DNA of 64,000 nt. Origin: a virus. Where the stretch lies: IMG/VR virus record IMGVR_UViG_3300045600_000078, positions 1-64,000 of that record. One strand, written 5' to 3'. The translations under genes and the position numbers were made by a program. Under the pieces are notes generated by a model, which did no database searches, had not been told where the DNA came from, and was given only the letters and a program-made list of their open reading frames with translations. Within the stretch, counting starts at the first letter, position 1. Every line of letters starts with the position of its first letter. Below, in pieces: positions 1 through 64,000 of the stretch.

Positions 1-870
1 TTCAATACTTCTAAAGTTACAGATATGAGTGAGATGTTTTCTGGTTGCCATCAGTTAACAAGTCTCGATCTTTCTAATTTCAATACTTCTAATGTTATCA
101 CCATGGAAGGTATGCTTGGCGACTGTTTTACGTTAACAAATCTTGATCTTTCTAAGTTTGATACTTCTAAAGTTACAGATATGAGTGAGATGTTTCAATA
201 TTGCAGGCTGCTAACAAGTCTCGATCTTTCTAATTTCAATACTTCTAATGTTACCAATATGAGTGAGATGTTTCAATATTGCAGGCTGCTAACAAGTCTT
301 AATATTTCTAATTTCAATACTTCTAAAGTTACAGATATGAGTGAGATGTTTTCTGGTTGCAGTCTGTTAACCAATCTTAATCTTTCTAAATTTGATACTT
401 CTAATGTTATCACCATGGAAGGTATGCTTGGCGACTGTTTTACGTTAACAAATCTTGATCTTTCTAAGTTTGATACTTCTAAAGTTACAGATATGAGTGA
501 GATGCTTTCTGGTTGCCATCAGTTAACAAGTCTCGATCTTTCTAATTTCAATACTTCTAATGTTACCACCATGGAAGGTATGTTTGGCGGCTGTTCTACG
601 TTAACAAGTCTCGATCTTTCTAATTTTAATACTTCTAATGTTACCAATATGAGTGAGATGTTTCAATATTGCAGGCTGCTAACAAGTCTTAATATTTCTA
701 AGTTCAATACTTCTAAAGTTACAGATATGAGTGAGATGCTTTCTGGTTGCCATCAGTTAACAAGTCTCGATCTTTCTAATTTCAATACTTCTAATGTTAC
801 CAATATGGAAGGTATGTTTGGCGGCTGTTCTACGTTAACAAGTCTCGATCTTTCTAATTTCAATACTTCA
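1..870 (+). repeat. Tandem 69-bp (23-codon) LRR-coding repeats, several near-identical at DNA level
   Basis: For example, nt 221-300 and 611-690 are identical except about one base. The 69-bp periodicity is visible throughout. Confidence 0.85.
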
Positions 871-1836
871 AAACTCGGAAATAGAAATAGTAGTATTTTT
901 TCATCTTGCGATGCATTACAGACTTTAGTGCTTGGCCCTAAGACAAAATTAACTGCTAGCTGGGATATTATACACGATACACTTACTTTTGTACGAAATT
1001 ATGTATCTTATACTCCTGATCAATTTTATGCTTTATCTACTGCTGGAACTCAGGCCGGAACCTGGTCAGTGAATATCACTCCAACAAAATTAACGTTATC
1101 GGTAAACCGAGAAGCAGAAGATTCTGCCCTGGCTATATATTCTGGTACGTATGATCACCGTAATGGAGATAAAGGTATTAACTTTTATATTTCAGAAAAA
1201 GACTTTTCTAGCGGTGTTCCAACGGGGGCTCCAACTCTTGTTAGCTCAAGCTCACCACAAGTAATTCCTGCATACGGATCAAAAACGTATATTTGTGCTG
1301 TCTTGGATACCGGGATAACTAAAGAATCTATAGTTTATACGCTAAGTGCTTTTAATTATATTATGGACGTTACCCCTGAGGGTAACGGAGTAGGCATAGG
1401 TCAAGTCGCAATAGCTAATAAATTTAGTGTTGGCTGGCCAACAGATGTAAACGGTGGAAATTTATCTGTAACCAACGGAACAGTAAACGTAAGTTCTCCA
1501 GTAACTATCGCCAATGGTGGAACTGGCTGTATGACAGCAGATGATCTTAGGTCGCTCATAATAAATTCTATTTATCCAGTTCGATCTTGTATCTGGATGC
1601 TTGATGGGATCAGCCCATCAAGTTCTGGATATCCTGGAACATGGACCCAAATTAATAACTATTATCTTTATGGCGGGAGCGGTAAAGTACTCGATGTTGT
1701 TGGAGGAAATACTGCTGACGGATCTAATGTTGATATTTATACACCTAACGGATCCAAAGCACAGCAATGGCGTTTAGTTACGGTAAACGGAACAGGTGTA
1801 GGCGGATCAATCGTTCTGTGGCAGCGTATTGCTTAA
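1..1836 (+). CDS. BspA-type leucine-rich-repeat protein with C-terminal ricin-type (QxW) lectin module; candidate receptor-binding/tail-fibre protein (5' end outside window)
   Basis: Frame is open from nt 1. At least 12 tandem ~23-aa repeats (DLSNFNTSNVTNMSEMF..C..LTSL) typical of LRR_5/BspA repeats. C-terminus GKVLDVVGGNTADGSNVDIYTPNGSKAQQWRL looks like a ricin B subdomain. Lies directly upstream of holin/endolysin. Confidence 0.75.
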   Translation, partial: FNTSKVTDMSEMFSGCHQLTSLDLSNFNTSNVITMEGMLGDCFTLTNLDLSKFDTSKVTDMSEMFQYCRLLTSLDLSNFNTSNVTNMSEMFQYCRLLTSLNISNFNTSKVTDMSEMFSGCSLLTNLNLSKFDTSNVITMEGMLGDCFTLTNLDLSKFDTSKVTDMSEMLSGCHQLTSLDLSNFNTSNVTTMEGMFGGCSTLTSLDLSNFNTSNVTNMSEMFQYCRLLTSLNISKFNTSKVTDMSEMLSGCHQLTSLDLSNFNTSNVTNMEGMFGGCSTLTSLDLSNFNTSKLGNRNSSIFSSCDALQTLVLGPKTKLTASWDIIHDTLTFVRNYVSYTPDQFYALSTAGTQAGTWSVNITPTKLTLSVNREAEDSALAIYSGTYDHRNGDKGINFYISEKDFSSGVPTGAPTLVSSSSPQVIPAYGSKTYICAVLDTGITKESIVYTLSAFNYIMDVTPEGNGVGIGQVAIANKFSVGWPTDVNGGNLSVTNGTVNVSSPVTIANGGTGCMTADDLRSLIINSIYPVRSCIWMLDGISPSSSGYPGTWTQINNYYLYGGSGKVLDVVGGNTADGSNVDIYTPNGSKAQQWRLVTVNGTGVGGSIVLWQRIA

Positions 1837-1866
1837 TCATAGTATTATCAAACGAAAGGGATCATC

Positions 1867-2145
1867 ATGGATATTTCATTTCTCACAAGCTATCTCGTTC
1901 CTGTTATCGTTGGTATCTGCCTTTGTGTTGGCTATGTCCTTCACGATGTGGTTACCAGTGACAAGGTTAATAAGTTTATTCCGGCTATTATGGCGGCACT
2001 TGGAATTGTTATTGCTATTTGGGTCAATGGTACTGTGACCCCAGATATTGCTCTTGCTGGTATGTTTAGCGGTCTCGCTTCGACGGGCATGTATGAGCTG
2101 TTTAAGCAGCTTATCTCGAACACTAACGCCGCTAAGACTGAGTAG
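1867..2145 (+). CDS. Holin (Hol44/superfamily-V-like, 2-3 TM)
   Basis: 92 aa with hydrophobic helices (YLVPVIVGICLCVGYVL, IPAIMAALGIVIAIWV, ALAGMFSGLASTGMY) and a polar C-tail. Located upstream of the endolysin. Confidence 0.6.
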   Translation: MDISFLTSYLVPVIVGICLCVGYVLHDVVTSDKVNKFIPAIMAALGIVIAIWVNGTVTPDIALAGMFSGLASTGMYELFKQLISNTNAAKTE

Positions 2146-2262
2146 AATTACCTTTTATATTTAACTACTCTTTTTAAAAAGGAGGTGCATCATGGCTAAG
2201 AAAAAGAAGAAGGGCTGTGGCCGTTAAATAGTACTCCGTAATTTATATTTTTAGGACTTCTC

Positions 2263-2433
2263 ATGACTGAGGAACAAGCTAGTATATGTCCTTTGTGTGG
2301 TAGGCCATCAATCGTTGAAAAAAGAGAGTTTGACAGGAATGCAGGATTAAAGGTGGTTACCTTTTACTGCTTCTTTTGCAAAAAACGTAGAACTGTTTAT
2401 ATTTCAGAAGAGTCAAACGAAAGGCAGGGGTGA
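2263..2433 (+). CDS. Small zinc-ribbon protein (56 aa, below ORF-track cutoff)
   Basis: Own translation: MTEEQASICPLCGRPSIVEKREFDRNAGLKVVTFYCFFCKKRRTVYISEESNERQG, with CxxC...CxxC. Weak RBS. Confidence 0.35.
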   Translation: MTEEQASICPLCGRPSIVEKREFDRNAGLKVVTFYCFFCKKRRTVYISEESNERQG

Positions 2434-2435
2434 CC

Positions 2436-2555
2436 ATGTCTGATCCTAATTTTAGCGAGGCCGATATTCTGAAGTCTGCCTGCGATCAGGGTAATACCGA
2501 TGGCGATGGGCCTTCGGATTCCGAGGTTAAGACCGGTGATACTGATGGCAAGTAG
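2436..2555 (+). CDS. Small acidic leader ORF (39 aa) overlapping the endolysin start; paralog of 41733..41840
   Basis: MSDPNFSEADILKSACDQGNTDGDGPSDSEVKTGDTDGK. The motif DGDGP(S/D)D.EVK is shared with the ORF upstream of the second CHAP lysin. The lysin ATG is embedded in its last codons. Confidence 0.45.
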   Translation: MSDPNFSEADILKSACDQGNTDGDGPSDSEVKTGDTDGK

Positions 2556-4071
2556 AGACGCATTTCTTCAGACCGCGTCAGGAGAAGTTGGATATTCTCG
2601 TTGGAATGATCCTGAGGCAGGCACCAAGTACGGACGATGGTATAGGGATAATGTCGACTCGAATCCATATTACGGAGAGAGTGGGACTCCTTATTGTGCT
2701 ATGTTCGTATCTTGGTGTGCTGCCCAGGTTGGAATGTCTATGCCAGGTCTTCCTGGCGCGTATGTTCCTTGGGTTCTCAATGCTTGCCGAGATGCTGGGT
2801 CGCTCGTCTATAATGAAGACGGGCAGCCTGGAGACCCCATTATGTTTGACTGGAACGGTGACGGTAATCCGGATCACATCGGCATTTGCGAAGTGAACCA
2901 TCCTAGCGAGCACTATATGGAGACTATCGAGGGCAATACCAATAATGGTTGTGTTGCCCGTCGTACTCGGTCATATTCTAATATTATTGGGTGCGCTCGT
3001 CCTTCTTGGGATGGATCTACACCAGCCCCACAGCCTACGCCTGCTCCGGAAGAGCAGCAGGCTATGAACGGGATTGATATTTATTCTGGTGAAGGGGATA
3101 ACGGAATAAATATAAGTCAAGTAAAGGGAGATTTTGTCATTATCAAGGCTACCCAGGGTACGAACTATGTTAATCCATATTTTAGCCGCTGGGTAAACGA
3201 TGTGCCTAATTCTGGAAAGAAGCTTGGTATTTATCACTATGCTTCTGGCGGAAATGCTACGGACGAAGCAAATCATTTTTGTGATGTAATCGGATCCACA
3301 AAGGGACTTCTCGCCCTTGACTGGGAGAGTAATGCTGGCAATGGAGAAAATCCGGTATTTAATTCGGGTAACGATGCCAATTGGATTGCTGAGTTTCGTA
3401 ATCAGGTCCATGCACGTACTGGTGTTTGGGCTCTTGTTTACACTTCTAGAGCATATATTGGCAACACCGGGGTTAGCTCAAATTATCTTTGGGTTGCCCA
3501 GTATGGATATTCTGATCAGGGTCTTACCGACTATCGAGACTCGCCTAAGTTCGAAGGGCAGTTTGATTGCGCTATTCGCCAGTATGCTAGCGATGCTCAT
3601 ATTCCTGGCTATGGCGGAGAACTTGATATTAACAAGGCATATTTTAGCCCAGATCGGTGGGATCAGTATGCCAATGGTGCTGGGATTCAGCCTGATACGC
3701 CATCGGAAAACACCATTTCTGAGGATGGCTACGCTGGAAGTGCGACTATCTACTTAGCCCAGGCAGAGGCTAAGGCTAAAGGGTATAATGCTATGACTGA
3801 TGGCTGCGTATCTGGCCAGGTTGACTGGGTTCTCAATCAGCCTGGTATTCGTAATACTCAGAATGGTGTTTGGCTTCGTGGTAATGACGGGTCGCTTCTT
3901 GTTATGGCTATTCAGCATGTACTCGGAGTCGAAGAAGACGGATTCTTCGGTCCTGACACGTGGCATGCTCTCGAGGCTCGTGAAGGAAGCTGCATCGATA
4001 ATACCATTGAAGCTCCAAGCTGCACAATTCAGAAGTGGCAGCACGAGCTTAATCAAGGAACATTCTTTTAA
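2545..4071 (+). CDS. Endolysin: CHAP peptidase/amidase + GH25 muramidase + PG_binding_1-like C-terminal domain
   Basis: CHAP: GYSRWNDPEAGTKYGRWY, YCAMFVSWC, PDHIGICE. GH25: NGIDIYSGEG..DFVIIKATQGTNYVNPYF..LGIYHYA..LDWE. C-terminus: VEEDGFFGPDTWHALEA. Start moved to ATG 2545, which gives the same 15-aa N-terminus length as paralog 41824. Confidence 0.9.
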   Translation: MASRDAFLQTASGEVGYSRWNDPEAGTKYGRWYRDNVDSNPYYGESGTPYCAMFVSWCAAQVGMSMPGLPGAYVPWVLNACRDAGSLVYNEDGQPGDPIMFDWNGDGNPDHIGICEVNHPSEHYMETIEGNTNNGCVARRTRSYSNIIGCARPSWDGSTPAPQPTPAPEEQQAMNGIDIYSGEGDNGINISQVKGDFVIIKATQGTNYVNPYFSRWVNDVPNSGKKLGIYHYASGGNATDEANHFCDVIGSTKGLLALDWESNAGNGENPVFNSGNDANWIAEFRNQVHARTGVWALVYTSRAYIGNTGVSSNYLWVAQYGYSDQGLTDYRDSPKFEGQFDCAIRQYASDAHIPGYGGELDINKAYFSPDRWDQYANGAGIQPDTPSENTISEDGYAGSATIYLAQAEAKAKGYNAMTDGCVSGQVDWVLNQPGIRNTQNGVWLRGNDGSLLVMAIQHVLGVEEDGFFGPDTWHALEAREGSCIDNTIEAPSCTIQKWQHELNQGTFF

Positions 4072-4085
4072 CTAAGGTCTTTTGA

Positions 4086-4289
4086 ATGAAAACTGCGTGG
4101 AAAAGCATAGACGAACGTGACGAAGTGTCTATTTGCATAAAGAAGCATGACTGCCCCAGCTGCGATCATAATAACCATTGCCCAATCCTTGACAATGCAA
4201 TTATGTATCATCCTGGAGAATGGGTCATCGTGTATAACACAAGAAAACCACTTCGTGGTGTATGCAAAAACAAGCTAATCAGTGCTTGA
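4086..4289 (+). CDS. Hypothetical Cys-rich protein (67 aa)
   Basis: ORF with CPSCDHNNHC motif; weak RBS. Confidence 0.4.
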   Translation: MKTAWKSIDERDEVSICIKKHDCPSCDHNNHCPILDNAIMYHPGEWVIVYNTRKPLRGVCKNKLISA

Positions 4290-4340
4290 TTTAGCAAATC
4301 AAAATGAGAGTATATCTGGGCAAAAAGGAGACCATATCTA

Positions 4341-4727
4341 ATGGATGCAGCCATTGCACAGATAATTCACGATTTTTTCTCTCCAACTATCGAGCATCTT
4401 TTAGAGTATTTCTCAGTTGCAGGAATACTTTGGGTTGTTAAGGAAATGAAAAATCTCATAACATCTGTACAAGCCATGAAAGATGGTCAGGTCTCCTCTT
4501 GGCGTATGCAGATAGTTAGCGCATGCAAAGAAGGAGAGCGGCAAGGCTGGATGGACGACGAAGAGCGTCGAAGCCTTGGCGAGTTGTATGACGCTTATAA
4601 GGCAGCTAATGCCGATGGAATTATTGATGGGTATATGGAGCGTAATAAAGCTCTTCCATGTGTCCCTAGAGAAAACAATATCTCCCTCGATGGGAAAAAG
4701 AACGATGTGGATTATCTTCATGGGTAA
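4341..4727 (+). CDS. Hypothetical protein with one hydrophobic segment (128 aa)
   Basis: RBS AAAGGAG; segment YFSVAGILWVV; no recognisable domain. Confidence 0.5.
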   Translation: MDAAIAQIIHDFFSPTIEHLLEYFSVAGILWVVKEMKNLITSVQAMKDGQVSSWRMQIVSACKEGERQGWMDDEERRSLGELYDAYKAANADGIIDGYMERNKALPCVPRENNISLDGKKNDVDYLHG

Positions 4728-4743
4728 ATAGAAAGGGGCCACT

Positions 4744-5262
4744 ATGGATGACACGACTAAGTCTGCTAAGATTCTTGCAGATACAGTTAAGATCTCTTCT
4801 AATAGCGATTCCGAATGTACTAACGCCGATAAGTCTACGGATTCAGAAGTTTCTGACCCAGCGTCGACTCCGGTTAAGAGTGTTTCTAAGACCAGCAAAC
4901 CATCGGGGCTTACGGTTACCGGTCTGTTTGATAAGCCTACTATTTCGCTCGCTCAGAAGCAAGCAAATGTTCCAGTTACGGGGACGATCGTTGGTCAGCC
5001 CGAAGAGGTTATGGCTCTTCCTGGAATTAAGGCTGTCAAAGATGTTTGGTCTATGGGCACAGACGATGTTTCTAGTGATCCTCTTATCGAGGCAATTCAG
5101 GAAGTTATCGGTGCTTCAAAGACTGGTATATTTGACTACGATACCCTTCATATGTTTGAGATTCGTTACGGAATGATCATTTCAAATGATTTTGCAGCTC
5201 CTTGTGAGTTCATCAAGCGGTGGCAGGATGAACTTAATGCTAAGGAGTTCTTCCGTGGATAA
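4744..5262 (+). CDS. Stand-alone peptidoglycan-binding-like domain protein with low-complexity N-terminus
   Basis: C-terminus IGASKTGIFDYDTLHMFE...APCEFIKRWQDELNAKEFF parallels the endolysin C-terminus GVEEDGFFGPDTWHALE...APSCTIQKWQHELNQGTFF. Confidence 0.5.
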   Translation: MDDTTKSAKILADTVKISSNSDSECTNADKSTDSEVSDPASTPVKSVSKTSKPSGLTVTGLFDKPTISLAQKQANVPVTGTIVGQPEEVMALPGIKAVKDVWSMGTDDVSSDPLIEAIQEVIGASKTGIFDYDTLHMFEIRYGMIISNDFAAPCEFIKRWQDELNAKEFFRG

Positions 5263-5377
5263 ACTGGATATTGTATTTTGTATAGCCACAATAGGATTTA
5301 TTGTAGCATGGATCTATTTATCTTATAGGTTCCCTATAAAAAAGGATCCCCCGCATGATAGGTCCAACCAGTTATGA
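5255..5377 (+). CDS. Small membrane protein (40 aa, GTG start)
   Basis: AAGGAG lies 7 nt upstream of the GTG. Start overlaps the upstream stop (GTGGATAA) and the stop overlaps the next ATG (ATGA). TM segment IVFCIATIGFIVAWIYL. Confidence 0.35.
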   Translation: MDKLDIVFCIATIGFIVAWIYLSYRFPIKKDPPHDRSNQL

Positions 5378-5562
5378 GACCTAAGAAAATTATGTGGACC
5401 GGCTATATCTATATTGGTTCTTGCAAAACAGCAGATCCAGATTATGTCATAACTGCCTCTTCGTATAGAAATTTAAAGAATTGGATTGTGGCACATATCA
5501 ATAGTGCAAAGATGGTGTTTGACGAGCCACACTGCAAGATTGATATTTTGTTGGGTGAGTGA
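5374..5562 (+). CDS. Hypothetical protein (62 aa)
   Basis: ORF translationally coupled by ATGA to the upstream small ORF. Confidence 0.4.
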   Translation: MRPKKIMWTGYIYIGSCKTADPDYVITASSYRNLKNWIVAHINSAKMVFDEPHCKIDILLGE

Positions 5563-5578
5563 GGCTTAGAATTTAAAA

Positions 5579-5614
5579 ATAGGGGGCGTGTTTATACATG
5601 CCCTCTATTTTTTT
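5579..5614 (+). terminator. Intrinsic terminator
   Basis: ATAGGGGGC/GCCCTCTAT stem (one G.U) followed by a T7 run. Confidence 0.6.
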
Positions 5615-5617
5615 CTT

Positions 5618-5646
5618 TTCGCAAAAGTAGCATGTACTCTAATGAG
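5618..5646 (+). promoter_or_regulatory. Tripartite promoter-like motif, copy 1
   Basis: TTCGCA aaagtag CAT gtac TCTAAT GAG. Confidence 0.55.
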
Positions 5647-5651
5647 AAAGG

Positions 5652-5680
5652 GTGGAGTACATCCACTTTATTTTTTTTAT
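5652..5680 (+). terminator. Promoter-proximal hairpin + U-tract (attenuator or 5' stabiliser candidate)
   Basis: GTGGA gtaca TCCAC followed by TTTATTTTTTTT, beginning about 6 nt after the motif. Confidence 0.45.
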
Positions 5681-5710
5681 TAATAGAATTAAATAGAAGG
5701 AGTTGATCTT

Positions 5711-5905
5711 ATGCTAACATGTATTGCTATTCTGATTGCTTGCTGTTTTATAGGACTTTTCTTTTATATTTTTGTGGGGGCATTTCGAGTACTCTTTTGG
5801 GGGGCATTGTCCTTCTGCGGGCTTCTGGTGTTTTTTGTGCCTGCTATATTTTTTGCTTTGCTGCTTATTGGATTAATTTATCTTCTTTATAAGAATAAGG
5901 AGTAA
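5711..5905 (+). CDS. Small polytopic membrane protein (64 aa)
   Basis: RBS AAGGAG; almost entirely hydrophobic sequence. Confidence 0.55.
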   Translation: MLTCIAILIACCFIGLFFYIFVGAFRVLFWGALSFCGLLVFFVPAIFFALLLIGLIYLLYKNKE

Positions 5906-5910
5906 TCTGT

Positions 5911-6219
5911 ATGCAATCAGATAAAAAACAGCCATCATCTATACTGGTACCTATTATAGGGATAATAGCAATACTTATATTTTTAGTTCTCTCTAGATTT
6001 CCTGGGAGGGAGTATGTGTCGATAGACATACTCACTTCAAATGATGCCTCACAATTAGCCGAAACTGATGGTTCAGACTATTACTCTTGGTATGATTGGG
6101 ACCGTTTTAGTGGGAAAGTATATTTGCTTACCAGAAGCCAATCTGGGTCGATATCAGTTGCCGATGCGTATGGTCCATTCGGCGGAGAACTCTTTGTTAA
6201 AGATCTGCCTAAGCAATAG
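5911..6219 (+). CDS. Membrane-anchored hypothetical protein (102 aa)
   Basis: RBS AAGGAG; N-terminal TM ILVPIIGIIAILIFLVL. Confidence 0.55.
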   Translation: MQSDKKQPSSILVPIIGIIAILIFLVLSRFPGREYVSIDILTSNDASQLAETDGSDYYSWYDWDRFSGKVYLLTRSQSGSISVADAYGPFGGELFVKDLPKQ

Positions 6220-6242
6220 GTTAATTAACTAGGAGGAATGCT

Positions 6243-6497
6243 ATGTTTTTTAGAAATTTTAGGCTTTTGCTTATTAAGGAATACAACGTTAAGATCGTTC
6301 CTCGTTCAGATTCAGTCCTTACCCCGGCACTAATTGAAACCGTGCTTAACAATAATGATATTTTCTATCAAATGTATCCTCGAGTTAGTACAAATGACTT
6401 GTACCGATGCACTATTTGGTGCAAGGAAAAGCAGTTTAATTCGTTTAAGCGAGAGCTTAGGGCTATTCATAAGAACATCACAATTAAGACAAATTAG
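6243..6497 (+). CDS. Hypothetical protein (84 aa)
   Basis: RBS AGGAGG 6 nt upstream. Confidence 0.5.
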   Translation: MFFRNFRLLLIKEYNVKIVPRSDSVLTPALIETVLNNNDIFYQMYPRVSTNDLYRCTIWCKEKQFNSFKRELRAIHKNITIKTN

Positions 6498-6573
6498 TCA
6501 TATTTGCTGCTCTGTGAGAGGCGTTTTAAGCCCTTAGAATTTTTTATATGGGTAAATAGACCTAGTATAAATG

Positions 6574-6602
6574 AACGCAATTATGACATGGCCTATAACG
6601 GA
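6574..6602 (+). promoter_or_regulatory. Tripartite promoter-like motif, copy 2
   Basis: AACGCA attatga CAT ggcc TATAAC GGA. Confidence 0.45.
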
Positions 6603-6628
6603 GGTAAAATCCAACGAAAGGAGTATTT

Positions 6629-6910
6629 ATGCTGTTCAGTAACGATAATTCTGAGAAGAATGAGGCACTAGAAAGGCAGTACAAGCTTTTGGCGGATGCT
6701 GAGCCCGGTTCTGAGGAGGCTTTGAGGATTGCCAACACCATTGAAACTTTGGAGAAGTCTGATACATATAGACTTCGACTTAGTCCAGATGCAGTGTTTG
6801 GTGGTCTGATGAGTCTCGGAGGAATCGTTCTCATCGTTCTCGCTGAGGGCAAGGATGTGTTTCTGAGTGGGACTAAAGCTTGGAATAATGTTCCGAGGCC
6901 TAAGATCTAA
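6629..6910 (+). CDS. Small C-terminally anchored membrane protein (93 aa)
   Basis: Motif promoter + RBS AAAGGAG; TM FGGLMSLGGIVLIVLA. Confidence 0.55.
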   Translation: MLFSNDNSEKNEALERQYKLLADAEPGSEEALRIANTIETLEKSDTYRLRLSPDAVFGGLMSLGGIVLIVLAEGKDVFLSGTKAWNNVPRPKI

Positions 6911-6930
6911 TTAGCGGATTTATCTTTAAA

Positions 6931-6967
6931 GTTAAGAGTCTAACACGGACTCTTAACTTTTATATTT
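6931..6967 (+). terminator. Terminator hairpin, conserved-loop class
   Basis: GTTAAGAGTC [TAACACG] GACTCTTAAC followed by TTTTATATTT. Confidence 0.65.
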
Positions 6968-6992
6968 ATTAACGTTAAAAGGAGTTATGCCA

Positions 6993-7331
6993 ATGGACCC
7001 TGTTTATGTTAAATTTAACGGTAGTGACTCTTTTAAAGGCGTTTCTAACAAAGAATTTGAAGCGCGTAGAACTGCAAAGACTATAGTGTATACCACTTTG
7101 GTGTTTCTTAACTCTGATAAGAGTACAAGAACCGTAATACTATTTTCTGACAAAGATATTTTGGATTTTAATGACACGGAGTGTCTCTCACCGATTGATC
7201 AATTGGCGGCTTCTTATTTTTTGTATGTTACGAGCCTTACTGGAGCAGTATATTACAAATTTGGAAGCTATTATTGTGATAGCTATAGTCCAGAGATCTT
7301 GCTATTAGCAGGCCCATTTTCGCATAAATAG
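6993..7331 (+). CDS. Hypothetical protein (112 aa)
   Basis: Second ATG chosen because GGAG lies 8 nt upstream. The 3' end contains promoter-motif copy 3. Confidence 0.5.
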   Translation: MDPVYVKFNGSDSFKGVSNKEFEARRTAKTIVYTTLVFLNSDKSTRTVILFSDKDILDFNDTECLSPIDQLAASYFLYVTSLTGAVYYKFGSYYCDSYSPEILLLAGPFSHK

Positions 7332-7347
7332 CATGGGTTATAATGAA
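7319..7347 (+). promoter_or_regulatory. Tripartite promoter-like motif, copy 3
   Basis: TTCGCA taaatag CAT gggt TATAAT GAA; overlaps the stop codon of the upstream gene. Confidence 0.55.
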
Positions 7348-7373
7348 GGTAAAAACCTATGAAAGGAGTAGAT

Positions 7374-7505
7374 ATGATTATTATCTGTGCATTGGCTCTT
7401 CTCGGGCTTTTGGTAGTAATCGGCGGTGTCCAAATTTTGGCGGTCACTTGGCCGATTCTGCTGATAGCTGTAGGGATCAATGGGCTTATTAAGAAATTTA
7501 ATTGA
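7374..7505 (+). CDS. Small two-TM membrane protein (43 aa, not in ORF track)
   Basis: Own translation MIIICALALLGLLVVIGGVQILAVTWPILLIAVGINGLIKKFN. RBS AAAGGAG. Flanked by a motif promoter and a conserved-loop hairpin. Confidence 0.5.
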   Translation: MIIICALALLGLLVVIGGVQILAVTWPILLIAVGINGLIKKFN

Positions 7506-7528
7506 TATTTCTTATGGGCAAAGCCTTT

Positions 7529-7560
7529 AAAGGAGGGGTCCTAACAAGGATTCTTCCTTT
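7529..7560 (+). terminator. Terminator hairpin, conserved-loop class
   Basis: AAAGGAGGGGTC [CTAACAAG] GATTCTTCCTTT. Three G.U pairs mean it folds only as + strand RNA. Confidence 0.55.
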
Positions 7561-7589
7561 TTCGCAGGTATGGCATTCTCTATAATGAG
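7561..7589 (+). promoter_or_regulatory. Tripartite promoter-like motif, copy 4
   Basis: TTCGCA ggtatgg CAT tctc TATAAT GAG. Confidence 0.6.
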
Positions 7590-7618
7590 ATCTATACCAA
7601 TTTTTGAAAGGAGTTACT

Positions 7619-7807
7619 ATGGATAGATTCGGAGAAAAGGTTATATTTGTCATTGGACATGCTGCTCTGTTCGAGGTTGGGGCTGCTTGCGAAATAGTGT
7701 CTGCTATAGGAGACTATGCCGCACGGACGCTTCCGAAGGTTCAGAAAGCATATCATGACGCATTTGACCCAGATCCAGAGTCAGAAGAGTCTTCTTCAGA
7801 AGAGTAG
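7619..7807 (+). CDS. Small protein with hydrophobic N-half and acidic tail (62 aa)
   Basis: RBS AAAGGAG 5 nt upstream of ATG 7619. Confidence 0.55.
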   Translation: MDRFGEKVIFVIGHAALFEVGAACEIVSAIGDYAARTLPKVQKAYHDAFDPDPESEESSSEE

Positions 7808-7817
7808 ATTCTCAAAG

Positions 7818-7849
7818 GCTATGAATTCTCACAAGGATTCATAGCTTTT
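7818..7849 (+). terminator. Terminator hairpin, conserved-loop class
   Basis: GCTATGAAT [TCTCACAAGG] ATTCATAGC followed by TTTT. Confidence 0.6.
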
Positions 7850-7876
7850 CGCAGGCATAACATCTTCTATAATGAG
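7848..7876 (+). promoter_or_regulatory. Tripartite promoter-like motif, copy 5
   Basis: TTCGCA ggcataa CAT cttc TATAAT GAG. Confidence 0.6.
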
Positions 7877-7905
7877 GGTTAAAACTACGACGAAAGGAAG
7901 ATATT

Positions 7906-8184
7906 ATGTTTGAGTCTGCTAAGAACTGCGGATCCATGTTCGTTGCCGGTCTTAAGAATGACGATGCTGATCTGCATGAGCAGAAGTCAACTCCTCAGAA
8001 CAACGCCGCTTGGATCGTTGGCAAATCCGTTCGTGTGATCGGTATTGGCACGGTCGGGCTGGCTTGTCTGATGGGTTGCGTCTGGGAGCACAGGTGGCTC
8101 AACGGCAAGACTAAGTTTTACGACAGCGATTTGGACAAGTGGTTCGACTACAAGTCTTATGGCGAGTATCTTAGCAAGGAGTAG
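7906..8184 (+). CDS. Small single-pass membrane protein (92 aa)
   Basis: RBS AAAGGAAG; TM VIGIGTVGLACLMGCVW. Confidence 0.55.
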   Translation: MFESAKNCGSMFVAGLKNDDADLHEQKSTPQNNAAWIVGKSVRVIGIGTVGLACLMGCVWEHRWLNGKTKFYDSDLDKWFDYKSYGEYLSKE

Positions 8185-8195
8185 CCCCCTAAAAA

Positions 8196-8233
8196 GGTAA
8201 GAAGTCTAACAAGGCTTCTTGCCTTTTATATTT
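8196..8233 (+). terminator. Terminator hairpin, conserved-loop class
   Basis: GGTAAGAAG [TCTAACAAGG] CTTCTTGCC followed by TTTTATATTT. Confidence 0.65.
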
Positions 8234-8262
8234 ATTACAAAATTAGCACCCCCTATAATGGA
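8234..8262 (+). promoter_or_regulatory. Tripartite promoter-like motif, copy 6 (degenerate upstream half)
   Basis: ATTACA aaattag CAC cccc TATAAT GGA. Confidence 0.35.
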
Positions 8263-8287
8263 AGTAACTATTAAGAAAGGAGTTATT

Positions 8288-8455
8288 GTGAACAAGATCG
8301 AGTATTATACTATCCGTGTTTTGGCCGCTATTTTTGGGGGTAGCATTTACGGATATTTTCGAGGAATCTCAGAAGTTCTGACGATCTATCCACAAAAGAA
8401 CGGTAATGCTCAGATAATTAAAACAGATGATGCGTCAATAGATTCTAATAAATAG
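8288..8455 (+). CDS. Small membrane protein (55 aa, GTG start)
   Basis: AAAGGAG 5 nt upstream of the GTG; TM IRVLAAIFGGSIYGYF. Confidence 0.45.
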   Translation: MNKIEYYTIRVLAAIFGGSIYGYFRGISEVLTIYPQKNGNAQIIKTDDASIDSNK

Positions 8456-8465
8456 TTACTTTAAA

Positions 8466-8497
8466 ACTAAGAAGTTAACATTCCTTCTTAGTTTTTG
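8466..8497 (+). terminator. Terminator hairpin (loop TTAACATTC)
   Basis: ACTAAGAAG [TTAACATTC] CTTCTTAGT followed by TTTT. Confidence 0.6.
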
Positions 8498-8526
8498 CAT
8501 CCTTGCAACAAGTCTATTTATATTTA

Positions 8527-8555
8527 TTCGCGTCGTTTGCATTCCATCATATGAG
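8527..8555 (+). promoter_or_regulatory. Tripartite promoter-like motif, copy 7 (drives the non-coding cassette)
   Basis: TTCGCG tcgtttg CAT tcca TCATAT GAG. Confidence 0.45.
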
Positions 8556-8765
8556 AGGAAGAGGTGGGTGAAAAGGCTGTTTACAGCTGAATGTAACCAA
8601 CATAAACTAGTAATAGTAATCGTCTAATGGTAGGACACCGGGTAACCGGAGACGCAGTAGCTTAGTCTGAAAAACGAAAAGCGCCTAGTTTTGTGTGGAG
8701 ATGACTTCGGTTTGAACTGTGCTTAATTAGGAGAAGTTCGAAGCCTGCATCCTCTCTTATTTTTT
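8556..8765 (+). ncRNA. Candidate ~200-nt structured non-coding RNA containing a tRNA-Glu-derived D-arm block
   Basis: No ORF between the motif promoter and the U-tract. 5' GAGAGGA pairs with 3' TCCTCTC just before TTATTTTTT. Contains a CCGG-GTAA-CCGG (GNRA) hairpin and a C-TTCG-G hairpin. ATCGTCTAATGGTAGGAC nearly matches the D-arm of the tRNA-Glu at 21315. Confidence 0.45.
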
Positions 8766-8792
8766 CGCATGAACAGCATACTCTATAATGAA
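8764..8792 (+). promoter_or_regulatory. Tripartite promoter-like motif, copy 8
   Basis: TTCGCA tgaacag CAT actc TATAAT GAA. Confidence 0.6.
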
Positions 8793-8820
8793 GGGTTAAC
8801 CACTATGGAGGGGGTTTGCT

Positions 8821-9090
8821 ATGAGCAATTCATCTAACTATGGTTCACGTTTTATTGATGGTCTTACTGATAAGGATTCCAGGACTAAGGATTTCCATAT
8901 TGATGAGTCATTCGGAGAAAGCGCAGCATATACTGCTGGTAGCTGTATTGCAGCTACGACGATTGCTGCGGTTTTTATGATTGGACTTGGAATTATGAGA
9001 TCCTATACTAGGAATAAGTCAAAGAAGGACAACAATGAACAAGTAACTGAGAAGAATGATAGTTCTAAAGAATCTAATTCTGAAAACTAA
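8821..9090 (+). CDS. Small single-pass membrane protein (89 aa)
   Basis: RBS GGAGGGGG; TM CIAATTIAAVFMIGLGIM. Confidence 0.55.
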   Translation: MSNSSNYGSRFIDGLTDKDSRTKDFHIDESFGESAAYTAGSCIAATTIAAVFMIGLGIMRSYTRNKSKKDNNEQVTEKNDSSKESNSEN

Positions 9091-9100
9091 TCCTTCAAAG

Positions 9101-9131
9101 TCTAGAGGTCTAACAAGGCTTCTAGATTTTT
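9101..9131 (+). terminator. Terminator hairpin, conserved-loop class
   Basis: TCTAGAGGTC [TAACAA] GGCTTCTAGA followed by TTTTT (two G.U pairs). Confidence 0.65.
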
Positions 9132-9158
9132 CGCATATTTGGCATCCCCTATAACGAA
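9130..9158 (+). promoter_or_regulatory. Tripartite promoter-like motif, copy 9
   Basis: TTCGCA tatttgg CAT cccc TATAAC GAA. Confidence 0.55.
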
Positions 9159-9181
9159 GAGGGGAATGAAAGGAGATTCTC

Positions 9182-9421
9182 ATGTCTGAATCTTTTGATG
9201 AAGCAAAGCAGAAGGTTAAGGACTTTTATCTTAATCATAAGAACGCTGTCAAGTTTGGTCTTATCGGAACTGGTCTGGCTGCATTTGGTTCGGCAATGTT
9301 TGTTGCCGGAAAACATAATCAGACAGATATGTTCGGTGACCTCGATGATGTCGTTGCTTTTGGTGATGGAGAGCCGACCACTATGGGGCATCTGAAGGAG
9401 CTTTATACTAACGAGAAGTAA
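9182..9421 (+). CDS. Small single-pass membrane protein (79 aa)
   Basis: RBS AAAGGAG; TM FGLIGTGLAAFGSAMFVAG. Confidence 0.55.
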   Translation: MSESFDEAKQKVKDFYLNHKNAVKFGLIGTGLAAFGSAMFVAGKHNQTDMFGDLDDVVAFGDGEPTTMGHLKELYTNEK

Positions 9422-9462
9422 CTATTAAACTCCCCCTCTTCTTTTTCAAACCATATTTCTCA

Positions 9463-9491
9463 ATCGCGCACTTTACATGCTCTATAATGAG
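9463..9491 (+). promoter_or_regulatory. Tripartite promoter-like motif, copy 10
   Basis: ATCGCG cacttta CAT gctc TATAAT GAG. Confidence 0.55.
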
Positions 9492-9518
9492 AAGTAAACC
9501 ACGACAAAGGAGAAAATT

Positions 9519-9620
9519 ATGGTTGTTGCACTGTTTGCGTTTATTGTCTCTACTGCTGTTGCACTGTTTGTTTGCTACACCGACGTTCACGTCGAGGGCT
9601 ATAACAGTGTGGAGTATTAA
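9519..9620 (+). CDS. Micro membrane protein (33 aa, not in ORF track)
   Basis: Own translation MVVALFAFIVSTAVALFVCYTDVHVEGYNSVEY. RBS AAAGGAG 7 nt upstream. The antisense ORF 9408..9635 in the track is rejected. Confidence 0.45.
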   Translation: MVVALFAFIVSTAVALFVCYTDVHVEGYNSVEY

Positions 9621-9676
9621 GAGGCGATAACGCAAGAAGTATCCAACTGATATTTTAGATGGCTACTTCTACGAAA

Positions 9677-9715
9677 GAAGTCAGGAGTTCTAACAAGGAC
9701 TCTTGGCTTCTTTTT
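9677..9715 (+). terminator. Terminator hairpin, conserved-loop class
   Basis: GAAGTCAGGAGT [TCTAACAAGG] ACTCTTGGCTTC followed by TTTTT. Confidence 0.65.
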
Positions 9716-9716
9716 A

Positions 9717-9745
9717 TTCGCAGTTTCTACATGTACTATAATGAC
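9717..9745 (+). promoter_or_regulatory. Tripartite promoter-like motif, copy 11
   Basis: TTCGCA gtttcta CAT gtac TATAAT GAC. Confidence 0.6.
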
Positions 9746-9771
9746 AGGGAAACTACGACAAAGGAGTTGCT

Positions 9772-9933
9772 ATGTTTGAGACGTCGATTGAGGATATTGC
9801 CGCAGCTATGAACGAGTCCAATGAGGATGAACTATTTGCCAACGAAAACGTTGACAATTCTGATTCTCCTAGGATTATGTCATTCAGCTTCGGTAATTCT
9901 GATTTCTATTCTCAGAGGTACTACGAGTGCTAG
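9772..9933 (+). CDS. Small acidic protein (53 aa, not in ORF track)
   Basis: Own translation MFETSIEDIAAAMNESNEDELFANENVDNSDSPRIMSFSFGNSDFYSQRYYEC; RBS AAAGGAG. Confidence 0.45.
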   Translation: MFETSIEDIAAAMNESNEDELFANENVDNSDSPRIMSFSFGNSDFYSQRYYEC

Positions 9934-9948
9934 TGACCAAGGTCAAAA

Positions 9949-9985
9949 GGTAAGAAGTCTACAAGGCTTCTCACCTTTTATATTT
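9949..9985 (+). terminator. Terminator hairpin, conserved-loop class
   Basis: GGTAAGAAG [TCTACAAGG] CTTCTCACC followed by TTTTATATTT. Confidence 0.6.
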
Positions 9986-10012
9986 CGCACACATAGCATC
10001 GTCTATAATGAG
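9984..10012 (+). promoter_or_regulatory. Tripartite promoter-like motif, copy 12
   Basis: TTCGCA cacatag CAT cgtc TATAAT GAG. Confidence 0.6.
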
Positions 10013-10040
10013 GGTAAAATGTCGAATAGAAAGGAGTACT

Positions 10041-10235
10041 ATGTCACTTTGGATTACATTTTGTATCACAACGATTGCTTGTCTTTATTTAGCCAATAAG
10101 ATCTTTGCTTCGCCAACACCGAAACAAAAACCAATGGAGAAAGAAGAGGCCAGTTATGAAATTCCGATCACAGTAACTGATCCAATAACAGGCATAGAAA
10201 CAAAAACATTTGGGCATGTTATTCCTCACAAATAA
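10041..10235 (+). CDS. Small N-terminally anchored or secreted protein (64 aa)
   Basis: RBS AAAGGAG 6 nt upstream of the internal ATG; TM LWITFCITTIACLYLA. Confidence 0.5.
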   Translation: MSLWITFCITTIACLYLANKIFASPTPKQKPMEKEEASYEIPITVTDPITGIETKTFGHVIPHK

Positions 10236-10240
10236 AAAGA

Positions 10241-10280
10241 GGTCAGAGATCTAAACAAGGTCTCTGGCCTTTTATATTTT
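10241..10280 (+). terminator. Terminator hairpin, conserved-loop class
   Basis: GGTCAGAGA [TCTAAACAAGG] TCTCTGGCC followed by TTTTATATTTT. Confidence 0.65.
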
Positions 10281-10307
10281 CGCAGAAGCGACATCCTCTC
10301 TATCGAG
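10279..10307 (+). promoter_or_regulatory. Tripartite promoter-like motif, copy 13 (weak -10-like box)
   Basis: TTCGCA gaagcga CAT cctc TCTATC GAG. Confidence 0.4.
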
Positions 10308-10353
10308 AGTATTAAGTTTGGCAGATACAGAACTGTCATATTTAGAGAGTCAC

Positions 10354-10388
10354 TAACAATGATTCTAAGTTTTTTTTATTTCGTATAA
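10354..10388 (+). terminator. Leader hairpin + T8 run between promoter copy 13 and gene 10398
   Basis: AGAGTC [ACTAACAAT] GATTCT followed by AAGTTTTTTTT. Confidence 0.4.
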
Positions 10389-10397
10389 GGAGACGCT

Positions 10398-10637
10398 ATG
10401 AATACCAATGATACTAATATTGAAGAACTTAATATTTCAGAAATAGATCAGTCTGGAAAGAAGGTTATTTCAGAAAGTCTAGATAAGCTTGACGAAGCTT
10501 TTAAGACTCTTCAAATCGACGTCAATGTACTCAAGAATGAGTATCCGGGGAACGAGAAGCTTTCGAATGATCTTGACACTACTAAGATGTGGTATAAGTT
10601 TATAAAATTAGTTATACTTGAAAAAGTGCTCAATTAG
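10398..10637 (+). CDS. Hypothetical protein (79 aa)
   Basis: RBS AAGGAG 6 nt upstream. Confidence 0.5.
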   Translation: MNTNDTNIEELNISEIDQSGKKVISESLDKLDEAFKTLQIDVNVLKNEYPGNEKLSNDLDTTKMWYKFIKLVILEKVLN

Positions 10638-10653
10638 ACTGAAGCGATTAATA

Positions 10654-10857
10654 ATGAAAACATGCAAAACCTGTGATTATTGGTTTAAAGAGCATAAGAA
10701 GAAAGGCGAATGTCATAGAGATTCACCTATGATTTACAATATCTCAGATTCCATATGTACTTTTTGGCCAAAGACAAGGTCATCAAATGGCTGTGGCCAG
10801 TGGACTGAACAAGAGAAAAAAGAGGATAAAAAATCACATCATATAGGATTCAATTAA
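10654..10857 (+). CDS. Cys-rich small protein, paralog of 23177..23452
   Basis: CKTCDYW..GECHRDSP..FWPKTRSSNGCGQW compared with CGFCLFC..GNCHRYPP..RPSVYLTDWCGEF. Confidence 0.45.
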   Translation: MKTCKTCDYWFKEHKKKGECHRDSPMIYNISDSICTFWPKTRSSNGCGQWTEQEKKEDKKSHHIGFN

Positions 10858-10869
10858 ACGGAGCTAACA

Positions 10870-11439
10870 ATGAGCAAGACATTTGGTGAACGAATTCGTG
10901 AAATTACCTCGGAAGAAAAATATCCGAAACAAATTGATATTTCAGACGATTTGCTAAATCTGGATGTTGATGACTTTTCTGATGGGTATCATACATTCAA
11001 TCAATTGTATGATACAAGAGCAAAGCTATTTGCTGTTATCTGTAATACTTATAAGGATCTTGCTTGGAAGTCAAAGAAGCATTATTCCGACAAGGACCCT
11101 ATGTATGATGGTATGTTTATAGTCGGAATTGAAACACCGCTTGGCCCGGCAGCATACCACTTTGATATTGACCCTTATTGGGATATTTTTAGAGTTCAAG
11201 AGCTTGATCGAGGATTATATTATGACGGGCATACTCCTCGCACAGGCATTGACCGTATTCTTTCTATATCTGGAGTATTAGTTCCCCCAATTGAATCTGA
11301 TACTATAGACATTGTTTTTAATAAAAATTCAGCACGTCAGATTCGATATTATGAAACGTTAGATTATATTAAACCTAAAAAGAAGGAAACTGAAAACAAT
11401 GAACACGAAGCCGAGTCTTTGGACGAAGGAACAGAGTGA
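10870..11439 (+). CDS. Hypothetical protein (189 aa)
   Basis: RBS ACGGAG; long ORF with no recognised motif. Confidence 0.6.
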   Translation: MSKTFGERIREITSEEKYPKQIDISDDLLNLDVDDFSDGYHTFNQLYDTRAKLFAVICNTYKDLAWKSKKHYSDKDPMYDGMFIVGIETPLGPAAYHFDIDPYWDIFRVQELDRGLYYDGHTPRTGIDRILSISGVLVPPIESDTIDIVFNKNSARQIRYYETLDYIKPKKKETENNEHEAESLDEGTE

Positions 11440-11650
11440 TAACAATCTGGCCATGCGGTTTACAATAAATCGGTCACTCTCAAAAGCATATCGTTCTACG
11501 TTTGTTACTTTTATCAAGAGTATTCCTGGCTACGTCTATAGTGAACTGGATTTCTATCTTTCTGTGACTGACTGGTTTGAGAATGGCTGGTCATATTTGT
11601 GCACGTATCAACAGTGGCTTGATAGAAATTTCCAGAGTATCGTCGCGTAG
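11399..11650 (+). CDS. Hypothetical protein; start uncertain (alternative ATG 11453)
   Basis: ORF overlaps the upstream gene by 41 nt; no clear RBS. Confidence 0.3.
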   Translation: MNTKPSLWTKEQSDNNLAMRFTINRSLSKAYRSTFVTFIKSIPGYVYSELDFYLSVTDWFENGWSYLCTYQQWLDRNFQSIVA

Positions 11651-11670
11651 TTTACATACCTTATAGTGAG
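11642..11670 (+). promoter_or_regulatory. Tripartite promoter-like motif, copy 14
   Basis: GTCGCG tagttta CAT acct TATAGT GAG. Confidence 0.5.
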
Positions 11671-11698
11671 AGGGAAACCACTATTAAGGAGTATTATC

Positions 11699-11968
11699 AT
11701 GTTTGTTTATTCTATGTTTGGTCATATTTTTGCTTATGGTGTCAAGATTTTCGGGTATAACGGGTATATGACGCTTTATACTCCGCTCATGCTGATTGTT
11801 GTTGCAGTTGCTGGTATCATCTTTGGATTGATGATTGCCTATGCTATCTGTGACATCAAGAAGGGTATTGCGGAAGATGAGGCTCAAGAACTCGAGCACG
11901 AAAAGATGAACAAGCAAATTAAGGATCTTATCACTGAGAACAATAATCTTAAGAATCTTATCAGGTAA
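11699..11968 (+). CDS. Membrane protein with C-terminal coiled coil (89 aa)
   Basis: RBS AAGGAG; TM LMLIVVAVAGIIFGLMIAYAI. Confidence 0.5.
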   Translation: MFVYSMFGHIFAYGVKIFGYNGYMTLYTPLMLIVVAVAGIIFGLMIAYAICDIKKGIAEDEAQELEHEKMNKQIKDLITENNNLKNLIR

Positions 11969-11981
11969 TTTCCCCTCTCAG

Positions 11982-12017
11982 GGCAGGAGTCCACACGGAC
12001 TCTTGCCTTTTATTTTT
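11982..12017 (+). terminator. Terminator hairpin (loop CACACG)
   Basis: GGCAGGAGTC [CACACG] GACTCTTGCC followed by TTTTATTTTT. Confidence 0.65.
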
Positions 12018-12088
12018 ATAGATTATCTGGATGTATTCCCCCGTTGAATAGTTTATATTTTATAAGATTAATCATAAGGAGAAACATA

Positions 12089-12451
12089 ATGGATGATAAG
12101 ATCGAGCAGACTGTTTCGGTCGACTTGAATGGCCTCGAGCTTACCTATACTCTTGCACCGCACGATTGGTTTAATATCCCGGTTTGTCCCGGCGACAAGA
12201 TGATCGATGAGAATGGCAGGGATGTGTTTGTTGTCTCTGCCGTTGGCCGCCTTAGCGCCGATACCTTCTACGATGGTATTTGCTATGACAGCGATGGCAA
12301 CTTCCGGTTTACGGATGAGTGCATGCACTATACCGATCGGCATAAGCTCGCTTCTTGGTGCCTCGCCCATCCTGACGATTGTGGGGGCTTTGATCGTGAC
12401 CGATACCTCAACGATCATCAGGCGTACATCGAGGAGTGGCAGAATTCCTAG
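12089..12451 (+). CDS. Hypothetical protein, C(Y/P)xGD-domain paralog 1
   Basis: RBS AAGGAG; IPVCPGDKMIDENGRDVFVVSAVG. Confidence 0.55.
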   Translation: MDDKIEQTVSVDLNGLELTYTLAPHDWFNIPVCPGDKMIDENGRDVFVVSAVGRLSADTFYDGICYDSDGNFRFTDECMHYTDRHKLASWCLAHPDDCGGFDRDRYLNDHQAYIEEWQNS

Positions 12452-12492
12452 AGTGATATTTATTATTGCTTTTATTCATTTGGAGGTCTGTA

Positions 12493-12804
12493 ATGACAAA
12501 CCTATATGAGGAGACTAATAAGGCTATTTCCGATTTTGGATACTCTTGGGACGACGTTGTTTGGATCGGAAGCGGTACTTCTAAGTATCCTATTGATGAG
12601 TTTATAGCGAAGGCCAAGGAGACGTACTATGATTCTGGCTTTGGATCGGCTGAAATCGATGCCGATCTCATAGTCGTTTTCAAGGATAGCACATGGCTCT
12701 ATCGAGGCGAGTATGATGGCTCGGAGTGGTGGAATCATACCTCGCTCGTTCCGGATGAGCCGAGCTATACGGCGCATAAGTTTACTTTGAGACAGCAGTG
12801 GTAG
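12493..12804 (+). CDS. Hypothetical protein (103 aa)
   Basis: RBS TGGAGG; motif YRGEYDGSEWWNH. Confidence 0.55.
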   Translation: MTNLYEETNKAISDFGYSWDDVVWIGSGTSKYPIDEFIAKAKETYYDSGFGSAEIDADLIVVFKDSTWLYRGEYDGSEWWNHTSLVPDEPSYTAHKFTLRQQW

Positions 12805-12830
12805 TAAGACATTTACTTTGGAGGATAGGA

Positions 12831-13130
12831 ATGCCCACATCGGAAGAATTATATTCTAATCTCAAAGAATTTGTTGATTTACACAGAATAGTTAATATTA
12901 CTGACCTTGTAGAGCACAAGATGGACTATACTTCGAATCAAGTAACCCTTGCTATTGGAAAACTTAAGAACGAAGGGTACAAATTCTTTACTGAAGACCA
13001 AACAAATGAATACTTCGACATCAACGATAAAAAGTATTCTACCACTAAGCGGAAGGTTTGCTATATTTGTATCGGGTCCGTTGCCGTGAACGATTGCCAA
13101 GACTTTTCTAGTATTCCTATATTTGCATAG
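12831..13130 (+). CDS. Hypothetical protein, possible winged-helix (99 aa)
   Basis: RBS TGGAGG 6 nt upstream of the internal ATG. Confidence 0.5.
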   Translation: MPTSEELYSNLKEFVDLHRIVNITDLVEHKMDYTSNQVTLAIGKLKNEGYKFFTEDQTNEYFDINDKKYSTTKRKVCYICIGSVAVNDCQDFSSIPIFA

Positions 13131-13169
13131 TGTTATGAGGTAATACTACATTTTTGAAAGGAGTCTAGA

Positions 13170-13340
13170 ATGGATACGGATACGTCTAGTGTTAAGAATG
13201 TGGCTGAGGGAGTTAAGAAGACGTTCGATGGAATGTTGGATTATGCAAAGAATAATCCTGAGTCCACCGCTGTCATTGCTCTGGCCTCAGTCACGATTCT
13301 GCATGAGATCGGATATTTCATTCGATCCATTAAGATGTAG
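13170..13340 (+). CDS. Small tail-anchored membrane protein (56 aa, not in ORF track)
   Basis: Own translation MDTDTSSVKNVAEGVKKTFDGMLDYAKNNPESTAVIALASVTILHEIGYFIRSIKM; RBS AAAGGAG. Confidence 0.45.
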   Translation: MDTDTSSVKNVAEGVKKTFDGMLDYAKNNPESTAVIALASVTILHEIGYFIRSIKM

Positions 13341-13353
13341 GTAAGCCTAGAAA

Positions 13354-13395
13354 GGGCAGGGATCTAACAAGGTCTCTGCCCTTTTATATTTTTTA
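13354..13395 (+). terminator. Terminator hairpin, conserved-loop class
   Basis: GGGCAGGGA [TCTAACAAGG] TCTCTGCCC followed by TTTTATATTTTTT. Confidence 0.65.
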
Positions 13396-13415
13396 TTTAT
13401 CTGGCTCCATATTTT

Positions 13416-13444
13416 TTCGCAAAAATAGCATACGTTCTAATGAG
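13416..13444 (+). promoter_or_regulatory. Tripartite promoter-like motif, copy 15
   Basis: TTCGCA aaaatag CAT acgt TCTAAT GAG. Confidence 0.55.
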
Positions 13445-13466
13445 ACGGTTAAGAGAGGAGTTAGCT

Positions 13467-13649
13467 ATGCCTAACGAGAAACTGGAATCTATTAAAGATG
13501 GTATTTGCTCAATCGGAAAAGGAATTCACGAGTACTTATTTGAAGACACGGATCTCACTCGCTACGATTTGTTCATCACAGGATTGATCCTGCTGGACAT
13601 CGCTGCGTTTGCTCCGGGATTCAAGTGCTTGCGATCTGGTAAGAATTAG
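13467..13649 (+). CDS. Small C-terminally anchored membrane protein (60 aa)
   Basis: RBS AGAGGAG; TM LFITGLILLDIAAFAPGF. Confidence 0.5.
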   Translation: MPNEKLESIKDGICSIGKGIHEYLFEDTDLTRYDLFITGLILLDIAAFAPGFKCLRSGKN

Positions 13650-13734
13650 TAAAACCATATTCTAGACGGATTGATGTTTTAGTTATCATATAACTATTCA
13701 ACAAACCGTCTCTATTTTTGTGAATGTTCTTAGT

Positions 13735-13807
13735 GGGCTCTTGGCGCAACGGTTAGCGCGGAGGACTCATAATCCTTAGGTTACAGGTTCAAATCCTGTA
13801 GGGCCCA
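13735..13807 (+). tRNA. tRNA with CAU anticodon (elongator Met or Ile2-lysidine type)
   Basis: Manual cloverleaf: GGGCTCT/AGGGCCC acceptor, GCGC D-stem, anticodon loop CTCATAA, T-arm ACAGG-TTCAAAT-CCTGT. No encoded CCA and no initiator features. Confidence 0.9.
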
Positions 13808-13847
13808 CTAAGGGTATTTTTACAAACTTCTATGAAGAGAGGTTTTT

Positions 13848-14141
13848 ATGAAGATTAAATCTATATTTAATAGACTAGTAAATCATCCGGTGAGTAAGTA
13901 TTGTGATACCCCGGCTTTAGAAAAGCTCGACAAAGCATTCTTGTTTAACGATTCTGAAATTGAGGCCATGGAGTCTCTTTATATTTCTTTGGATCGAATT
14001 GATTGGGACTGCGCCAGGGTACTTTCTGAAAGCCAGTCTGAAGAAGCTAAAGATTTAGCTAAGAAAATTCTATATATTCTTAATGGAAAAGAAGAATCAA
14101 TTCTTCATAACGAAAAAGAAGACCTTTCAATAGACGAATAA
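13848..14141 (+). CDS. Hypothetical protein (97 aa)
   Basis: RBS AGAGAGG. Confidence 0.5.
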   Translation: MKIKSIFNRLVNHPVSKYCDTPALEKLDKAFLFNDSEIEAMESLYISLDRIDWDCARVLSESQSEEAKDLAKKILYILNGKEESILHNEKEDLSIDE

Positions 14142-14261
14142 TTTATAGTTGGTGCCACCTTTCAACATGTGTGGTCAAATGTCCAGTAAGGAGCGACGGT
14201 AGGCCGGACACTACTGAAGCATAGAGGAAACAGCCAACGTTATATTTTAAGGAAGGCAATT

Positions 14262-14708
14262 ATGTCTTATGATGTATTCTCAAAAGATGATCTAAGTTCA
14301 ATTAACAACATGTCAAAAGAAGAGCTTTTAGAAGCCCATAAACGTATTGATGGGGTAGAACATTCTGGAAACGATTTGGAAGCCATTGTAGACAGTTACA
14401 TTTGTCTGGTTAAGGATCTTATTTCCGCGAAAAAAGAGGTAATTGATTTAATAAAGACTGAGCATGGGAGTTTCTCGGTCCCTCTTGATGCGGACGGCAT
14501 TCCTTGCTATCCAGGTGAAGAAATGCGTGACGACGCTGGAAACATATTTGTTTGCCTTGGACTAGGCTTTCAGAACGAAAACCAGCCAGAGATAACTGAG
14601 CTATATTGGCGAGAGAACAATGGATTCGGTAAACTAGTTATTAGCACGGCGGCTATTTGTCATCATATTTCAAATGAGCAAGCTTCTAAAACGGAAGAAC
14701 AAAAGTAA
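14262..14708 (+). CDS. Hypothetical protein, CYxGD-domain paralog 2
   Basis: LDADGIPCYPGEEMRDDAGNIFVCLGLG; RBS AAGGAAGG. Confidence 0.55.
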   Translation: MSYDVFSKDDLSSINNMSKEELLEAHKRIDGVEHSGNDLEAIVDSYICLVKDLISAKKEVIDLIKTEHGSFSVPLDADGIPCYPGEEMRDDAGNIFVCLGLGFQNENQPEITELYWRENNGFGKLVISTAAICHHISNEQASKTEEQK

Positions 14709-14734
14709 TAAAAACAGGGCAAGGGGAGCTTTTT

Positions 14735-15241
14735 ATGGATATTCTAGATGCCGATGGTGTATCATGCTATATTGGTGATTCAGTATTTACCGATGACGGC
14801 GAAGAATTTGATATTTCAGAAATATTTATTAGAGATCGTAGACCAACGTCTATTCGATCTAAGAACGGAAAAATTAAAGCAAACGCAGATACCGTGCACC
14901 ACATGTCAAAGGGCATGAGAATTCTATATTTGTCTCCGTTAGACTATCTTTCTCTTAGCGAAGAAGACCAACGTCAATTTACTGATGATGTCCAGGAAGC
15001 TTATGATAAAATCGCAGATCGATATTTCGGGATCGATGATTCGTTACAGGAATCGACTAAACAAATAGCCAAACCTCCTGCGGAAGATAAATCAAATAAA
15101 AGTCGTTCTGATAAACTGAAGGATCGCAATGCTGAGATTGTTAAAGACTATGCTGAAGGATATTCTTACGCGGAGCTCATGAAAAAGTATTCTCTTTCTG
15201 AGCCATCTATTAGCACTATTATTAGAAAGGCACAACAATGA
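14735..15241 (+). CDS. CYxGD-domain paralog 3 with C-terminal HTH
   Basis: LDADGVSCYIGDSVFTDDGEEFDISEIF; C-terminus YSYAELMKKYSLSEPSISTIIRKA resembles sigma-r4/HTH. Confidence 0.55.
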   Translation: MDILDADGVSCYIGDSVFTDDGEEFDISEIFIRDRRPTSIRSKNGKIKANADTVHHMSKGMRILYLSPLDYLSLSEEDQRQFTDDVQEAYDKIADRYFGIDDSLQESTKQIAKPPAEDKSNKSRSDKLKDRNAEIVKDYAEGYSYAELMKKYSLSEPSISTIIRKAQQ

Positions 15242-15426
15242 ACAACATGCTTTCTTGGCTTACTATATTTCTTGATGGCCTCCTTTTCGGTTCATGTGCC
15301 TATTGGCTCGTGGTTCTTTACTCGAACTTTGGGGGGCTTGCCTGGTTCTATCTGATAATAACTTTTGGCTTTTTTATATTTAGTCTTCTGTGCCTTGTGC
15401 GAGACATTCGAGCTCGAAATGTCTAG
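15238..15426 (+). CDS. Small two-TM membrane protein (62 aa)
   Basis: ATGA overlap with the upstream gene; hydrophobic throughout. Confidence 0.45.
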   Translation: MNNMLSWLTIFLDGLLFGSCAYWLVVLYSNFGGLAWFYLIITFGFFIFSLLCLVRDIRARNV

Positions 15427-15643
15427 TCTACTTCCAAAGGGAATAGGCGTCCCTGATTCGAATGGCGTTATGTGCTATATTGGTGATCAGGTTGTTTCGG
15501 ATAGAGGTGATGTATTTGTCGTTGATGAGTTTAGAATAACTGATGTTGATATTTTGTTCATTTCGTACAACCCTAGCTATGTTAAAATTGTGAACTATCT
15601 GAACGTTACCAAAAAAGATGAACCAGATGGGTGGGGAATGTAG
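15419..15643 (+). CDS. CYxGD-domain paralog 4 (start uncertain)
   Basis: PDSNGVMCYIGDQVVSDRGDVFVVDEF; no clear RBS. Confidence 0.4.
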   Translation: MSSLLPKGIGVPDSNGVMCYIGDQVVSDRGDVFVVDEFRITDVDILFISYNPSYVKIVNYLNVTKKDEPDGWGM

Positions 15644-15659
15644 TCTTCGAGGAGAACCC

Positions 15660-16094
15660 ATGGTAGAAAACGAAGTAGATAAGTGTGAAAACGAAACAGT
15701 AAAGTATGATGTTTACAAGCAGGATCTAGCAATAGATATTCAGCATCGCAATGGGCATACTTATAAAGATCTTGCTCAAGAGTATGACTGCTCGACCGCG
15801 AAGATTGCTTCAGTGTGTAAAAAGGTAGCCCGCCATCGAGCACGAGCTGCTAGAAAGAAACGAATTTATAAAATCGCTAAGAGTAAGGCTTTTAGTAAAG
15901 CCCAGATGGCAAAAGATTACTTCATCGACGAGAAACTTCTTGTCGAGATCATTCAAGAGCAGGACGTAGTTGCCAAGTATCTTGATCATGTTCCAGTAAA
16001 CGTTATTTTGCATCACTATCATCTCTCATTAGATGACTTTGAGCGTATCCTGTATCTGAATGTGGTAACTTCATATTTTATCAGCGGATCTTGA
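15660..16094 (+). CDS. Putative HTH DNA-binding protein (144 aa)
   Basis: GAGGAG 5 nt upstream of ATG 15660; HTYKDLAQEYDCSTAKIASVCKKV is HTH-like. Confidence 0.5.
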   Translation: MVENEVDKCENETVKYDVYKQDLAIDIQHRNGHTYKDLAQEYDCSTAKIASVCKKVARHRARAARKKRIYKIAKSKAFSKAQMAKDYFIDEKLLVEIIQEQDVVAKYLDHVPVNVILHHYHLSLDDFERILYLNVVTSYFISGS

Positions 16095-16097
16095 TTA

Positions 16098-16126
16098 TCC
16101 GCACGAATAGCATCCCCCCTAATGGA
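16098..16126 (+). promoter_or_regulatory. Tripartite promoter-like motif, copy 16 (weaker)
   Basis: TCCGCA cgaatag CAT cccc CCTAAT GGA. Confidence 0.4.
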
Positions 16127-16217
16127 AAGGTAAATGTTTAACAACACAATGTTAAGATCGGAAATGATTCCGAGTTTACTTACCATCAAAATTTTTATAT
16201 TTTAGAAAGGAGGAGCC

Positions 16218-16571
16218 ATGGATTCTATACTTTTGTATGTGTGCGGTACTTTTATATTGTTCTTTCTTATTAATCTTTCAATCCGAGAAACCATACGTTT
16301 TTATGTTGAAACAATGACCGACAGGAAATCCGGTGTCCCCGGAAAAGATTATGGCCATTGCTCAGAATGCTATTATCGAAGTGATCCAATTTATCGTCGG
16401 TTTGGTGTTTTGTATCTTTGCCAAAACCGAGATTCATCATATTTCGGAGAGCCTTGCCAGACCCAGGCCGTAGGATGTGAGGGGCATTTTAAGCAAAAGC
16501 CTACGGAGACTCCAGATTTCAATTGGGATTATCTTCCCTTTACAGATGATTCAAAAGAAAAGAACGACTGA
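16218..16571 (+). CDS. Membrane-anchored Cys-rich protein (117 aa)
   Basis: RBS AAGGAGGAG; N-terminal TM; HCSECYY...C..C motifs. Confidence 0.5.
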   Translation: MDSILLYVCGTFILFFLINLSIRETIRFYVETMTDRKSGVPGKDYGHCSECYYRSDPIYRRFGVLYLCQNRDSSYFGEPCQTQAVGCEGHFKQKPTETPDFNWDYLPFTDDSKEKND

Positions 16572-16587
16572 CTTTAGTTATATTTAT

Positions 16588-16671
16588 GGGGGCGTGGCGG
16601 AACGGCAGACGCGGGAGACTTAAAATCTTTTGTCGCAAGACGTGTGGGTTCGAATCCCACCGCCCCTACCA
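16588..16671 (+). tRNA. tRNA-Leu(UAA), type II, CCA encoded
   Basis: GGGGGCG/CGCCCCT acceptor (G1.U72), anticodon loop CTTAAAA, 13-nt variable arm, T-arm GTGGG-TTCGAAT-CCCAC, then ACCA. Confidence 0.9.
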
Positions 16672-16680
16672 ACTATTTTG

Positions 16681-16706
16681 ACTCTGTTAACAGAGTTTAT
16701 ATTTTT
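16681..16706 (+). terminator. Terminator hairpin after tRNA-Leu
   Basis: ACTCTG TTAA CAGAGT followed by TTATATTTTT. Confidence 0.5.
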
Positions 16707-16734
16707 AAACATTAAAGTCTATACTGGAGGAATC

Positions 16735-17085
16735 ATGAACGTTGGGTATACGCCGTTTTCTAATCATGATACGTTTATCGCTCGGGTAGCTCATACCAAG
16801 CCTGGGTATTTTCAATGGTGCACGATTTACCCACAAAACGATGGAACAGCTATATTTGAAACCAGAGAAGATGGGGCCAGAACTCAGATTAGAGTTCCTG
16901 TGAATTCGGTTAAGAATATTTTCTCAATCTCTTCTGAGTTGTTTAAGGCTTCCATTCGGCGTCTGGAACTTGAAGACCTTGACCCTGTAGAGTCATCAGA
17001 TATTTTGACTTGGAAACAGGTAAATAACAAAAAGCATATTTCAGACATGATTCCTTTTGGTCATAGATTCATAACTATGTGGTAA
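16735..17085 (+). CDS. Hypothetical protein (116 aa)
   Basis: TGGAGG 5 nt upstream of ATG 16735. The track start at 16630 lies inside tRNA-Leu. Confidence 0.5.
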   Translation: MNVGYTPFSNHDTFIARVAHTKPGYFQWCTIYPQNDGTAIFETREDGARTQIRVPVNSVKNIFSISSELFKASIRRLELEDLDPVESSDILTWKQVNNKKHISDMIPFGHRFITMW

Positions 17086-17097
17086 TGTGGTTTTACT

Positions 17098-17127
17098 GAG
17101 AAGAGAAACCTCTTCTCTTTTATATTT
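17098..17127 (+). terminator. Intrinsic terminator
   Basis: GAGAAGAG aaac CTCTTCTC followed by TTTTATATTT. Confidence 0.6.
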
Positions 17128-17156
17128 GAAAAGAGAGCGTTGAAAGGAGCACTATT

Positions 17157-17252
17157 ATGAATTGTGGCAAGTATGGTATCTTTACTGCTGGTGTTTGCTT
17201 TATGGTCGGTGCTTATGCTTGGGTGTGCTTTTACGCAGTAGATCATCGATAG
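17157..17252 (+). CDS. Micro membrane protein (31 aa, not in ORF track)
   Basis: Own translation MNCGKYGIFTAGVCFMVGAYAWVCFYAVDHR; RBS AAAGGAG; bracketed by two terminators. Confidence 0.3.
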   Translation: MNCGKYGIFTAGVCFMVGAYAWVCFYAVDHR

Positions 17253-17262
17253 AATAGTAATT

Positions 17263-17297
17263 GGAGGGGTCGAATTATAGGCCCCTCCTTTTATATT
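17263..17297 (+). terminator. Intrinsic terminator
   Basis: GGAGGGG tcgaattatagg CCCCTCC followed by TTTTATATT. Confidence 0.6.
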
Positions 17298-17313
17298 ACA
17301 AAAAGGAGATTTT

Positions 17314-17799
17314 ATGGGCAGCCCTGTTAGCAAGAACATTAACTTTATTAAAAAACCAGCTATGATTATTTCAGGTGTCGTGCTCATTACTATTTATACC
17401 GGAGCTATTTGGTGGGTTTCTCGTAAGCAAGCTATTCAATTCTGTGCATCGATGTTTACTGAGATTATGAACCAGTATTTGCCCACGAAAGATACTGGTT
17501 CCGGAATAGATAACGCTAAGTCAAACGAACTATCTGAAGAGGATAAAGATATTATTAATAGCTTCTCTTTTCCTCTGTTTCGTGAGAAAAAAGATGCCGA
17601 TCGTCTTCTTAAAGCTTGCAAAGATTATATTTCTATTTACGGTGTGGTCACTATTGGCGACATCTATAACATTCTTGGCGACGATGCCCCGTACGAAGCC
17701 TTCTGCTATGGATGGACACAAAACAACTTGTTTATGGTGAGTACCAAGCCAAATGGCTATTACTTTGTTGATGCCGGGGATCCTTCTTACATTGATTAA
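17314..17799 (+). CDS. N-terminally anchored hypothetical protein (161 aa)
   Basis: RBS AAAGGAG; TM MIISGVVLITIYTGAIWWV. Confidence 0.55.
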   Translation: MGSPVSKNINFIKKPAMIISGVVLITIYTGAIWWVSRKQAIQFCASMFTEIMNQYLPTKDTGSGIDNAKSNELSEEDKDIINSFSFPLFREKKDADRLLKACKDYISIYGVVTIGDIYNILGDDAPYEAFCYGWTQNNLFMVSTKPNGYYFVDAGDPSYID

Positions 17800-17810
17800 G
17801 GAGTTTAGGA

Positions 17811-18158
17811 ATGGCATACGTATATTTTGCAAAGACTGAGTGCAACAAAGTCCTTCCAGAACCCTATAATGAAGTAACTCACCATATTGTGATTGATAGT
17901 GACCGCCGCATTAAGATCGAGGCAATCTCATATTCTGATAAAGATCCTTCAAGCATCGACATTCACATCGGGCCAAATGAAGAAGTAGTTGTTGTATACA
18001 GCCTTCTTAATGACGAAGTAATGCGCGCCCATGGAACAGACATACTGTGTTCTGGGTATACTGACATGCTTCATATTTGCAAAGAGTATTCAACAGAGAT
18101 CGATGACGCAGTTAATGCCTGGTATAATCGGTTCTATTACAAAAAAGATGGGCGATAA
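17811..18158 (+). CDS. Hypothetical protein (115 aa); its 3' end is duplicated at 18798-18882
   Basis: RBS AAGGAG. Confidence 0.55.
   Translation: MAYVYFAKTECNKVLPEPYNEVTHHIVIDSDRRIKIEAISYSDKDPSSIDIHIGPNEEVVVVYSLLNDEVMRAHGTDILCSGYTDMLHICKEYSTEIDDAVNAWYNRFYYKKDGR
18066..18152 (+). repeat. Direct repeat, left copy (coding: C-terminus of 17811..18158)
   Basis: About 80% identical to 18798-18882; the 23-nt core cgcagttaatgcctggtataatc is identical. Confidence 0.8.
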
Positions 18159-18159
18159 C

Positions 18160-18780
18160 ATGAAACATAAAAACAATTCTTATTCACGTCCTAGCATTAA
18201 GTTTGGATATACTATGATGAAACCATTCCCGTTCAATTATCTTTACATTATTCCAGGAAGAACTTCCATATTTACGACTGGAAATGGAAAGTTCTACAAT
18301 CTTGGAAAGTTCTTAAGAGTTGACAAAAACATTAATCCTGATTCTGGCTCAGAGTCTGTTCAATCCGGAATTATATTTGAAAAGACGGTGGAGGATACTC
18401 TCTTCGAAGGCTACAGTGCCCAAAACGAGTTGACAGATGCTATCCTCGGTATTGATCAGATAATTGTAAATGGAGACTTTACCAAGGTTATATTTAAGGA
18501 TGGCACCTCGTCATCCGTTCGCCGAAAGCATGCTGATCCAAATAAGCCAGGGGATACAGAGGACAAAGACGATCGTGAAGTCGCAGTGCTGTATTGTCTT
18601 ATGGAGCACGCTATTCCTGGATTCAAGACCTCAATTCGCAAGAAGATTGCTCTTGCTGAGGAAAAGAAATGTATTTCTGACAAAAATAGGCTTGATCGTT
18701 CAGCAAGAAAGGCCGCTAAAAAGGATGTTTCTAAAAAGAGTAAAAAGAACTATACAAAAACTAAGAATGTCCACCGATAA
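18160..18780 (+). CDS. Hypothetical protein with basic C-terminal tail (206 aa); flanked by ~85-bp direct repeats
   Basis: ATG 18160 lies right after the upstream stop. Segment VIFKDGTSSSVRRKHADP..EVAVLYCLMEHAIPGF resembles a common phage domain of unknown function. Confidence 0.55.
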   Translation: MKHKNNSYSRPSIKFGYTMMKPFPFNYLYIIPGRTSIFTTGNGKFYNLGKFLRVDKNINPDSGSESVQSGIIFEKTVEDTLFEGYSAQNELTDAILGIDQIIVNGDFTKVIFKDGTSSSVRRKHADPNKPGDTEDKDDREVAVLYCLMEHAIPGFKTSIRKKIALAEEKKCISDKNRLDRSARKAAKKDVSKKSKKNYTKTKNVHR

Positions 18781-18797
18781 AGATAAACAATACTTCG

Positions 18798-18882
18798 ATG
18801 CTTCATATTCTTAAAAGTATTCGACTAAGATCGATTCCGCAGTTAATGCCTGGTATAATCAGTTTTATCATAAAATAGATGG
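18798..18882 (+). repeat. Direct repeat, right copy (decayed, in-frame stop)
   Basis: Reads DASYS*KYSTKIDSAVNAWYNQFYHKIDGG against MLHICKEYSTEIDDAVNAWYNRFYYKKDGR. Confidence 0.8.
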
Positions 18883-18891
18883 AGGGTACAG

Positions 18892-19317
18892 ATGATTAAG
18901 ATGACGAACAAGCAAGATAATGACAACGAGTCGTATATCAATCAGCTTGAGCACATGGTAAATATACTCAAAGCGCAACTCAATGATGCCCGGATGCCAG
19001 ACTACGCCGACGAGCCGATGCTAACTAAGCACGAGATGTACGACAGGATCCAGGTGCTTCTTGCCGAACGAGACAAGCTTGAGAAAGACCTCGTCTCTCT
19101 TGTCAGTTCATATTCCGACTCATGGGATAAGGTCGATGCGGACTTAGAGAAGGGTGCCTGCGCGTACTTTTCCCACTCCGGAAAAGACTGTCACGGGTGT
19201 CCTGCATATTGCACTGAAAAGTGCTCGTGCGAGGGATACATGGCTCGTGACCTCGTGCGTCGCTGCAAGGAACTCGCTGGGGTTACGGACGATTCCCCAT
19301 GTTCTTCTAAAAACTAA
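18892..19317 (+). CDS. Coiled-coil protein with Cys-rich C-terminus (141 aa)
   Basis: RBS GGAGGG; CHGCPAYCTEKCSCEGY. Confidence 0.55.
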   Translation: MIKMTNKQDNDNESYINQLEHMVNILKAQLNDARMPDYADEPMLTKHEMYDRIQVLLAERDKLEKDLVSLVSSYSDSWDKVDADLEKGACAYFSHSGKDCHGCPAYCTEKCSCEGYMARDLVRRCKELAGVTDDSPCSSKN

Positions 19318-19326
19318 GGATTTTTT

Positions 19327-20010
19327 ATGATACGTATAGACAATACCACCGAGTATGGATTCTGCGAAGCCATCCGAGGTATGCGAAACCCCATGAATAG
19401 TTGGGATAAGAGCGATACAAAAATATCAGAAAAAACATATACGGTTAATAGTGAAACGTATATGCATACACAAATACCAACCTGGCCATCAATAGGACCA
19501 AAAGATATAGATCTCATGCTTCGTCTTCGTAAAGCGGGGGCCGACCATCGAAAGTATCTTCGTATGATCGTTGTGTGGACTGATATTACTGCCCCGCTAT
19601 ATTGGTGGAAAGAGTTCGACACTTATAAGGTCGGAACCGTCGCTGATAGCTGTAGCACAATGCATAAGATCGCGGCCAAAGAGTTTACCATGGATGACTT
19701 TAGTCACGATCATCTTGCCCCATCTACAGTTATTAAATCAGATACCAAGAGTCCGATTGAGGTGCTTTCTGATACTATATCGGTTCTTAATAACTCGAGA
19801 AAAAAGTATCTTGAGACCAAGGACAAGGCCTATTGGTGGGAGATGATTCAGCTTCTTCCTTCAAGCTACAATCAGAATCGAACTGTTGAGCTGAACTACG
19901 AGGTTCTTACAAACATATATTTTGCTCGTAAGAATCATAAGCTTGACGAGTGGCATGTGTTCTGTGATTGGATTGAGAAGCTTCCATATTCTCAGATCAT
20001 TACTCTTTAA
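19327..20010 (+). CDS. ThyX-like (flavin-dependent thymidylate synthase-like) protein with a divergent signature motif
   Basis: GADHRKYLRMIVVWTDITAPLYWWKEFDTYKVGTVADSCSTMH parallels the ThyX core GH.S.LEH..F.F.I.G.SR....E..RHR..S....S.RY, but the RHR motif is replaced. Confidence 0.4.
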   Translation: MIRIDNTTEYGFCEAIRGMRNPMNSWDKSDTKISEKTYTVNSETYMHTQIPTWPSIGPKDIDLMLRLRKAGADHRKYLRMIVVWTDITAPLYWWKEFDTYKVGTVADSCSTMHKIAAKEFTMDDFSHDHLAPSTVIKSDTKSPIEVLSDTISVLNNSRKKYLETKDKAYWWEMIQLLPSSYNQNRTVELNYEVLTNIYFARKNHKLDEWHVFCDWIEKLPYSQIITL

Positions 20011-20048
20011 TAATTTTGGCAGTTCATAGTCAGGAGAAGAGGGTTGCT

Positions 20049-20345
20049 ATGAGCAAAATTAGATCTTCGGTTAAGTCTCGGAGACTTGTGCGTAGGAACC
20101 GAACGTGGTTCCGCGCTCTATATCTTACTGGTATGACCAGTACGGAACTTAAACAGATTGTCGATGGCTACGGCTTATTCGAATCGGCTATTTCTAAAGT
20201 AAAGAAGTCTCTTTTTGATTTCGGTGTTGAGTTAATGGATTACTGCAATCCTATATTTAGCAATCTGGAAGTCACTCTATCCGAGATCTCTGAAGACGAT
20301 ATACGTCAAGCAACCGATTCATTAAACAAGGAAGCGAGGATCTAA
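20049..20345 (+). CDS. Hypothetical basic protein (98 aa)
   Basis: RBS AGAGGG 5 nt upstream of the internal ATG. Confidence 0.45.
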   Translation: MSKIRSSVKSRRLVRRNRTWFRALYLTGMTSTELKQIVDGYGLFESAISKVKKSLFDFGVELMDYCNPIFSNLEVTLSEISEDDIRQATDSLNKEARI

Positions 20346-20683
20346 TGCCCATATTTCCGCCATTTGACACATTCCGCAAGACAATCATCTCTATAAAGCC
20401 ATCCGATGGAGAACGGTACGATAGGCTCATTGATATTCGTAGTAATGACGACCGAATTCTTGTTCGCGGAAGAGCCAGCAGAACTTGTTCCGATTCGGCT
20501 ATCAGTATTTCTGTAGATAAGAATGTTTATATTTACAGGCTCGATACTGGTGCCATCTATGACATGCAGCATCCGAGAGTAAATGCTGAGCTAAAGGGGA
20601 AGCTTGCTGCTCGCGTTAACACCGCTCGTATTGCTTGGTACTGCCGCGACTTCATCACACCTGCTGACGCCTCAGTCAAGTAA
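20345..20683 (+). CDS. Hypothetical protein (112 aa)
   Basis: TAATG overlap with the upstream gene. Confidence 0.5.
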   Translation: MPIFPPFDTFRKTIISIKPSDGERYDRLIDIRSNDDRILVRGRASRTCSDSAISISVDKNVYIYRLDTGAIYDMQHPRVNAELKGKLAARVNTARIAWYCRDFITPADASVK

Positions 20684-20696
20684 TTTTATATTCTAG

Positions 20697-20773
20697 GCCT
20701 CGGTAACTCAATTGGTTAGAGTAGTGGACTTTTAATCCAAAGGTTGTGGGTTCGAATCCCACCCGGAGCACCA
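20697..20773 (+). tRNA. tRNA-Lys(UUU) copy 1, CCA encoded, C3.A70 acceptor mismatch
   Basis: GCCTCGG/CCGGAGC acceptor, anticodon loop CTTTTAA, T-arm GTGGG-TTCGAAT-CCCAC. Confidence 0.85.
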
Positions 20774-20798
20774 TCTTCGTTTCACAAGTTATATTTAG

Positions 20799-20875
20799 GC
20801 CTCGGTAACTCAATTGGTTAGAGTAGTGGACTTTTAATCCAAAGGTTGTGGGTTCGAATCCCACCCGGGGCACCA
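20799..20875 (+). tRNA. tRNA-Lys(UUU) copy 2, CCA encoded
   Basis: Identical to copy 1 except G70 restores the C3-G70 pair (CCGGGGC). Confidence 0.9.
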
Positions 20876-20919
20876 TATAACTCTTTATAGCATCTGTGTA
20901 TCTTCGTGAAAGGATTGGC

Positions 20920-21231
20920 ATGATCATAGAGCAAGAGTACGGTACGTGCCCCGTTTGCGGGCATAAGGATAGCCTTGTAAACGAGGCTGGAGACGGAACT
21001 AAGCTAAGAACCTGTCGCAATGTCGCGTGCCCCATGTTTTATATTCCGGTTGATGCTGATCTAGATGTGGTTAAGAGTCTTGAGGCTGTGGGGTATGAGT
21101 TTCGTTCGGAATGCGGGGATTCATATTTTTTGGTAAAGGATGATCATGGTTTTCTCTTGGCTAAGTCTATAGTTCCAGTCGACGAGACCCCGGATTTTGA
21201 TAACATGCAGATTGAGTTCGATGGCAAGTAG
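20920..21231 (+). CDS. Zinc-ribbon protein (103 aa)
   Basis: RBS GAAAGGA; CPVCGH...CRNVAC. Confidence 0.5.
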   Translation: MIIEQEYGTCPVCGHKDSLVNEAGDGTKLRTCRNVACPMFYIPVDADLDVVKSLEAVGYEFRSECGDSYFLVKDDHGFLLAKSIVPVDETPDFDNMQIEFDGK

Positions 21232-21314
21232 TTATATTCAAGTCACTGAGCCAATTATAAGCAACTATAAGACAGCACTTTCTTTTTAAAAACACTACTA
21301 AACACTTTATATTT

Positions 21315-21389
21315 GGCATCATCGTCTAATGGTTAGGACGAGACCCTTTCAAGGTCTAGATGCGAGTTCAATTCTCACTGATGCTACCA
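21315..21389 (+). tRNA. tRNA-Glu(UUC), CCA encoded
   Basis: GGCATCA/TGATGCT acceptor (G1.U72), D-arm GTCT-AATGGTTA-GGAC, anticodon loop CTTTCAA. The T-arm has one C.A mismatch. Confidence 0.8.
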
Positions 21390-21426
21390 TATTTTTAATC
21401 ATATGGGTATTTAGAAAAGAGGAACC

Positions 21427-21690
21427 ATGGACAAGCAAACTATCGAGGACAACATTGATTCGATGAATCGATCCATGATTTATATTAATAACTATGTATC
21501 TTCAATGTATCAAAAAGTTAATAAGATCTCTACTCTTTGGGACGAGATTGAGTACGAAACAGCTCAGCTTTCGTCATACCTTTCTGAGGAAATTACTTAT
21601 CGAAATCGCATAGCACAGGAATGCAAGCTAGCTTCAGAATACATTGATAATGATACTATTTCTGATTGTGATAATAGTAATTGCAAATAA
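21427..21690 (+). CDS. Hypothetical protein (87 aa)
   Basis: RBS AAGAGGAA. Confidence 0.5.
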   Translation: MDKQTIEDNIDSMNRSMIYINNYVSSMYQKVNKISTLWDEIEYETAQLSSYLSEEITYRNRIAQECKLASEYIDNDTISDCDNSNCK

Positions 21691-21723
21691 CTATATGATT
21701 GAAAACATTTGAAAGAAGAGGCC

Positions 21724-22101
21724 ATGAGTAATTCTATATTTTCTAACGATGATACTCCTTCGAATCGTCTCACCTATAACTATTCACGAGATGGCTGGGA
21801 GTGCGAGCAAAAGACAGAGTACAAGCCTAATCCAAAGAAGGCTGCGTCTGATATTTCAGAGAAGCCTAAGGTGTTTGATGATCCCATTAATCATCCGAAT
21901 CATTACCAGTCTGGAACAGGTCTCGAGGTCATCAATGTTATTGAGTCATTCACGGAGGATCTCAATGGCTTCGAAGGTGCATGCACAGGAAACGTCATCA
22001 AGTATATTTGTCGTTGGAAGCATAAGAATGGTATAGAGGACCTTAAGAAGGCTCGTTGGTATCTTAATACACTCATTGATTATGTTGAAACGGAGGACTA
22101 A
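21724..22101 (+). CDS. DUF3310-family phage protein
   Basis: INHPNHYQSG..EVINVIE....NVIKYICRWKHKNG.EDLKKARWYL matches the HPxHY / KY..R motifs of DUF3310. Confidence 0.6.
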   Translation: MSNSIFSNDDTPSNRLTYNYSRDGWECEQKTEYKPNPKKAASDISEKPKVFDDPINHPNHYQSGTGLEVINVIESFTEDLNGFEGACTGNVIKYICRWKHKNGIEDLKKARWYLNTLIDYVETED

Positions 22102-22328
22102 TGGCTATTATAGCAAAAAAGAAAGAGGATAAAGATATTCAGGCAGTTCTTTTGCTAAGAAATCCCGAAAACGGGCATGTGACTGCTATTGGCGCACAGC
22201 ACGTTGACGCTATTCCAGCGCTTCGAATGAAGCCAAAACAAAAGCATTGGCATAAGATCATTACCCTCACCCTTGAAGACATAGTCCCGATTCCTGTTTC
22301 TCAGCGTAATCGTTGGCTTGGAAAGTAG
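22101..22328 (+). CDS. Hypothetical protein (75 aa)
   Basis: TAATG overlap with the upstream gene. Confidence 0.45.
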   Translation: MAIIAKKKEDKDIQAVLLLRNPENGHVTAIGAQHVDAIPALRMKPKQKHWHKIITLTLEDIVPIPVSQRNRWLGK

Positions 22329-22335
22329 AAACATT

Positions 22336-22728
22336 ATGACAACTAATTCATATTTGAAAGAACGAGAAGAGATCGCCGGGCTTACTAAGAAGACCGTTGC
22401 TATAGATTTCGACGGTGTGGTTCATCGGTATTGTGGCCCCCGGATTAACGATTCCTCAATTACAGATGGGGTATATCCTGGAATTGACCAGGTAATCCGT
22501 CAACTTCGAAACGATGGCTATGCCGTTGTAATCGTGTCCTCTCGTTGTCGTACTATGAAGGGGCTTCATGCAATTGAGGCCTGGCTTAAGAAAAACGATA
22601 TTACTGTTGACGGTGTATTCTCGACTAAGCCTGCCGCTTTTGTTACCATTGATGACAAGGCTATCTGTTTTGACGGAAACGCAGATACTCTTGTCGAAAA
22701 AGTTGAGCACTTCAGGCCTTACATCTAG
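22336..22728 (+). CDS. HAD-superfamily phosphatase (nucleotidase-like)
   Basis: Motif I AIDFDGV, motif II VIVSSR, C-terminal DDK; size and pattern resemble 5'(3')-deoxyribonucleotidase-like HADs. Confidence 0.55.
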   Translation: MTTNSYLKEREEIAGLTKKTVAIDFDGVVHRYCGPRINDSSITDGVYPGIDQVIRQLRNDGYAVVIVSSRCRTMKGLHAIEAWLKKNDITVDGVFSTKPAAFVTIDDKAICFDGNADTLVEKVEHFRPYI

Positions 22729-22739
22729 GAGGCATATTT

Positions 22740-23156
22740 ATGAGCGACGAAATACGAAGCCAGATAACAACGTTGCTTTCAAATGTTAATGGTTGGCCCT
22801 CCAATGATCAGATTCAGTCCTATATTCGGGCTAACGTTCTCTGGGAATTATGCTGGATCGTCTTCTTTGTCCTTGCTATCATCATATCTGTAATTGCTAT
22901 GGTAAAGCTTGTATATAAGCCCTACAAGAAGGTAAAGAATACGGTAATCAATGAAAATCGTTGGAATGAGACAGTGATTGATTCATTTTCAACGTATTGC
23001 CGTGAATCAATGGGTTATCCAGAGATTACGTTTTGGTTTTTGATCATAACCATCATCATTCTTGCTATCTGCCTTTCCGTGAATGTCATTTATTTTATTG
23101 ATTGGCTTAGCAATCCAAATGGAATGGTCATTAATAACTTTATTATGGCCCTCTAA
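22740..23156 (+). CDS. Polytopic membrane protein (138 aa)
   Basis: RBS AGGAGG; three hydrophobic helices. Confidence 0.5.
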   Translation: MSDEIRSQITTLLSNVNGWPSNDQIQSYIRANVLWELCWIVFFVLAIIISVIAMVKLVYKPYKKVKNTVINENRWNETVIDSFSTYCRESMGYPEITFWFLIITIIILAICLSVNVIYFIDWLSNPNGMVINNFIMAL

Positions 23157-23176
23157 TTTAGAGAGGTGTTATATTT

Positions 23177-23452
23177 ATGAAAACTGAGAAGCCGACCGAG
23201 AACAAGATCAACATAAACGAGGCTCTTAGTCATTGCCCAGGAATGTCCTGTGGGTTCTGTCTGTTTTGCGAGGATAAAAAGCAGGACAAGTTTGTAGATC
23301 GTAAGGACGGGGTTCGTTCTTATAAGCCTTGGCGTGGAAATTGCCATAGGTATCCGCCTACAGTCATTACTGACACCAATGGTAATCCATATTTTGTTCG
23401 CCCATCAGTCTATCTGACTGATTGGTGCGGAGAGTTTAAGCAAATTGTATAA
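23177..23452 (+). CDS. Cys-rich small protein, paralog of 10654..10857
   Basis: See 10654; RBS AGAGGTG. Confidence 0.5.
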   Translation: MKTEKPTENKININEALSHCPGMSCGFCLFCEDKKQDKFVDRKDGVRSYKPWRGNCHRYPPTVITDTNGNPYFVRPSVYLTDWCGEFKQIV

Positions 23453-23466
23453 TAGGGGAGAATAAC

Positions 23467-23679
23467 ATGCCTGAAAAGAACGAGTACGATCATACTGGAA
23501 AGACCTATGGATACGATCTTGTCCAGATTCTTCGCAAGAAGTCTTATGGCAAGGGGTTCCGAAAGGGTTATGACAAGGGATATTTGCAAGCCCTCGATGA
23601 CGTAGAGGATGCCGCTAAGCAGATTCATGAAACTGCAAGCAATACTGCTCCTAGTAGTGCCTTCACCCATCGCGCCTAA
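23467..23679 (+). CDS. Hypothetical protein (70 aa)
   Basis: RBS GGGGAG. Confidence 0.45.
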   Translation: MPEKNEYDHTGKTYGYDLVQILRKKSYGKGFRKGYDKGYLQALDDVEDAAKQIHETASNTAPSSAFTHRA

Positions 23680-23735
23680 ATATTAATTCAGAAAATGCTA
23701 CAGTACCTCTTAATATTACTAATTCTGCCCAGTAA

Positions 23736-23764
23736 TTCGCGTAATTTACATACCCTATAATGAG
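23736..23764 (+). promoter_or_regulatory. Tripartite promoter-like motif, copy 17
   Basis: TTCGCG taattta CAT accc TATAAT GAG. Confidence 0.6.
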
Positions 23765-23793
23765 GTAAGTCACTTCAATGAAAGGAGATTGTC

Positions 23794-24048
23794 ATGAAGG
23801 AGAACACCAACGAGGTTCAGGAGACCACGACCAATAAGGTCGACGATCTTGCTGCCAAGGGCGACGAGACTGTCAAGAAGGTCTGGCCGAAGGTGAAGAA
23901 GTTTGCTCTGAAGACTCTCCCTTACGCTATTTGCGTGGGGGTCGGAGTCGTCGGTGGCACGCTCTTCGCTGGAAGGCCGGCCGGAATGACGGACTCGGAA
24001 CTCGAGGACGCAGGCGTTGATCTTAACGGTCAGAAGCCTGAGGCCTAA
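23794..24048 (+). CDS. Small single-pass membrane protein (84 aa)
   Basis: RBS AAAGGAG; TM LPYAICVGVGVVGGTLFAG. Confidence 0.55.
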   Translation: MKENTNEVQETTTNKVDDLAAKGDETVKKVWPKVKKFALKTLPYAICVGVGVVGGTLFAGRPAGMTDSELEDAGVDLNGQKPEA

Positions 24049-24100
24049 TGAGTTCTGGTTCTAACACATTTAACTGTTAGCGAAGAAGCTCACCTCAATT

Positions 24101-24140
24101 GGGGGATGTCTGTAACAAGGCATCTCCCTTTTTCTTTTTT
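24101..24140 (+). terminator. Terminator hairpin, conserved-loop class
   Basis: GGGGGATG [TCTGTAACAAGG] CATCTCCC followed by TTTTTCTTTTTT. Confidence 0.6.
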
Positions 24141-24152
24141 AAAGAAGGTTTA

Positions 24153-24356
24153 ATGAAAACACAAGATCGATATTCTGAATCGGGCGTATCAGAAATTTGT
24201 TGTTGTTCTGACGAATGCCTCAGAAAGATATTCTGGAGCTACTTCTTTAAACTGTTTGTTACCGAGAAAGACTGTACCCGGTATATTCAGCGGTGGAAGA
24301 AGACGAGCTCATCTATCTCTTTTAAACAATTCATGGACATCGAAACAAACATGTAG
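24153..24356 (+). CDS. Hypothetical Cys-rich protein (67 aa)
   Basis: Internal ATG downstream of the terminator; weak RBS. Confidence 0.4.
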   Translation: MKTQDRYSESGVSEICCCSDECLRKIFWSYFFKLFVTEKDCTRYIQRWKKTSSSISFKQFMDIETNM

Positions 24357-24367
24357 TTAGGAGATTC

Positions 24368-24727
24368 ATGGAGTGCTGCGACGTCATATGCATGCTGGTA
24401 TTGCTAGCAATAGTTATATTCTTTGTCTGTAGAAATTGGTTTTTAAAAAACAGTCATGACTATGGGATTGTCGTATTCGTTGCCCGAAACGAAAACTGTG
24501 CTCTTGTAGATGAGGCCGTTAAAGAAAGTCATATTTATGCGAAGAAGTCGTTTGATGAATTCAATCGAGTAAACCGATACGATCTTGATGAGCGTTCTGG
24601 AAGTTTTTCTATATTTATTGCTACTCTTAGAGACCTATTCTCGAAAAAGGGAATAGCTCTTAACTATTATAAAGATGACTCTATGGTTAAAGGAAGGACT
24701 ATATTTGTCATCTATGATGAAGGCTAG
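24368..24727 (+). CDS. N-terminally anchored hypothetical protein (119 aa)
   Basis: RBS AGGAG; TM ICMLVLLAIVIFFV. Confidence 0.5.
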   Translation: MECCDVICMLVLLAIVIFFVCRNWFLKNSHDYGIVVFVARNENCALVDEAVKESHIYAKKSFDEFNRVNRYDLDERSGSFSIFIATLRDLFSKKGIALNYYKDDSMVKGRTIFVIYDEG

Positions 24728-24736
24728 GGTGATCGT

Positions 24737-25144
24737 ATGAGCAATCCTTGTCTCACTAAGATAAATTCTCGAAAGACCCTTTGGCGTAAGCGATTAAATT
24801 GTTATATTAGTAGTCTGGCTCTCGGCTATAACATGAACCCCGACGACATTCGAAAAGTATGGGAAGTGTTTGAAGCCAAGACAAGAACCGCTATTACTCC
24901 GAGGCCAGAAGAGCCCTACGAAGACTTTCTTATTCGATTTGTCGATATTTTCTATGTCATTACCATAAAGGCATTCAACATGTATGTTCTTGACGAAGAA
25001 ACGTATGACATAGAGCCTTGGTTCGCAGATTACATGGATCTATATTTCGAATCAGATCTTAATGAAGGCATCTGGTTTGACATTGAGCATCCACGTCCTA
25101 TGTATACTGAGGAAGACTTTATGTACTGCTCGACTTATATTTAG
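24737..25144 (+). CDS. Hypothetical protein (135 aa)
   Basis: ORF with RBS-like AGGGTGA. Confidence 0.5.
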   Translation: MSNPCLTKINSRKTLWRKRLNCYISSLALGYNMNPDDIRKVWEVFEAKTRTAITPRPEEPYEDFLIRFVDIFYVITIKAFNMYVLDEETYDIEPWFADYMDLYFESDLNEGIWFDIEHPRPMYTEEDFMYCSTYI

Positions 25145-25157
25145 AAAAGAGGAACCT

Positions 25158-25469
25158 ATGGAAACAACAAAGGCTTCTACTACCCATAAGAGTACTATTA
25201 ATGAGCTTATCTATAAAACCCGTACATGGTATTCAGCTAATAAAGACTTTATAAAGAGGCACGCTAAGATCGGTGCACTTGTTGGCTTTGCCGTCTCAGT
25301 TGGATATTCTCTTGGCAAAAAGACGCATACCGGAGCTATTACAAAGGTAGTTGAGTCACCTGTTACCAATGGGGCATACGCTGTGTTCTTTACGAAAGAG
25401 GGCGTGCCGACAGTAGCTGCAGAGCTTAGCTCGGTGCAGTCTGTAGACTCCCCAGATATTTTTATGTAA
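25158..25469 (+). CDS. Hypothetical membrane-associated protein (103 aa)
   Basis: AAGAGGAA upstream of ATG 25158; TM IGALVGFAVSVGYSLG. Confidence 0.5.
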   Translation: METTKASTTHKSTINELIYKTRTWYSANKDFIKRHAKIGALVGFAVSVGYSLGKKTHTGAITKVVESPVTNGAYAVFFTKEGVPTVAAELSSVQSVDSPDIFM

Positions 25470-25496
25470 CGCGAAAAGAACATGCCCCATAACGAG
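25468..25496 (+). promoter_or_regulatory. Tripartite promoter-like motif, copy 18, followed by a 5' hairpin + U-tract
   Basis: AACGCG aaaagaa CAT gccc CATAAC GAG, then GAGAGGCGCA atagg TGCGTTCTCTC TTATATTTTT. Confidence 0.45.
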
Positions 25497-25550
25497 AGGC
25501 GCAATAGGTGCGTTCTCTCTTATATTTTTCTCTCATGAAAGGAGAGAAGT

Positions 25551-26366
25551 ATGGAGAACTTGAAGACTATGTTGCACGAAGTTCCCTTAACGTTAGCGAA
25601 GGTTAGCCAGTCTTGTAAGAAGAGCGCACCAACGATTATGACCGGGGTTGGGGTTGTCGGCTTTGTGGCAACGGTTGTTGTTGCTTGCCAGGAGACTCCA
25701 AAGGCAATGGAGCTTATGGACGAGGAGAGCAAGAAGCAGAAGGTTAATGGCGATCATGGTTTTAATGCCAAGGCTAAGATGGTTGTGACTGTTGCCCCGG
25801 CATATTTGCCCGCAATTGGTCTTGGCATTGCCACTATTGGTTGCTTCGTTGGCGCAAATTACGTTAATCTCAAGCGTAATGCTGCTCTGGCAACGGCTCT
25901 TGGCATCTCGGCACGAGAATTCTCTGAGTATAAGGGTGTAATTGCTGATAAGATTGGCGAGAAGGGCGTTACTGAGGTTACGGATACCCTTGCTAAGAAG
26001 CACATCGATGAGACAGACATTCCCACAGATGATGATATTCTTGATACTGGAGATGGCCACACCAGGTGCTTCGATACCTTTAGTGGGCGATATTTCTGGA
26101 GCGATGCTGAGAAACTGAGGCAGTACGAGAACGATATTAATCACGACATGATTAATAATGGTATGTTCACACTTTGCCTCAATGATGTCTACGAGATTAT
26201 GGGGCTTCCTCCTGTCAAGATCGGTGAAGATCTTGGGTGGAATGCTCAGCGAGACATGGTTCACTTCTCGTATTCTAGTCAGCTTGACAAGAATCGTAAT
26301 CCTGTTCTCGTGGTGGCATTCCAGGAGGATCCTTATCACGATTTTTACTTCTCTTCTATCGGCTAA
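25551..26366 (+). CDS. Two-TM phage protein, paralog of 27729..28682
   Basis: Shared architecture: TM, charged helix, TM, then a C-terminal domain with LNDVYEIMGLPPVKIGEDLGW compared with LNEVYDGLGFPMTPEGQQVGW. Confidence 0.6.
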   Translation: MENLKTMLHEVPLTLAKVSQSCKKSAPTIMTGVGVVGFVATVVVACQETPKAMELMDEESKKQKVNGDHGFNAKAKMVVTVAPAYLPAIGLGIATIGCFVGANYVNLKRNAALATALGISAREFSEYKGVIADKIGEKGVTEVTDTLAKKHIDETDIPTDDDILDTGDGHTRCFDTFSGRYFWSDAEKLRQYENDINHDMINNGMFTLCLNDVYEIMGLPPVKIGEDLGWNAQRDMVHFSYSSQLDKNRNPVLVVAFQEDPYHDFYFSSIG

Positions 26367-26391
26367 TGAACGTCACCGATAGAGTCTATGG

Positions 26392-26420
26392 TTCGCACAA
26401 CGAGCATGCCATTTAATGAG
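26392..26420 (+). promoter_or_regulatory. Tripartite promoter-like motif, copy 19, followed by a 5' hairpin + U-tract
   Basis: TTCGCA caacgag CAT gcca TTTAAT GAG, then GAGAGAT aatagg ATCTCTC TTTT. Confidence 0.55.
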
Positions 26421-26455
26421 AGATAATAGGATCTCTCTTTTGAAAGGAGATATTT

Positions 26456-26662
26456 ATGAGTAATCAGATTAAGGATGCACTGTCTGCGGGGCAGTCTATC
26501 ATCGAGAATAGTTCGCCTAAGTTTCTCCCAGCACTGAATATTGCATCGGTTGTCACTGGTTTGGCAGTCAATGTGATCATGCTTGTGGTGGGGGTTCGTC
26601 AGCTGAACGATACTACGGTTGACAAGACTGATGTGCAAGATAGTACTGAGGTGTCGGATTAA
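26456..26662 (+). CDS. Small single-pass membrane protein (68 aa)
   Basis: RBS AAAGGAG; TM LNIASVVTGLAVNVIMLVVGV. Confidence 0.5.
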   Translation: MSNQIKDALSAGQSIIENSSPKFLPALNIASVVTGLAVNVIMLVVGVRQLNDTTVDKTDVQDSTEVSD

Positions 26663-26707
26663 GTTTTAAACATCTATATTTATACAGAGAAAAACCTATT
26701 ACCTTAC

Positions 26708-26750
26708 GGGGATGGGGCTCAAACATGGGCCCTGTCCCTTTCGCTTTTCT
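26708..26750 (+). terminator. Intrinsic terminator
   Basis: GGGATGGGGC tcaaacatgg GCCCTGTCCC followed by TTTCGCTTTT. Confidence 0.5.
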
Positions 26751-26773
26751 CTATGAGACGAAAGGTTATATTC

Positions 26774-26968
26774 ATGAGTATCCAGGATCCTTCTCGTTCT
26801 ACCAGCATGAACCTTCACACTATTGCTAAGAACCTTTACGATATTTCTCGTCAGCTTCGCCTCATGAATGATAAGCTTACTCGAATCCTTCCGAATGATG
26901 AGAAGGCCTCCGAGGCTAATTCCATGGCAGAGGAGGCTATTGATGGCAACAACACCGATGCCGAGTAA
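26774..26968 (+). CDS. Hypothetical protein (64 aa)
   Basis: GAAAGG upstream of the internal ATG. Confidence 0.4.
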   Translation: MSIQDPSRSTSMNLHTIAKNLYDISRQLRLMNDKLTRILPNDEKASEANSMAEEAIDGNNTDAE

Positions 26969-27602
26969 AGAAGAGCTCCCTGGGAACTCCCATGCTGAGA
27001 GGGATGCTCGTGAGGAAGCAGCGAATGCCCTTGCCGCCAAGCGTCAGCTTCAGGGAACCGTTAATCCTGAGAAGCAATCCCTCGGTAAGAAGATTGTCTC
27101 AACTTTTGTCAAGGATGACATGAACGAGGTCAAGGAATACGTCTGGTACGACGTTGTGCTGCCTAAGGTTAAGGAGATTATATCTGAAACTATCTCCAAT
27201 ACTGTCGACATGGCTCTGTATGGCGAGCGTCGTTCTCGCAGCAACATAAATCGACGTGGCGGTAGCTCGTATGTGTCATATTCTTCTCAGTACCGTTCTA
27301 CGAACGACTCCCGTCCACAGTATGCGAGTGGATCAAGAGACCGTAGAGACGGATACAATCTGAGTAATCTTATATTTGACACACGGGTTGACGCTGAGAG
27401 TGTTCTCGGTGATCTCTGTGATCTTGTTGAGGATTACAAGATGGCTAGTGTTGCTGACTTCTACAAGTTCGCTGGTATGGAGGAGCAGTCTACATTCATG
27501 GATCGTCGTTGGGGTTGGTATGATCTTGGAAACGCTCGAGTCGTTCGTACTCGAGATGGATATTCTATTGATATGCCTAGGCCCCAGCAGCTCGACGTGT
27601 AA
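26943..27602 (+). CDS. Hypothetical protein (219 aa)
   Basis: Start at the internal ATG overlapping the upstream gene. C-terminal domain ...VADFYKFAGMEEQSTFMDRRWGWYDLGNARVVRTRDGYSIDMPRP. Confidence 0.55.
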   Translation: MATTPMPSKEELPGNSHAERDAREEAANALAAKRQLQGTVNPEKQSLGKKIVSTFVKDDMNEVKEYVWYDVVLPKVKEIISETISNTVDMALYGERRSRSNINRRGGSSYVSYSSQYRSTNDSRPQYASGSRDRRDGYNLSNLIFDTRVDAESVLGDLCDLVEDYKMASVADFYKFAGMEEQSTFMDRRWGWYDLGNARVVRTRDGYSIDMPRPQQLDV

Positions 27603-27728
27603 GACGTTATATTCTAATTATAGGTCAACTATACTTATAAAAAGCAAACCCCACCTTAGAACGGCTCTCAGAGCCTCTCAGGGCTATATTTGACGGGGTA
27701 TTATGCTATAGACGAAAGGAATGTTTAG

Positions 27729-28682
27729 ATGGAACTCTCAACTGGTACCTTTTACAATAAGATTTCATCGTTGCCGTTCGGCAATCAGCTTGCTAAGGCA
27801 AGCGTGAAGGTTCAGGCCAAGAGCCCTGAGATTCTTCTGGCTACGGGAATTGTTAGCATCATTGGCGGAACTGTTTTGGCGTGCAAGGCCACAGTTTCTG
27901 CTCAGGAGGTGCTTGCTGAGCATCAGAAGATGCGTAATGATGTCGACGAGGCGGCTCGTCTTGGTGCAAACAACGAGGTTTCATATTCTGAGGAAGATCG
28001 TAAGAAGGATCTCGTAACTGTCTATGCTAAGACTAGTGTGGGTCTGGCTAAGACGTATGCTCCTGCTGCGGCGCTTATTGGCCTCGGTATATTTGCTCTT
28101 CTGGCATCGCATGGGATCATGGCTAAGCGTAATGTGGCTATTGTCGCAGCCTACGATACGGTCAAGACTGGTTTTGATGCTTATCGCAAGCGTGTTGTCG
28201 AGGAATTTGGTGACGAGGTTGACAAGAAGCTCCGCTTTGGTCTTCAGGACCAGAAGGTTACCGAGGTCGTCACGGACGAGGACGGCAAGGAGCATAAGAC
28301 GAAGGTCACGAAGACGGCCTTTGACCCCAACGAGGTCTCAACGTATGCTCGGTGGTTCAGTGCTGAGACGTCTCGTGAGTTCTGGAATCGAAACCCGTCC
28401 ATGAACCTTACGACTCTTAAGGCCAAGGAGTCATATTTCAATAATGTTCTTAGTGCTCGTGGTTTTGTCTTCCTCAATGAGGTGTATGATGGTCTTGGAT
28501 TCCCGATGACCCCTGAGGGACAGCAGGTTGGCTGGATGAAGAACGATGATGGAGACAACTTCATTGACTTCGGAATTCTTGAGAGCCGAAACATGCTTGC
28601 TGTGAACGGTCAGGATCCTGACGGAATCAACGCCTATCTGCTTGACTTCAATGTTGATGGTCCTATCATGTATAAGATTTGA
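27729..28682 (+). CDS. Two-TM phage protein, paralog of 25551..26366
   Basis: See 25551; RBS AAAGGAA. Confidence 0.6.
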   Translation: MELSTGTFYNKISSLPFGNQLAKASVKVQAKSPEILLATGIVSIIGGTVLACKATVSAQEVLAEHQKMRNDVDEAARLGANNEVSYSEEDRKKDLVTVYAKTSVGLAKTYAPAAALIGLGIFALLASHGIMAKRNVAIVAAYDTVKTGFDAYRKRVVEEFGDEVDKKLRFGLQDQKVTEVVTDEDGKEHKTKVTKTAFDPNEVSTYARWFSAETSREFWNRNPSMNLTTLKAKESYFNNVLSARGFVFLNEVYDGLGFPMTPEGQQVGWMKNDDGDNFIDFGILESRNMLAVNGQDPDGINAYLLDFNVDGPIMYKI

Positions 28683-28793
28683 AGATTAGGGTTAAATGCT
28701 CCTGCGAACTTTGGCAACTTCCAGGATGACCTTGACTATGCTAATGCTATGAACAACATTGATATTTAGTAGGACTGATTGGAGTTGAGCTAG

Positions 28794-29756
28794 ATGAACA
28801 AGAAGACCGTTATATGCGGTGTGGTTGCATTCGGGGTCGGTTTTGTAGTTGGCGCGATCGCTGATGCATATTCTGAGCCTATTCAGCAGACAGTTGAAGC
28901 TACTCTTATCAAGCTGCATATTAAGAAGGATACTCCTGATGGGTCGGAGAACTCTGATGAGCACAAAGACGTGCAGGTAGATGGGCAAACGGATCTTGTC
29001 TGGGAGAGCGAAGATGATATTCCTCCCGAGATTAAAGCTCTTGACAATTGTTCCCCAGAAGATGACAAGTATTTCGAGGGAAAGAAGTTTGTCTTAGCTG
29101 ATGACGCTCATAAGCCAGATCCTAGTGATATTGCTGATGAGATTGCTAAGTATAAGCATGCCACCGAGGGATACGCTACGGCTACTCCTGAGAGGCATCC
29201 TGAGACAATTGCTGATGATGACTCCGAGGACATGGATGATTCAGAGGACGACACGCCAATTGAGTACCAGAATGAGCCTGCTGAGGCTCGTGTAGCTCGA
29301 TTCATGAATCGTGTCATGAACGATGACAGTGACGAGGATAATGGCCCCGATATTTCCGAAGACGATGACTCTTCTGAGCTTGAAGAGCACAATGTCTTTG
29401 ACGAAAATGAGGGTAATGCGATTGAGGACCTGGGGGATGCTGCTGAGAAGGCAGCTTCTGAGAGTGATCTTGACGATGACGACATGTTTGAGTTCATCGA
29501 TGATTCTGGATGGAACTCTGACGATGGTTACGATAAGATAACGCTTATGTACTTCCCCGATGATGATATTCTTGTCGCTTCAAAGTATGAGAACCCGATT
29601 AACCCGAACTATATGATCGGTGACGATGCTTACAACGAGCTTCTGAAGGGCGAATCGGATACTATCATGGTGTGTAACAACAATCTGGGTGCAGATATTA
29701 AGATTAATGTTAATTATGACATTAATTATTACGATTGGTCTGCCGATAACGATTAA
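28794..29756 (+). CDS. Membrane-anchored, extremely acidic protein (320 aa)
   Basis: N-terminal TM VICGVVAFGVGFVVGAIA, then about 280 aa very rich in D/E (DDSEDMDDSEDD, DDDSSELEE, SDLDDDDMFEF). Confidence 0.6.
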   Translation: MNKKTVICGVVAFGVGFVVGAIADAYSEPIQQTVEATLIKLHIKKDTPDGSENSDEHKDVQVDGQTDLVWESEDDIPPEIKALDNCSPEDDKYFEGKKFVLADDAHKPDPSDIADEIAKYKHATEGYATATPERHPETIADDDSEDMDDSEDDTPIEYQNEPAEARVARFMNRVMNDDSDEDNGPDISEDDDSSELEEHNVFDENEGNAIEDLGDAAEKAASESDLDDDDMFEFIDDSGWNSDDGYDKITLMYFPDDDILVASKYENPINPNYMIGDDAYNELLKGESDTIMVCNNNLGADIKINVNYDINYYDWSADND

Positions 29757-29793
29757 AAACATATTTGTATGGAGGTGAAGTGCCAAACGACTA

Positions 29794-29824
29794 GAGGGTC
29801 CTAACATGGACCCTCACGTTTTGC
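29794..29824 (+). terminator. Hairpin, conserved-loop class; the loop contains the ATG of ORF 29806
   Basis: GAGGGTC [CTAACATG] GACCCTC followed by ACGTTTT. Confidence 0.45.
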
Positions 29825-30381
29825 ACCAAGCAATGAGTGATACTGCATATTTTCAATGGCTAGGTGAGAAGGTGAATCTTTATCGTCCGGAAAATGAGAT
29901 TTACTCTAGTTTATGCCATCTGTTAATGGATAGGGAGTACTATTGGATCATCAATAATGATGACAACCGTGCTGCAGATGGGCAATACCTTCGAGTATTG
30001 TTCTCTAATGAGATTCATGACAACAATTACTTCGGAAACATCAACACCCCGTGTACAATGTTTGAGATGTTGGTGGCTTTGGCTATGCGTGTAGATGATA
30101 TTCTATACGATAGTGAACGTGGATGCCAGATTGATAGATGGTTTTGGATGCTTATTAGTAACCTAGGTTTAGATAAAGCAACCGATGCCGAAATGGTCTG
30201 GAATGGGGAATACGGGGAGAAATTTGTCAACAAAACGATAGATTTTCTCCTTGAAAGGAAGTATGGAAAAAAGGGTATTGGAAGCCTTTTTCCGCTCCAT
30301 TCTAACCGATATTCGGACCGAAAAGACGTGGAAATCTGGTATCAGATGCATGACTACATTGATGAAAATTTCGGTGATTAA
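29806..30381 (+). CDS. Hypothetical protein (191 aa; start uncertain)
   Basis: Long ORF. The first ATG lies in a hairpin loop with no RBS; alternative ATG at 29833. Confidence 0.45.
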   Translation: MDPHVLHQAMSDTAYFQWLGEKVNLYRPENEIYSSLCHLLMDREYYWIINNDDNRAADGQYLRVLFSNEIHDNNYFGNINTPCTMFEMLVALAMRVDDILYDSERGCQIDRWFWMLISNLGLDKATDAEMVWNGEYGEKFVNKTIDFLLERKYGKKGIGSLFPLHSNRYSDRKDVEIWYQMHDYIDENFGD

Positions 30382-30384
30382 TGG

Positions 30385-30660
30385 TCTGAAAATGCAAAAG
30401 TGTACCCAGGTCGATTTTTTCGAAAAAATCGAAAAAAAGCTGGGTACACTTCGGCTTTTTGTGGGTACACTTTTTTTAAAAAGGGGACTCTTTTTAAAAA
30501 AACAGTACCCAGCATTTTTGAGGGTTTACCTGGGGATTTGCTCTAACTGGGTACTAAAGTACACTTTTTTTTACTATTAATATTAAAGTAAATTAATATA
30601 TATAAAAGGGTTACAGAGACCCCGATTTTTGTACTTTTGTACCCAGGTAAAAAACAGCCA
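30385..30660. repeat. Putative replication origin: iterons + palindrome + AT-rich unwinding stretch
   Basis: Six copies of GTACCCAG/CTGGGTAC at 30402, 30440, 30472(TGGGTAC), 30505, 30547 and 30639, in both orientations (extended CTGGGTACACTTTT). Perfect 22-nt palindrome TCGATTTTTTCGAAAAAATCGA at 30411-30432. AT-rich block at 30565-30610. Lies immediately upstream of the replicase. Confidence 0.55.
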
Positions 30661-30696
30661 TTTTTTACCAAAAATTAGTGCGGAAAGGAGGTATTA

Positions 30697-33600
30697 ATGC
30701 AGGAACTGGATTTTGTTCGGATTCTCACCAAAATTGACAAAACTGGCATTCATATTACTCCAAAATTCGTAGTTAAGAAAAGCAAGGACCTTATGGTCCG
30801 TGGCCGAGCTTTCTATGCGGTTTGGGATGAAGCTAAGCAACTTTGGTCTAGAGATCCTTTTGATGTTATACGAATTGTTGACGAACAACTGAGAGAGAAG
30901 TTGGACACCTTTCCAAAAGAGTCTGAAGTAAAAGTTTCCTATCTGTCGAATCAAGATGTTTGGAACGAATGGGTGAATTATATTAACCGCGTTCCGGATA
31001 ACTATCAACAGCTTGACTCAAAGGTTATATTTGCTGACACAAAGATTAAGCGGGAAGACTTTGCAAGTAAGCGCTTAAGCTATTCTCTGTGTGATCAAGA
31101 TATTCCGTCGTATGAGAATTTGATAGGAACTTTGTATGATCCACTTGAGAAGCAAAAGCTTGAATGGGCTATTGGATCAATTCTCGCTGGGCGGTCAAAA
31201 GATATTCAGAAGTTCATTGTAATCTATGGCGAGCCTGGATCGGGTAAGTCAACAATCATTCATGTCATCCAAGAATTGTTTGATGGCTATTATACCGTGT
31301 TCGATGCTAAAGCTATTGGCAGTTTCAAGAATTCATTTTCTTTGGAGCCCTTTAAGGAAGATCCTCTGGTTGCTTTGCAACATGATGGTGATCTTTCGCA
31401 AATAGAGGACAACACTGTTCTCAATAGTGTTACTTCTCATGAGATGATGCTCATCAACGAGAAGTTTAAGGCTACGTATCGATCTACGATTAACAGCTTC
31501 CTGTTTATGGGAACTAATAAGCCCGTTAAGATTACAGATGCCAAGTCTGGAATCATACGAAGGCTTATAGATGTATATCCTAGTGGAAAGACAGTTAGCC
31601 ACGACGATTACAATAAGTACATGAATCAGATTAAGTTTGAGCTTGGTGGAATAGCGAAGCATTGTCTATCAGTGTTTAACGAGCTTGGAGAAAATTACTA
31701 TGATGAATACCGAGCGATAAACATGATTGGCGATACGAACGATTTCTACAATTTTGTTGTCGATTGCTCAGAAAGTCTTATGTCAAATGAAGGCATAACG
31801 CTTAGGGGTGCGTGGGACCTTTACAAAGATTATTGTGAGGATGCTAAGGTCCCCTATCCATTTTCTAAGAGGCGATTCAAGGTTGAGCTTAAGAACTACT
31901 TCGAATCATTCAGCGAGAAAACTCATATTGATGGAAAACAAGTTAGAAACTATTATAAGGGTTTTCTTGTGAATAAGTTCTATTATGACGGAAAGAATGA
32001 CGAGGAGACTTCCTCCGAAGCGGAAATTATCGGCGAAACTAAAGAGTTAAATAGTACCGACGACGCCAAAGAATCAGAAAAGTTAGATTCTGATTCAAAG
32101 AAGCTTGTTCTTGGTGATCCTGATACTATTGTGGATGCCAATGAGATGCTTGCTGATGACGAGTCTATATTTGATAGGGAGTATTCGGATCAGCCTGCTC
32201 AGTATGCTACTAAAGATGGATATCCTTCACAGAAGTGGGATAATGTTACAACCACACTCAAAGACATTGATACTAAGAGGCTTCACTATGTCAGAGTTCC
32301 CGAGAATCTTATAGTCATAGACTTTGATATTCATGGCGATGACGGCAGTAAGGATCTCGATAAGAACATTGAAGCTTCCCAAGCATGGCCAAAGACATAT
32401 TCTGAGTTGAGTAAGAGTGGCTCTGGGGTGCATCTGCATTATATTTACGATGGCGATCCTACTGAGTTGAGTAGAGTGTATGATGACAACATCGAAATTA
32501 AGGTGTTCACAGGCAACAGTGCTCTTCGCAGAAAGTTAACCGTCTTTAACAACGTTCCGATCGCCCATATTTCTTCTGGGCTGCCAAAGAGAGGAGTTAA
32601 AGTGGTTTCCTCTGGTACTATTTCGAACGAAAAAGCACTTCGTGGGTTGATTCGTCGTAACTTGGCTAAAGAGATCCATCCTGGGACAAAGCCAAGTATT
32701 GATTTCATTAAGCATATTCTTGACGAGGCTTATGCCAACAAGGAACTGCATTATGATGTAACCGATCTGCGGCCTGCTATTCTTGCTTTTGCAAACAACA
32801 GCACTAATCATTCAGATTATTGTGTTAAGCTTGTTACGGAAATGCACTTCCAGTCGGATGATGCTGGATCATATTCTGAGCCAACCGATGATGAACTAGT
32901 CTTCTTTGATGTTGAGGTATTTCCTAATCTGTTTGTCATTGTCTGGAAGGGCGAAGGCAAAGAGTGTGTCAAGATGATTAACCCAACACCAATTGAGGTC
33001 GAGGATCTTGTTAATCATAGGCTTGTCGGCTTCAACAATAGGCGTTACGACAACCATATTCTGTATGCTCGTATCATGGGCTACAATAATGAGCAACTTT
33101 ACAATCTTTCGACTCGGATTATTGGCGGAAGTAAGAACTCGTCCTTTGTCGAGGCATATAATCTTTCGTATGCCGATGTTCTTGATTTCAGTTCAAAGAA
33201 GCAGAGTCTTAAGAAGTTTGAGATCGAGCTTGGATTGCACCACCAAGAGCTTGATCTTCCATGGGATAAGCCTGTTCCAGAAGACATGTGGAAAACTGTC
33301 GCTGATTACTGTGTGAACGATGTGGTCGCTACTGAAGCCACGTTTAAGGCCCGTCACGAAGACTTCGTTGCTCGTCAGCTTCTTGCGGCAATCAGTGGCC
33401 TGTCGGTAAATGACACCAATAGGCAGCATACCGAGAAGATTCTGTTCGGAAACGATCGCCATCCTCAGACGAAGTTTATCTATACAGATCTCAGTACTAT
33501 ATTTCCTGGCTACAAGTATGAGAATGGGAAGAGTTCCTATCGTGGTGAGAATCCTGGCGAAGGTGGCTATGTATATTCTGAGCCTGGAATCTATCACAAT

Positions 33601-34716
33601 GTTGCCTTGTTAGACATTGCCTCTATGCATCCGCATAGCCTCATAGCTTTAAACCTCTTTGGTGATGAGTATACTAAGAACTATGAGGATCTAGTGAACG
33701 CACGTATATTCATTAAGCACGGCGAGTTTGATGCTGCCAGGTCTATGCTGGGCGGAAAGCTTGCGCCATATTTGACTCACGAAGATCAGGCAAAGGCTTT
33801 GTCTAAGGCTCTTAAGATTCCTATCAATAGCGTTTATGGATTAACTTCGGCCAAGTTTGACAACAAGTTTAAGGATCCTCGTAATGTTGACAACATCGTT
33901 GCCAAGCGCGGGGCTCTCTTTATGATCGATCTTAAGCACGCTGTGCAAGAGCGAGGGTTTACAGTTGCCCATATTAAGACCGACTCAATTAAGATCCCGG
34001 ATGCTACCCCTGAGATTATTGAGTTTGTGTGCGAGATGGGTAAGAAGTTTGGCTATACGTTTGAGCATGAGGCTACCTACGAGAAGATGTGCTTAGTCAA
34101 TGATGCAGTTTATATTGCTAAGGAGTCTTTCGGAGACGAAGTTGGAAAGTGGACAGCGACTGGCGCGCAGTTTGCCGAGCCGTATGTGTTTAAGACGTTA
34201 TTTAGCCATGAGCCGATAGTTGATAAGGACTTCTGTGAGACAAAGGCTGTCACTGGTGATTCGTGTCTATATTTGGACATGAATGAAGGTCTCAACGATG
34301 TTTCTACTTACGAAACTGAAATGGCGAAGCGTAAGTATAACGCAAAGACTACTGGAAAGCTTCGTAAGCTTAATGCTGATCTCTCTGGATATTCTGATTC
34401 AGAACTTTCAGAGATGATAGCTAATGGCCACAGCTATTCGTTTGTTGGTAAAGCCGGGTCGTTTGTTCCAATCTCCTCAGGCAAGGGCGGAGGAATTCTA
34501 TATCGTGAGAAGGACGATGATTCTGGAAATCCGAAGTACTATGCCGCGGCTGGAACAAAGGGCTATCGTTGGCTTGAGAGCGAGGTTGTGAGACTGCAAG
34601 ATCGATTCGGAGACGTGGACAAGTCATATTTCACGTCACTGGTCGATGAAGCAGTCGAAGACATAAGTAAGTACGGAGACATTGAAGCGTTTCTGTGCGA
34701 TAGTGAAAAGGAGTAA
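30697..34716 (+). CDS. Replicase fusion: D5/SF3-type helicase + AEP prim-pol + family-B DNA polymerase (3'-5' exo + pol)
   Basis: Walker A: GEPGSGKST. AEP: VIDFDIHGDD, SGSGVHLHY. Exo I: FFDVEVFPN. Exo II: FNNRRYDNHIL. Exo III: YCVNDVVAT. Pol A: LDIASMHPHS. Pol B: KIPINSVYG. Pol C: IKTDSI. Confidence 0.9.
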   Translation: MQELDFVRILTKIDKTGIHITPKFVVKKSKDLMVRGRAFYAVWDEAKQLWSRDPFDVIRIVDEQLREKLDTFPKESEVKVSYLSNQDVWNEWVNYINRVPDNYQQLDSKVIFADTKIKREDFASKRLSYSLCDQDIPSYENLIGTLYDPLEKQKLEWAIGSILAGRSKDIQKFIVIYGEPGSGKSTIIHVIQELFDGYYTVFDAKAIGSFKNSFSLEPFKEDPLVALQHDGDLSQIEDNTVLNSVTSHEMMLINEKFKATYRSTINSFLFMGTNKPVKITDAKSGIIRRLIDVYPSGKTVSHDDYNKYMNQIKFELGGIAKHCLSVFNELGENYYDEYRAINMIGDTNDFYNFVVDCSESLMSNEGITLRGAWDLYKDYCEDAKVPYPFSKRRFKVELKNYFESFSEKTHIDGKQVRNYYKGFLVNKFYYDGKNDEETSSEAEIIGETKELNSTDDAKESEKLDSDSKKLVLGDPDTIVDANEMLADDESIFDREYSDQPAQYATKDGYPSQKWDNVTTTLKDIDTKRLHYVRVPENLIVIDFDIHGDDGSKDLDKNIEASQAWPKTYSELSKSGSGVHLHYIYDGDPTELSRVYDDNIEIKVFTGNSALRRKLTVFNNVPIAHISSGLPKRGVKVVSSGTISNEKALRGLIRRNLAKEIHPGTKPSIDFIKHILDEAYANKELHYDVTDLRPAILAFANNSTNHSDYCVKLVTEMHFQSDDAGSYSEPTDDELVFFDVEVFPNLFVIVWKGEGKECVKMINPTPIEVEDLVNHRLVGFNNRRYDNHILYARIMGYNNEQLYNLSTRIIGGSKNSSFVEAYNLSYADVLDFSSKKQSLKKFEIELGLHHQELDLPWDKPVPEDMWKTVADYCVNDVVATEATFKARHEDFVARQLLAAISGLSVNDTNRQHTEKILFGNDRHPQTKFIYTDLSTIFPGYKYENGKSSYRGENPGEGGYVYSEPGIYHNVALLDIASMHPHSLIALNLFGDEYTKNYEDLVNARIFIKHGEFDAARSMLGGKLAPYLTHEDQAKALSKALKIPINSVYGLTSAKFDNKFKDPRNVDNIVAKRGALFMIDLKHAVQERGFTVAHIKTDSIKIPDATPEIIEFVCEMGKKFGYTFEHEATYEKMCLVNDAVYIAKESFGDEVGKWTATGAQFAEPYVFKTLFSHEPIVDKDFCETKAVTGDSCLYLDMNEGLNDVSTYETEMAKRKYNAKTTGKLRKLNADLSGYSDSELSEMIANGHSYSFVGKAGSFVPISSGKGGGILYREKDDDSGNPKYYAAAGTKGYRWLESEVVRLQDRFGDVDKSYFTSLVDEAVEDISKYGDIEAFLCDSEKE

Positions 34717-34718
34717 TC

Positions 34719-35243
34719 ATGCCTGGAAAGAATTATGGTGTTACTAACAACATCAACATCGAGAATGCTTACATTATGTTCCGTAACTTCTCTGGCAAGG
34801 AGAGCAAGTTTAATCCGGCTGGTCGTAGGAACTTCTGTGTTCGTCTTGATGACCCGAAGCTGGTTAAGCAGCTTGAGGCGGATGGCTGGAACGTTCGATA
34901 TTTGAAGGCTCGCGAAGAGGGCGACGAGGATACTCCATATCTTCAGGTTGCAGTTTCTTATGGCAAGGGTCGTCCTCCTAAAATCACGCTGATCACTTCA
35001 CACGGCCAGACGCTTCTGGATGAGAGCACGGTTGACACCCTCGACTGGGCAGAGATCAAGACCGCTGACCTCATTATTAATCCGTACAATTGGGAAGTGA
35101 ATGGCAAGAAGGGCGTTAAGGCATATTTGAATGCCCTCTATGTGACCATTGTTGAGGATGCTTTTGCCCAGAAGTATGCTGATATGGCTCCCCGCACTGT
35201 GGCTCCGGATGTTTCCGTCTCAGATGAGGATATTCCGTTCTAG
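34719..35243 (+). CDS. Single-stranded DNA-binding protein
   Basis: Sits between the polymerase and the helicase. The acidic C-terminal tip SVSDEDIPF mimics the bacterial SSB tip DDDIPF. The OB-like N-terminal pattern is recognised only loosely. Confidence 0.6.
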   Translation: MPGKNYGVTNNINIENAYIMFRNFSGKESKFNPAGRRNFCVRLDDPKLVKQLEADGWNVRYLKAREEGDEDTPYLQVAVSYGKGRPPKITLITSHGQTLLDESTVDTLDWAEIKTADLIINPYNWEVNGKKGVKAYLNALYVTIVEDAFAQKYADMAPRTVAPDVSVSDEDIPF

Positions 35244-35279
35244 TTTAAATGCCCCTGAGAGGCACGGAGAGCCGTTCTA

Positions 35280-35330
35280 AGACCCTGTTATGGGTATTCG
35301 TGTGTAGATGCCCATAATAGGGTCTTCTTT
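35280..35330 (+). terminator. Terminator with 15-bp stem
   Basis: AGACCCTGTTATGGG ... CCCATAATAGGGTCT followed by TCTTT. Confidence 0.55.
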
Positions 35331-35367
35331 GGGCAGAGATGCCCATATTTTAGAAAGGAGGGGCTCC

Positions 35368-36681
35368 ATGAACTTGTATGATTATCAGATTGATGCTATA
35401 GACAGACTGAGTACTGGGTCAATACTTTACGGCGGGGTTGGTTCAGGAAAGTCCCGAACGTCTTTAGCATATTTTTACACCAAAGTGTGCGGGGGAGAAC
35501 TTTCTTTAAACGGAAAGGGCAAGTCTGTAATTCCATCAAAGCCTAGGCCGCTTTATATTATTACCACAGCAAGAAAAAGAGAAGATTTAAGCTGGGAAAA
35601 AGAATGCTCAGTGTTTGGGCTCTCGTCTGACAAAACAAAAAGTGTTCTTAGCATTGACGTAGTGATTGACAGTTGGAATTGCATTAAAAAGTACAAAGAC
35701 GTCACTGACGCATTCTTCATATTTGACGAGCAACGAGTTGTTGGCAGCGGGGCTTGGGTTAAGGCGTTCTTAAAGATTGCTAAAAGTAATGATTGGATCA
35801 TTCTGAGCGCAACCCCTGGAGATACGTGGACAGATTATATTCCGGTGTTCATAGCGAACGGGTTCTATAAGAACAGAACAGATTTTGTTCGCCAACACGT
35901 CGTGTATAGTCGCTACACTAAGTATCCAAAGGTCGATCGATATTTGAATACGGGCAGACTAATTCGAGAACAACGAGAAGTTCTTGTTCCAATGTATTAC
36001 GAGAAGAAGAATACTCAGCATTCAATAAAAGTTAATGTTCCTTATGACAAACAGCTATATTCTGATACACAAAAGATCAAGTGGAACATCTATGAAGATC
36101 GGCCTTGCCAGAATGCAGCAGAGTTTTGCTTTGTTCTAAGACGAATAGTTAATGAGTCACATTACAGAATCGATGCTATGACGGAGTTGCTGCAATCCAA
36201 CGACCGTTTGGTCATATTTTACAACTTCAATTATGAGCTTGACTTGCTTAAGAAGATTTGTGATAGCCTTGGGGTTGAGTATGGACAATGGAATGGGCAT
36301 CAGCATGATCTGATTCCTAATACTGACCGTTGGGCATATTTGGTTCAATACACTGCTGGGGCGGAAGGATGGAACTGCATAGAGACAAATGCTATGGTGT
36401 TCTATTCTTTGAACTATTCATACAAGGCAACTAAGCAAGCAGCTGGAAGAATAGATCGTCTCAATTCTCCATATTCTGATCTATACTATTACTATTTGGA
36501 AACTAATTCCCCAATAGACAAAGCAATAGGCATGTCGTTGCATAAGAAGAAGAACTTTAATTACGTTAAGTTCACGTCTAAGTTTACTGATCAATTCGAC
36601 AAAAAAGACACAAATAAACAAAACGTCATACAGCAACCTGAAAAGCGAGAAAACGGTGAGAAGAAAGACCAGGTAGAATAG
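35368..36681 (+). CDS. SF2 (DEAD/SNF2-like) helicase
   Basis: YDYQIDAI, motif I GGVGSGKS, motif II IFDEQ, motif III SATPG, motif VI QAAGRIDR. AGGAGG upstream of ATG 35368. Confidence 0.8.
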   Translation: MNLYDYQIDAIDRLSTGSILYGGVGSGKSRTSLAYFYTKVCGGELSLNGKGKSVIPSKPRPLYIITTARKREDLSWEKECSVFGLSSDKTKSVLSIDVVIDSWNCIKKYKDVTDAFFIFDEQRVVGSGAWVKAFLKIAKSNDWIILSATPGDTWTDYIPVFIANGFYKNRTDFVRQHVVYSRYTKYPKVDRYLNTGRLIREQREVLVPMYYEKKNTQHSIKVNVPYDKQLYSDTQKIKWNIYEDRPCQNAAEFCFVLRRIVNESHYRIDAMTELLQSNDRLVIFYNFNYELDLLKKICDSLGVEYGQWNGHQHDLIPNTDRWAYLVQYTAGAEGWNCIETNAMVFYSLNYSYKATKQAAGRIDRLNSPYSDLYYYYLETNSPIDKAIGMSLHKKKNFNYVKFTSKFTDQFDKKDTNKQNVIQQPEKRENGEKKDQVE

Positions 36682-36693
36682 GCCATATTTTGG

Positions 36694-36722
36694 TTCGCGT
36701 AGAATACATGGTGCCTAATGAA
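36694..36722 (+). promoter_or_regulatory. Tripartite promoter-like motif, copy 20 (upstream of the nuclease/RNAP-candidate operon)
   Basis: TTCGCG tagaata CAT ggtg CCTAAT GAA, followed by an imperfect hairpin and TATTTTT. Confidence 0.5.
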
Positions 36723-36771
36723 TAGAAGGGTAGAGTACACTCTTTCTTATTTTTCCAAAGGAGGCAACCCA

Positions 36772-37062
36772 ATGAAAGAAAGTAAGTTCCAGCACGGCCT
36801 CATCCAGAAGTTAAAGACATGTTTTCCCGGATGCATGGTTCTTAAGAACGATGCTGGGTATATTCAAGGGGTTCCCGACTTACTTGTTCTCTATGAAAAC
36901 AAGTGGGCAGCTTTGGAATGTAAGAAAACAGAGAGTGCTGCTCATCAGCCAAACCAAGATTACTATGTTGACACATTAAACAAGATGTCCTTTGCAAGTT
37001 TTGTATGCCCAGAAAACGAGGAGGAGGTTTTGTGTGAACTTCAATCAACATTTAGAGCTTGA
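36772..37062 (+). CDS. VRR-NUC domain nuclease
   Basis: ESKFQ..LI..L....GVPDLLVLYENKWAALECKK (D...ExK). AAGGAGG upstream of ATG 36772. Confidence 0.75.
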   Translation: MKESKFQHGLIQKLKTCFPGCMVLKNDAGYIQGVPDLLVLYENKWAALECKKTESAAHQPNQDYYVDTLNKMSFASFVCPENEEEVLCELQSTFRA

Positions 37063-37600
37063 TGGCAAGCACGCATTTTTAAGCGCTAGCCAGCATTCTT
37101 GGATTAACTATGATGAGGACAAGCTCATCAACACATATTCTAATTATTTGGCAAAGCAGAAGGGTACATTGCTTCATGACTTTGCGAGACGATGCATAAC
37201 ACTAAACCAGAATCTTCCTAAGTCGAATAAGACCTTAAATCTGTATGTCAATGATGCCATTGGCTATAAGATGACCCCCGAGCAAGTTTTGTACTATTCA
37301 CCAAACTGCTTTGGTACGGCTGACGCAATTTCATATTCTGAAAAGAACAAGTTTCTTAGAATCCATGACTTAAAGACTGGAATGACTCCAGCCTCTATGG
37401 ATCAGTTAGAGATATATTCTTCTCTCTTTTGTCTCGAGTATGGAATCAAGCCAGCCTCGATAGGAATCGAACTTAGGATCTACCAGTTTAATGAGGCCCA
37501 TATTTACGAGCCGCCACTTGACAATATTGTCCACATCATGGATAAGATTGTTGCGTTTGATCAGATACTAGAAGAACTAGAGTCAGAATCGGAGGTGTAA
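37034..37600 (+). CDS. PD-(D/E)XK nuclease (RecB/Cas4-like exonuclease fold)
   Basis: FLSASQ..., GTADAI...RIHDLKTG (D...D-x-K), ELRIYQ. GTG start 6 nt after GGAGGAGG. Confidence 0.5.
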   Translation: MNFNQHLELDGKHAFLSASQHSWINYDEDKLINTYSNYLAKQKGTLLHDFARRCITLNQNLPKSNKTLNLYVNDAIGYKMTPEQVLYYSPNCFGTADAISYSEKNKFLRIHDLKTGMTPASMDQLEIYSSLFCLEYGIKPASIGIELRIYQFNEAHIYEPPLDNIVHIMDKIVAFDQILEELESESEV

Positions 37601-37605
37601 TGTTC

Positions 37606-40314
37606 ATGAGCGACGAAGATCAAGAAGAGCGATATTTGATTCACTATGGTACGCCTAGGCACTCCGGGAGGTATCCTTGGGGCTCTGGTGAAAACCCATG
37701 CCAGCGTAATGGCAATTTCTTAAGTCGATATTCAGATCTTCATGAACAGGGCATCGCCGATAAGGACATAGCAAAAGCAATGGGTATGTCCCTTAACGAT
37801 CTTAGATCTCAGCGCCAGCTGGCAAAGGTTGAACAGAAGGCCTCCGATATTTCTACGGCTCGAAGGCTTAAGGATTCGGGAATGAGCATAACGGCTATTA
37901 GCCGTCAGATGGAAAAAAACGAATCGTCTATCAGATCCCTGCTCAATCCATCTAATAAAATGCGTAATGATCGGCTCATTACTACTCGAGACATGCTCAA
38001 AGATCAGATAGAAAAGAAAAAGTATCTTGATGTCGGCAAGGGCGTTGAGTACGATGTCGGAGTCAGCAAGCAAATGCTTGATAACGCTGTCAATACTTTA
38101 ACCCATGAAGGTTATCAGGTAATTAATCTTCAGGTTACCCAGCGAGGAACCGGTCTTAAGACTACCCGAAAGGTTCTTTGCCCTGAAGGAACCACACTTC
38201 AAGATGTTCGTGATCATCAAGCAGACATTGGCCTGATTAATGAACGTTGGAGTGATGATACACAATCATATTCTTCATTGGGTCTTAAGCCAATAAAGAG
38301 TATCTCGTCTAAGCGTGTAGCTATTCGCTATGGCGACGAAGGTGGAACCGATAGAGACGGCGTTATAGAGTTGCGCCGAGGAGTTGCTGGGCTTGACCTT
38401 GGTGATTCGAGGTATGCCCAGGTTCGAATTGGAGTTGATGGCACACATTATCTTAAGGGAATGGCTATCTATAGTGATAACGTTCCTAAGGGATACGATA
38501 TTCTGTTTAACACCAACAAGGCTTCAGGAACTCCTAAAAAAGACGTTCTTAAGTCAATGGAAACTAACAAGGACGGCTCCATAAACAAAGACAATCCATT
38601 CAAGACGTCTCTTAAGCTTGACGAGAGTCTTCATCCTGTGCAAAAGGGATATTTGAACGTTGTTCGCGAAGAGGGAGACTGGGGAAAGTGGAAGAAGACC
38701 CTTGCTTCCCAGATGCTGGCAAAGCAGCCGCAAGAGCTGATTAACAAACAGCTCAATCTTACATATTCTTCGAAACGATCTGAGCTTGATGAGATTAAGG
38801 CACTTACCAATCCCGCAGTTAAGAAGAAGCTTCTTATGAGCTTTGCTGATGGGTGCGATTCAGACGCTGACCATCTCTCTGCAGCAGCTATGCCTAGACA
38901 GGCAACTAAGGTTCTTTTGCCCCTCACGGATATTGCATCAAACAAGATCTATGCTCCGGATTATAGAGATGGCGAGTCGGTGGTTCTCATTCGATATCCT
39001 CACGGAGGAAAGTTTGAGATTCCAGAGTTGACGGTTGACAATCATAGTTCCAAAGAAGCTAAGAGTATATTTAAGGGTGGCGGGCAGCTTAAGGACGCCG
39101 TGGGTATTAATACGGATGTAGCTGCTCGTCTTTCTGGTGCCGACTTTGATGGCGACACGGTTCTTGTTATACCTAACTCGCGTAAAGAGATTAAAAGTTC
39201 TTCTCCGCTAAAGGGGCTTAAGGACTTCAATCCTTCGGAGGCATATCCTGGCTACGAGGGAATGAAGGTTCTTAGTGATAAGCAAAAGGGTAATGAAATG
39301 GGTAAGGTGACCAACCTTATTACAGACATGACCCTTAAGGGGGCTAGTGACGAAGAGCTAACTCGTGCTGTTAAGCATTCAATGGTTGTCATTGATGCCC
39401 ACAAACATAAGCTTAACTACAAGCAGTCCGAAAAAGACAATGGAATTAAAGAGCTTAAGGAAAAGTACCAAGGGCATTACGACGAGGATGGCAAGTTTAA
39501 GACCGGAGCCTCTACGGTTATATCTAGGGCGAAAGCTGAAACGCGTGTTCCCAAGCGTAGGATGAATTACAAGATAAATCCTACTACTGGTGAAAAAGAA
39601 TGGATGTATACCGGGGATAAAAAGGCTATCGTTAAAGTTGACAAGAACACCGGAGAAAAGAAAGTAGTTAAATACGAGCCGGTTCTTATGGTGTCAACTC
39701 AGATGGCTGAAACAAAAGATGCTAATACTCTTTCTTCGGGAACGGATCCAGAAAAGGCATACGCCAAGCACGCTAATAAGCTCAAGGCTTTAGCAAACGA
39801 AGCCCGTCTTACGGCTGTAAACACGAAGCCTATGGCTTGGTCTAGTTCAGCTAAGAAAACATATTCTGCTGAAGTGGAATCGCTTGATGCCAAGCTGGCC
39901 AATGCTAAACGTAAGGCTCCACTTGAACGTAAGGCTCAGAGTATAGCTAACCAACAGGTATCGATTGCCCGACAGGATAATCCAGACATGGAAAAAGAAG
40001 ATCTTAAGAAAGTCGGTACCCAAGCGTTGACTGCAGCACGAGCAAATCTTGGTATGAAAAAAGTTGATGTCGATATTACTCCTAAGGAATGGGAAGCCAT
40101 TCAGGCTGGGGCAATAAGCGATCACAAGCTTAGCGAGATATTAACACGTGCTGATTTGGATGTGGTTAAGGCTTATGCTACACCTCGAAACAAGAAGACT
40201 TTGACTGCGGCAAAGAAGGCTCAGATAAAGGCTGCATATTCTAGAGGCTTTACTCAGAGAGAGATTGCTGACATGTTTGGAATATCTCCTTCGACAGTAA
40301 ATGAAATAGTTTAA
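37606..40314 (+). CDS. Candidate single-polypeptide two-barrel (YonO-like) RNA polymerase with HTH modules
   Basis: VVLIRYPHGG...AVGINTDVAARLSGADFDGDTVLVIP aligns with the beta-prime DPBB ([10 protein letters not shown]...[26 protein letters not shown]). THYLKGMAI resembles the beta RHGxKG motif. C-terminal FTQREIADMFGISPSTVNEIV is HTH-like. Start at ATG 37606, 8 nt after GGAGGTG. Confidence 0.55.
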   Translation: MSDEDQEERYLIHYGTPRHSGRYPWGSGENPCQRNGNFLSRYSDLHEQGIADKDIAKAMGMSLNDLRSQRQLAKVEQKASDISTARRLKDSGMSITAISRQMEKNESSIRSLLNPSNKMRNDRLITTRDMLKDQIEKKKYLDVGKGVEYDVGVSKQMLDNAVNTLTHEGYQVINLQVTQRGTGLKTTRKVLCPEGTTLQDVRDHQADIGLINERWSDDTQSYSSLGLKPIKSISSKRVAIRYGDEGGTDRDGVIELRRGVAGLDLGDSRYAQVRIGVDGTHYLKGMAIYSDNVPKGYDILFNTNKASGTPKKDVLKSMETNKDGSINKDNPFKTSLKLDESLHPVQKGYLNVVREEGDWGKWKKTLASQMLAKQPQELINKQLNLTYSSKRSELDEIKALTNPAVKKKLLMSFADGCDSDADHLSAAAMPRQATKVLLPLTDIASNKIYAPDYRDGESVVLIRYPHGGKFEIPELTVDNHSSKEAKSIFKGGGQLKDAVGINTDVAARLSGADFDGDTVLVIPNSRKEIKSSSPLKGLKDFNPSEAYPGYEGMKVLSDKQKGNEMGKVTNLITDMTLKGASDEELTRAVKHSMVVIDAHKHKLNYKQSEKDNGIKELKEKYQGHYDEDGKFKTGASTVISRAKAETRVPKRRMNYKINPTTGEKEWMYTGDKKAIVKVDKNTGEKKVVKYEPVLMVSTQMAETKDANTLSSGTDPEKAYAKHANKLKALANEARLTAVNTKPMAWSSSAKKTYSAEVESLDAKLANAKRKAPLERKAQSIANQQVSIARQDNPDMEKEDLKKVGTQALTAARANLGMKKVDVDITPKEWEAIQAGAISDHKLSEILTRADLDVVKAYATPRNKKTLTAAKKAQIKAAYSRGFTQREIADMFGISPSTVNEIV

Positions 40315-40319
40315 TTATC

Positions 40320-40367
40320 AGAATAGCCACCTAGCTTCTATAGTGGGTGGCTATTCTATATTTTTTG
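40320..40367 (+). terminator. Strong intrinsic terminator after the RNAP-candidate gene
   Basis: AGAATAGCCACC ... GGTGGCTATTCT (12 bp) followed by ATATTTTTT. Confidence 0.7.
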
Positions 40368-40729
40368 ATTATTAGTTTTTACTTATACTTTGTTTATACT
40401 TTTTATCCCCGTCATAGCTATATTTTTTACTATATTAAAGATGTTATTATGTTTTATATTTAGCATGGGGCGATACCCCCACTGATAAGTATATTCTTAT
40501 AACAGAAAATTAGAAATAGGTTAATAAAAAGACTGCTACTATAATTTCGAAAAAATTTAATCAGTTTTTTACACGAGTTTTTAAATGGAAGTGTCCTAAA
40601 AAGAGTTGTCTTAAAAATTTGATTAAATAGTTTTGAGATTTTAGTTTTATCTACTTTCTAAGTTATACTTTTCTATATTTACTTCTTTTTTAGGTATAAA
40701 AAATGAATTTTATCAGGGGTTATTTGACA

Positions 40730-40777
40730 ATATAATATAAAAACGTGTGAATATAATATAAAATATAATATAAAAAT
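40730..40777. repeat. Three copies of TATAATATAAAA in the AT-rich control region
   Basis: Copies at 40731, 40752 and 40764; preceded by TTGACA at 40724. Confidence 0.6.
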
Positions 40778-40831
40778 GACGTTCTATCGTTCTTTTTGCT
40801 CCATATTAGCCAAAATATAGCCTAAAAGTAG

Positions 40832-41089
40832 GTGATAACGTTGATTACCAAGTATTTAAGCACTATAGATAACCCATTTGACCCAGCTACGGACTTTGAT
40901 AGGTGGTATGCCTATGATGAGCAGAAGGGGTATCACACATGCTCCTATCTAGCTAGGATAGCGCGTACATCCAGCTCTCTTACAGAGGCTGAGAACCAAC
41001 GGGCTATCAATGCCGCAATAGATGACATAGTCCGATTGAACATCAACGGAATGTACATCATGACCAGGGAAGGTACCGAGGATGAGTAG
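40832..41089 (+). CDS. Hypothetical protein (85 aa, GTG/TTG start), isolated inside the non-coding region
   Basis: ORF with IDNPFDPATDFDRWYAYDEQKGYHTCSYLARIA; weak RBS. Confidence 0.4.
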   Translation: MITLITKYLSTIDNPFDPATDFDRWYAYDEQKGYHTCSYLARIARTSSSLTEAENQRAINAAIDDIVRLNINGMYIMTREGTEDE

Positions 41090-41090
41090 G

Positions 41091-41132
41091 GTCCTACCCC
41101 CTACCCCTACCCCTGCCCACCCTACGGCCCTA
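41091..41132 (-). other. G-quadruplex-type tract (C-runs on +, G-runs on -)
   Basis: CCTACCCCCTACCCCTACCCCTGCCCACCCTACGGCCC: at least five runs of 3 or more C in an otherwise AT-rich region. Confidence 0.5.
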
Positions 41133-41324
41133 TGGGTAAGACTAAGAGAAGTAGTCTAACACTTTAGTTGTTAACAAATGTGATTACACAAAAGAGAATT
41201 GTTCTATCCGGCACACCCGACCCTTCCCCCTTGGCCCTCCTCACTAGCGAACTAATAAAAAGTTTCTAAAAACTTTTACAAAAAACTTTTACACAACAAG
41301 GACACATATTTGCCATAATTTTAT

Positions 41325-41390
41325 AAAAAAAATAAAAAAATAAAAAAATAAAAAAAAATAAATTTTTATTTTAAAAAAATATTACTGACA
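41325..41390. repeat. Phased A-tract block
   Basis: ATAAAAAAAATAAAAAAATAAAAAAATAAAAAAAAATAAATTTTTATTTTAAAAAAAT. Confidence 0.7.
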
Positions 41391-41424
41391 TATTAAAAAA
41401 ATAATATAAAATAGATCTAAAAAA

Positions 41425-41475
41425 GGGGGGGGAGGTGCCGGGGTATACCCCCCCTCCCTGCATCGCCGGCCTCCT
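41425..41475. repeat. GC-rich nested imperfect palindrome flanked by A-runs
   Basis: GGGGGGGGAGGTGCCGGGGTATACCCCCCCTCCCTGCATCGCCGGCCTCC. Inner perfect palindrome GGGGTATACCCC; outer GGAGG(T)GCCGG / CCGGCCTCC. Confidence 0.6.
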
Positions 41476-41500
41476 AAAAAAAGCTCCGGGGGTTATATTC

Positions 41501-41626
41501 TTAGAAGGTTTTCTGAGAGATGTGGATAGTTAAACTGACCACACAGTAAAAGTTTCCCACTTTCCTCTCTTTTCATGGGTAAAAACTATATTAAAACTAG
41601 TCCACATCTCTCAGAAAGTCTTCTAA
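41501..41626 (+). repeat. 26-bp inverted repeat enclosing 74 nt (long stem-loop)
   Basis: TTAGAAGGTTTTCTGAGAGATGTGGA (41501-41526) against TCCACATCTCTCAGAAAGTCTTCTAA (41601-41626). The two differences are G.U-compatible only in + strand RNA. Confidence 0.7.
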
Positions 41627-41732
41627 TAGTGTTTCAATCTAATAGCATATTCTTCAAAACTAGGCTAATAGTATTGAAAACAAATGGTGTTCTTTTCAAA
41701 GAGTAATTAATTTGTACAGAAAGGAAACGATT

Positions 41733-41840
41733 ATGGCTGAAACTAATGTTCCCGAGCACATTACAGATCACATTGATGGCCCACAGGATGGCGACGGCCC
41801 GGATGATGTCGAGGTGAAGCAAGATGGGACAAGCAAATGA
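41733..41840 (+). CDS. Small acidic leader ORF (35 aa) overlapping the start of the second CHAP lysin; paralog of 2436..2555
   Basis: MAETNVPEHITDHIDGPQDGDGPDDVEVKQDGTSK; RBS GAAAGGAA. Confidence 0.4.
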   Translation: MAETNVPEHITDHIDGPQDGDGPDDVEVKQDGTSK

Positions 41841-42756
41841 CCTTTTAAATGCCGAACGAGGCGAACTTGGATATTCTCGTTGGAATGATCCCGAGGCTGG
41901 TACTAAGTATGGTCGTTGGTATGCTTCAATGAGTGGCGATTCTTACTATGGCGAAAGCGGAGTTCCTTATTGCGCCATGTTTCAGTCTTGGTGTCTAGCT
42001 CAGTCTGGTGTAACTGCTTCTGGTATGCCTGGCGCATATTGTCCTTCGATTCTTTCGGCGGCTCGATCCGACGGGGCTCTTGTTTACAACGAGGATGCTC
42101 AGCCCGGAGACTTACTTCTGTTTGACTGGAATGGTGATGGCAGCCCAGACCATATAGGTTGCTGCGAAGTTAACCATCCGAGTCAATCATATATGGAAAC
42201 CATTGAAGGCAACACCAACAACGGATGTGTTGCTCGACGTACTCGTTCGTATTCTAACATCATCGGAGTAATCCGTCCGACATATTCAGTTGTTCCTGAT
42301 CATCGCCATTCCGCGGTGCAGCTCTATGATGGAAACTCAACCGATGCCCAGAGGTTCAGTCGTATCAATCATGACGATGGATCACAGTCGTATATTTTCA
42401 TTAGCTGTGGTCTCGCTCTTGATGTGTGCAATGGTCGTGGTGAAGCGGGAACCCCAATTCAGGCCTATGAACAAAACGGAACTGCGGCTCAAGGTTGGAT
42501 CATGGAAGATGTTGAGAACGCATCCATCTACAAGCCTGGAAATGCGGTTCCCGTTGTTCTTCGTTCCGCGCTCGATCGTAATCTTGTTCTTGATTGCATC
42601 AGTGGAGGGAAAGTTGACGGTACTCCTCTTCAGCTTTGGCCGTACAATGGCACCGCTGCTCAGCAGTGGGCAATAGTCGATCATGGCGATGGAAGTATTA
42701 CATTAATCAACGTCGGGTCTAGTAAAGCGCTCGACGTTGTCGGTGGAGGAAATTAG
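41824..42756 (+). CDS. CHAP peptidoglycan hydrolase + ricin-type (QxW)3 lectin domain
   Basis: The CHAP domain is highly similar to 2545..4071 (GYSRWNDPEAGTKYGRWY, YCAMFQSWC, PDHIGCCE). Lectin: DAQRF, AAQGW, AAQQW. Confidence 0.85.
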   Translation: MGQANDLLNAERGELGYSRWNDPEAGTKYGRWYASMSGDSYYGESGVPYCAMFQSWCLAQSGVTASGMPGAYCPSILSAARSDGALVYNEDAQPGDLLLFDWNGDGSPDHIGCCEVNHPSQSYMETIEGNTNNGCVARRTRSYSNIIGVIRPTYSVVPDHRHSAVQLYDGNSTDAQRFSRINHDDGSQSYIFISCGLALDVCNGRGEAGTPIQAYEQNGTAAQGWIMEDVENASIYKPGNAVPVVLRSALDRNLVLDCISGGKVDGTPLQLWPYNGTAAQQWAIVDHGDGSITLINVGSSKALDVVGGGN

Positions 42757-42916
42757 ATAAATTATTTTTTTATGATCTATAAAAAAGCATACATTAGATA
42801 AGCAGATTTCTAATTTCAAGAAAGAAGCCTCAAAGAGTATTGCGGACGTGCAAAGCTTCTTATCTAATTTGTTTAAGTAGTTACTACGAAAAGAGAGTAA
42901 GAAGGTGACCAACCTA

Positions 42917-43258
42917 ATGGCAAGAGTACGAAAGGCATCTTCCACTGACGAGCCAATGTCTTCGGCTCAGACTCCTAAGGACCAAGAAGATGTAATGATC
43001 AACTTGGCGATGAAACAGGCTGAGGAACAACTCCGAGAAGGAAAGGCTCCAGCGCAAGTTGTCGTTCATTTCTTGAAATTAGGTTCTACTCGAGAGCGGC
43101 TTGAGCAAGAAGATCTTGAGCAAAAGGTTAGGCTCGAGCAAGCTAAGACTGAATCTCTTCAGTCTCAGAAGCGTATTGAAGATCTATATTCAAATGCACT
43201 CAAGGCTATGCGCAATTACAGCGGCCAAGATGAAGCGCAAGATGACGAAGATGTATAG
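42917..43258 (+). CDS. Coiled-coil protein at the head of the packaging module (small-terminase candidate by position only)
   Basis: RBS AGAAGGTGA; 113 aa; helical, charged; immediately upstream of HNH. Confidence 0.3.
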   Translation: MARVRKASSTDEPMSSAQTPKDQEDVMINLAMKQAEEQLREGKAPAQVVVHFLKLGSTRERLEQEDLEQKVRLEQAKTESLQSQKRIEDLYSNALKAMRNYSGQDEAQDDEDV

Positions 43259-43661
43259 AACATATTCAGAATTGATGTCATTCAGGACATTTGAGGATCG
43301 ATACAATTACGCAAGATTAGTTGGAGAAGTTGGGGCATTAACTTTTGGATCTTCTCGATATTTGAATCAAGCGTTTTACAGATCGGCTCGATGGAAACAA
43401 CTTAGAAATGAAATTATTATACGCGATGATGGCTGTGATCTTGGAATACCGGATCGAATGATTGGTGGACGAATTCTAGTTCATCATTTGAATCCAGTAA
43501 CTGAAGATGATTTGCTTAATCGAGATTATGATATTTTTAATCCTGAGAATTTAATTTGTGTATCTAATAATACCCATCAAGCCATTCACTATGGCGATGG
43601 GGCAATGCTAATGCATGATCCAATTGAACGTACAAAAAATGATACTATCCCGTGGAAATAG
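43251..43661 (+). CDS. HNH endonuclease (packaging-associated type)
   Basis: RWKQLRNEIIIRDDGCDLG...LVHHLNP...NLICVSNNTHQAIH. Start overlaps the upstream stop. Confidence 0.8.
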   Translation: MYRTYSELMSFRTFEDRYNYARLVGEVGALTFGSSRYLNQAFYRSARWKQLRNEIIIRDDGCDLGIPDRMIGGRILVHHLNPVTEDDLLNRDYDIFNPENLICVSNNTHQAIHYGDGAMLMHDPIERTKNDTIPWK

Positions 43662-43673
43662 GAAGGAGGATCT

Positions 43674-44066
43674 ATGGAAAGCATCCTGACTACTATTAAG
43701 AAAATGCTTGGTATAGAAGAGTCGTTTACCAATTTTGATGATGAGCTTATCGTATACATTAATGGAGTCTTTACTACTTTATCGCAATTGGGAATAGGTG
43801 CTCCTAACTACATTATTACAGGGAAAGCAAATACGTGGACCGAGTTCGTTAAAGACGCTAAGAATCTCGAAGCCGTTAAGACTTATATTTATCTTAAGAC
43901 TCGACTTGTGTTTGATCCTCCGGCGTCATCAACAGTTATCACGGCTATTGAAAAACAGATCTCAGAAATAGAATGGCGACTTTGGCAAAATGCGGAAGAT
44001 CCAAAAGTCAATGCTGAAATAGCTAAGATGGCCGAACTTACTGCCGAAACGAATGATGAATCATGA
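43674..44066 (+). CDS. Hypothetical protein, possibly head-tail connector-like
   Basis: IKKMLGI...FDDELIVYINGVF..LSQLG...VKTYIYLKTRLVFDPP resembles gp6/QLRG-type connector N-termini; from recollection only. Confidence 0.3.
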   Translation: MESILTTIKKMLGIEESFTNFDDELIVYINGVFTTLSQLGIGAPNYIITGKANTWTEFVKDAKNLEAVKTYIYLKTRLVFDPPASSTVITAIEKQISEIEWRLWQNAEDPKVNAEIAKMAELTAETNDES

Positions 44067-44377
44067 AGAAACTATTTATTTCTCAGGCTATGTCTGGGAA
44101 AAGTGATAAAGAACTTATGGTCGAACGTGATTCCGCGTTAGTCTATGTCGAGTACAATCTTGGCGAAGAGTATGAAGAAATCGATTCTTCTTTTCCTGAT
44201 ATTGTTGATGAAGTGTTGACTGGAGATCAGCAGTCAGCTTTTGGTTTAGGAAAAGAAATAGAGTTATTGGCAGCTTCCGACGCTGCTTATTTTTGTACTG
44301 GATGGTATAAGAATCGCGGATGTCAAATAGAGCATCTTGTATGTGAAAAGTATCATATACCTATTGTATATGATTAA
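44063..44377 (+). CDS. DUF4406 / nucleoside 2-deoxyribosyltransferase-like protein
   Basis: MKKLFISQAMSGK...LAASDAAYFCTGWYKNRGCQIEH pattern (P-loop-less Rossmann, GW..S.G...E). Confidence 0.4.
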   Translation: MKKLFISQAMSGKSDKELMVERDSALVYVEYNLGEEYEEIDSSFPDIVDEVLTGDQQSAFGLGKEIELLAASDAAYFCTGWYKNRGCQIEHLVCEKYHIPIVYD

Positions 44378-44391
44378 GGAGGTGATATTAT

Positions 44392-45324
44392 ATGGCCGAA
44401 AACGAAGAGTATCTTGAACATCATGGAATTCTTGGAATGAAGTGGGGGGTTCGTCGATCGGATGCTCAGCTGGGATACAAGAAGTCTGATTCAACGTATG
44501 TTAAAGGCTTAAAGAAGAATATTAAAGCTGAAGGTCTTATCTCCGGGGTTCTTGATACCAAAGTTACAGGAACGAATAAGGGGAAATCAAAGACTAACAT
44601 TAAGTATAAGCAGGCAGTTAATAGGCAAAAGCTTAGTGAAAAGAAAGACGACATAAAGTCTTTGAATGCTGGGGTAGATCCAAAGAAGCGATCTGATAAC
44701 GAGTCAAAGTTATATGATGCTGTTGCTTTACGTATCGGTGGTACCTCTAGTCGTGGACGTGGCCCAGCTTCGACTCTTTCTAATGATGAATTAAAAAGTG
44801 CTGTTGAACGAATGTCTATGGAGAAGCGGTATCGTGAGCTTCAAGCTGATGATGCGCAGGCTCATATGTCTAAGGGTCAGCGTTTCATGAATACCGCCGG
44901 GGAAGTTCTTGGCCAGTCAATCAAGACTGCTTCTCAGCAATATTTGACTAAGCAAATTGGAAACATGCTTAACGGCGGGGCTTCTGATTCGCAATCTAAT
45001 GGTAATTCAAACAACAATGCTCGTACTACTGCACAGTCAATGGCTGATGATTTTGTTAAGGGAAACAAGAGCGACGTTTCCACGGCAAAAGAATTTGGGC
45101 AAATTCTTAAGAAAGCCGACAATAATTATGGTGCGTATCAGTCAAAGATGGGCGAAAAGATAGACGATTATAATAATACTCCGGCAAACAAAACGACGGC
45201 ATATAAGACTGGCCAGATTATAAAGCGGGGGACTGATAAACTGGCGAATTACAAGTCTAATATGAATACGAGCATGAATTCGAATGAGCTCGATGGTTAT
45301 AAGGCTAAGCATCTAAAGAAGTAG
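44392..45324 (+). CDS. HHG-x-GMKWG N-terminal-motif protein, paralog 1 (310 aa)
   Basis: MAENEEYLEHHGILGMKWGVRR...; the rest is low-complexity and basic. RBS AAGGAGGTG. Confidence 0.6.
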   Translation: MAENEEYLEHHGILGMKWGVRRSDAQLGYKKSDSTYVKGLKKNIKAEGLISGVLDTKVTGTNKGKSKTNIKYKQAVNRQKLSEKKDDIKSLNAGVDPKKRSDNESKLYDAVALRIGGTSSRGRGPASTLSNDELKSAVERMSMEKRYRELQADDAQAHMSKGQRFMNTAGEVLGQSIKTASQQYLTKQIGNMLNGGASDSQSNGNSNNNARTTAQSMADDFVKGNKSDVSTAKEFGQILKKADNNYGAYQSKMGEKIDDYNNTPANKTTAYKTGQIIKRGTDKLANYKSNMNTSMNSNELDGYKAKHLKK

Positions 45325-45340
45325 ATATTTGGAGGCGACT

Positions 45341-47089
45341 ATGTCATTATCCAATACGGCAGTTCCTAAGTATTATGGAGAATTTAGGGATTCTGTGCTT
45401 AAAGGGGATATGCCTGTAAATGATGAAGTCGCTATGGAAATGAATCGTATAGATTCATTGATCAATAATCCAGGTATATTTTACGATGATCGAGCTATGG
45501 ACGGTTTTGTTAATTTCTGTGAAAAAGAATTAACACTTACTGATGGCGAAGATCTTCACTTATTAGATTCTTTTAAGCTTTGGGCTGAAGAGATATTTGG
45601 CTGGTATTATTTTGTTGAAAGATCTGTGTATGTTCCGGACGAAGATAATCATGGCGGGCATTACGAGTTAAAGATGATTAAGAAACGGCTTATCAACAAG
45701 CAGTATCTTATTATCTCTCGTGGCGCGGCTAAGTCAATGTATGACTCATGCATACAGAATTATTTTCTCAATGTCGATACCTCAACTACTCATCAGATAA
45801 CAACAGCCCCAACGTTAAAGCAGGCCGATGAAGTTCTATCCCCGATAAGAACAGCAATCACGAGAGCCAGAGGCCCGTTATTCAAGTTCTTAACTGAAGG
45901 ATCGATGCAGAATACCACAGGATCCAGGGCAAACCGGGTTAAGCTGTCATCTACTAAAAAGGGCATTGAAAACTTTTTAACGGGGTCACTTCTAGAAACT
46001 CGGCCAATGTCAATAGACAAGCTTCAGGGGCTTCGATGTAAGATTGCTACTGTAGACGAGTGGCTTTCTGGAGATGTCCGTGAAGATGTTATTGGCGCAA
46101 TCGAGCAAGGCGCGTCTAAGCTTGATGACTATCTTATTGTAGCTACAAGCTCAGAAGGTACTGTTCGTAATGGGTCTGGCGATACCATCAAAATGGAATT
46201 GATGTCAATTCTAAAGGGCGAGTATGTAAACCCCCATGTATCTATTTGGTATTATCGACTTGATGATGCCAAAGAGATTAACGATCCTTCTCTTTGGCTT
46301 AAGGCGAACCCTAATCTTGGAAAGACCGTTACGTATGAAACGTATCAGCTTGACGTTGATCGAGCTGAGAAAGCCCCGGCGGCTAGGAATGATATTTTAG
46401 CAAAGAGGTTTGGTATTCCTATGGAGGGCTATACGTACTTCTTTACGTATGATGAGACTCTGCCGACTCGGCGTAAGCGGGACTATTGGCAGATGCCTTG
46501 TTCTCTTGGGGCGGATCTTTCGCAAGGGGATGACTTCTGTGCATTCACATTCCTATTTCCTCTTGGCGGAGAAGATTTTGGAATAAAGACCAGAAGCTAT
46601 ATAACTTCGTTCACGCTTATGCAATTACCGATGGCTATGCGAAATAAGTATGACGAATTTATTAATGAAGGATCGCTTATAGTTATGGATGGTACAGTTC
46701 TTGATATGACCAACGTGTACAATGATGTTGATCAGCATATTGTTGATAGGCAGTATGATGTACGAAGTTTTGGCTACGATCCATATAATGCCAAAGAGTT
46801 TGTTGAGCGGTGGTCTACTGAGAACAGCCCATATGGTGTTGAAAAAGTTATGCAGGGGTCAAAGACGGAATCCGTCCCTCTCGGAGAATTGAAGAAACTC
46901 GCCGAGCAAGGGAAACTGATATTTGATGAAAATCTTATGTCGTTTACTATGGGAAACTGTATAACTCTTGAAGACAATAACGGAAATCGAAAGCTTCTCA
47001 AGGAACGCCGAGATAAGAAGATAGATAATGTTTCGGCGCTTATGGATGCTTATGTTGCTTATAAGCGGCAGAAGGAAGCTTTTGAATGA
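45341..47089 (+). CDS. terL: Terminase large subunit
   Basis: ATPase: LIISRGAAKSMY (Walker A-like), ATVDEW (Walker B). Nuclease: LGADLSQGDDFCAF, GYDPYNA, KIDNVSALMDAY. Start at ATG 45341 after GGAGG. Confidence 0.9.
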   Translation: MSLSNTAVPKYYGEFRDSVLKGDMPVNDEVAMEMNRIDSLINNPGIFYDDRAMDGFVNFCEKELTLTDGEDLHLLDSFKLWAEEIFGWYYFVERSVYVPDEDNHGGHYELKMIKKRLINKQYLIISRGAAKSMYDSCIQNYFLNVDTSTTHQITTAPTLKQADEVLSPIRTAITRARGPLFKFLTEGSMQNTTGSRANRVKLSSTKKGIENFLTGSLLETRPMSIDKLQGLRCKIATVDEWLSGDVREDVIGAIEQGASKLDDYLIVATSSEGTVRNGSGDTIKMELMSILKGEYVNPHVSIWYYRLDDAKEINDPSLWLKANPNLGKTVTYETYQLDVDRAEKAPAARNDILAKRFGIPMEGYTYFFTYDETLPTRRKRDYWQMPCSLGADLSQGDDFCAFTFLFPLGGEDFGIKTRSYITSFTLMQLPMAMRNKYDEFINEGSLIVMDGTVLDMTNVYNDVDQHIVDRQYDVRSFGYDPYNAKEFVERWSTENSPYGVEKVMQGSKTESVPLGELKKLAEQGKLIFDENLMSFTMGNCITLEDNNGNRKLLKERRDKKIDNVSALMDAYVAYKRQKEAFE

Positions 47090-47114
47090 TATTTATTAAG
47101 AATGGAGGTGCTAT

Positions 47115-47546
47115 ATGACTAACGAAGAGTATCTAATGCACCATGGGATTATTGGAATGAAGTGGGGTGTGCATAAGATAAAGACCTCCACAGATTATGC
47201 TGATCTTTCAAATAAAAAAGATAAGCTTACGTCTCAGAACGAAAAGCTTAATAACAAAATTTATAAAATGACCAACAAATCGAATAAGATGGCTATGAAA
47301 GGCGCTAAGTTTAATTATAAGGCGTCAAAGGATACTTATAAACATGATGGAGAAAACACGGATAAGTATACCTATAAGTCTAATAAATACACGGTGAAGT
47401 CGGCAAAGCTCGATAACAAGGTTTCCAAGGCACGTCGAACTATACAGCAGAATACTGTATTTATTAATGCTATGAATTCACGAATGGGCGAACTTAATTC
47501 GGGTAATGTTTCTGCTGGATCGAATTATATTAATTCTTGTCTGTAG
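47115..47546 (+). CDS. HHG-x-GMKWG N-terminal-motif protein, paralog 2 (143 aa)
   Basis: MTNEEYLMHHGIIGMKWGVHK...; Lys-rich body; RBS TGGAGGTG. Confidence 0.6.
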   Translation: MTNEEYLMHHGIIGMKWGVHKIKTSTDYADLSNKKDKLTSQNEKLNNKIYKMTNKSNKMAMKGAKFNYKASKDTYKHDGENTDKYTYKSNKYTVKSAKLDNKVSKARRTIQQNTVFINAMNSRMGELNSGNVSAGSNYINSCL

Positions 47547-47555
47547 ATGTTTTAA

Positions 47556-47603
47556 ATGAATGACTATTTGATGCACCATGGAATTATAATACTTAGGGGA
47601 TAG
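47556..47603 (+). pseudogene. Truncated remnant of the HHG-motif N-terminus (15 codons)
   Basis: ATG AAT GAC TAT TTG ATG CAC CAT GGA ATT ... = MNDYLMHHGIIILRG*. Confidence 0.45.
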
Positions 47604-47606
47604 CGT

Positions 47607-48023
47607 ATGAACGAAGATTATTTAGCACATCATGGAGTTCTTGGAATGAAGTGGGGAGTTCGAAAAGCAAGCAGGGCATATGCCAATGCCGAAACAGCTT
47701 CTGATAAAGCCAATGCTAAAAAAAAGATGGTTAGCGAATTATCGAAAGATAGTAAAAAGTTAAATAAACTTAATGCCAAAGCTAGTAAAATGATAGGTAA
47801 GACAGTTAACAAGAAGTACGGGGTTTTCGGATCCCAATCAAAATATGAAAAGTATAAGGCCCGGGCAGATAAAAAAGCTTATAAAGCAAAAAAATGGTAC
47901 GATAATATGGAGACCCAATATAAGCAGCAAAATATTGTTGATATTTCTGATAGTGATAAAAAACTTGGAGAAAAGTATATAAATTATTTCAGGCAAGCTT
48001 CTGAAATTTCAAAATCCTTCTAA
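47607..48023 (+). CDS. HHG-x-GMKWG N-terminal-motif protein, paralog 3 (138 aa)
   Basis: MNEDYLAHHGVLGMKWGVRK...; Lys-rich body. Confidence 0.6.
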   Translation: MNEDYLAHHGVLGMKWGVRKASRAYANAETASDKANAKKKMVSELSKDSKKLNKLNAKASKMIGKTVNKKYGVFGSQSKYEKYKARADKKAYKAKKWYDNMETQYKQQNIVDISDSDKKLGEKYINYFRQASEISKSF

Positions 48024-48077
48024 TTAATTAATAGCCAAGTCTTAGACTTATATTTATCATTCGGAAGGGAGGTGCTT

Positions 48078-49397
48078 ATGGGTTTAGTATCAAGAATGAA
48101 AAATGCATGGAATGCTTTTACAGATACGGATAGTTCTAGAACTTTTTCGTATACATTGGGTACCTCTTCTTCTCGTCCTGATTTTAGAAATCGAGGGCAT
48201 ATCGGAAACGAACGTTCTATTGTGAATTCTGTTTACAATAGAATCGCAGTTGATGTCTCTCAGATAAATTTAGAGCATGCACGTGTTGATGGTAATAATC
48301 GATATTTGGAACCGATTGATTCTGGGTTAAACTATGCTTTAACTCAGGAAGCTAACATTGACCAGACAGGAAAGTCTCTTATACAGGACGCTGTTATGTC
48401 GATGTTTGACGAGGGAACGGTTGCCATTGTTCCTGTTGATACTGTTGGGGATCCTCTTATGGGATCATATGATATTAAGACGGTTCGAGTAGGTCGAATA
48501 GTTCAGTGGTATCCTCGTCATGTTCAGATAGAGCTTTATAACGATCGAACAGGAAACAAGGAAACGGTAACACTTCCTAAAGAGATTGTGGCTATAGTTC
48601 AGAATCCATTCTATTCAATCATGAATGAGCCAAACTCAACTTTGCAGCGTCTTATACATAAGCTCAACCTTCTTGACTATATTGATGATCAAAGTGGTTC
48701 TGGAAAGATGAATCTTATCGTCCAGCTTCCATATCAGTTAAAGTCGGAAATGCAAAAGACCCGTGCCGCTACTAGGCAAGCAGAGATTGAGGCTCAGTTA
48801 AAAGATTCGAAGTTTGGAATCGCTTATATTGATGCCACTGAGCATATTACTCAGTTGAATCGTCCCGTTGAGAACAATCTGTTAGATCAGATTAAGAATC
48901 TTACTGACATGCTTTATAGTCAATTGGGGCTCACCACTGATATTATGAATGGTACCGCTAGTGAAGCCGTAATGAAGAATTACTATAAGCGTACAGTCAA
49001 TACAATACTGGATTCGTTTCAAGACGAGATTCAAAGGAAGTTTCTTACTAAGACTGCCCGATCTCAAGGACAGGCGATTGTATATTTCAATGATGTATTT
49101 AGCTTAATTCCTGCAACTGATATTGCTAATATGGCGGATGCTTTTGCGCGAAACGAGATACTCACATCTAATGAACTTAGATCTATTATCGGATTTAAGC
49201 CTAGTTCTGACCCTAAGGCAGATACACTTACCAACTCTAATTTGTATCCTGCTGACGGTTCGGACGGAGGACAGCCTAGTTCTCCTTCAGCAGCAAATTC
49301 GGTATCACAGGAGGATAGCAGCTCCGAGTTAACGGATATTGTGGGCGACAAATCTAAGTTAATTGATACTGCGAACGAAATAACCAATGCTCAGTGA
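48078..49397 (+). CDS. Portal protein
   Basis: Called by position (after TerL, before protease/capsid) and size (439 aa). C-terminal SNELRSIIGFKP-type segment. Start at ATG 48078 after GGGAGGTG. Confidence 0.6.
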   Translation: MGLVSRMKNAWNAFTDTDSSRTFSYTLGTSSSRPDFRNRGHIGNERSIVNSVYNRIAVDVSQINLEHARVDGNNRYLEPIDSGLNYALTQEANIDQTGKSLIQDAVMSMFDEGTVAIVPVDTVGDPLMGSYDIKTVRVGRIVQWYPRHVQIELYNDRTGNKETVTLPKEIVAIVQNPFYSIMNEPNSTLQRLIHKLNLLDYIDDQSGSGKMNLIVQLPYQLKSEMQKTRAATRQAEIEAQLKDSKFGIAYIDATEHITQLNRPVENNLLDQIKNLTDMLYSQLGLTTDIMNGTASEAVMKNYYKRTVNTILDSFQDEIQRKFLTKTARSQGQAIVYFNDVFSLIPATDIANMADAFARNEILTSNELRSIIGFKPSSDPKADTLTNSNLYPADGSDGGQPSSPSAANSVSQEDSSSELTDIVGDKSKLIDTANEITNAQ

Positions 49398-49547
49398 TAT
49401 TTTCTAGTAGTATAGATTTGATTTGACTTTGATGCATATCTTATACAAAAATTCAAAGGTATGCTCTATATGAAAATCTTTCTATTCTATTCTGGATTAT
49501 TATATTTTTTTTTGTAATACAAAAAATAATTGATTGGAGGTTTAAGT

Positions 49548-51674
49548 ATGAAGTATGATTTTGGCGGATATGCTACCAAGAACGATCTTCTTTGCTCTGA
49601 CGGGCGAGTGATTCGTCGTGATGCTTTTAAGGCGTGCGATGGAAAGCGTGTCCCACTCGTGTGGAATCATATGCACGATGCTCCAGAGAATGTTCTTGGC
49701 CACGCAGATCTTCAGAACCGTGCTGATGGTGTATATGCGTATTGTTCTTTTAATGATACGGATAAGGCTGCGGCAGCAAAGGAAGCTGTCCGAAACGGGG
49801 ACATTTGTTCTCTTTCTATTTATGCCAATCACCTTAAGCAAACCGGTCATGACGTAATTCATGGCGCTATTCGTGAAGTTAGCCTTGTTCTTGCCGGGGC
49901 TAACCCTGGAGCTGAAATTGAGCAGGTCGCTATTCAGCATAGTGACGATAGCTACGAGACTCTTTCTGACGAAGCAGTTATAAAGTCTTGGGTGAATCTC
50001 GATAGTGACGAAGTTGAGTTTGCTCATTCCGACGTTCAGGATGATACTAAGAAAGAAGATAATACTACGGATACTTCAAATACTAATGTGGAGGCACAGT
50101 CTAATAAGTCGTCCGATTCGTCGATGTCGATTGAGGACTTTGTCAATTCCCTCACGGATGATCAGAAGAAGCTTCTTGCTCAGCTGATCAAGAAGGATAC
50201 GGCTTCTAAGCCGAATCAAAATGAGACCACATCTAAGGCTGCTGCTCCTAGTGCCGCCAAGTGTGCTCCAGCAAAGCCAGATGCTGAGCTTGCCCAGTCT
50301 GACATTCCGGCGAATTTTAAGAAAGATTCAAACAAGGAGGATCCCAGCATGAACAATGCTACTACCCCGACCACGCCTGCTGCTTCTGCGCAGGACAACA
50401 GTGACAAGACCGTTCAGGACATTTATGATGCCATGACCGACGATCAGAAGACCGTTGTTCAGTATCTCGTTGGTCTTGCTCTTCAGGAAAATGGTGGCGA
50501 CGATTCGAAGGACAAGGGTTCTGACGAGGTCGCCCAGTCTGATATTTATGGGGGAAATGATATGCAGCATAACGTTTTTGATTCCGAGGGCAATGTTCTT
50601 TCGCATTCCGATATTGAGGGCATTAAGGATCAGCTCTTCTCTGATGTTATGAATGATGTTAAGCATGGCGCTTCGTTCAAGGAGTCTGTCCTTGCTCATG
50701 CTGAGGGCGACTATGGCATCCAGAATGTTTCGGTTCTTTTCCCTGATGCTCAGGATGTTGCTGATGGTCCTCAGTTCATGGATCAGCAGGCCGAGTGGGT
50801 CAATGTCATCATGAACGGTACCAAGCATGTTCCGTTCGCCAAGTTCAAGACGATCATCGCGGACATCACCGCTGCCGATGCTCGTGCCAAGGGCTATATC
50901 AAGGGCAAGCAGAAGGTCAACGAGTTCTTCAAGGTGGCTAAGCGTGAGACCACGCCTCAGACCGTGTACAAGAAGCAGAAGATGGATCGTGACGACATCG
51001 TCGACATCACTGACTTCGATGTTGTGAATTGGCTTCGTGGGGAGATGCGCATCAAGCTCAACGAGGAGCTTGGCCGTGCCTTCCTGATTGGTGATGGCCG
51101 CAGCGCCGAGTCCCCTGATAAGATCGATGAGGAGCACATTCGTCCTATCGCTAGCGATGTCGATGTGTTTAACGTGAAGGTTAACCTTTCGCAGAACACT
51201 GATTACGCTAAGATGATCGAAGAGATTGCACTTGCCCACAGCTATTATCGTGGCAACGGTACCCCCATGTTCTTCACTTCGCCTACCACCCATACCAAGA
51301 TGCTTTGGGTGAAGGATACCACCGGCCGTCGTCTGTATGCTTCCGAAGATGAGCTCTGCGCTGCTCTTCGCGTTTCGCAGATTGTCGACGTTCCTGACAT
51401 GGAGTCCGCGACTCATGTCGATGGCACCGATACCTATGACATCCTTGGTATCAAGGTTAACCCCAGCGATTACACGGTTGGCGCTGACAAGGGCGGCGAG
51501 ATCAACAACTTTGATGATTTCGACATTGACTACAACCAGTACAAGTATCTCATGGAGACTCGTTGCTCCGCTGGTCTGACCATTCCTTGGTCTGCTGAGA
51601 CGATTCGCTTTGACACCACCAAGGCCCCTGAGAAGGAGACCATCAGCAACGGCTCGATCACTGACGTTCATTAG
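49548..51674 (+). CDS. Fused prohead protease (HK97/S78-like) + acidic linker + HK97-fold major capsid protein
   Basis: N-terminus: VPLVWNHMHD..VLGHADL...SLSIYAN...IREVSLVLAGANPGAEI. Linker about 200 aa rich in D/K/S/T/A. C-terminus: ADITAADARAKGYIKGKQK..RETTPQTVYKKQKMDRDDIVDITDFDVVNWLRGEMRIKLNEELGRAFLIGDGR. Confidence 0.8.
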   Translation: MKYDFGGYATKNDLLCSDGRVIRRDAFKACDGKRVPLVWNHMHDAPENVLGHADLQNRADGVYAYCSFNDTDKAAAAKEAVRNGDICSLSIYANHLKQTGHDVIHGAIREVSLVLAGANPGAEIEQVAIQHSDDSYETLSDEAVIKSWVNLDSDEVEFAHSDVQDDTKKEDNTTDTSNTNVEAQSNKSSDSSMSIEDFVNSLTDDQKKLLAQLIKKDTASKPNQNETTSKAAAPSAAKCAPAKPDAELAQSDIPANFKKDSNKEDPSMNNATTPTTPAASAQDNSDKTVQDIYDAMTDDQKTVVQYLVGLALQENGGDDSKDKGSDEVAQSDIYGGNDMQHNVFDSEGNVLSHSDIEGIKDQLFSDVMNDVKHGASFKESVLAHAEGDYGIQNVSVLFPDAQDVADGPQFMDQQAEWVNVIMNGTKHVPFAKFKTIIADITAADARAKGYIKGKQKVNEFFKVAKRETTPQTVYKKQKMDRDDIVDITDFDVVNWLRGEMRIKLNEELGRAFLIGDGRSAESPDKIDEEHIRPIASDVDVFNVKVNLSQNTDYAKMIEEIALAHSYYRGNGTPMFFTSPTTHTKMLWVKDTTGRRLYASEDELCAALRVSQIVDVPDMESATHVDGTDTYDILGIKVNPSDYTVGADKGGEINNFDDFDIDYNQYKYLMETRCSAGLTIPWSAETIRFDTTKAPEKETISNGSITDVH

Positions 51675-51715
51675 GCTGTTAGCTGAATCAAAATGAGACT
51701 GGGAGGTTATAGACG

Positions 51716-52045
51716 GTGGCTAGATTTTATGGAGTGATTGGTTTTTCTGTAACCAATTCAACAGTTCCTGGAGTTTGGACGCCGTCTATAACCGAACGTC
51801 CATACAAGGGTGAGGTTATTAGTAATTTTCGAAAGTATGAATCTAATTCCGATTCTACAAATGATGATATTCTTCTAAATAATAAGATTAGTGTTCTTTC
51901 AGATTCGTTTATTGACAAGAATATTGGGAACATGATATTTGTTGTTTGGAATCAGACTGCTTGGAAAATTAGTAATGTAGAAATTACATATCCAAGAATC
52001 ATCATTACTTTGGGGGGTGTATACCATGGGGACCGAGCCTCGTAG
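51716..52045 (+). CDS. Head-tail joining protein candidate (109 aa, GTG start)
   Basis: Called by position between capsid and tail genes; RBS GGGAGG. Confidence 0.4.
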   Translation: MARFYGVIGFSVTNSTVPGVWTPSITERPYKGEVISNFRKYESNSDSTNDDILLNNKISVLSDSFIDKNIGNMIFVVWNQTAWKISNVEITYPRIIITLGGVYHGDRAS

Positions 52046-52343
52046 ATACGAGCTTCAGCGAAAGCTTGAAGAATGTTTGGGTTCTAGTAATGTATACTTT
52101 AATCCCCCCGAGGGGCTAAAGATTTCGTATCCGTGTATTGTCTATACTCGTTCGAGAAAGTCTATCAAACGAGCTGATGATAAAGCGTATACGACCAGAA
52201 CCGGATACGACGTTACGCTTATTCAGCGAGATCCGGATTCGACTTTGGTAGATTCTATATTTGATAACTTCACCTATATTCAGTACAATCGAACCTTTGT
52301 TACTGAAAATCTTTATCACGATGTATATTTGCTATATTTCTAA
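52026..52343 (+). CDS. Head-tail joining / tail completion candidate (105 aa)
   Basis: Called by position. ...VYFNPPEGLKISYPCIVY... resembles tail-completion-type proteins. Confidence 0.4.
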   Translation: MGTEPRRYELQRKLEECLGSSNVYFNPPEGLKISYPCIVYTRSRKSIKRADDKAYTTRTGYDVTLIQRDPDSTLVDSIFDNFTYIQYNRTFVTENLYHDVYLLYF

Positions 52344-52355
52344 TTAGGAGGAATA

Positions 52356-53021
52356 ATGGCTAAGCTTGTTTGGGATGAGACTGGATCTCGTGTTTACGAG
52401 ACTGGTACTAAGAATGGTGTTCTCTATCCGTATGACAGCACTACTGCTAGCTATCCTACCGGAGTTGCTTGGAACGGTCTTACTGCCGTTACTGAGAGTC
52501 CCTCTGGTGCTGACGAGTCGGCTATCTATGCAGACGATATGAAGTATGCTTCGCTTCGTGCCGCCGAGGAGTTTGGCGCTACGATCGAGGCTTACACGTA
52601 TCCTGATCAGTGGGGGGCATGCGATGGCTCCGCTGATCTTGGTAAGGGCGTGAGCATTGGCCAGCAGTCTCGTAAGAAGTTTGGTCTTTCGTACAAGACC
52701 ATTCTTGGCAATGACACTGATCTCGATGCCCATGGTTATAAGATTCACCTTATTTATGGCTGCACGGCTTCTCCTTCGGAGAAGGACTATGCTACCGTTA
52801 ACGACTCGCCTGATGCAATTTCGTTCTCTTGGGATGTTACGGCGGACAAGGTGAATGTTCCTGGCTTTAAGCCGACTGCGTGCATTACGATTGACAGCAC
52901 TAAGATTGACGCGACGAAGCTTTTGGCTCTTGAGACGATTCTTTATGGCGGCGAAGGTGAGACGGCGACTGCTCGTCTTCCGCTTCCGGCCGAGATTATT
53001 ACTCTTATCGGGACCAAGTAA
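52356..53021 (+). CDS. Major tail protein (TP901-1/phi13-like)
   Basis: MAKLVWDETGSRVYETGTKNGVLYPYD...GVAWNGLTAVTESPSGAD...IHLIYGCTASPSEKDY.. is characteristic. RBS AGGAGG. Confidence 0.8.
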   Translation: MAKLVWDETGSRVYETGTKNGVLYPYDSTTASYPTGVAWNGLTAVTESPSGADESAIYADDMKYASLRAAEEFGATIEAYTYPDQWGACDGSADLGKGVSIGQQSRKKFGLSYKTILGNDTDLDAHGYKIHLIYGCTASPSEKDYATVNDSPDAISFSWDVTADKVNVPGFKPTACITIDSTKIDATKLLALETILYGGEGETATARLPLPAEIITLIGTK

Positions 53022-53064
53022 ATTAGGCTGTTTTTAAACAAAGCATCTCTTGAAAGGGGAGAAA

Positions 53065-53502
53065 ATGCTTAAGAAGACTATCGAGTATACCGATTATAAT
53101 GGAAACGAGCGCACCGAGGATTTCTATTTCAATCTTTCTAAGGCCGAGGTTTATGAAATGGAGATGTCGACTGCTGGCGGTCTTGAGACTTATATTAATA
53201 AGATCATCTCGACCAAAGATTCAGCGGCGATTGTCTCTATGTTTAAGGACCTCATCGTGAAGTCTTATGGTGAGAAGTCGGATGACGGACGTCGATTCAT
53301 TAAGTCGGAAGAGCTTTCCAATGACTTCGAACAGACTGAGGCATATGCCAATCTGTTTGTTGAACTGTCTACTGACGCCGACAAGGCCGCAGCATTTGTT
53401 AATGGGATTCTTCCAAAGGATATGTCTCAGGATGCAAAGGATAATAGTAAACTGAGTCCTGACGATCCCAAGAAGGTTCTTGAAATGCATAAGAATTCTT
53501 AA
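53065..53502 (+). CDS. Tail assembly chaperone
   Basis: Called by position. KKTIEYTDYNGNERTEDFYFNLSKAEVYEME is typical of siphovirus chaperones; acidic C-terminus. Confidence 0.6.
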   Translation: MLKKTIEYTDYNGNERTEDFYFNLSKAEVYEMEMSTAGGLETYINKIISTKDSAAIVSMFKDLIVKSYGEKSDDGRRFIKSEELSNDFEQTEAYANLFVELSTDADKAAAFVNGILPKDMSQDAKDNSKLSPDDPKKVLEMHKNS

Positions 53503-53521
53503 GTAGAATGAGGTGAGCGGA

Positions 53522-54064
53522 ATGCTCCGAGTGACGATACCTGAATTTGAAGCGTTTGATGAGGAGGCTAATGAATTTGTCTCCTGCAAACAGCAGGATC
53601 TTTGCTTGGAGCATTCCCTTGTCTCCATTTCAAAATGGGAGTCAAAGTGGAAAAAGCCCTTTATTAGTAAAGAGCAGAAGACCACTGAGCAAACAATTGA
53701 CTATGTTCGGTGTATGACAATAACAAAGAACGTTGATCCGAATTGTTATCTGGGAATTCCGATGAGCGTTCTTAAGGAAATAAATTCTTATATAGACGAT
53801 TCTATGACTGCCACATGGTTTACCGAGCATAAAGGCAGGCCGAGTCGTGAAGTAATCACGTCAGAACTTATATATTATTGGATGGTCGCCTACAACATTC
53901 CATTCGAATGCCAAAAGTGGCATCTCAACAGGTTACTTACTCTGATACGAATCTGTTCCATAAAGAATAATCCTTCCAAGAAGAAAATGAGCAAATCTGA
54001 GATAATGGCTAGGAACAAGCAATTGAATGCAGCTCGAAGGGCTAAATCGCATTCTAGGGGGTGA
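53522..54064 (+). CDS. Phage Gp15-family tail-module protein (second chaperone-like)
   Basis: WESKWKKPF...EVITSELIYYWMVAYNIPFECQKWHLNRLLTLIRI..KNNPSKKKMS. Confidence 0.5.
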   Translation: MLRVTIPEFEAFDEEANEFVSCKQQDLCLEHSLVSISKWESKWKKPFISKEQKTTEQTIDYVRCMTITKNVDPNCYLGIPMSVLKEINSYIDDSMTATWFTEHKGRPSREVITSELIYYWMVAYNIPFECQKWHLNRLLTLIRICSIKNNPSKKKMSKSEIMARNKQLNAARRAKSHSRG

Positions 54065-54069
54065 TTTTA

Positions 54070-54447
54070 ATGATCTCGTTTTCAAGTAAAGGCAATTTTT
54101 CAAATATTGAAAAGTTTTTAGCAGCTATGAAACGAAAGCAGTATCTTGATGTTTTAAATGATTATGGTGCGCAAGGAGTTGCTGCACTTTCAGCGGCTAC
54201 GCCTAAAGATTCTGGAAGAACTTCGGAATCATGGACTTATGAAATCGAGCAGTCATTAGGATCATCGTCTATATATTGGTCTAATACTAACATCAACGAA
54301 GGCGTTAATATTGCCGTGATTATTCAGTATGGGCACGGAACTGGTAGCGGTGGGTATGTTGCGGGAAGGGATTACATAAACCCATCAATTAGGCCCATAT
54401 TTGATTCGATAGCCGAAGCAGCATGGAAGGAGGTGCAGTCATCGTGA
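54070..54447 (+). CDS. HK97 gp10-like tail-component protein
   Basis: ...AATPKDSGRTSESWTYEI......IIQYGHGTG pattern. Confidence 0.4.
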   Translation: MISFSSKGNFSNIEKFLAAMKRKQYLDVLNDYGAQGVAALSAATPKDSGRTSESWTYEIEQSLGSSSIYWSNTNINEGVNIAVIIQYGHGTGSGGYVAGRDYINPSIRPIFDSIAEAAWKEVQSS

Positions 54448-57400
54448 GCTCTGTTGACGAGCGTGTAGTCCAGATGAAGTTCGATAACGCACAGTTTGAA
54501 GCCGGGGTTCAAACTACGCTTGAAAGTCTTAATAAGCTTAAGACATCGCTCGATGATAATACGTCTGCTACTACTTTTGATAGTATTACCAAAGCTGCGA
54601 ATAACGTTTCACTATCTGGCATACAGGATTCGCTTGACTCTTTATCTAATAGGTTTAGCATAGCCGGAATCGCTGGAATGACATTTGTTAGTGAATTAAC
54701 TAAGTCATTTATGGGTCTCGGAACTACAATAAAACAGAATCTAATTGATCCTATAGTTTCTGGAGGATGGAATCGAGCATCCAACATTGAGAAGGCCAAA
54801 TTCCAGATTGAAGGCCTTGGAAAAAGTTGGGATGATCTGTACGGTGATATTGATTATGCTGTTTCGGGGACTGCTTATGGGCTTGACTCCGCGGCAATGG
54901 CTGCGGGCCAGTTAACAGCCTCAGGTGTTTCTGCTGGCGAAAATATGAAGAATTCCTTAAGGGGAATTTCTGGCGTCGCAGCAATGACCGGGTCTAGTTA
55001 TGACGATGTTGCTAGGATATTTACTCAGGTTGCTGGTAATGGCCGTCTTATGGGTGAGCAGCTTCTTGAGATTTCTAGCCGAGGAATAAACGCAGCAAAG
55101 GCCCTTGCTGATTATATTGGTACTGACGAGGCAACTGTTCGTCAGATGGTTTCAAAGGGTCAAATCGATTTCCAGACATTCGCTAATGCTATGGACTCGG
55201 CATTTGGTCAGCACGCTAAGGATGCTAACAAGACGTTCTCAGGAGCTATGGACAACGTCCATGCTGCTATGGCTAAGATAGGTGCAGACTTCGAATCTAC
55301 ACTTATATCGTCAAAAGATTATAACGAATACATGACCAAGGGTTCTACGGATGGCTATGCTAACCTTATATCAATAGCTAATGCGTACCGAGAGGCTTTA
55401 AACGGTCTCAGAACTGCACTTCACCCCGTGGAAAAAGACTTTACAACGGCATTTCATGGAATAGCAGATGCTATAACCAAGGGGTTAAATGGAATAATTG
55501 ATCAGAATGTCTTAGCTCAAAGTTTACAGAATAATGGTTCCGCTGTTTACCAGTTTACTGAGCCTATCCAAGAAGCTTTTACTAATTTATATAATGGATT
55601 TAAGAACATATCCGATTTTATTTTAAGTGTTGGAACTGCTGTCGGTCAGGCTTGGGCTGATATTTTTCCTCCGGTTACAGTTCAGACTATAGATAATATT
55701 ACCGCTAGTTTTGAAAAGCTAACGGAGATGCTCCCAAAGTATGATGACCTTGTTTCCGAAGTAAGTAATACGTTTGGCGTGGATTTAAGTGGCGCTGCCC
55801 AAACGTCTGTTCAAGCAGTTGGCGATGCTACAGATGCTACAGCTGCACTTGGAACCGTATCCGGTGTGGTCGGGAAAACAATTGATAAGGTCTCTGATTC
55901 TATATTCTCTGCTGGAAAATCTGCTTCTAGTGGCCAGATATTTTTTGAGAATCTGAGCGATACTTTCTCTGGAGTGTTCGCTGTTGCCGATGCAGTTGGC
56001 AAAGCCTTTGGCTATATAGCTAAAATTGTTTCAACTTTTGTGCTTCCTGTTATTGGCGGATTAGCTGAAATATTTGTTTCTGTAACAGGTTTGATTGGTT
56101 CTTGGGTCGGGGCAATAGATAAGGGAATTCCAACGGTTGACGACTTTAGTTCGGGCGTAGACGCTCTTGCTAATTTCTTAAAGCCTCTTGGCGATGCTTT
56201 ATGCACGGTTAAGGACTTTATTGTTGGATTCTTTGATGCACTTAAGCCTACCGGGGCTGTTATTACTACATTGGTTACCGTATTCAAGATGCTTGCCGGG
56301 GCTATAGGAGGTTTTGTATCTTCTATTGATCTTCCTGGAATTGGAAATCTTGGAACGTTCTTTGCTACTGTGTTTGGCGGAATCGTAACTGTCCTGCAGG
56401 ATGCTTGGTCAGTAATAACTGGAAAACTTGGGGACGTTGGCAAAGCTATATCTGACTTCTTTTCTCAGATACAGATCAGCAACGATCCGGCAAAGGTTAT
56501 ATCTGATGCGTTTAGTAGCCTACAGAAATCTATATATAATGGGATTAATAGTATAAAACTTCCTAATGGTAATGGCCTGCTTGATTCACTTCAGGCTATG
56601 TTTAAGCCTGTCGTTGATTTCCTTTCTACCATAGGAAAGACTATTGGCGAATACGCTGGAAATGTTATTAAATCTATATCTGATTTTATGAATGGCGCGG
56701 TAGATGCTACTTCTGGAAACCCGCTTCTTATTGTTGCGGGGGCATTTTCAGAGGGCTTCTCCATGCTGACTCAAGCATTTTCTGATTTTAAGCTTCCCGA
56801 TTTGTCAGATATTCTTTCTGCACTAGATGACTTCCTTACCCATTTGCTTAAATCGCTTGGCGATATAGGAAAGGGTATTGGCAATTTCCTGGATGATGTG
56901 TTTAAGCCTAAAATTGCCGAAGCAAAGAGTCTTACCGAAGACACAAAGCCAGATACAAAGACTAATATTCAAACTCCTCTCGAGAAGTTTGTTGATTGGC
57001 TTAAGGGTATCGGCGACGGACTTTCTAGTGGTTTTAAGGTAATCGAGGATGCCATATCCGGATTTGAAGATTTTCTTATTGGCCAAGCTGATAAACTTGC
57101 TGGGGTTCTTGAAAAGTATGTTGCTTTGTTTGTAGGATTTGAATTTGGTGCACTTCTTAAGAATGCTAGTGGCCTTCTTAAGAACTTCTCCGGATTAATC
57201 AAATCCTTCACCAATATTTCAGAGAATCTTTCTAGGTTCAACGTTGCTGATTTCTTGGGCGTTGGAGATGCCGTAAGGGCTTTTCAGAAGAAGCTTAAGT
57301 CTGAGAGTATTAAGAATGTAGCCATAGCTATCGGAATCTTAGCTGCGTCATTAGCTGTTCTAGCATTCATACCAGCTGATCAATTGGTGAAAGCCGCGGG

Positions 57401-60400
57401 GGCATTAGCTGTAGCCGCGGCCACGTTGGTAGTTGCATCGAAGCTTTTAAGTAAGGTCGATGTTGGATCTATGCAGTCTATTGGCATAGGAATGTTTGCT
57501 TTGGCTGCTGGCGTTGGAATATTAGTTATCGCCGTTAAGGCATTAAGTAAGATGGACCCCAATGCCCTTCAGCAAGGTTTATCAGCAGTAGGCACATTGC
57601 TGATTGATCTCGGTGGTATGATGGCTGTCATATCTATAGCTACAACGAACACCGTGAAAGTTGCTGGTTCACTTATAGCTTTGTCTATTGGCGTTCTTAT
57701 ACTTACTAAAGCTATTGGGCAGCTTAGTAAGATGGATCCAGATGCTTTAAAGCAAGGTCTTGACGCTGTTATTATGGTTCTATTGGGTATTGCCGCAGCA
57801 GTTTCGGTTATAAATATTTCGGCCAAGGGGGCTACTAAGAGTGCCGGGACAATTGTTGCTATTGCCATAGCTTTATATTTATTAGCTGGTGCAATAATGC
57901 TATATAATAGCATCGACTGGTCAACAATGGGAACCGGAATCTTAGCAGTATGTGTAGCTTTGGGGGCTCTTACCATTGCTGTGGCAGCTATAAATAAGGC
58001 AGCAAAGGGATCTTCTGGAAGTGCTAAGACAATTTTAGCTGTGGCTGGAGCAGTTCTCATATTGTCTTTAGCGGTTGAGATTTTTGGCCACATGGATAGT
58101 AATACGTTATTAAAGGGCGGCCTAGCAGTTGCGGCATGCTTATTTGCCATATCAATTGCTGTAAAGACAATAAATAACTCATCAAAGGGTGCTAAAGATA
58201 GCTCTAAGCAGATGATTGTGTTATCTATTGCTATTGGCATTTTAGCAATTGCTATTGGTATCCTTGGCACGATGCCGACAGAAAACATTATTAAGGGTAC
58301 TGGAGCCATTTGTGTTGCCATGCTTGCCTTTGGAGCGGCACTTGGCATTATCGAAGCGGCTTCTGAAAATGCTGGAAAGACACTTGGCGGTATCGTAGCT
58401 TTTACAGTCGCTGTTGCTGTTCTTGCCGCTGGAATGTATTTCTTAGCACAATGTGATCCAAATGCTGTTTCTACAGCAGCAAACGCTATTTCTGAGGCAA
58501 TGCTTATATTTGCAGTGTCTATGGGAATTGTTGCACAGGCGGGGTCTATATCGCTTTCAGCAGTTCCGGGTATTCTGGCTATGGCTGCCGCCGTTGGTAT
58601 TATTTCATATTCACTGTATGAATTAGCACAGTGTGACCCGGCTGGATTATCTGCTGCTATGGAAGCTTTGTCGGGGGCTCTTATAGTATTTGCTGGAGCT
58701 ATGGCGATCATAAGCCAGGTCGGAGAAGTTTCTATAGAAGGCTCTGTTGGCATTTTGGCGATGGCGGTAGCTGTTGGTGTTATAGCATTAGCGCTTGACA
58801 CATTGGCGCAACTTGATCCTACTTCTTTGGCCGATGCTACGGTTGCGTTGGCTGGTGCGTTAGTTGTCTTCGCTGCGGCATTAATCTTAGTTGCTCAGGT
58901 TGGTGAGGTTTCTATTGAGGGGGCTATTGGCATTCTAGCCATGGCCGTAGCGGTTGTTGCTATAGCCGTAGCGTTGACTCTTCTTTCAGCCATTGATCCA
59001 AACAGCTTGGCAATAGCTTTACTTGGTCTTGCTGCGGGAATGGTTATTCTTGTTCTTGCAGCTGCTGGTCTTGCTATTGTCGGAACTATAGCGAGTGGAT
59101 GTGCGATTGGCTTACTTGCTCTCGGTATAGCTGCTCTTGGAATTGGCGCAGGTATATATTTGGCAGCTTCTGGAATTGCAGCGCTTTGTTCTGTTGATGC
59201 CGGAACGTTGATGGCTGTTGGCGTTGCAGTTGCTTCCGCCGGTGCGGCCATGCTTGTTGGTGCCCCAGGAATTATATTGTTTGGTATTGGCGCTTTAGCT
59301 GCTGGTGCTGGAATAATGATGATGGCTTCTTGCTCTGGGCAGATGGGAGCTATTGCTTCGGGTCTTAATCAGATGGCTGGAATTGATGCTGGTGGGTTAG
59401 CTATTGTCGGCGCGGCTCTTGTTGTGTTTGGCCTTGGGGCAATCCCAGCTGGAGCAGGATTGTTGATGATGTCCGCCGCTGCTCCGGGGCTTCCCGCTGT
59501 GGCAACAGGCATAGCGGCTCTTAATCAGATTGATGGTGTAGCCTTAGGAATTACCGGAGCAGCCCTTCTTGTCGCTGCCCCAGGATTGCTTGCATTTGGC
59601 GCAGCGTCATTAATAGCTGGTGTTGGTTGCATGCTTCTTGGAGCTAGTGCTCCTATGATGCCGCTTATAGCTACTGGGCTTCAGCAGATTTCTGAAGTTG
59701 ATGGCGGGGCGTTAGCTTCTACTGGCGATGCTCTTAATAATCTTGGAAATGGCGCTCTTGTCGCAGGGGCAGCATTGATTATGCTTTCTGTGGGGTTAAT
59801 AGCTGCTAACACAGCGTCTGTATTTCTTCCGACGTTGGTTACAGATTTGACGAATTTGGCTACTTTAGGTTATAATTCTGGCACCTATGAGAATCTGGGA
59901 ACTAGCTTAACTACTCTTGGCACAGGCATGACTATGCTTGGTATGGGGGCATCTATGGCCGGCCCATCGTTGATGTCATTTAATATGGCGTTATCTATGG
60001 TCGATGGCGAAGTTGCTTCTGCTTCCGGAGCTATGGCATATTTGATGGCGTCTTTGTCTATGCTTAGTGCGATGCTTGCAATGACAACCAGTCAGCTTTA
60101 TATGACTGGTGCTGCTGCCGTTTCTGGCCTTGCTGGAGGCATTTCTAGTGCCGCCCCGGCCGTTGTTGGGTCTATGCTTTCAATAACGGTATCTATAACC
60201 GCTGCCGCAATGACACTTCCTGTGGTGCTTATGGTTGCCGGCGTATCAGCTGCAATGGCTTTGGCAAGTGGAATTAGTAGTGGCGGGGGAGCCGTTGGCG
60301 GAGCAGCTTCTGGGTTAGCTAATACTGCGGCCAATGCTGTTCGTAGTGCTGCCGGAGAATTTAGTAGTGCTGGTGCGTATGCTGCTGAAGGTTTTGCCAA

Positions 60401-61019
60401 TGGTATTCGTAATGGCGAAGGATCCGCTTCAATCGCAGCATACGCTATGGGTCGTGCTGCACTCGATGCTGCTAAGCAAGCCATCGATTCTCACTCTCCT
60501 TCAAAGGAATTCTTTAAGTTAGGTATGTATGCCGACGAGGGAATGGCGATAGGCTTAGAGAAGTATTCATATGTTGCTGAAGATGCCAGTGCCAGCATGG
60601 GCGAGGCTACTCTCTCGGCAATTAGTGGATTAAGTTCTAAGCTTTCCGGGTCGATTGACCCCGGAGAAATTAGCCCAACCATCACTCCTGTATTGGACCT
60701 TTCTCAGGTTCAAAATGAGAGTAGTGCTATCTCTGGAATGTTTGCTAATCAGCAAGTCGCAGCTACGTACTCTGAGGATCAGATCGGGGCCATATCGGCC
60801 ACCGCTGATCAGACTGCGCAAACCCAATTCGAGCTTAATAATAGTATTGGCTCGCTTAGTTCTAGACTTGATGATATTGGTAATAAGATTTCTTCGTTTG
60901 AAGAAAATCTTCCCGGTTATATTTCGGAGAATGCCCCTGGTCTCACTATTGGAGCCGATGACATGCTTCCTATAACTGTAAGTAATATGAACACTTTACG
61001 TATAAACTCGCGGATGTAA
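54444..61019 (+). CDS. Tape measure protein (2191 aa) with a very long hydrophobic repeat array
   Basis: GTGA start/stop overlap. N-terminus VVQMKFDNAQFEAGV is typical of TMPs. Called also by position and size. About 57320-60300 encodes roughly 1000 aa of A/G/I/L/V-rich ~55-60-aa repeats. Confidence 0.9.
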   Translation: MSSVDERVVQMKFDNAQFEAGVQTTLESLNKLKTSLDDNTSATTFDSITKAANNVSLSGIQDSLDSLSNRFSIAGIAGMTFVSELTKSFMGLGTTIKQNLIDPIVSGGWNRASNIEKAKFQIEGLGKSWDDLYGDIDYAVSGTAYGLDSAAMAAGQLTASGVSAGENMKNSLRGISGVAAMTGSSYDDVARIFTQVAGNGRLMGEQLLEISSRGINAAKALADYIGTDEATVRQMVSKGQIDFQTFANAMDSAFGQHAKDANKTFSGAMDNVHAAMAKIGADFESTLISSKDYNEYMTKGSTDGYANLISIANAYREALNGLRTALHPVEKDFTTAFHGIADAITKGLNGIIDQNVLAQSLQNNGSAVYQFTEPIQEAFTNLYNGFKNISDFILSVGTAVGQAWADIFPPVTVQTIDNITASFEKLTEMLPKYDDLVSEVSNTFGVDLSGAAQTSVQAVGDATDATAALGTVSGVVGKTIDKVSDSIFSAGKSASSGQIFFENLSDTFSGVFAVADAVGKAFGYIAKIVSTFVLPVIGGLAEIFVSVTGLIGSWVGAIDKGIPTVDDFSSGVDALANFLKPLGDALCTVKDFIVGFFDALKPTGAVITTLVTVFKMLAGAIGGFVSSIDLPGIGNLGTFFATVFGGIVTVLQDAWSVITGKLGDVGKAISDFFSQIQISNDPAKVISDAFSSLQKSIYNGINSIKLPNGNGLLDSLQAMFKPVVDFLSTIGKTIGEYAGNVIKSISDFMNGAVDATSGNPLLIVAGAFSEGFSMLTQAFSDFKLPDLSDILSALDDFLTHLLKSLGDIGKGIGNFLDDVFKPKIAEAKSLTEDTKPDTKTNIQTPLEKFVDWLKGIGDGLSSGFKVIEDAISGFEDFLIGQADKLAGVLEKYVALFVGFEFGALLKNASGLLKNFSGLIKSFTNISENLSRFNVADFLGVGDAVRAFQKKLKSESIKNVAIAIGILAASLAVLAFIPADQLVKAAGALAVAAATLVVASKLLSKVDVGSMQSIGIGMFALAAGVGILVIAVKALSKMDPNALQQGLSAVGTLLIDLGGMMAVISIATTNTVKVAGSLIALSIGVLILTKAIGQLSKMDPDALKQGLDAVIMVLLGIAAAVSVINISAKGATKSAGTIVAIAIALYLLAGAIMLYNSIDWSTMGTGILAVCVALGALTIAVAAINKAAKGSSGSAKTILAVAGAVLILSLAVEIFGHMDSNTLLKGGLAVAACLFAISIAVKTINNSSKGAKDSSKQMIVLSIAIGILAIAIGILGTMPTENIIKGTGAICVAMLAFGAALGIIEAASENAGKTLGGIVAFTVAVAVLAAGMYFLAQCDPNAVSTAANAISEAMLIFAVSMGIVAQAGSISLSAVPGILAMAAAVGIISYSLYELAQCDPAGLSAAMEALSGALIVFAGAMAIISQVGEVSIEGSVGILAMAVAVGVIALALDTLAQLDPTSLADATVALAGALVVFAAALILVAQVGEVSIEGAIGILAMAVAVVAIAVALTLLSAIDPNSLAIALLGLAAGMVILVLAAAGLAIVGTIASGCAIGLLALGIAALGIGAGIYLAASGIAALCSVDAGTLMAVGVAVASAGAAMLVGAPGIILFGIGALAAGAGIMMMASCSGQMGAIASGLNQMAGIDAGGLAIVGAALVVFGLGAIPAGAGLLMMSAAAPGLPAVATGIAALNQIDGVALGITGAALLVAAPGLLAFGAASLIAGVGCMLLGASAPMMPLIATGLQQISEVDGGALASTGDALNNLGNGALVAGAALIMLSVGLIAANTASVFLPTLVTDLTNLATLGYNSGTYENLGTSLTTLGTGMTMLGMGASMAGPSLMSFNMALSMVDGEVASASGAMAYLMASLSMLSAMLAMTTSQLYMTGAAAVSGLAGGISSAAPAVVGSMLSITVSITAAAMTLPVVLMVAGVSAAMALASGISSGGGAVGGAASGLANTAANAVRSAAGEFSSAGAYAAEGFANGIRNGEGSASIAAYAMGRAALDAAKQAIDSHSPSKEFFKLGMYADEGMAIGLEKYSYVAEDASASMGEATLSAISGLSSKLSGSIDPGEISPTITPVLDLSQVQNESSAISGMFANQQVAATYSEDQIGAISATADQTAQTQFELNNSIGSLSSRLDDIGNKISSFEENLPGYISENAPGLTIGADDMLPITVSNMNTLRINSRM

Positions 61020-61037
61020 AAAGCGGAGGTGACCACC

Positions 61038-63497
61038 GTGTCTACTGTATCTGATGGAAGTTATTATATTTTAAATGTAAAAAACACCAATCTTTGTATA
61101 GACGTTTCAGGGGGTCTGGATGACGAAGGACGTAACGTCCAACTCTATAATTTGAATCGTTCCGAAGCTCAGATGATGCAGATAGTTACTATCGGTGGTC
61201 ACCAACGTCTCCGTTTCCCTCTTACTGGAAAGTATATTGATGTTGCCTGTGGAAAGATAGCAAACGGGTCAAACATTCAGCAGTATACCAGTAATGGTTC
61301 TAGTGCTCAGAATTGGAAAATCGAGTCCACAGAGTCGTCCAAAGTGTATAACGGAAGTACGTATACTACTTATAAGATTCTTCTCGAGTCAAATACAAAC
61401 TATTGTCTTAACCCGGCAAGTACTAGTCCTCAGGCTGGAACAAATCTTAATCTCTGGTCTATTGAACGTGGGGGCGACGATCAGGAATGGATATTTATTG
61501 AAATTCCAACGCTCCAAGAAGGTACGTATTCAATTCGTACGGCTCTTGATACTGGAGTTTGTATAGATAACTCATGCGGATCTTTGGCCAATGGATCGCA
61601 GCTTCAACTGTGGAATTCAAACGATACTAATTCACAGAAATTTATGGTTAAAAACAATAGCGATGGCACGGTAACTATTTATGATGGAAATACTTTGTTG
61701 AATACTTCGATGAAGGCACATTGTATTTCTGGTAATAACCCAAGGAACATAGACGGCATCCGTGCCTATCTCTGGACCGATGCAAAGAACCCGGATCAGG
61801 AATTCTTTATCATTCTCTCCGGGAATACTGTTCGTAACGGAGAACCAGTACCTACGTATATAGCTAAGGTTAAGGTTGGATCAGGGAAGGTGCTCGACGC
61901 TGCTTGCGGATCAACACGTATGGGCACCGCGGTTCAGTTTTATACGAGTAATGGATCTTTAGCACAGACGTGGGAATTTCGAAGGGACGAATTTGTTGAT
62001 TCGTCTCTTCCAACTCCTTCTGACGTTCGTCTATCGTATGTGCCTGATCGTTTAAAGTCACGTAGCAGTCGTTCGGTTTGGGTTAATACTAATTCGGGAA
62101 CACTCGAGAACGATCTTTGGACCACGCTATTCAATGTTAACTTTGTTTGCGCTGGGACAAGCAACGAATTCAAAATGAGATACCGAATTAAGTATCGAAA
62201 CGCAAAAGAAGCTTGGGGGGAATTTGGCCCCTGGAAGTCCATTCAGGATTCTAGTTCTGCCAATGGTGGATGGGGAAATGCCTGGATGGTAAATTGTACT
62301 ACGGATAATACGGGGACAACTCGATGGACTACTCAGTCGATTCCTATTACTTTGGGAATTGGGTCAAACGATAGTGCAAAAGTTGAGATACAAGTTGCCA
62401 GATCTTTACCTCATATGGGCAAGACAGATCCAACCGATCAGTATTATCCATTCTATGCACACAGTATTATCTATGATCAAAGTGATATTACGGTTACTTA
62501 TAAGCCGAATATTACCTTTGGGTCTGCAGTTTATACTCCGGATGGGATTTATATTCCAATTACTTCGGATTTCAAGCATAACGGGAATAAAATAACTATT
62601 TCTGGGTATCTTGAAGACGGCACGTGTGTATTCAGCAATCTTACATATTCTGATCTTACGTATAATGATACTTTAAAGATCAATTATGATCTTGCTGGGC
62701 ATGTTCCTGTCGATGGGGCTAAGCTTACGCTTAAATGGGTCTATACGACTATCGATACCAATACGGGGAACCAAGAGACGATTGTCCCAATAGCCTTTGA
62801 TGCTAATCATGGAATTACTCTTTCCCCTACGTATAAGGAAGTTCCCGAATTAAATGCAGTTGATGCTACGTTTTCTTCGGGAAAGACTACCGAATGCTAT
62901 GTTCTTGTCGTTAAGGGACATAAGTCATATCTTGAGAAAATGCCGCTCCTTTGCACGAATTCCGGGAAGTCTACTTTCAGGTGCTTCCCGCCGATAGGAG
63001 TTAATTGGCGTATATTCTGTCTTTCTAAGAATAGCGATGATAGTTGGGGATCACATGATGATGTGTTTCCTCCAATTGCGCCGTATCCTAAGACCCATAA
63101 TTGGAATAGTCTTACTAAGCTGGCCAATGGATGGCAACTGGCATTCGAGTTTGATAAACCGATAAAGCTTAGCCGATCACTTAAAGCTAACCTTACGAAA
63201 TCGGTTACTACTGGACGTGAGCATGAAGTCGTCACCTTTGGGCGGGATGTCGCGTCAGAATTTAGTGTGTCGGGTGTTGTTCTTGACCCATCGATAGCCA
63301 AACTTTCCAGTGGTAATGATAACGCCACAGAAGCTGCTTTCGATGACCTTGCTTATACTGGTTCCGACGCCGAAGAGATTATATATAGGTCGCCCTGGGG
63401 GGATTGGGCGCACGTTGTTATTGAGTCAGTCTCCATGCCAAAGCAATGGAGCAATAGATCAGAGATTTCAGTCTCTATGCTCGAGGTGACTCCTTAA
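61038..63497 (+). CDS. Distal tail protein (Dit) with N-terminal tandem ricin-type lectin domains
   Basis: Lies immediately after the TMP. Six QxW-like subdomains (AQMMQI, AQNWKI, DQEWIF, SQKFMV, DQEFFI, AQTWEF). C-terminal Dit-like region. Start at the second GTG after GGAGGTGA. Confidence 0.6.
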   Translation: MSTVSDGSYYILNVKNTNLCIDVSGGLDDEGRNVQLYNLNRSEAQMMQIVTIGGHQRLRFPLTGKYIDVACGKIANGSNIQQYTSNGSSAQNWKIESTESSKVYNGSTYTTYKILLESNTNYCLNPASTSPQAGTNLNLWSIERGGDDQEWIFIEIPTLQEGTYSIRTALDTGVCIDNSCGSLANGSQLQLWNSNDTNSQKFMVKNNSDGTVTIYDGNTLLNTSMKAHCISGNNPRNIDGIRAYLWTDAKNPDQEFFIILSGNTVRNGEPVPTYIAKVKVGSGKVLDAACGSTRMGTAVQFYTSNGSLAQTWEFRRDEFVDSSLPTPSDVRLSYVPDRLKSRSSRSVWVNTNSGTLENDLWTTLFNVNFVCAGTSNEFKMRYRIKYRNAKEAWGEFGPWKSIQDSSSANGGWGNAWMVNCTTDNTGTTRWTTQSIPITLGIGSNDSAKVEIQVARSLPHMGKTDPTDQYYPFYAHSIIYDQSDITVTYKPNITFGSAVYTPDGIYIPITSDFKHNGNKITISGYLEDGTCVFSNLTYSDLTYNDTLKINYDLAGHVPVDGAKLTLKWVYTTIDTNTGNQETIVPIAFDANHGITLSPTYKEVPELNAVDATFSSGKTTECYVLVVKGHKSYLEKMPLLCTNSGKSTFRCFPPIGVNWRIFCLSKNSDDSWGSHDDVFPPIAPYPKTHNWNSLTKLANGWQLAFEFDKPIKLSRSLKANLTKSVTTGREHEVVTFGRDVASEFSVSGVVLDPSIAKLSSGNDNATEAAFDDLAYTGSDAEEIIYRSPWGDWAHVVIESVSMPKQWSNRSEISVSMLEVTP

Positions 63498-64000
63498 TGA
63501 CTAGTTTAATAAATGATTACGACTGGAAAAATACTCGTCGTCGAGATACATTTAGATTCTATACTTGTGACCCGCGCACATTGCAAGTTAGAAAAGAATT
63601 AAAAAATGTTATACTTGATGGCTCGTCTATAACTTGGAGTTATACAAGCGATACCCGGGTATCCGGAAAAATAAAAGTATTAGATCCGGACTATGATGGC
63701 TGGAGTTCAATACGCGTAGTTCATGAGATACCGGATTGGAATTATATTAATACCTTGTATACAGGTGTCGTTACAGATGATCCTTTTCAGTATAAAAACG
63801 GAGGGACAGTTACTACATACGAGCTTCACTCGTCTCTTACTATGCTTGCTGATGATCTTCTCCCGTACCATTTTATTATTTCAAAGGGCGCAAAAGCTTC
63901 GTCTACGATTAAAAAAATATTTTCTATTTGCGGGCTAAAGTATTCATTTGCGGGGAATTTTAAAGATTATACGTATCGAGACAATAAAATCTTTGAACTT
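63497..64000 (+). CDS. Tail-associated lysin / Tal-like baseplate protein (3' end outside window; not in ORF track)
   Basis: TAATG overlap with Dit. Open frame to the window end (MTSLINDYDWKNTRRRDTFRFYTCDP...). Position is typical of Tal. Confidence 0.5.
   Translation, partial: MTSLINDYDWKNTRRRDTFRFYTCDPRTLQVRKELKNVILDGSSITWSYTSDTRVSGKIKVLDPDYDGWSSIRVVHEIPDWNYINTLYTGVVTDDPFQYKNGGTVTTYELHSSLTMLADDLLPYHFIISKGAKASSTIKKIFSICGLKYSFAGNFKDYTYRDNKIFEL

Follow-up and report, generated by a model that had tools for sequence, protein, structure and literature searches.

Tuerk et al. are said to have described, in 1988, C(UUCG)G hairpins in the intercistronic regions of phage T4; the conservation of these loops on varied stems is a structural property and not the sign of a protein site. 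GAAA is a stable loop of the GNRA type. In the nut sites of lambdoid phages, boxB hairpins are read by N proteins and carry the loop GAAAA in lambda and GACAA in P22. Stoperators of mycobacteriophage L5 and cluster A are duplex DNA sites, outside RNA hairpins, that are bound by a repressor. The boxB loop of phi21 is CUAACC (PMC12550061, PDB 1NYB). Finally, promoter-early stem-loops (PeSLs) are cassettes of T4-like myoviruses (PMC2839356, PMC4122927). We have analysed a stretch of 64,000 nt (the window; IMG/VR record IMGVR_UViG_3300045600_000078) from a gut or rumen phage of Clostridia, in which many intergenic hairpins share one tip. We conclude with high confidence that these hairpins form a single family of Rho-independent terminators that end short early units, and that their apical module has been under old purifying selection. 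The hairpins and the promoter-like element that accompanies many of them are as follows.

6928..6960, + strand: terminator hairpin, tip GTCT-AACAC-GGAC, tail TTTTATATTT, 37.5 bits with the family model; 18 nt past the stop of ORF 6629-6910, pairing partners shifted by one with the letters unchanged
7532..7557, + strand: terminator hairpin, tip CCT-AACA-AGG; its T-tract merges into TTCGCA-N14-TATAAT at 7561-7586
7561..7586, + strand: promoter-like element TTCGCA-N6-RCAT-N4-TATAAT; further copies from 7319, 7848, 8764, 9130, 9717, 9984 and 23736
7816..7847, + strand: terminator hairpin, tip TCT-CACA-AGG, then promoter-like element 7848-7873
8192..8227, + strand: terminator hairpin of 16 bp, tip TCT-AACA-AGG, tail TTTTATATTT, 51.7 bits
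8466..8492, + strand: degenerate copy, loop GTTAACATTC, 9 bp, -8.2 kcal/mol, unrecognised by the family model
9098..9129, + strand: terminator hairpin, tip TCT-AACA-AGG, then promoter-like element 9130-9155
9674..9713, + strand: terminator hairpin of 18 bp, tip TCT-AACA-AGG, then promoter-like element 9717-9742
9946..9978, + strand: terminator hairpin, tip TCT-ACA-AGG (triloop), then promoter-like element 9984-10009
10237..10273, + strand: terminator hairpin, tip TCT-AAACA-AGG, tail TTTTATATTTTCGCA
10346..10366, + strand: doubtful member (site 10354 of an earlier note on this DNA), 7 bp, -5.7 kcal/mol, no match to the covariance model
11981..12008, + strand: terminator hairpin, tip TCC-ACAC-GGA, CCACACGG, 33.6 bits
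13350..13385, + strand: terminator hairpin of 16 bp, tip TCT-AACA-AGG, tail TTTTATATTT, top match of the family model at 52.9 bits
24101..24128, + strand: terminator hairpin, tip TCT-GTAACA-AGG (hexaloop)
26708..26739, + strand: terminator hairpin, tip CTCA-AACA-TGGG, CTCAAACATGG
29794..29815, + strand: hairpin, tip CCT-AACAT-GG, no proper T-tract, 28.7 bits

Between 6928 and 29815, 13 strong + strand hairpins have as their tip (T/C)CT-AACA-AGG or a sequence one step removed from it. The earlier note had claimed at least 12 hairpins with a shared loop. Eleven of its 12 sites are strong and bear CTAACA(A/C/T)GG or a one-step variant of it (6931, 7529, 7818, 8196, 9101, 9677, 9949, 10241, 13354, 24101 and 29794), whereas the site at 10354 is weak and the hairpins at 11980 and 26708 had been missed. 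Tolerated variants include CACA, ACA, AAACA, GTAACA and ACAC, with A, C or T before GG; the hexaloop form at 24101, CCTGTAACA(A/G)GG, is also found in relatives. According to RNAfold, the tip forms T-A, C-G and T.G pairs that enclose an AACA tetraloop (loops of 3-6 nt in the variants), so that the letters of the supposed conserved loop are indeed conserved but correspond to three conserved base pairs plus a tetraloop. Stems of the 13 strong hairpins measure 8-18 bp, with energies of -14 to -26 kcal/mol.

A T-tract follows 12 of the 13 hairpins and a + strand stop codon lies 2-53 nt upstream of every one, indicating that they are Rho-independent terminators. In this siphophage-like genome of a Clostridia phage, each of them ends an early unit that is short and in most cases contains a single gene. 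The tail TTTTATATTT, said by the earlier note to follow almost all copies, was found after only five of the 12 it listed. The remainder are followed by TTTT(T)CGCA or a different T-run, except that the one at 29794 has no proper T-tract. G.U pairs (1-4 per stem) occur in 13 of 15 hairpins when the weak and degenerate copies are included, making the fold strand-specific: in most hairpins + strand RNA is more stable than - strand RNA by 5-12 kcal/mol, in agreement with the proposal that selection acts on these structures as RNA. At the loci of the phage family, a strong T-tract accompanies 36 of the 39 distinct hairpins that bear the tip, and one tip-bearing hairpin lies on the - strand, while the three found in 1.57 Mb of controls all lack a T-tract. 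Terminators of equal strength that lack the tip are present in the same genome (5575, 17098, 17263, ~35280 and ~40320), an observation that counts against a dedicated reader of the tip. As had been noticed, the loop of the 29794 hairpin contains a start codon, the ATG of ORF 29806-30381, and its 5′ arm contains the corresponding SD (GAGGG). This arrangement is not conserved in relatives, and the hairpin probably arrived together with the inserted ORF 28794-29756. The hairpin at 26708, on the other hand, is the positional orthologue of the terminator 3′ of the first DUF6353 gene in ~50 relatives.

Five of the 13 hairpins lead directly into TTCGCA-N14-TATAAT, which is present in eight copies in the window, all with a 14-nt spacer. 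Thus, many hairpins are fused to the promoter of the next unit (hairpin, T-tract, TTCGCA-N14-TATAAT), forming composite terminator-promoter cassettes, and the same architecture is found in a relative (L028). This resembles the PeSLs, in which a stem-loop terminator is also fused with an early promoter, many copies cluster in hyperplastic regions of small ORFan genes and the motif varies by phage lineage. The differences are that PeSLs belong to T4-like phages of Gram-negatives, use TTGACA-N17-TATAAT and have their conserved part at the stem base (GN-loop-CN, A3-4G3-loop-C3T3-4), loop conservation being unreported, whereas in the present hairpins it is the tip that stays constant and the stem that covaries.

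The likeness raises the possibility that these are PeSL-type mobile cassettes, that is, hairpin and promoter repeats that recombine, so that the early region gains and loses ORFan genes; the similarity of the repeats would then reflect DNA-level spread and homogenisation and not an RNA function of the tip. In addition to the composite architecture, the copies cluster in an ORFan-rich, expanded early region of 26 kb, compared to ~10 kb in relatives, the genes between them are unrelated, the 29794 hairpin probably entered with an inserted gene, and some lineages contain near-identical whole hairpins (six copies of GAGCTTACGAGAAATCGTAGGCTC in L061 and L238). The link of PeSLs to indels is weakly seen here: between close relatives, 10.6% of indel breakpoints lie at most 40 nt from a terminator compared to 5.0% for random positions, a modest, twofold enrichment that is expected at any intergenic feature and comes from non-independent genome pairs. 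Homogenisation should copy the stems too, yet those of the window differ; a crossover within a hairpin would produce mismatched arms, and ten conserved bases are not long enough for homologous recombination. Moreover, mobility accounts for spread but not for how slowly the tip evolves where sites are orthologous, and we consider it unlikely as the explanation of the shared tip.

The family consensus is GAG-N-YCU-AACA-AGG-N′-CUC. Double-sided changes occur at 13 of 15 stem pairs (covariation score of 0.569 compared to 0.272 in shuffles), which bears out the expectation that the variable stems keep their pairing. The three apical pairs behave differently: 14-26 is CG or UG, 15-25 is CG in 45 of 47 and 16-24 is UA in 33 of 47, and compensatory changes are nearly absent, while the adjoining pair shows five pair types. 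A few compensatory flips at the closing pair (AU in two cases, CG in one) imply that pairing there matters. Information content is highest at the tip, the flanks are not conserved, and at 6931 and 11980 the tip letters are retained despite shifted pairing partners. The lower stem of the hairpin thus covaries while its apical module, Y-C-U / AACA / A-G-G, is fixed, and these observations support the view that the tip is conserved as sequence and not as pairing.

Chance, or very recent duplication without selection, was also considered and rejected, with practically no weight left to it. Contrary to the statement that the stems are all different, two pairs of hairpins are near-identical over ~45 nt (8196/9949 and 10241/13354), as duplication would produce. 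The exact 9-mer CTAACAAGG, however, occurs seven times in the window, five of them at hairpin tips, and 32 times with at most one mismatch, compared to 12.6 ± 3.3 in shuffles, none of 100 of which reached 32. Unconserved flanks and neighbouring genes among which no paralogy was found exclude recent duplication, the alternative that the earlier note had itself raised.

The same tip is present in six relatives (L013, L027, L028, L035, L228 and L255) that have no DNA similarity to the window and whose primases are only ~50-57% identical to that of the window phage; no close genomes of the latter were found in the collections searched. Its retention at such distance indicates selection on the tip itself, and purifying selection on the apical module therefore predates the split of the window phage from these relatives. 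A covariance model built from the hairpins matched 75 times in relatives (1.58 Mb) but not once in unrelated phages (1.02 Mb); likewise, ACA[ACT]GG tips were found in 46 of 689 + strand hairpins of the family, the figures for two control sets being 1 of 489 and 0 of 175. In Faecalibacterium prophage relatives the AACA tip is replaced by GA-GAAA-TC. Substitution rates were obtained for this GAAA type, the AACA type having only eight close orthologue pairs: orthologous differences amounted to 1.4% in the loop, 1.8% in the apical pairs, 6.7% in the lower stem and 4-5% in the flanks, so that the loop evolves 3-4 times more slowly than the flanks. The premise that loops normally drift holds for non-family hairpins of the same genomes, whose loops differ by 7.9% and change as fast as flanks.

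Selection on the tip could act on DNA if a phage regulator bound the asymmetric 10-bp tip on the duplex, the inverted repeat being incidental. As with stoperators, many copies of one short asymmetric motif lie in short intergenic gaps, oriented with transcription and halting it, and some relatives encode a cI-like repressor (e.g. L035 35-427, - strand). The window phage itself encodes HTH proteins (ORFs 14735-15241, 15660-16094 and 37600-40314). The single orientation is uninformative because all genes lie on the + strand, and wherever the motif occurs it essentially always forms the tip of a hairpin with a T-tract, from which, in contrast to stoperators, it is inseparable. Since, in addition, the next promoter lies anywhere from 11 to 43 nt from the tip and neither a repressor nor an integrase was found in the window, we regard DNA-level recognition as very improbable.

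A reason in cis, by which the tip helps the terminator itself without any trans-acting factor, is possible but somewhat doubtful. The tip may have a stability or a folding speed that has gone unrecognised. Alternatively, it may be a register-setting cap, three pyrimidines followed by three purines, with a polarity opposite to that of the low-complexity arms (purine-rich 5′, pyrimidine-rich 3′), which may prevent these from slipping during co-transcriptional folding. The near-exclusive association with T-tracts ties the tip to termination, the flips at the closing pair are in line with a structural role, and the T4 C(UUCG)G hairpins are a precedent for one loop motif and closing pair on many phage intergenic stems. 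In view of this precedent, the claim that the conserved loop is more than an intrinsic terminator would need was overstated. The GA-GAAA-UC tip of the sister clade is under a like constraint; being an ordinary GNRA loop, as in terminators generally, it needs no more than a structural reason, which counts against a reader. For AACA closed by U-A, C-G and U.G, we know of no class of extra-stable tetraloops to which it belongs. Its predicted stability and fold specificity (nearest-neighbour free energy, MFE probability) are average, ranking near the 50th percentile among random paired tips, and a GCC-GAAA-GGC tip placed on the same stem is stronger by 5.7 kcal/mol. Unlike in C(UUCG)G, the conserved block is 10 nt long and not six, and its letters persist through a register shift, which a purely structural motif does not predict. 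Nor is the tip used by unrelated phages of similar habitats.

We tentatively prefer to this purely structural reason, though at somewhat less than an even chance, that the apical module is retained because a trans-acting RNA-binding factor reads the tip on RNA. As for the proposal of the earlier note that a protein or RNA recognises the tip, searches of ~60 window proteins for RNA-binding, antiterminator and nuclease domains, of the ±10 kb around the primase for a protein family tracking the tip, and for a conserved N-like protein were all negative, the sole arginine-rich candidate, ORF 20049-20345, being an ORFan. The tolerated tip variants would also imply a loose specificity, which counts against a reader. 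The boxB sites too carry lineage-specific loop labels on short hairpins and, like the two tip types here, include a GAAA-like class and one with CUAAC; drawn as CCU-G[UAAC]A-AGG, the 24101-type tip resembles the phi21 hexaloop C[UAAC]C, but the main tip UCU[AACA]AGG is incapable of that register. Furthermore, a genome has one or two boxB hairpins, located beside boxA, and these lack a U-tract and do not act as terminators, whereas the 13 copies described here are each a terminator.

If a trans-acting factor does read the tip, it would be an RNA-binding protein, of the phage or of the host, with specificity for terminators of this class, and the Faecalibacterium sister lineages would carry a different label (GA-GAAA-UC), akin to the differences in boxB loops among lambdoid phages. 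Such a factor might tune, in a coordinated manner, either how efficiently the terminators work, and hence how much transcription reads through into later genes, or how stable early mRNA 3′-ends are.

Intrinsic terminators consist of a stable G+C-containing stem-loop directly before a U/T-tract, just downstream of a gene, and they are usually seen as generic structures in which the loop sequence is free. The window contains 13 strong + strand hairpins (6928-29815) that share an apical module, the tip, which reads (T/C)CT-AACA-AGG or a one-step variant of it. An earlier note had listed 12 hairpins with this core, 11 of which we recovered as strong + strand structures, while the one at 10354 is weak (7 bp, -5.7 kcal/mol). 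Two members were absent from that list, at 11980 (CCACACGG) and 26708 (CTCAAACATGG), and a decayed copy lies at 8470. The hairpins are clustered, with 10 of the 13 within 6.9-13.4 kb. The exact sequence CTAACAAGG occurs 7 times in the window, 5 of them at hairpin tips, and when one mismatch is allowed there are 32 matches vs 12.6 +/- 3.3 in shuffles.

All 13 hairpins lie 2-53 nt after a stop codon on the + strand, and 12 (-14 to -26 kcal/mol) are followed by a tract of at least 4-6 T, which is missing only at 29794. From this position and this tract it follows that they have the anatomy of Rho-independent terminators and, judged on sequence, they would belong to this class by structure, placement and strand. 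The G.U pairs taken before as a sign of selection on + strand RNA are present (1-4 per stem), and in most copies the + strand RNA is far stabler than that of the - strand. No Rfam family matched the tip hairpins, even at E up to 5. The TTTTATATTT tail, which was said to follow almost all copies, was found at only 5 of the 12 listed sites; others have, for example, TTTT(T)CGCA. Since two terminators devoid of the tip also carry the TTTTATATT tail, this is a general terminator feature that extends outside the tip family. Strong + strand terminators without the conserved tip are located at 5575-5612, 17098-17117, 17263-17288, ~35280-35323 and ~40320-40358.

Fold programs showed that what had been described as a conserved loop is indeed conserved in its letters but is partly paired, with T.G, C-G and T-A pairs around an AACA tetraloop, for which CACA, ACA, AAACA, ACAC and GTAACA variants exist. 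The stems, thought to be all different, turned out to be related, with near-identity in two pairs of copies. In the consensus of the family, GAG-N-YCU-AACA-AGG-N'-CUC, the 5' arm is rich in purines and the 3' arm in pyrimidines. In a motif-anchored alignment, information content was highest at the tip, the 3'-arm CTCT and the T-tract, and the flanks were at background. The genes next to the hairpins are also unrelated to each other. Recent duplication, which should have left equally conserved flanks, is therefore not what we see, and we regard this explanation, or chance, as barely credible.

We aligned 47 distinct family members to a covariance model trained on the 13 window hairpins. Pairing was preserved in 91.5% of the cells, and changes on both sides of the stem were found in 13 of 15 pairs, which bears out the covariation proposed before. 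The covariation score was 0.569 vs 0.272 in shuffles (0/500 reached 0.569) and 0.11-0.21 when the partners were slid. The three apical pairs stand apart: one is CG or UG only, the second is CG in 45/47 and the third is UA in 33/47, vs five pair types at the adjoining position. Because the 47 members were chosen with a model trained on the window, this tip conservation is partly built in, which does not apply to the stem covariation.

The 64-kb window can be read as the genome of a tailed phage, complete or nearly so; all called genes are on the + strand, and the ribosome-binding sites are strong and of the AAAGGAG type.

Landmark genes of the window
25-1836, + strand: DUF285/LRR protein, among the lysis/tail genes
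2500-4071, + strand: GH25+CHAP lysin, among the lysis/tail genes
30697-34716, + strand: DUF5906 primase-like protein, among the replication genes
45329-47089, + strand: large terminase, among the packaging/head genes

The replication set also includes an ssDNA-binding protein and a helicase, and the packaging/head set a portal and a protease-capsid fusion. A 2198-aa ORF spans 54423-61019, and domain searches covered ~60 of the other window proteins. Three terminase-flanking proteins (44392-45324, 47115-47546 and 47607-48023) have in common a short N-terminal DUF7211 motif. Five tRNA genes (Met-CAT, Leu-TAA, two Lys-TTT and Glu-TTC) are dispersed over the early/middle ORFans at 13735-21389. A gene-poor 1.5-kb gap (40315-41823) separates a 904-aa HTH protein from a CHAP/ricin protein; it holds the strong terminator at ~40320-40358 and a G8/C8-run hairpin on the - strand near 41425, and may be a packaging or origin region.

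The window DNA gave no megablast match to GenBank phages, and its best IMG/VR, metagenome and genome matches reached only 48-57% protein identity. Relatives found through the primase (~50-57% protein identity) include IMG/VR contigs of 55-65 kb, prophages in Faecalibacterium prausnitzii, F. hattorii and F. tardum, and loci in Lachnospiraceae bacterium 45-P1, Kineothrix, Butyrivibrio, Ruminococcus and Christensenella. A tblastn comparison of the terminase was uninformative as to the host. The lysin-primase interval measures 26 kb in the window vs ~10 kb in relatives, nearly all ORFs at 4.3-25.5 kb are without homologue in 120 related loci, and the early-region ORFs have no paralogues within the window. 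Many relatives are prophages and, in one family locus (L035), the early region opens with a divergent cI-like (-)/Cro-like (+) HTH pair (35-801). The domain search found no repressor or integrase among the ~60 window proteins. The window phage, with its 2.5 times longer early region, may be virulent or derived in some other way within the family.

To compare tips across genomes, hairpins were defined by T-tail and free energy only. Tips of the form ACA[ACT]GG were present in 46 of 689 + strand hairpins of the primase relatives vs 0/185 on the - strand, 1/489 in unrelated phages and 0/175 in rumen contigs; the unrelated phages came from a lysin query meant to reach the early region of the relatives. 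At E at most 0.05, the covariance model matched the relatives (1.58 Mb) at 75 places, 74 on the + strand; unrelated phages (1.02 Mb) gave no match. Comparing all hairpins of a genome pairwise, without selecting among them, was uninformative, as it mixed hairpin families. No DNA similarity exists between the window and any tip-bearing family locus, and primase identity is 51-57%; the tip must therefore predate the split or have been exchanged since. These results show that the 10-nt apical module is a family-specific feature of these phages, and an old one.

The tip is not the same in every lineage. At orthologous terminators, identified by flanking genes and not by motif (~400-500 nt after the first DUF6353 gene), the window has CTCAAACATGG and other lineages have CCTGTAACA(A/G)GG, TCTGAAACATGG or CCGAAAACAAGG, while Faecalibacterium phages carry (N)NGA-GAAA-TC(N)N there and at 6-9 other terminators per 24 kb. 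Across Faecalibacterium prophages and related IMG/VR genomes (loci L238-L244 and L047-L080), terminators with the NNGA-GAAA-TCNN tip number 6-11 per 24 kb, and the entire 24-nt hairpin (GAGCTTACGAGAAATCGTAGGCTC) is present 6 times in some of these genomes. Among 91 distinct pairs of near-identical orthologous hairpins of the GAAA type, divergence was 1.4% in the loop, 1.8% in the apical pairs and 1.5% in the T-tract, vs 6.7% in the lower stem and 4-5% in the flanks. In hairpins of neither type from the same genomes, loop divergence was 7.9%, equal to the flanks. As the GAAA loop changes more slowly than its flanks and other loops do not, we conclude that terminator tips are under purifying selection in this family. 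The loop of the alternative module in the sister lineage is thus demonstrably constrained; the AACA type offered only 8 near-identical orthologue pairs, below what a rate measurement needs.

Several of the window hairpins are followed by a promoter-like motif, TTCGCA-N6-RCAT-N4-TATAAT, in which the spacer is always 14 nt.

Promoter-like motifs of the window, 8 copies
7319, 7561, 7848, 8764, 9130, 9717, 9984 and 23736: TTCGCA-N6-(A/G)CAT-N4-TATAAT, 26 nt each

The motif lies 0-6 nt downstream of hairpins 7529, 7818, 9101, 9677 and 9949, and TTCGCA is found farther downstream of 10241 and 13354. The canonical -35/-10 spacing is 17 nt, and TTCGCA-N14-TATAAT may represent an unusual early promoter class of Clostridia phages. 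The same order is seen in a family locus with 53% primase identity (L028, 1615-2340), in which tip CTAACAAGG is followed by a T-tract, TTCGCG-N14-TTTAAT or TATTAT, an SD and an ATG. Given that hairpin, T-tract and promoter-like motif succeed each other in both genomes, we interpret them as composite terminator-promoter cassettes that bound single small genes. From sequence comparison, the data show a + strand family of predicted intrinsic terminators, often promoter-fused, in which the stems covary and a 10-nt apical module is fixed. A 365-nt stretch at 8456-8820 with no convincing ORF ends in the promoter-like motif and looks partly tRNA-like by eye; it gave nothing with ARAGORN or Rfam, and its folding z-score (-0.9) gives no support for a structured RNA. 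The tip itself was discarded as a promoter upstream element, since its distance to TTCGC ranges from 11 to 43 nt and no promoter follows several of the copies.

Composite terminator-promoter cassettes have been described in T4-like phages as PeSLs, promoter-early stem-loops (PMC2839356, PMC4122927), where stem base and promoter are conserved and the loop is free (PMC4122927). As in PeSLs, the stem-loop of the window runs straight into a putative early promoter and the copies are concentrated in a hyperplastic ORFan region; in contrast to PeSLs, conservation is highest at the tip and it is the stem that covaries. A PeSL-like role in DNA recombination seems unlikely to account for the tip. Of 274 breakpoints between close relatives, 10.6% mapped to within 40 nt of a terminator vs 5.0% of random positions; the compared pairs are not independent and include no close relative of the window itself, and a contribution of terminators to recombination is suggestive at most.

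A different kind of explanation is purely cis, in which the tip is retained for a structural or kinetic reason. On the same stem, the native tip yields -8.9 kcal/mol vs -14.6 kcal/mol for GCC-GAAA-GGC, and native TCT tips rank at about the median of 400 random tips (three pairs + tetraloop) in both free energy and MFE probability. The energy model finds nothing special in the native tip, unmeasured loop bonuses being outside the model. AACA is not known to belong to the extra-stable tetraloop classes (UNCG, GNRA), whereas the GAAA tip of the sister clade does, and the C(UUCG)G precedent of T4 is a warning in favour of a structural reason. We consider a cis explanation possible, if somewhat doubtful.

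L5-type stoperators are numerous asymmetric sites, all oriented alike, to which the phage repressor binds on duplex DNA, and the tips recall them in orientation and copy number. In contrast to stoperators, the tip is essentially never free of the hairpin and no repressor was found among the ~60 window proteins searched; we consider it very improbable that the tip is a duplex DNA site. An integron attC core (RYYYAAC) was likewise rejected, there being no GTTRRRY partner and, among the ~60 window proteins searched, no integrase.

As to the reason for the constraint, we infer, tentatively and with rather less than even confidence, that the tip is recognised on the RNA by a trans-acting factor, which thereby controls termination or the stability of 3' ends. 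Of the recognition element proposed before, conservation and RNA-level selection held up; recognition by a factor is kept as a working hypothesis. The domain search of ~60 window proteins found no RNA-binding, antiterminator or nuclease domain. Nor did a phyletic profile of the +/-10 kb around the primase yield a protein family that cleanly tracks the tip, the best being present in 56% of tip-bearing loci vs 3% of others. A 98-aa ORFan (20049-20345) has an arginine-rich N-terminal stretch (SKIRSSVKSRRLVRRNRTWFRAL) that recalls arginine-rich RNA-binding motifs; it has no Pfam match and no homologue in related loci, including those that share the tip.

Known readers and partners were compared with the tip. 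CsrA/RsmA hairpins expose GGA in the loop (ACA...GGA); a CsrA site was dismissed because the GG of the tip is paired and the next base is G in 22, A in 12, U in 8 and C in 3 across the 47 members. A complementary partner, CCTTGTTAG, was found only once, by chance, inside the primase gene. Reading CUAACAA as the 7-nt loop of an anticodon mimic imposes a register that breaks the stem. BoxB is a short hairpin with a GNRA-like or UMAC loop and no U-tract, present in 1-2 copies per genome downstream of early promoters, and boxB/nut sites pair with a cognate small arginine-rich N protein. The tip hairpins differ in having 13 window copies, placed after genes and with a U-tract (29794 excepted), and only their loop letters recall the CUAACC loop of phi21 boxB, which folds as a UAAC tetraloop flanked by C-C (PMC12550061, PDB 1NYB). 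This UMAC fold requires a register that breaks the stem of the main tip, and can be drawn only for the GTAACA variant, as G[UAAC]A.

The most specific form of the reader hypothesis, which we advance as a speculative and somewhat unlikely proposal, is that the tip works as an address label, switching the early-terminator set jointly. A phage or Clostridia-host RNA-binding factor would recognise Y-C-U/AACA/A-G-G on the nascent or finished terminator, and this would turn a set of early terminators, or early-mRNA stability, on or off together. Sister lineages would have swapped both label and reader (GA-GAAA-UC in Faecalibacterium phages), which would make the labels a specificity series like boxB/N but acting directly on terminators. 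Under this address-label reading, the 29794 copy would be a translational operator for ORF 29806-30381. The start codon reported inside the 29794 loop is real: hairpin 29794-29815 sequesters the SD and ATG of that ORF, and its 3' arm encodes the first protein residues. Autoregulation by ORF 29806-30381 was ruled out, as the start-codon hairpin is absent from ~60 homologues. The preceding ORF (28794-29756) has an extremely acidic product (net charge -67) and is lacking in almost all relatives, and the region suggests a gene-plus-terminator insertion.

Composite terminator-promoter cassettes and conserved terminator loop motifs are known already, and the tip family is a variant of these. Its significance lies in a defined terminator tip kept over deep divergence in a large and widespread family of gut/rumen Clostridia phages and prophages; Faecalibacterium, Lachnospiraceae and Ruminococcus are among the hosts that the genome records name. 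Alternative tips are particular to each lineage, and loop constraint is measurable in the GAAA lineage. Were a factor to read the tip, phages would have a new route to controlling many terminators at once, and Firmicutes would gain orthogonal terminator/reader parts. A structural reason would make U-A/C-G-closed AACA a loop motif that favours terminators and that current energy models lack. In both cases, the covariance model is an annotation marker for the early transcription units of these little-studied phages.

Follow-up and report, generated by a model that had tools for sequence, protein, structure and literature searches.

The gene at positions 37606..40314 (+ strand) of the viral DNA analysed here (a stretch of 64,000 nucleotides, the window) encodes a 902-aa single-chain RNA polymerase-like protein with two barrels, delineated by its ORF, a PHROG 4291 match, an AF2 model and Foldseek. 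Its best explanation overall, which we hold with about even confidence, is a single-polypeptide double-psi beta-barrel (DPBB) DNA-dependent RNA polymerase of the QDE-1/YonO superfamily that reads a conserved promoter-like motif. The ORF and its ADFDGD codons at nt 39139-39156 were as originally predicted, and every protein string quoted with that prediction was found in the ORF (GESVVLIRYPHGG...ADFDGDTVLVIPNS; GVDGTHYLKGMAIYS, nt 38431-38475; the N- and C-terminal HTH-like segments). Within the window, GCNGAYTTYGAYGGNGAY is found a single time, at 39139-39156 (0 of 100 shuffles). An in-frame ATG at 37600 would give an alternative 904-aa product. Megablast found no near-identical genome among phages, and the identical protein was present in three Logan metagenome assemblies. 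Recoding by suppressor tRNAs was ruled out, as all five tRNAs are ordinary.

The predicted architecture, a single polypeptide with two RNAP double-psi beta-barrels and HTH modules, was supported by fold matches and by candidates for the conserved residues. AF2 modelling yielded a pLDDT of 79.3 for the full-length protein, and a pLDDT of 84.5 and pTM of 0.74 for the core. When the full-length model was compared with the PDB by Foldseek, the check proposed with the prediction, the best 50 matches were two-barrel RNAPs, every one; QDE-1 (2j7n_B) matched with E 5e-9 and RDR2 with 6e-4. The core model matched QDE-1 (E 3.4e-10, TMq up to 0.49), the Thermus-phage RNAPs 8f72 and 8f5m (E 3-4e-8), RDR2 (2e-5) and crAss gp66 (5e-3). 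Further down were beta-prime/Rpb1 chains and generic DPBB domains (p97-N, VAT-N), the latter expected for such a fold. BFVD matches were phage 'RdRP' and giant-virus RNAP subunits, and querying PDB sequences with either the protein or its family profile returned nothing beyond HTH matches. The protein is similar in fold to solved members of the two-barrel (double-psi beta-barrel) superfamily. From the models and the residues described below, we infer that the gene product is very probably an active two-barrel nucleotide polymerase, whose catalytic core would span aa ~238-620.

The active-site residues were located in an alignment of 44 family sequences (38-75% identity). The first, beta-subunit-like barrel (aa 238-305; 38317..38520, +) was placed by AF2 beta-strands (238-241, 253-256, 270-277, 281-289 and 299-302) and invariant columns, with D251, R274, K284-G285, N302, N304 and K305 invariant in the 44 sequences. 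R274 and K284 were paired by hhalign with R266 and K271 of YonO. D251, R274 and K284 agree, in sequence order only, with the acidic and two basic residues of characterised enzymes (QDE-1 D709, R738, K743; Rpb2 D837, K979, K987), and would correspond to the three QDE-1 residues. The second, catalytic barrel is beta-prime-like (aa 433-523; 38902..39174, +; AF2 strands 433-439, 447-449, 458-462, 474-477, 498-501 and 518-523, together with invariant residues) and carries R463-x-P465-H466 and the metal-binding loop. The ADFDGD codons (aa 512-517; 39139..39156, +), which are invariant in 44/44 sequences and unique in the window, encode the predicted Mg-binding aspartate triad. The DxDGD loop is preceded by R-x-P, and R463, P465, D513, D515 and D517 are invariant in all 44. 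R463-x-P465, D513-F-D-G-D517 and K284-G285 do not vary across the alignment, and candidates for 8/8 universal invariants (D251, R274, K284, R463, P465, D513, D515, D517) are conserved in matching order. On the 3' side of the catalytic barrel, conservation and the AF2 model defined a helical hairpin (aa 558-622; 39277..39471, +) with invariant G566, N570, D574, H591-D597, K600 and H601. It aligns with the YonO segments G593..N597 and I624-D625..K628, which are just as invariant, and may be bridge-helix-like.

The RNAi-type enzymes QDE-1 and RDR2 (PF05183) were the best structural matches (E 3e-10 to 5e-9 over about 480-530 columns), and share with the window protein a single chain, both barrels, the DxDGD loop, R-x-P and the D...R...K triad of the first barrel. 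They differ from it in sequence (11-15% identity), the window family lies in a non-eukaryotic context, and it adds HTH modules at both termini as well as a conserved N-terminal tail. In contrast to QDE-1 and RDR2, the window enzyme, encoded by a dsDNA phage, is probably DNA-dependent and promoter-specific. The nvRNAPs of the Thermus phage P23-45 type (8f72 'gp64', 8f5m 'P74 gp62') are likewise single-subunit two-barrel enzymes (E 3-4e-8, TMt 0.32-0.37). P23-45 RNAPs have phage-specific promoter and terminator motifs (PMC10770324), a precedent for what we propose for the window. However, the P23-45-type nvRNAP is about 590 aa long without a fused HTH, uses a GC-rich promoter and belongs to an unrelated phage lineage; what P23-45 injects is a different polymerase, which is fused to its tape-measure protein. 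N4 vRNAP, crAss-like phi14:2 gp66 and P23-45 gp96 are injected and act on early promoters specific to their phages. Such virion RNAPs would be possible functional analogues if the window enzyme is packaged, and gp66 is also a two-barrel enzyme (weak fold match, E 5e-3), but they are giant proteins (2000-5000 aa) encoded among late or structural genes.

The description of the protein as YonO-like held at the superfamily level and failed for the YonO family proper. YonO (sequence from NC_001884) is also phage-encoded, with a mass of about 100 kDa and a single-chain two-barrel core, and its invariant motifs VR..KG, RxPH, DxDGD, G..SN.IT and ID..K are collinear with those of the window family. By hhalign, the window family showed no significant match to a profile of 22 YonO-family sequences (Prob 0.2, z about 2.4) or to the single YonO sequence. 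Alignment of the cores only scored 23.3 against the YonO family, compared to 16.7 ± 2.8 (1 of 40 reaching the real score) and 18.0 ± 1.9 (2 of 40) for shuffles, and segment-wise comparison with YonO gave sensible alignments with marginal statistics. YonO ends in a CxxC...CxxC cluster (C799, C802, C816, C819) that is invariant in the 22 sequences, and has no HTH; in contrast, the 44-sequence alignment of the window family contains no invariant cysteine, and the C-terminus is an HTH. YonO matched no Pfam family, and NCBIfam holds no YonO model.

The HTH-like segments predicted to flank the barrels fared differently at the two ends. The C-terminal HTH (aa 865-901; 40198..40308, +), of the sigma-70 region 4/homeodomain-like type, exceeded the Pfam gathering scores (HTH_23, 37.9 bits against a cut-off of 24.6; Sigma70_r4_2, 30.5 against 25.7) and is present in 43-44 of the 44 family members; as sequence matches these denote the fold type only, not sigma function. 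The N-terminal helical region (aa 38-138; 37717..38019, +), defined by AF2 helices (38-47, 52-58, 63-90, 95-102, 106-112 and 115-138) and sub-threshold Pfam matches, contains two HTH-like modules. Its matches at aa 81-113 (HTH_7, Sigma70_r4_2; E about 2e-4) were below the Pfam threshold, whereas the equivalent HTH of phage 1706 orf75 exceeded the cut-offs. The two N-terminal modules and the C-terminal sigma-region-4-type HTH would most likely supply the enzyme's own promoter recognition.

Ahead of these modules lies a near-invariant motif, RYLIHYGTPRHSGRYPWGSG (aa 9-28; 37630..37689, +), on a tail that pLDDT (below 50 for aa 1-36 in the AF2 model) and conservation mark as disordered and conserved: H13, G15, S20, G21 and R22 are invariant, and Y14, R18, Y23, P24 and G26-G28 are at least 90% conserved. 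The tail resembles the N-termini of DUF7211 proteins, a likeness that HMMs did not confirm. The polymerase N-terminus had no Pfam match to the 25-residue DUF7211 motif (PF23847), and an HMM built from the three DUF7211 N-termini of the window hit it with E=50. The reciprocal HMM, built from the polymerase N-terminus, ranked the DUF7211 ORFs 2nd, 4th and 9th of 656 (E 0.3-3.5). We did not adopt DUF7211 membership, as the regex test was circular and the HMM test a mere hint. The DUF7211 motif is carried by small virion proteins encoded next to the terminase and portal genes.

The family itself is not new, having been recognised computationally in both the literature and databases. It was flagged by two papers (2010, 2021), and earlier treatments include Ruprich-Robert & Thuriaux 2010 and Koert et al. 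(bioRxiv 10.1101/842583), the latter as an actinophage/Firmicute-phage 'supercluster' protein. The literature searched yielded no biochemical or transcriptomic data on family members, and searches for virion proteomics of phage 1706 and for transcriptomics of any carrier phage gave nothing usable. Phage 1706 orf75 and the 'supercluster' protein belong to the same family as the window protein, with 37-51% identity over the full length, a common gene order and an identical HTH-core-HTH layout. To this family the window protein adds a new member, 51% identical to its closest relative in the phage collection. A similarity search identified P078, P092, P118 and P162 as relatives of phage 1706. PHROG 4291 ('RNA-dependent RNA polymerase') matched end to end (E=0, 1157.6 bits; aa 5-901 against positions 6-904 of the 909-position profile), and the family comprises at least 1185 clusters at 50% identity (E <= 1e-30) and at least 8000 at 90% identity.

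In every relative examined, the gene stands last in a conserved replication module (primase-polymerase, SSAP, helicase, endonuclease, exonuclease). All 20 motif copies of the original prediction were recovered, 20 on the + strand and 0 on the – strand. A motif search placed 19 copies of ttTCGCA-N6-gCAT-N3-cTATAATGAGa at 5616..26423 (+), starting at 5616, 6572, 7317, 7559, 7846, 8232, 8525, 8762, 9128, 9461, 9715, 9982, 10277, 11640, 13414, 16096, 23734, 25466 and 26390. The distance from the end of the -10-like hexamer to a start codon is 26-32 nt in most copies, and an RBS lies in between. Copy 20 (GGTTCGCGTAGAATACATGGTGCCTAATGAATAG; 36692..36725, +) is indeed upstream of the polymerase gene, yet about 900 nt away, and heads the endonuclease-exonuclease-polymerase string. 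At 22.1 bits it is the weakest in the window (the others score 26-40 bits), and the copy heading the polymerase operon is likewise among the lowest-scoring in Scap1, Circum, FP_oengus and contig L005.

The motif also occurs in the early regions of five relatives, whose hosts are Faecalibacterium, Lactococcus, Streptomyces and Arthrobacter, and the polymerase gene and motif thus co-occur in six phages with four known host genera. PWM searches seeded from the window's own motif gave +/– counts of 15-17/0 in FP_oengus, 9/0 in P118, 13/0 in 1706, 8-9/0 in Scap1 and 10/0 in Circum, compared to 20/0 in the window, and the control phages phiC31, sk1 and SPbeta had no site of at least 30 bits. The controls and the strand asymmetry argue that the motif in the relatives is likely real. 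Its blocks are separated by 14 nt and then by 5 nt to the -10-like hexamer, a geometry that, judged from sequence, does not fit sigma-70; in FP_oengus the hexamer reads CTTTATGG, without the key -11 A, and in sk1, a phage devoid of its own polymerase gene, the annotated -35/-10 promoters have spacers of 17 nt. On the other hand, several of the phages have an exact TATAAT as the -10-like block, so that the motif could serve host sigma-A.

A second recurrent element consists of terminator-type hairpins with the loop CTAACA(A/C) followed by a T-run (6926..29830, +; repeat families D4, D7 and D8 and a hairpin search). The loops start at 6940, 7541, 8206, 8475, 9110, 9690, 13364 and 29801, with a weaker case at 10353, and such hairpins were also found in 3 of 5 relatives (Scap1, Circum and FP_oengus). 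The polymerase gene itself is followed on the 3' side of its stop codon by an intrinsic-terminator-like hairpin, then AUAUUUUUU (40320..40357, +; folding). This hairpin is strong (dG -23.3 kcal/mol, z -5.53; 0 of 200 shuffles fold equally well), as predicted, with a stem of 14-16 bp instead of the 12 bp given earlier.

We propose that the enzyme would be the phage's own transcriptase, and that it likely transcribes phage DNA. Initiation would be at the ~30-bp motif TCGC(A/G)-N7-(T)ACA(T)-N5-TATA(A/G)TGAG, ahead of about 20 short early/middle units; transcription starts would fall 5-9 nt past the TATAATGAG block, and the CTAACA-loop hairpins that end these units may be signals to which the enzyme responds. 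The chance that the enzyme reads the motif seems to us roughly even. We favour motif reading, possibly after virion delivery, over a YonO-style late-gene role because the motif recurs with non-sigma-70 geometry, the CTAACA loops are shared, and the phage 1706 homolog orf75 was labelled 'structural protein' by its depositors, within a pattern of labels that seems experimental. Delivery in the virion, for which the depositor's label for phage 1706 is the one piece of evidence, is a tentative suggestion; packaging would use the invariant, disordered N-terminal HYG...WG tail as a variant of the DUF7211 motif. The complete scheme, in which a packaged and injected enzyme reads the ~30-bp promoter free of host factors and stops at CTAACA-loop hairpins, is possible but doubtful. 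Two observations are counterpoints to motif reading. The polymerase gene itself sits behind a motif copy, and therefore a motif-reading enzyme is pre-supplied or host RNAP bootstraps its expression; and YonO, alone among the characterised phage relatives in having a known role in vivo, serves late genes. The motif might also be read by a different conserved phage protein.

In a YonO-style arrangement, which we regard as unlikely, host RNAP would read the 20 early motifs and thereby make the enzyme, which in turn would read the ~26-kb late module as a single operon from a promoter in the 1.5 kb that follow its gene. [quoted passage not shown] 2017, PMC5467207), and the gene order, with the polymerase gene directly 5' of the late operon, is the same in the window. 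Consistent with such a role, the polymerase gene would be expressed from an early/middle-type unit, no early-type motif was found in the late region (41.8-64 kb) or in 1-5.6 kb, and a very stable hairpin between the gene and the late genes (41490-41640; dG -52 kcal/mol, z -7.3) could be regulatory. However, the three relatives compared do not align downstream of the gene, and no conserved late promoter or other conserved sequence was found there, while a reasonable sigma-70-like site (CTGACA-16-TAAAAT, 41385-41412) already points into the late genes. A 'structural protein' label fits a late-only enzyme poorly, and a late role leaves unexplained why the early motif and terminator loop are conserved, with non-sigma-70 spacing, across phages of Streptomyces, Arthrobacter, Lactococcus and Faecalibacterium. 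The '1.4-kb control region' of the original prediction is not purely non-coding, as it contains a conserved ORF of 85 aa (PHROG 4303, E 6.3e-31; 40832..41089, +) that is always 3' of the polymerase gene and syntenic with Scap1 gp56, P118 gp80, 1706 orf76, FP_oengus gp56 and Circum gp99. A genome end (cos) near 41465 was suspected because contigs L005-L007 end just past the gene, L005 at a matching 'CTGCAT'; it was left unproven, as L006 breaks within C-rich repeats and independent assemblies of the same phage cross the junction.

Given its place at the end of the replication module, the enzyme might instead make origin-specific primers or R-loops, not mRNAs, for the adjacent primase-polymerase/helicase/nuclease module. 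We consider this very unlikely: a 1339-aa protein encoded nearby already has a primase domain, three HTH modules and about 20 dispersed, gene-proximal motifs suit transcription more than a single origin, and the structural neighbours of known role are transcriptases or RNAi polymerases.

The RefSeq name of the homologs, 'RNA-dependent RNA polymerase', would imply an enzyme that copies phage or host RNA, for instance into dsRNA or regulatory antisense RNA. QDE-1 and plant RDR2 are the closest solved structures, and RdRP (PF05183) is the only recurrent enzymatic Pfam match, although at 17.6 bits (aa 503-621, E 0.0017) the window protein fails the gathering threshold of 23.8 bits and the match is sub-threshold in 31 of 44 members (E <= 0.01; best 1.7e-4; 22.1 bits in phage 1706 orf75). 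But the name goes back to that of the Pfam family and not to any assay; QDE-1 is itself reported to be also DNA-dependent (PMC9508822); YonO, Thermus-phage gp64 and crAss gp66 are all DNA-dependent; and the dsDNA-type HTH modules and promoter-like DNA motifs point to a DNA template. We regard copying of RNA as highly improbable, and equally so a multi-HTH activator, sigma-like adaptor or repressor with a non-polymerising barrel core that acts on the motif for host RNAP: many depositors use the label 'HTH DNA-binding protein' and only HTH domains pass the curated Pfam thresholds, but a dead enzyme is unlikely because the catalytic-site candidates are strictly invariant at 38-75% identity, in a family of at least 1185 clusters at 50% identity.

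The polymerase is a signature gene of soil, dairy and gut phages, in a large family. New here are the recurrence of the motif in five relatives, its non-sigma-70 geometry, the CTAACA-loop hairpins in three relatives and the 1706 label. The fusion of DNA-binding modules to the core, together with the candidate cognate promoter and terminator that the genomes display, makes promoter finding without a sigma-like partner testable with a single purified protein and 34 bp of DNA. Should the motif be read by this enzyme, Gram-positive hosts would have a compact orthogonal transcription system available to them and early expression a possible mechanism independent of the host, and there would be grounds to correct the misleading names 'RNA-dependent RNA polymerase' and 'HTH DNA-binding protein'. 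The family spans host phyla together with its promoter-like and terminator-like signals. If the enzyme is packaged, one 100-kDa two-barrel protein with its own promoter/terminator grammar would form a self-contained system common to siphophages that infect Actinobacteria and Firmicutes, and might account for the lineage's passage between phyla.

The open reading frame named in the original prediction is real: it runs on the + strand from 37606 to 40314 and encodes 902 aa, or 904 aa from an alternative in-frame ATG two codons 5' of 37606. All peptide strings cited for this protein were found in the frame, and ADFDGD was located at 39139-39156, with the degenerate pattern occurring once in the window and in 0 of 100 shuffles. 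The endonuclease, exonuclease and polymerase ORFs are preceded by the last copy of a promoter-like repeat (36692), and the order primase-polymerase, SSAP, helicase, endonuclease, exonuclease, polymerase, small ORF was conserved in the relatives examined. The terminator expected after the polymerase gene corresponds to a hairpin at 40320-40357 (14-16 bp stem, dG -23.3 kcal/mol, z -5.5) trailed by a U-rich tail.

Over its full length the protein matched PHROG 4291 ('RNA-dependent RNA polymerase'; E = 0, 1157.6 bits). With Pfam, only a C-terminal HTH exceeded the curated thresholds (HTH_23, Sigma70_r4_2). The RdRP family PF05183 scored 17.6 bits against aa 503-621, under its threshold of 23.8; this sub-threshold match recurred in 31 of 44 family members and was the sole non-HTH family common to them. 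When the PDB was searched by sequence, both the single protein and a profile retrieved HTH modules and no polymerase. Structure prediction used an alignment of 44 family sequences (38-75% identity). The full-length model (pLDDT 79.3) matched QDE-1 best among PDB entries (E 5e-9, probability 1.00), followed by Arabidopsis RDR2 (6e-4), and its top 50 PDB matches were all two-barrel RNA polymerases. Because global TM-scores of this model were low (~0.3), the core (aa 225-705) was modelled alone (pLDDT 84.5, pTM 0.74). The core matched QDE-1 (E 3.4e-10, TMq up to 0.49), the Thermus-phage single-subunit RNAPs 8f72 and 8f5m (3-4e-8), maize and Arabidopsis RDR2 (2-4e-5) and crAss-like gp66 (5e-3), with Pol IV/II/beta-prime chains, the AR9 nvRNAP and generic double-psi barrels (p97-N, VAT-N) lower down. 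Matches in a viral structure library were phage 'RdRP' proteins and giant-virus RNAP subunits.

In the predicted secondary structure, aa 238-302 and aa 433-523 each form a six-stranded barrel; in the second of these, the DFDGD loop follows a short helix and precedes the final strand. Eight residues are common to all two-barrel polymerases, in QDE-1 D709, R738, K743, R962, P964, D1007, D1009 and D1011 (Ruprich-Robert & Thuriaux). Strictly invariant residues follow in the same order throughout the 44-sequence alignment (D251, R274, K284, R463, P465, D513, D515 and D517 in the window protein), and this set, matched by order, provides candidate counterparts of the universal eight. Around the core we recognized an N-terminal tail (aa 9-28) that is almost invariant though disordered; two HTH-like modules (aa 38-138), sub-threshold in the window polymerase and above threshold in its phage 1706 homolog; an alpha/beta domain; a conserved helical hairpin C-terminal to the catalytic barrel; a beta-rich domain; a helical region; and the C-terminal HTH. 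The predicted two-barrel RNA polymerase is supported by independent evidence from fold and conservation.

The protein had also been called YonO-like, which holds at the superfamily level and fails for the YonO family proper. A full-length profile-profile comparison with a 22-sequence YonO family alignment, built from the YonO sequence of the SPbeta record, was not significant (Prob 0.2). When only the cores were compared by hhalign, the invariant residues of both families were collinear (VR..KG, RxPH, DxDGD, G..SN.IT, ID..K), with a score ~2.4 SD over column-shuffled controls that was equalled by 1-2 of 40 shuffles. The C-terminus of YonO carries four invariant cysteines, and YonO lacks an HTH; the window family has HTHs and no invariant cysteine. 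The marginal profile score together with this difference places the polymerase outside the YonO family proper, and any likeness in how the two enzymes work would extend to the superfamily level only.

Full-length homologs with 37-51% identity were found by tblastn in 250 phage records, with hosts including Arthrobacter, Gordonia, Streptomyces, Lactococcus, Faecalibacterium, Microbacterium, Rhodococcus and Curtobacterium, and also in gut siphoviruses. An exhaustive search gave 1185 clusters at 50% identity (E <= 1e-30); at least 8000 clusters at 90% identity had words in common with the polymerase query. The homologs are labelled variously 'RNA-dependent RNA polymerase', 'HTH DNA-binding protein', 'hypothetical protein', 'excise' and 'structural protein'. 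The phage 1706 protein was counted among five 'YonO-like' families (Ruprich-Robert & Thuriaux 2010), and Koert et al. (bioRxiv 10.1101/842583) described the protein as the signature gene of an actinophage/Firmicute-phage supercluster, noting that it matches PF05183 in HHpred, has HTHs at each end and carries the DxDGD motif. The window polymerase is therefore a further member of a computationally recognized, uncharacterized family, flagged in 2010 and 2021, for which the RefSeq and PHROGs names are misleading; the literature searched contained no experimental work on it. At 49530-51674 the prohead protease and the major capsid protein are fused in a single gene (Peptidase_S78 plus Phage_capsid). 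Arthrobacter AM/AU phages, Scap1 and phage 1706 have this fusion too, in keeping with placement of the window in the supercluster.

A PWM of the promoter-like repeat recovered the 20 predicted copies, all on the + strand between 5616 and 36725, and none on the - strand or in the late region. Its conserved blocks in the window are TCGCA, ACAT and TATAATGAG, and the copy at 7846-7879 scores 38 bits. Two roles had been put forward for the enzyme, transcription of the late genes on the YonO analogy or reading of the 20 motifs. We asked whether the motif travels with the gene, using the window PWM as a seed followed by refinement inside each genome. Five relatives carried one-strand-only sets in their early regions: FP_oengus of Faecalibacterium (15-17 copies on + and 0 on -; gaCGCGAAAaa..CA.....cCTTTATGGA), the Lactococcus phages P118 (9/0; gTTTTACATACCCTATAATGA) and 1706 (13/0; C(A/G)CA.gTTTTACA.....CTATAGTAGAAAG), Scap1 of Streptomyces (8-9/0; TCGCAAgtTtTaCa.....TATAGTGAGACC) and Circum of Arthrobacter (10/0; tCGCGTAAATTACA.GGGcTATAATGA). 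Each carrier had 6-15 sites of at least 30 bits, and control phages without the polymerase gene (phiC31, sk1 and a 50-kb SPbeta stretch) had none. In most window copies the hexamer ends 26-32 nt ahead of a start codon, with an RBS between. The nuclease-polymerase operon is preceded by a copy in the window (36692) and four relatives (9074 in contig L005; 27680 in L009 and 46004 in L012, which match FP_oengus and Circum; 38768 and 38949 in Scap1, L010). This copy scores among the lowest in each genome, which hints that the endonuclease-exonuclease-polymerase operon is regulated differently from other early units.

The early region showed further features. Copies 5616, 10277 and 16096 have long leaders (53-83 nt) ahead of any RBS and start codon, that of 10277 running into a hairpin of the CTAACA type, and their transcripts may be short non-coding RNAs. 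Five tRNA genes lie at 13735-13808 (Met), 16588-16671 (Leu-UAA), 20697-20773 and 20799-20875 (two near-identical Lys-UUU) and 21315-21389 (Glu-UUC); a suppressor tRNA was sought among these five, and none was found. The Scap1 motif (L010 22650-26836) ends in TATAGTGAGACC, resembling the initiation region of T7 class III promoters, TATAGGGAGACC. This likeness is probably coincidental, given that the two enzymes have unrelated folds.

Spacing of the motif blocks was identical across all carriers, with 14 nt separating the TCGCR block, and 5 nt the ACA(T) block, from the -10-like hexamer downstream. This geometry does not match that of sigma-70 promoters, whose 17-nt spacing can be seen in the early promoters annotated for sk1, a phage that encodes no polymerase itself. 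Hairpins with a conserved CTAACA(A/C) loop stand at the ends of many early units, at least 9 in the window (including loops starting at 6940, 7541, 8206, 8475, 9110, 9690, 13364 and 29801), 3 in Scap1 (L010 23376, 24031, 27174), 4 in Circum (L012 17976, 18958, 19788, 20113) and 1 in FP_oengus (L009 27617). Host intrinsic terminators are not known to have such a loop requirement, and a sequence-specific loop is unusual for terminators of this type. Its recurrence in phages whose hosts are unrelated suggests a signal for termination or RNA processing that is particular to the phages. A promoter-terminator grammar kept across host phyla points to a reader that would be phage-encoded, and the conserved candidate for this role is the HTH-bearing polymerase. 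P23-45 offers a precedent, as its two-barrel RNAPs use promoter and terminator motifs of their own (PMC10770324). A perfect TATAAT in several of the phages leaves room for host sigma-A to read the motif; the FP_oengus hexamer, CTTTATGG, lacks the key -11 A. Alternatively, a different conserved phage protein could be involved in reading it.

If the polymerase is the reader of the motifs, it has to be available ahead of the transcription of its own gene. Three observations suggest that it may arrive in the virion, a tentative idea that we hold to be less likely than not. First, the original phage 1706 record (EU081845.1) labels the homolog, orf75, as 'structural protein'. The label is selective, applied to orf6, 7, 11, 12, 13, 17, 20, 21, 62, 71 and 75 and withheld from orf14-16 inside the morphogenesis module, so the pattern looks like experimental detection in virions. 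Second, the invariant tail of the polymerase, L-x-HYG-T/V/I-x-R-x-SGRYPWGSG, resembles the DUF7211 motif YL-x-HHG-I/V-x-GMKWG. DUF7211 starts three small, Lys-rich late proteins adjoining the terminase and portal genes (44392-45324, 47115-47546 and 47607-48023; Pfam E 6e-11 to 8e-9), each beginning NEEYL-x-HHG-(I/V)-x-GMKWGV; the DNA of these three ORFs is also repeated. Third, in the relatives, the structural-labelled orf7 of phage 1706 is a DUF7211 protein, and in Scap1 the two motifs nearly converge (HYGIKGMKWG vs HYGILRKSGRYPWG). Statistical support for a link between tail and DUF7211 is weak: the regex test of the likeness was designed after the fact, a DUF7211 HMM did not match the polymerase (E = 50), and a reciprocal HMM of the tail ranked the DUF7211 ORFs 2nd, 4th and 9th of 656 with E of only 0.3-3.5.

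The 1.4-kb control region placed 3' of the polymerase gene also holds a conserved 85-aa ORF (40832-41089; PHROG 4303, E 6e-31), found directly 3' of the gene in the window and in five of five relatives examined. Its product may be a partner of the polymerase. Sequences of the region from different relatives do not align; despite this they have in common the PHROG 4303 ORF, AT-rich tracts, C-rich repeats (TATCCCCCATACCCCCC-like) and a GGGAGGGGG...CCCCCCC..CTGCAT element. The repeats and element sit in otherwise AT-rich DNA at 41090-41130 and 41425-41470 in the window, and at 12940-13010 and 13660-13713 in L005 and 4370-4407 in L008, contigs of relatives. Several metagenomic contigs of relatives end in this region, which could be a genome terminus or merely hard to assemble. 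One relative's contig breaks within repeats and assemblies of the same phage cross the junction, so a physical genome end is unproven. A long inverted repeat at 41490-41640 (26-nt arms, 92% complementary, 74 nt apart; dG -52 kcal/mol, z -7.3) lies just upstream of the first gene of the late module, a CHAP/ricin-type endolysin; the repeat could serve as a regulatory leader or form a DNA structure. The lysin-like gene at 41824-42756 (CHAP plus ricin-B lectin) precedes the terminase, an arrangement also found in Arthrobacter cluster AM/AU phages. It has a paralog at 2500-4071, with a common N-terminal domain at 73-86% DNA identity over ~200 nt. Near the probable end of the late module, a 603-aa ORF (25-1836) contains ten tandem 78-nt repeats (5-1006; 26-aa units, 64-89% identical) and looks like a repeat-containing tail or host-binding protein.

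Two things appear to be undescribed in the literature searched: the cross-phylum promoter and terminator grammar found alongside the gene, and the hints that the enzyme may be associated with the virion. Taken together, they yield a concrete and testable model in which a minimal two-barrel transcriptase would be self-sufficient.
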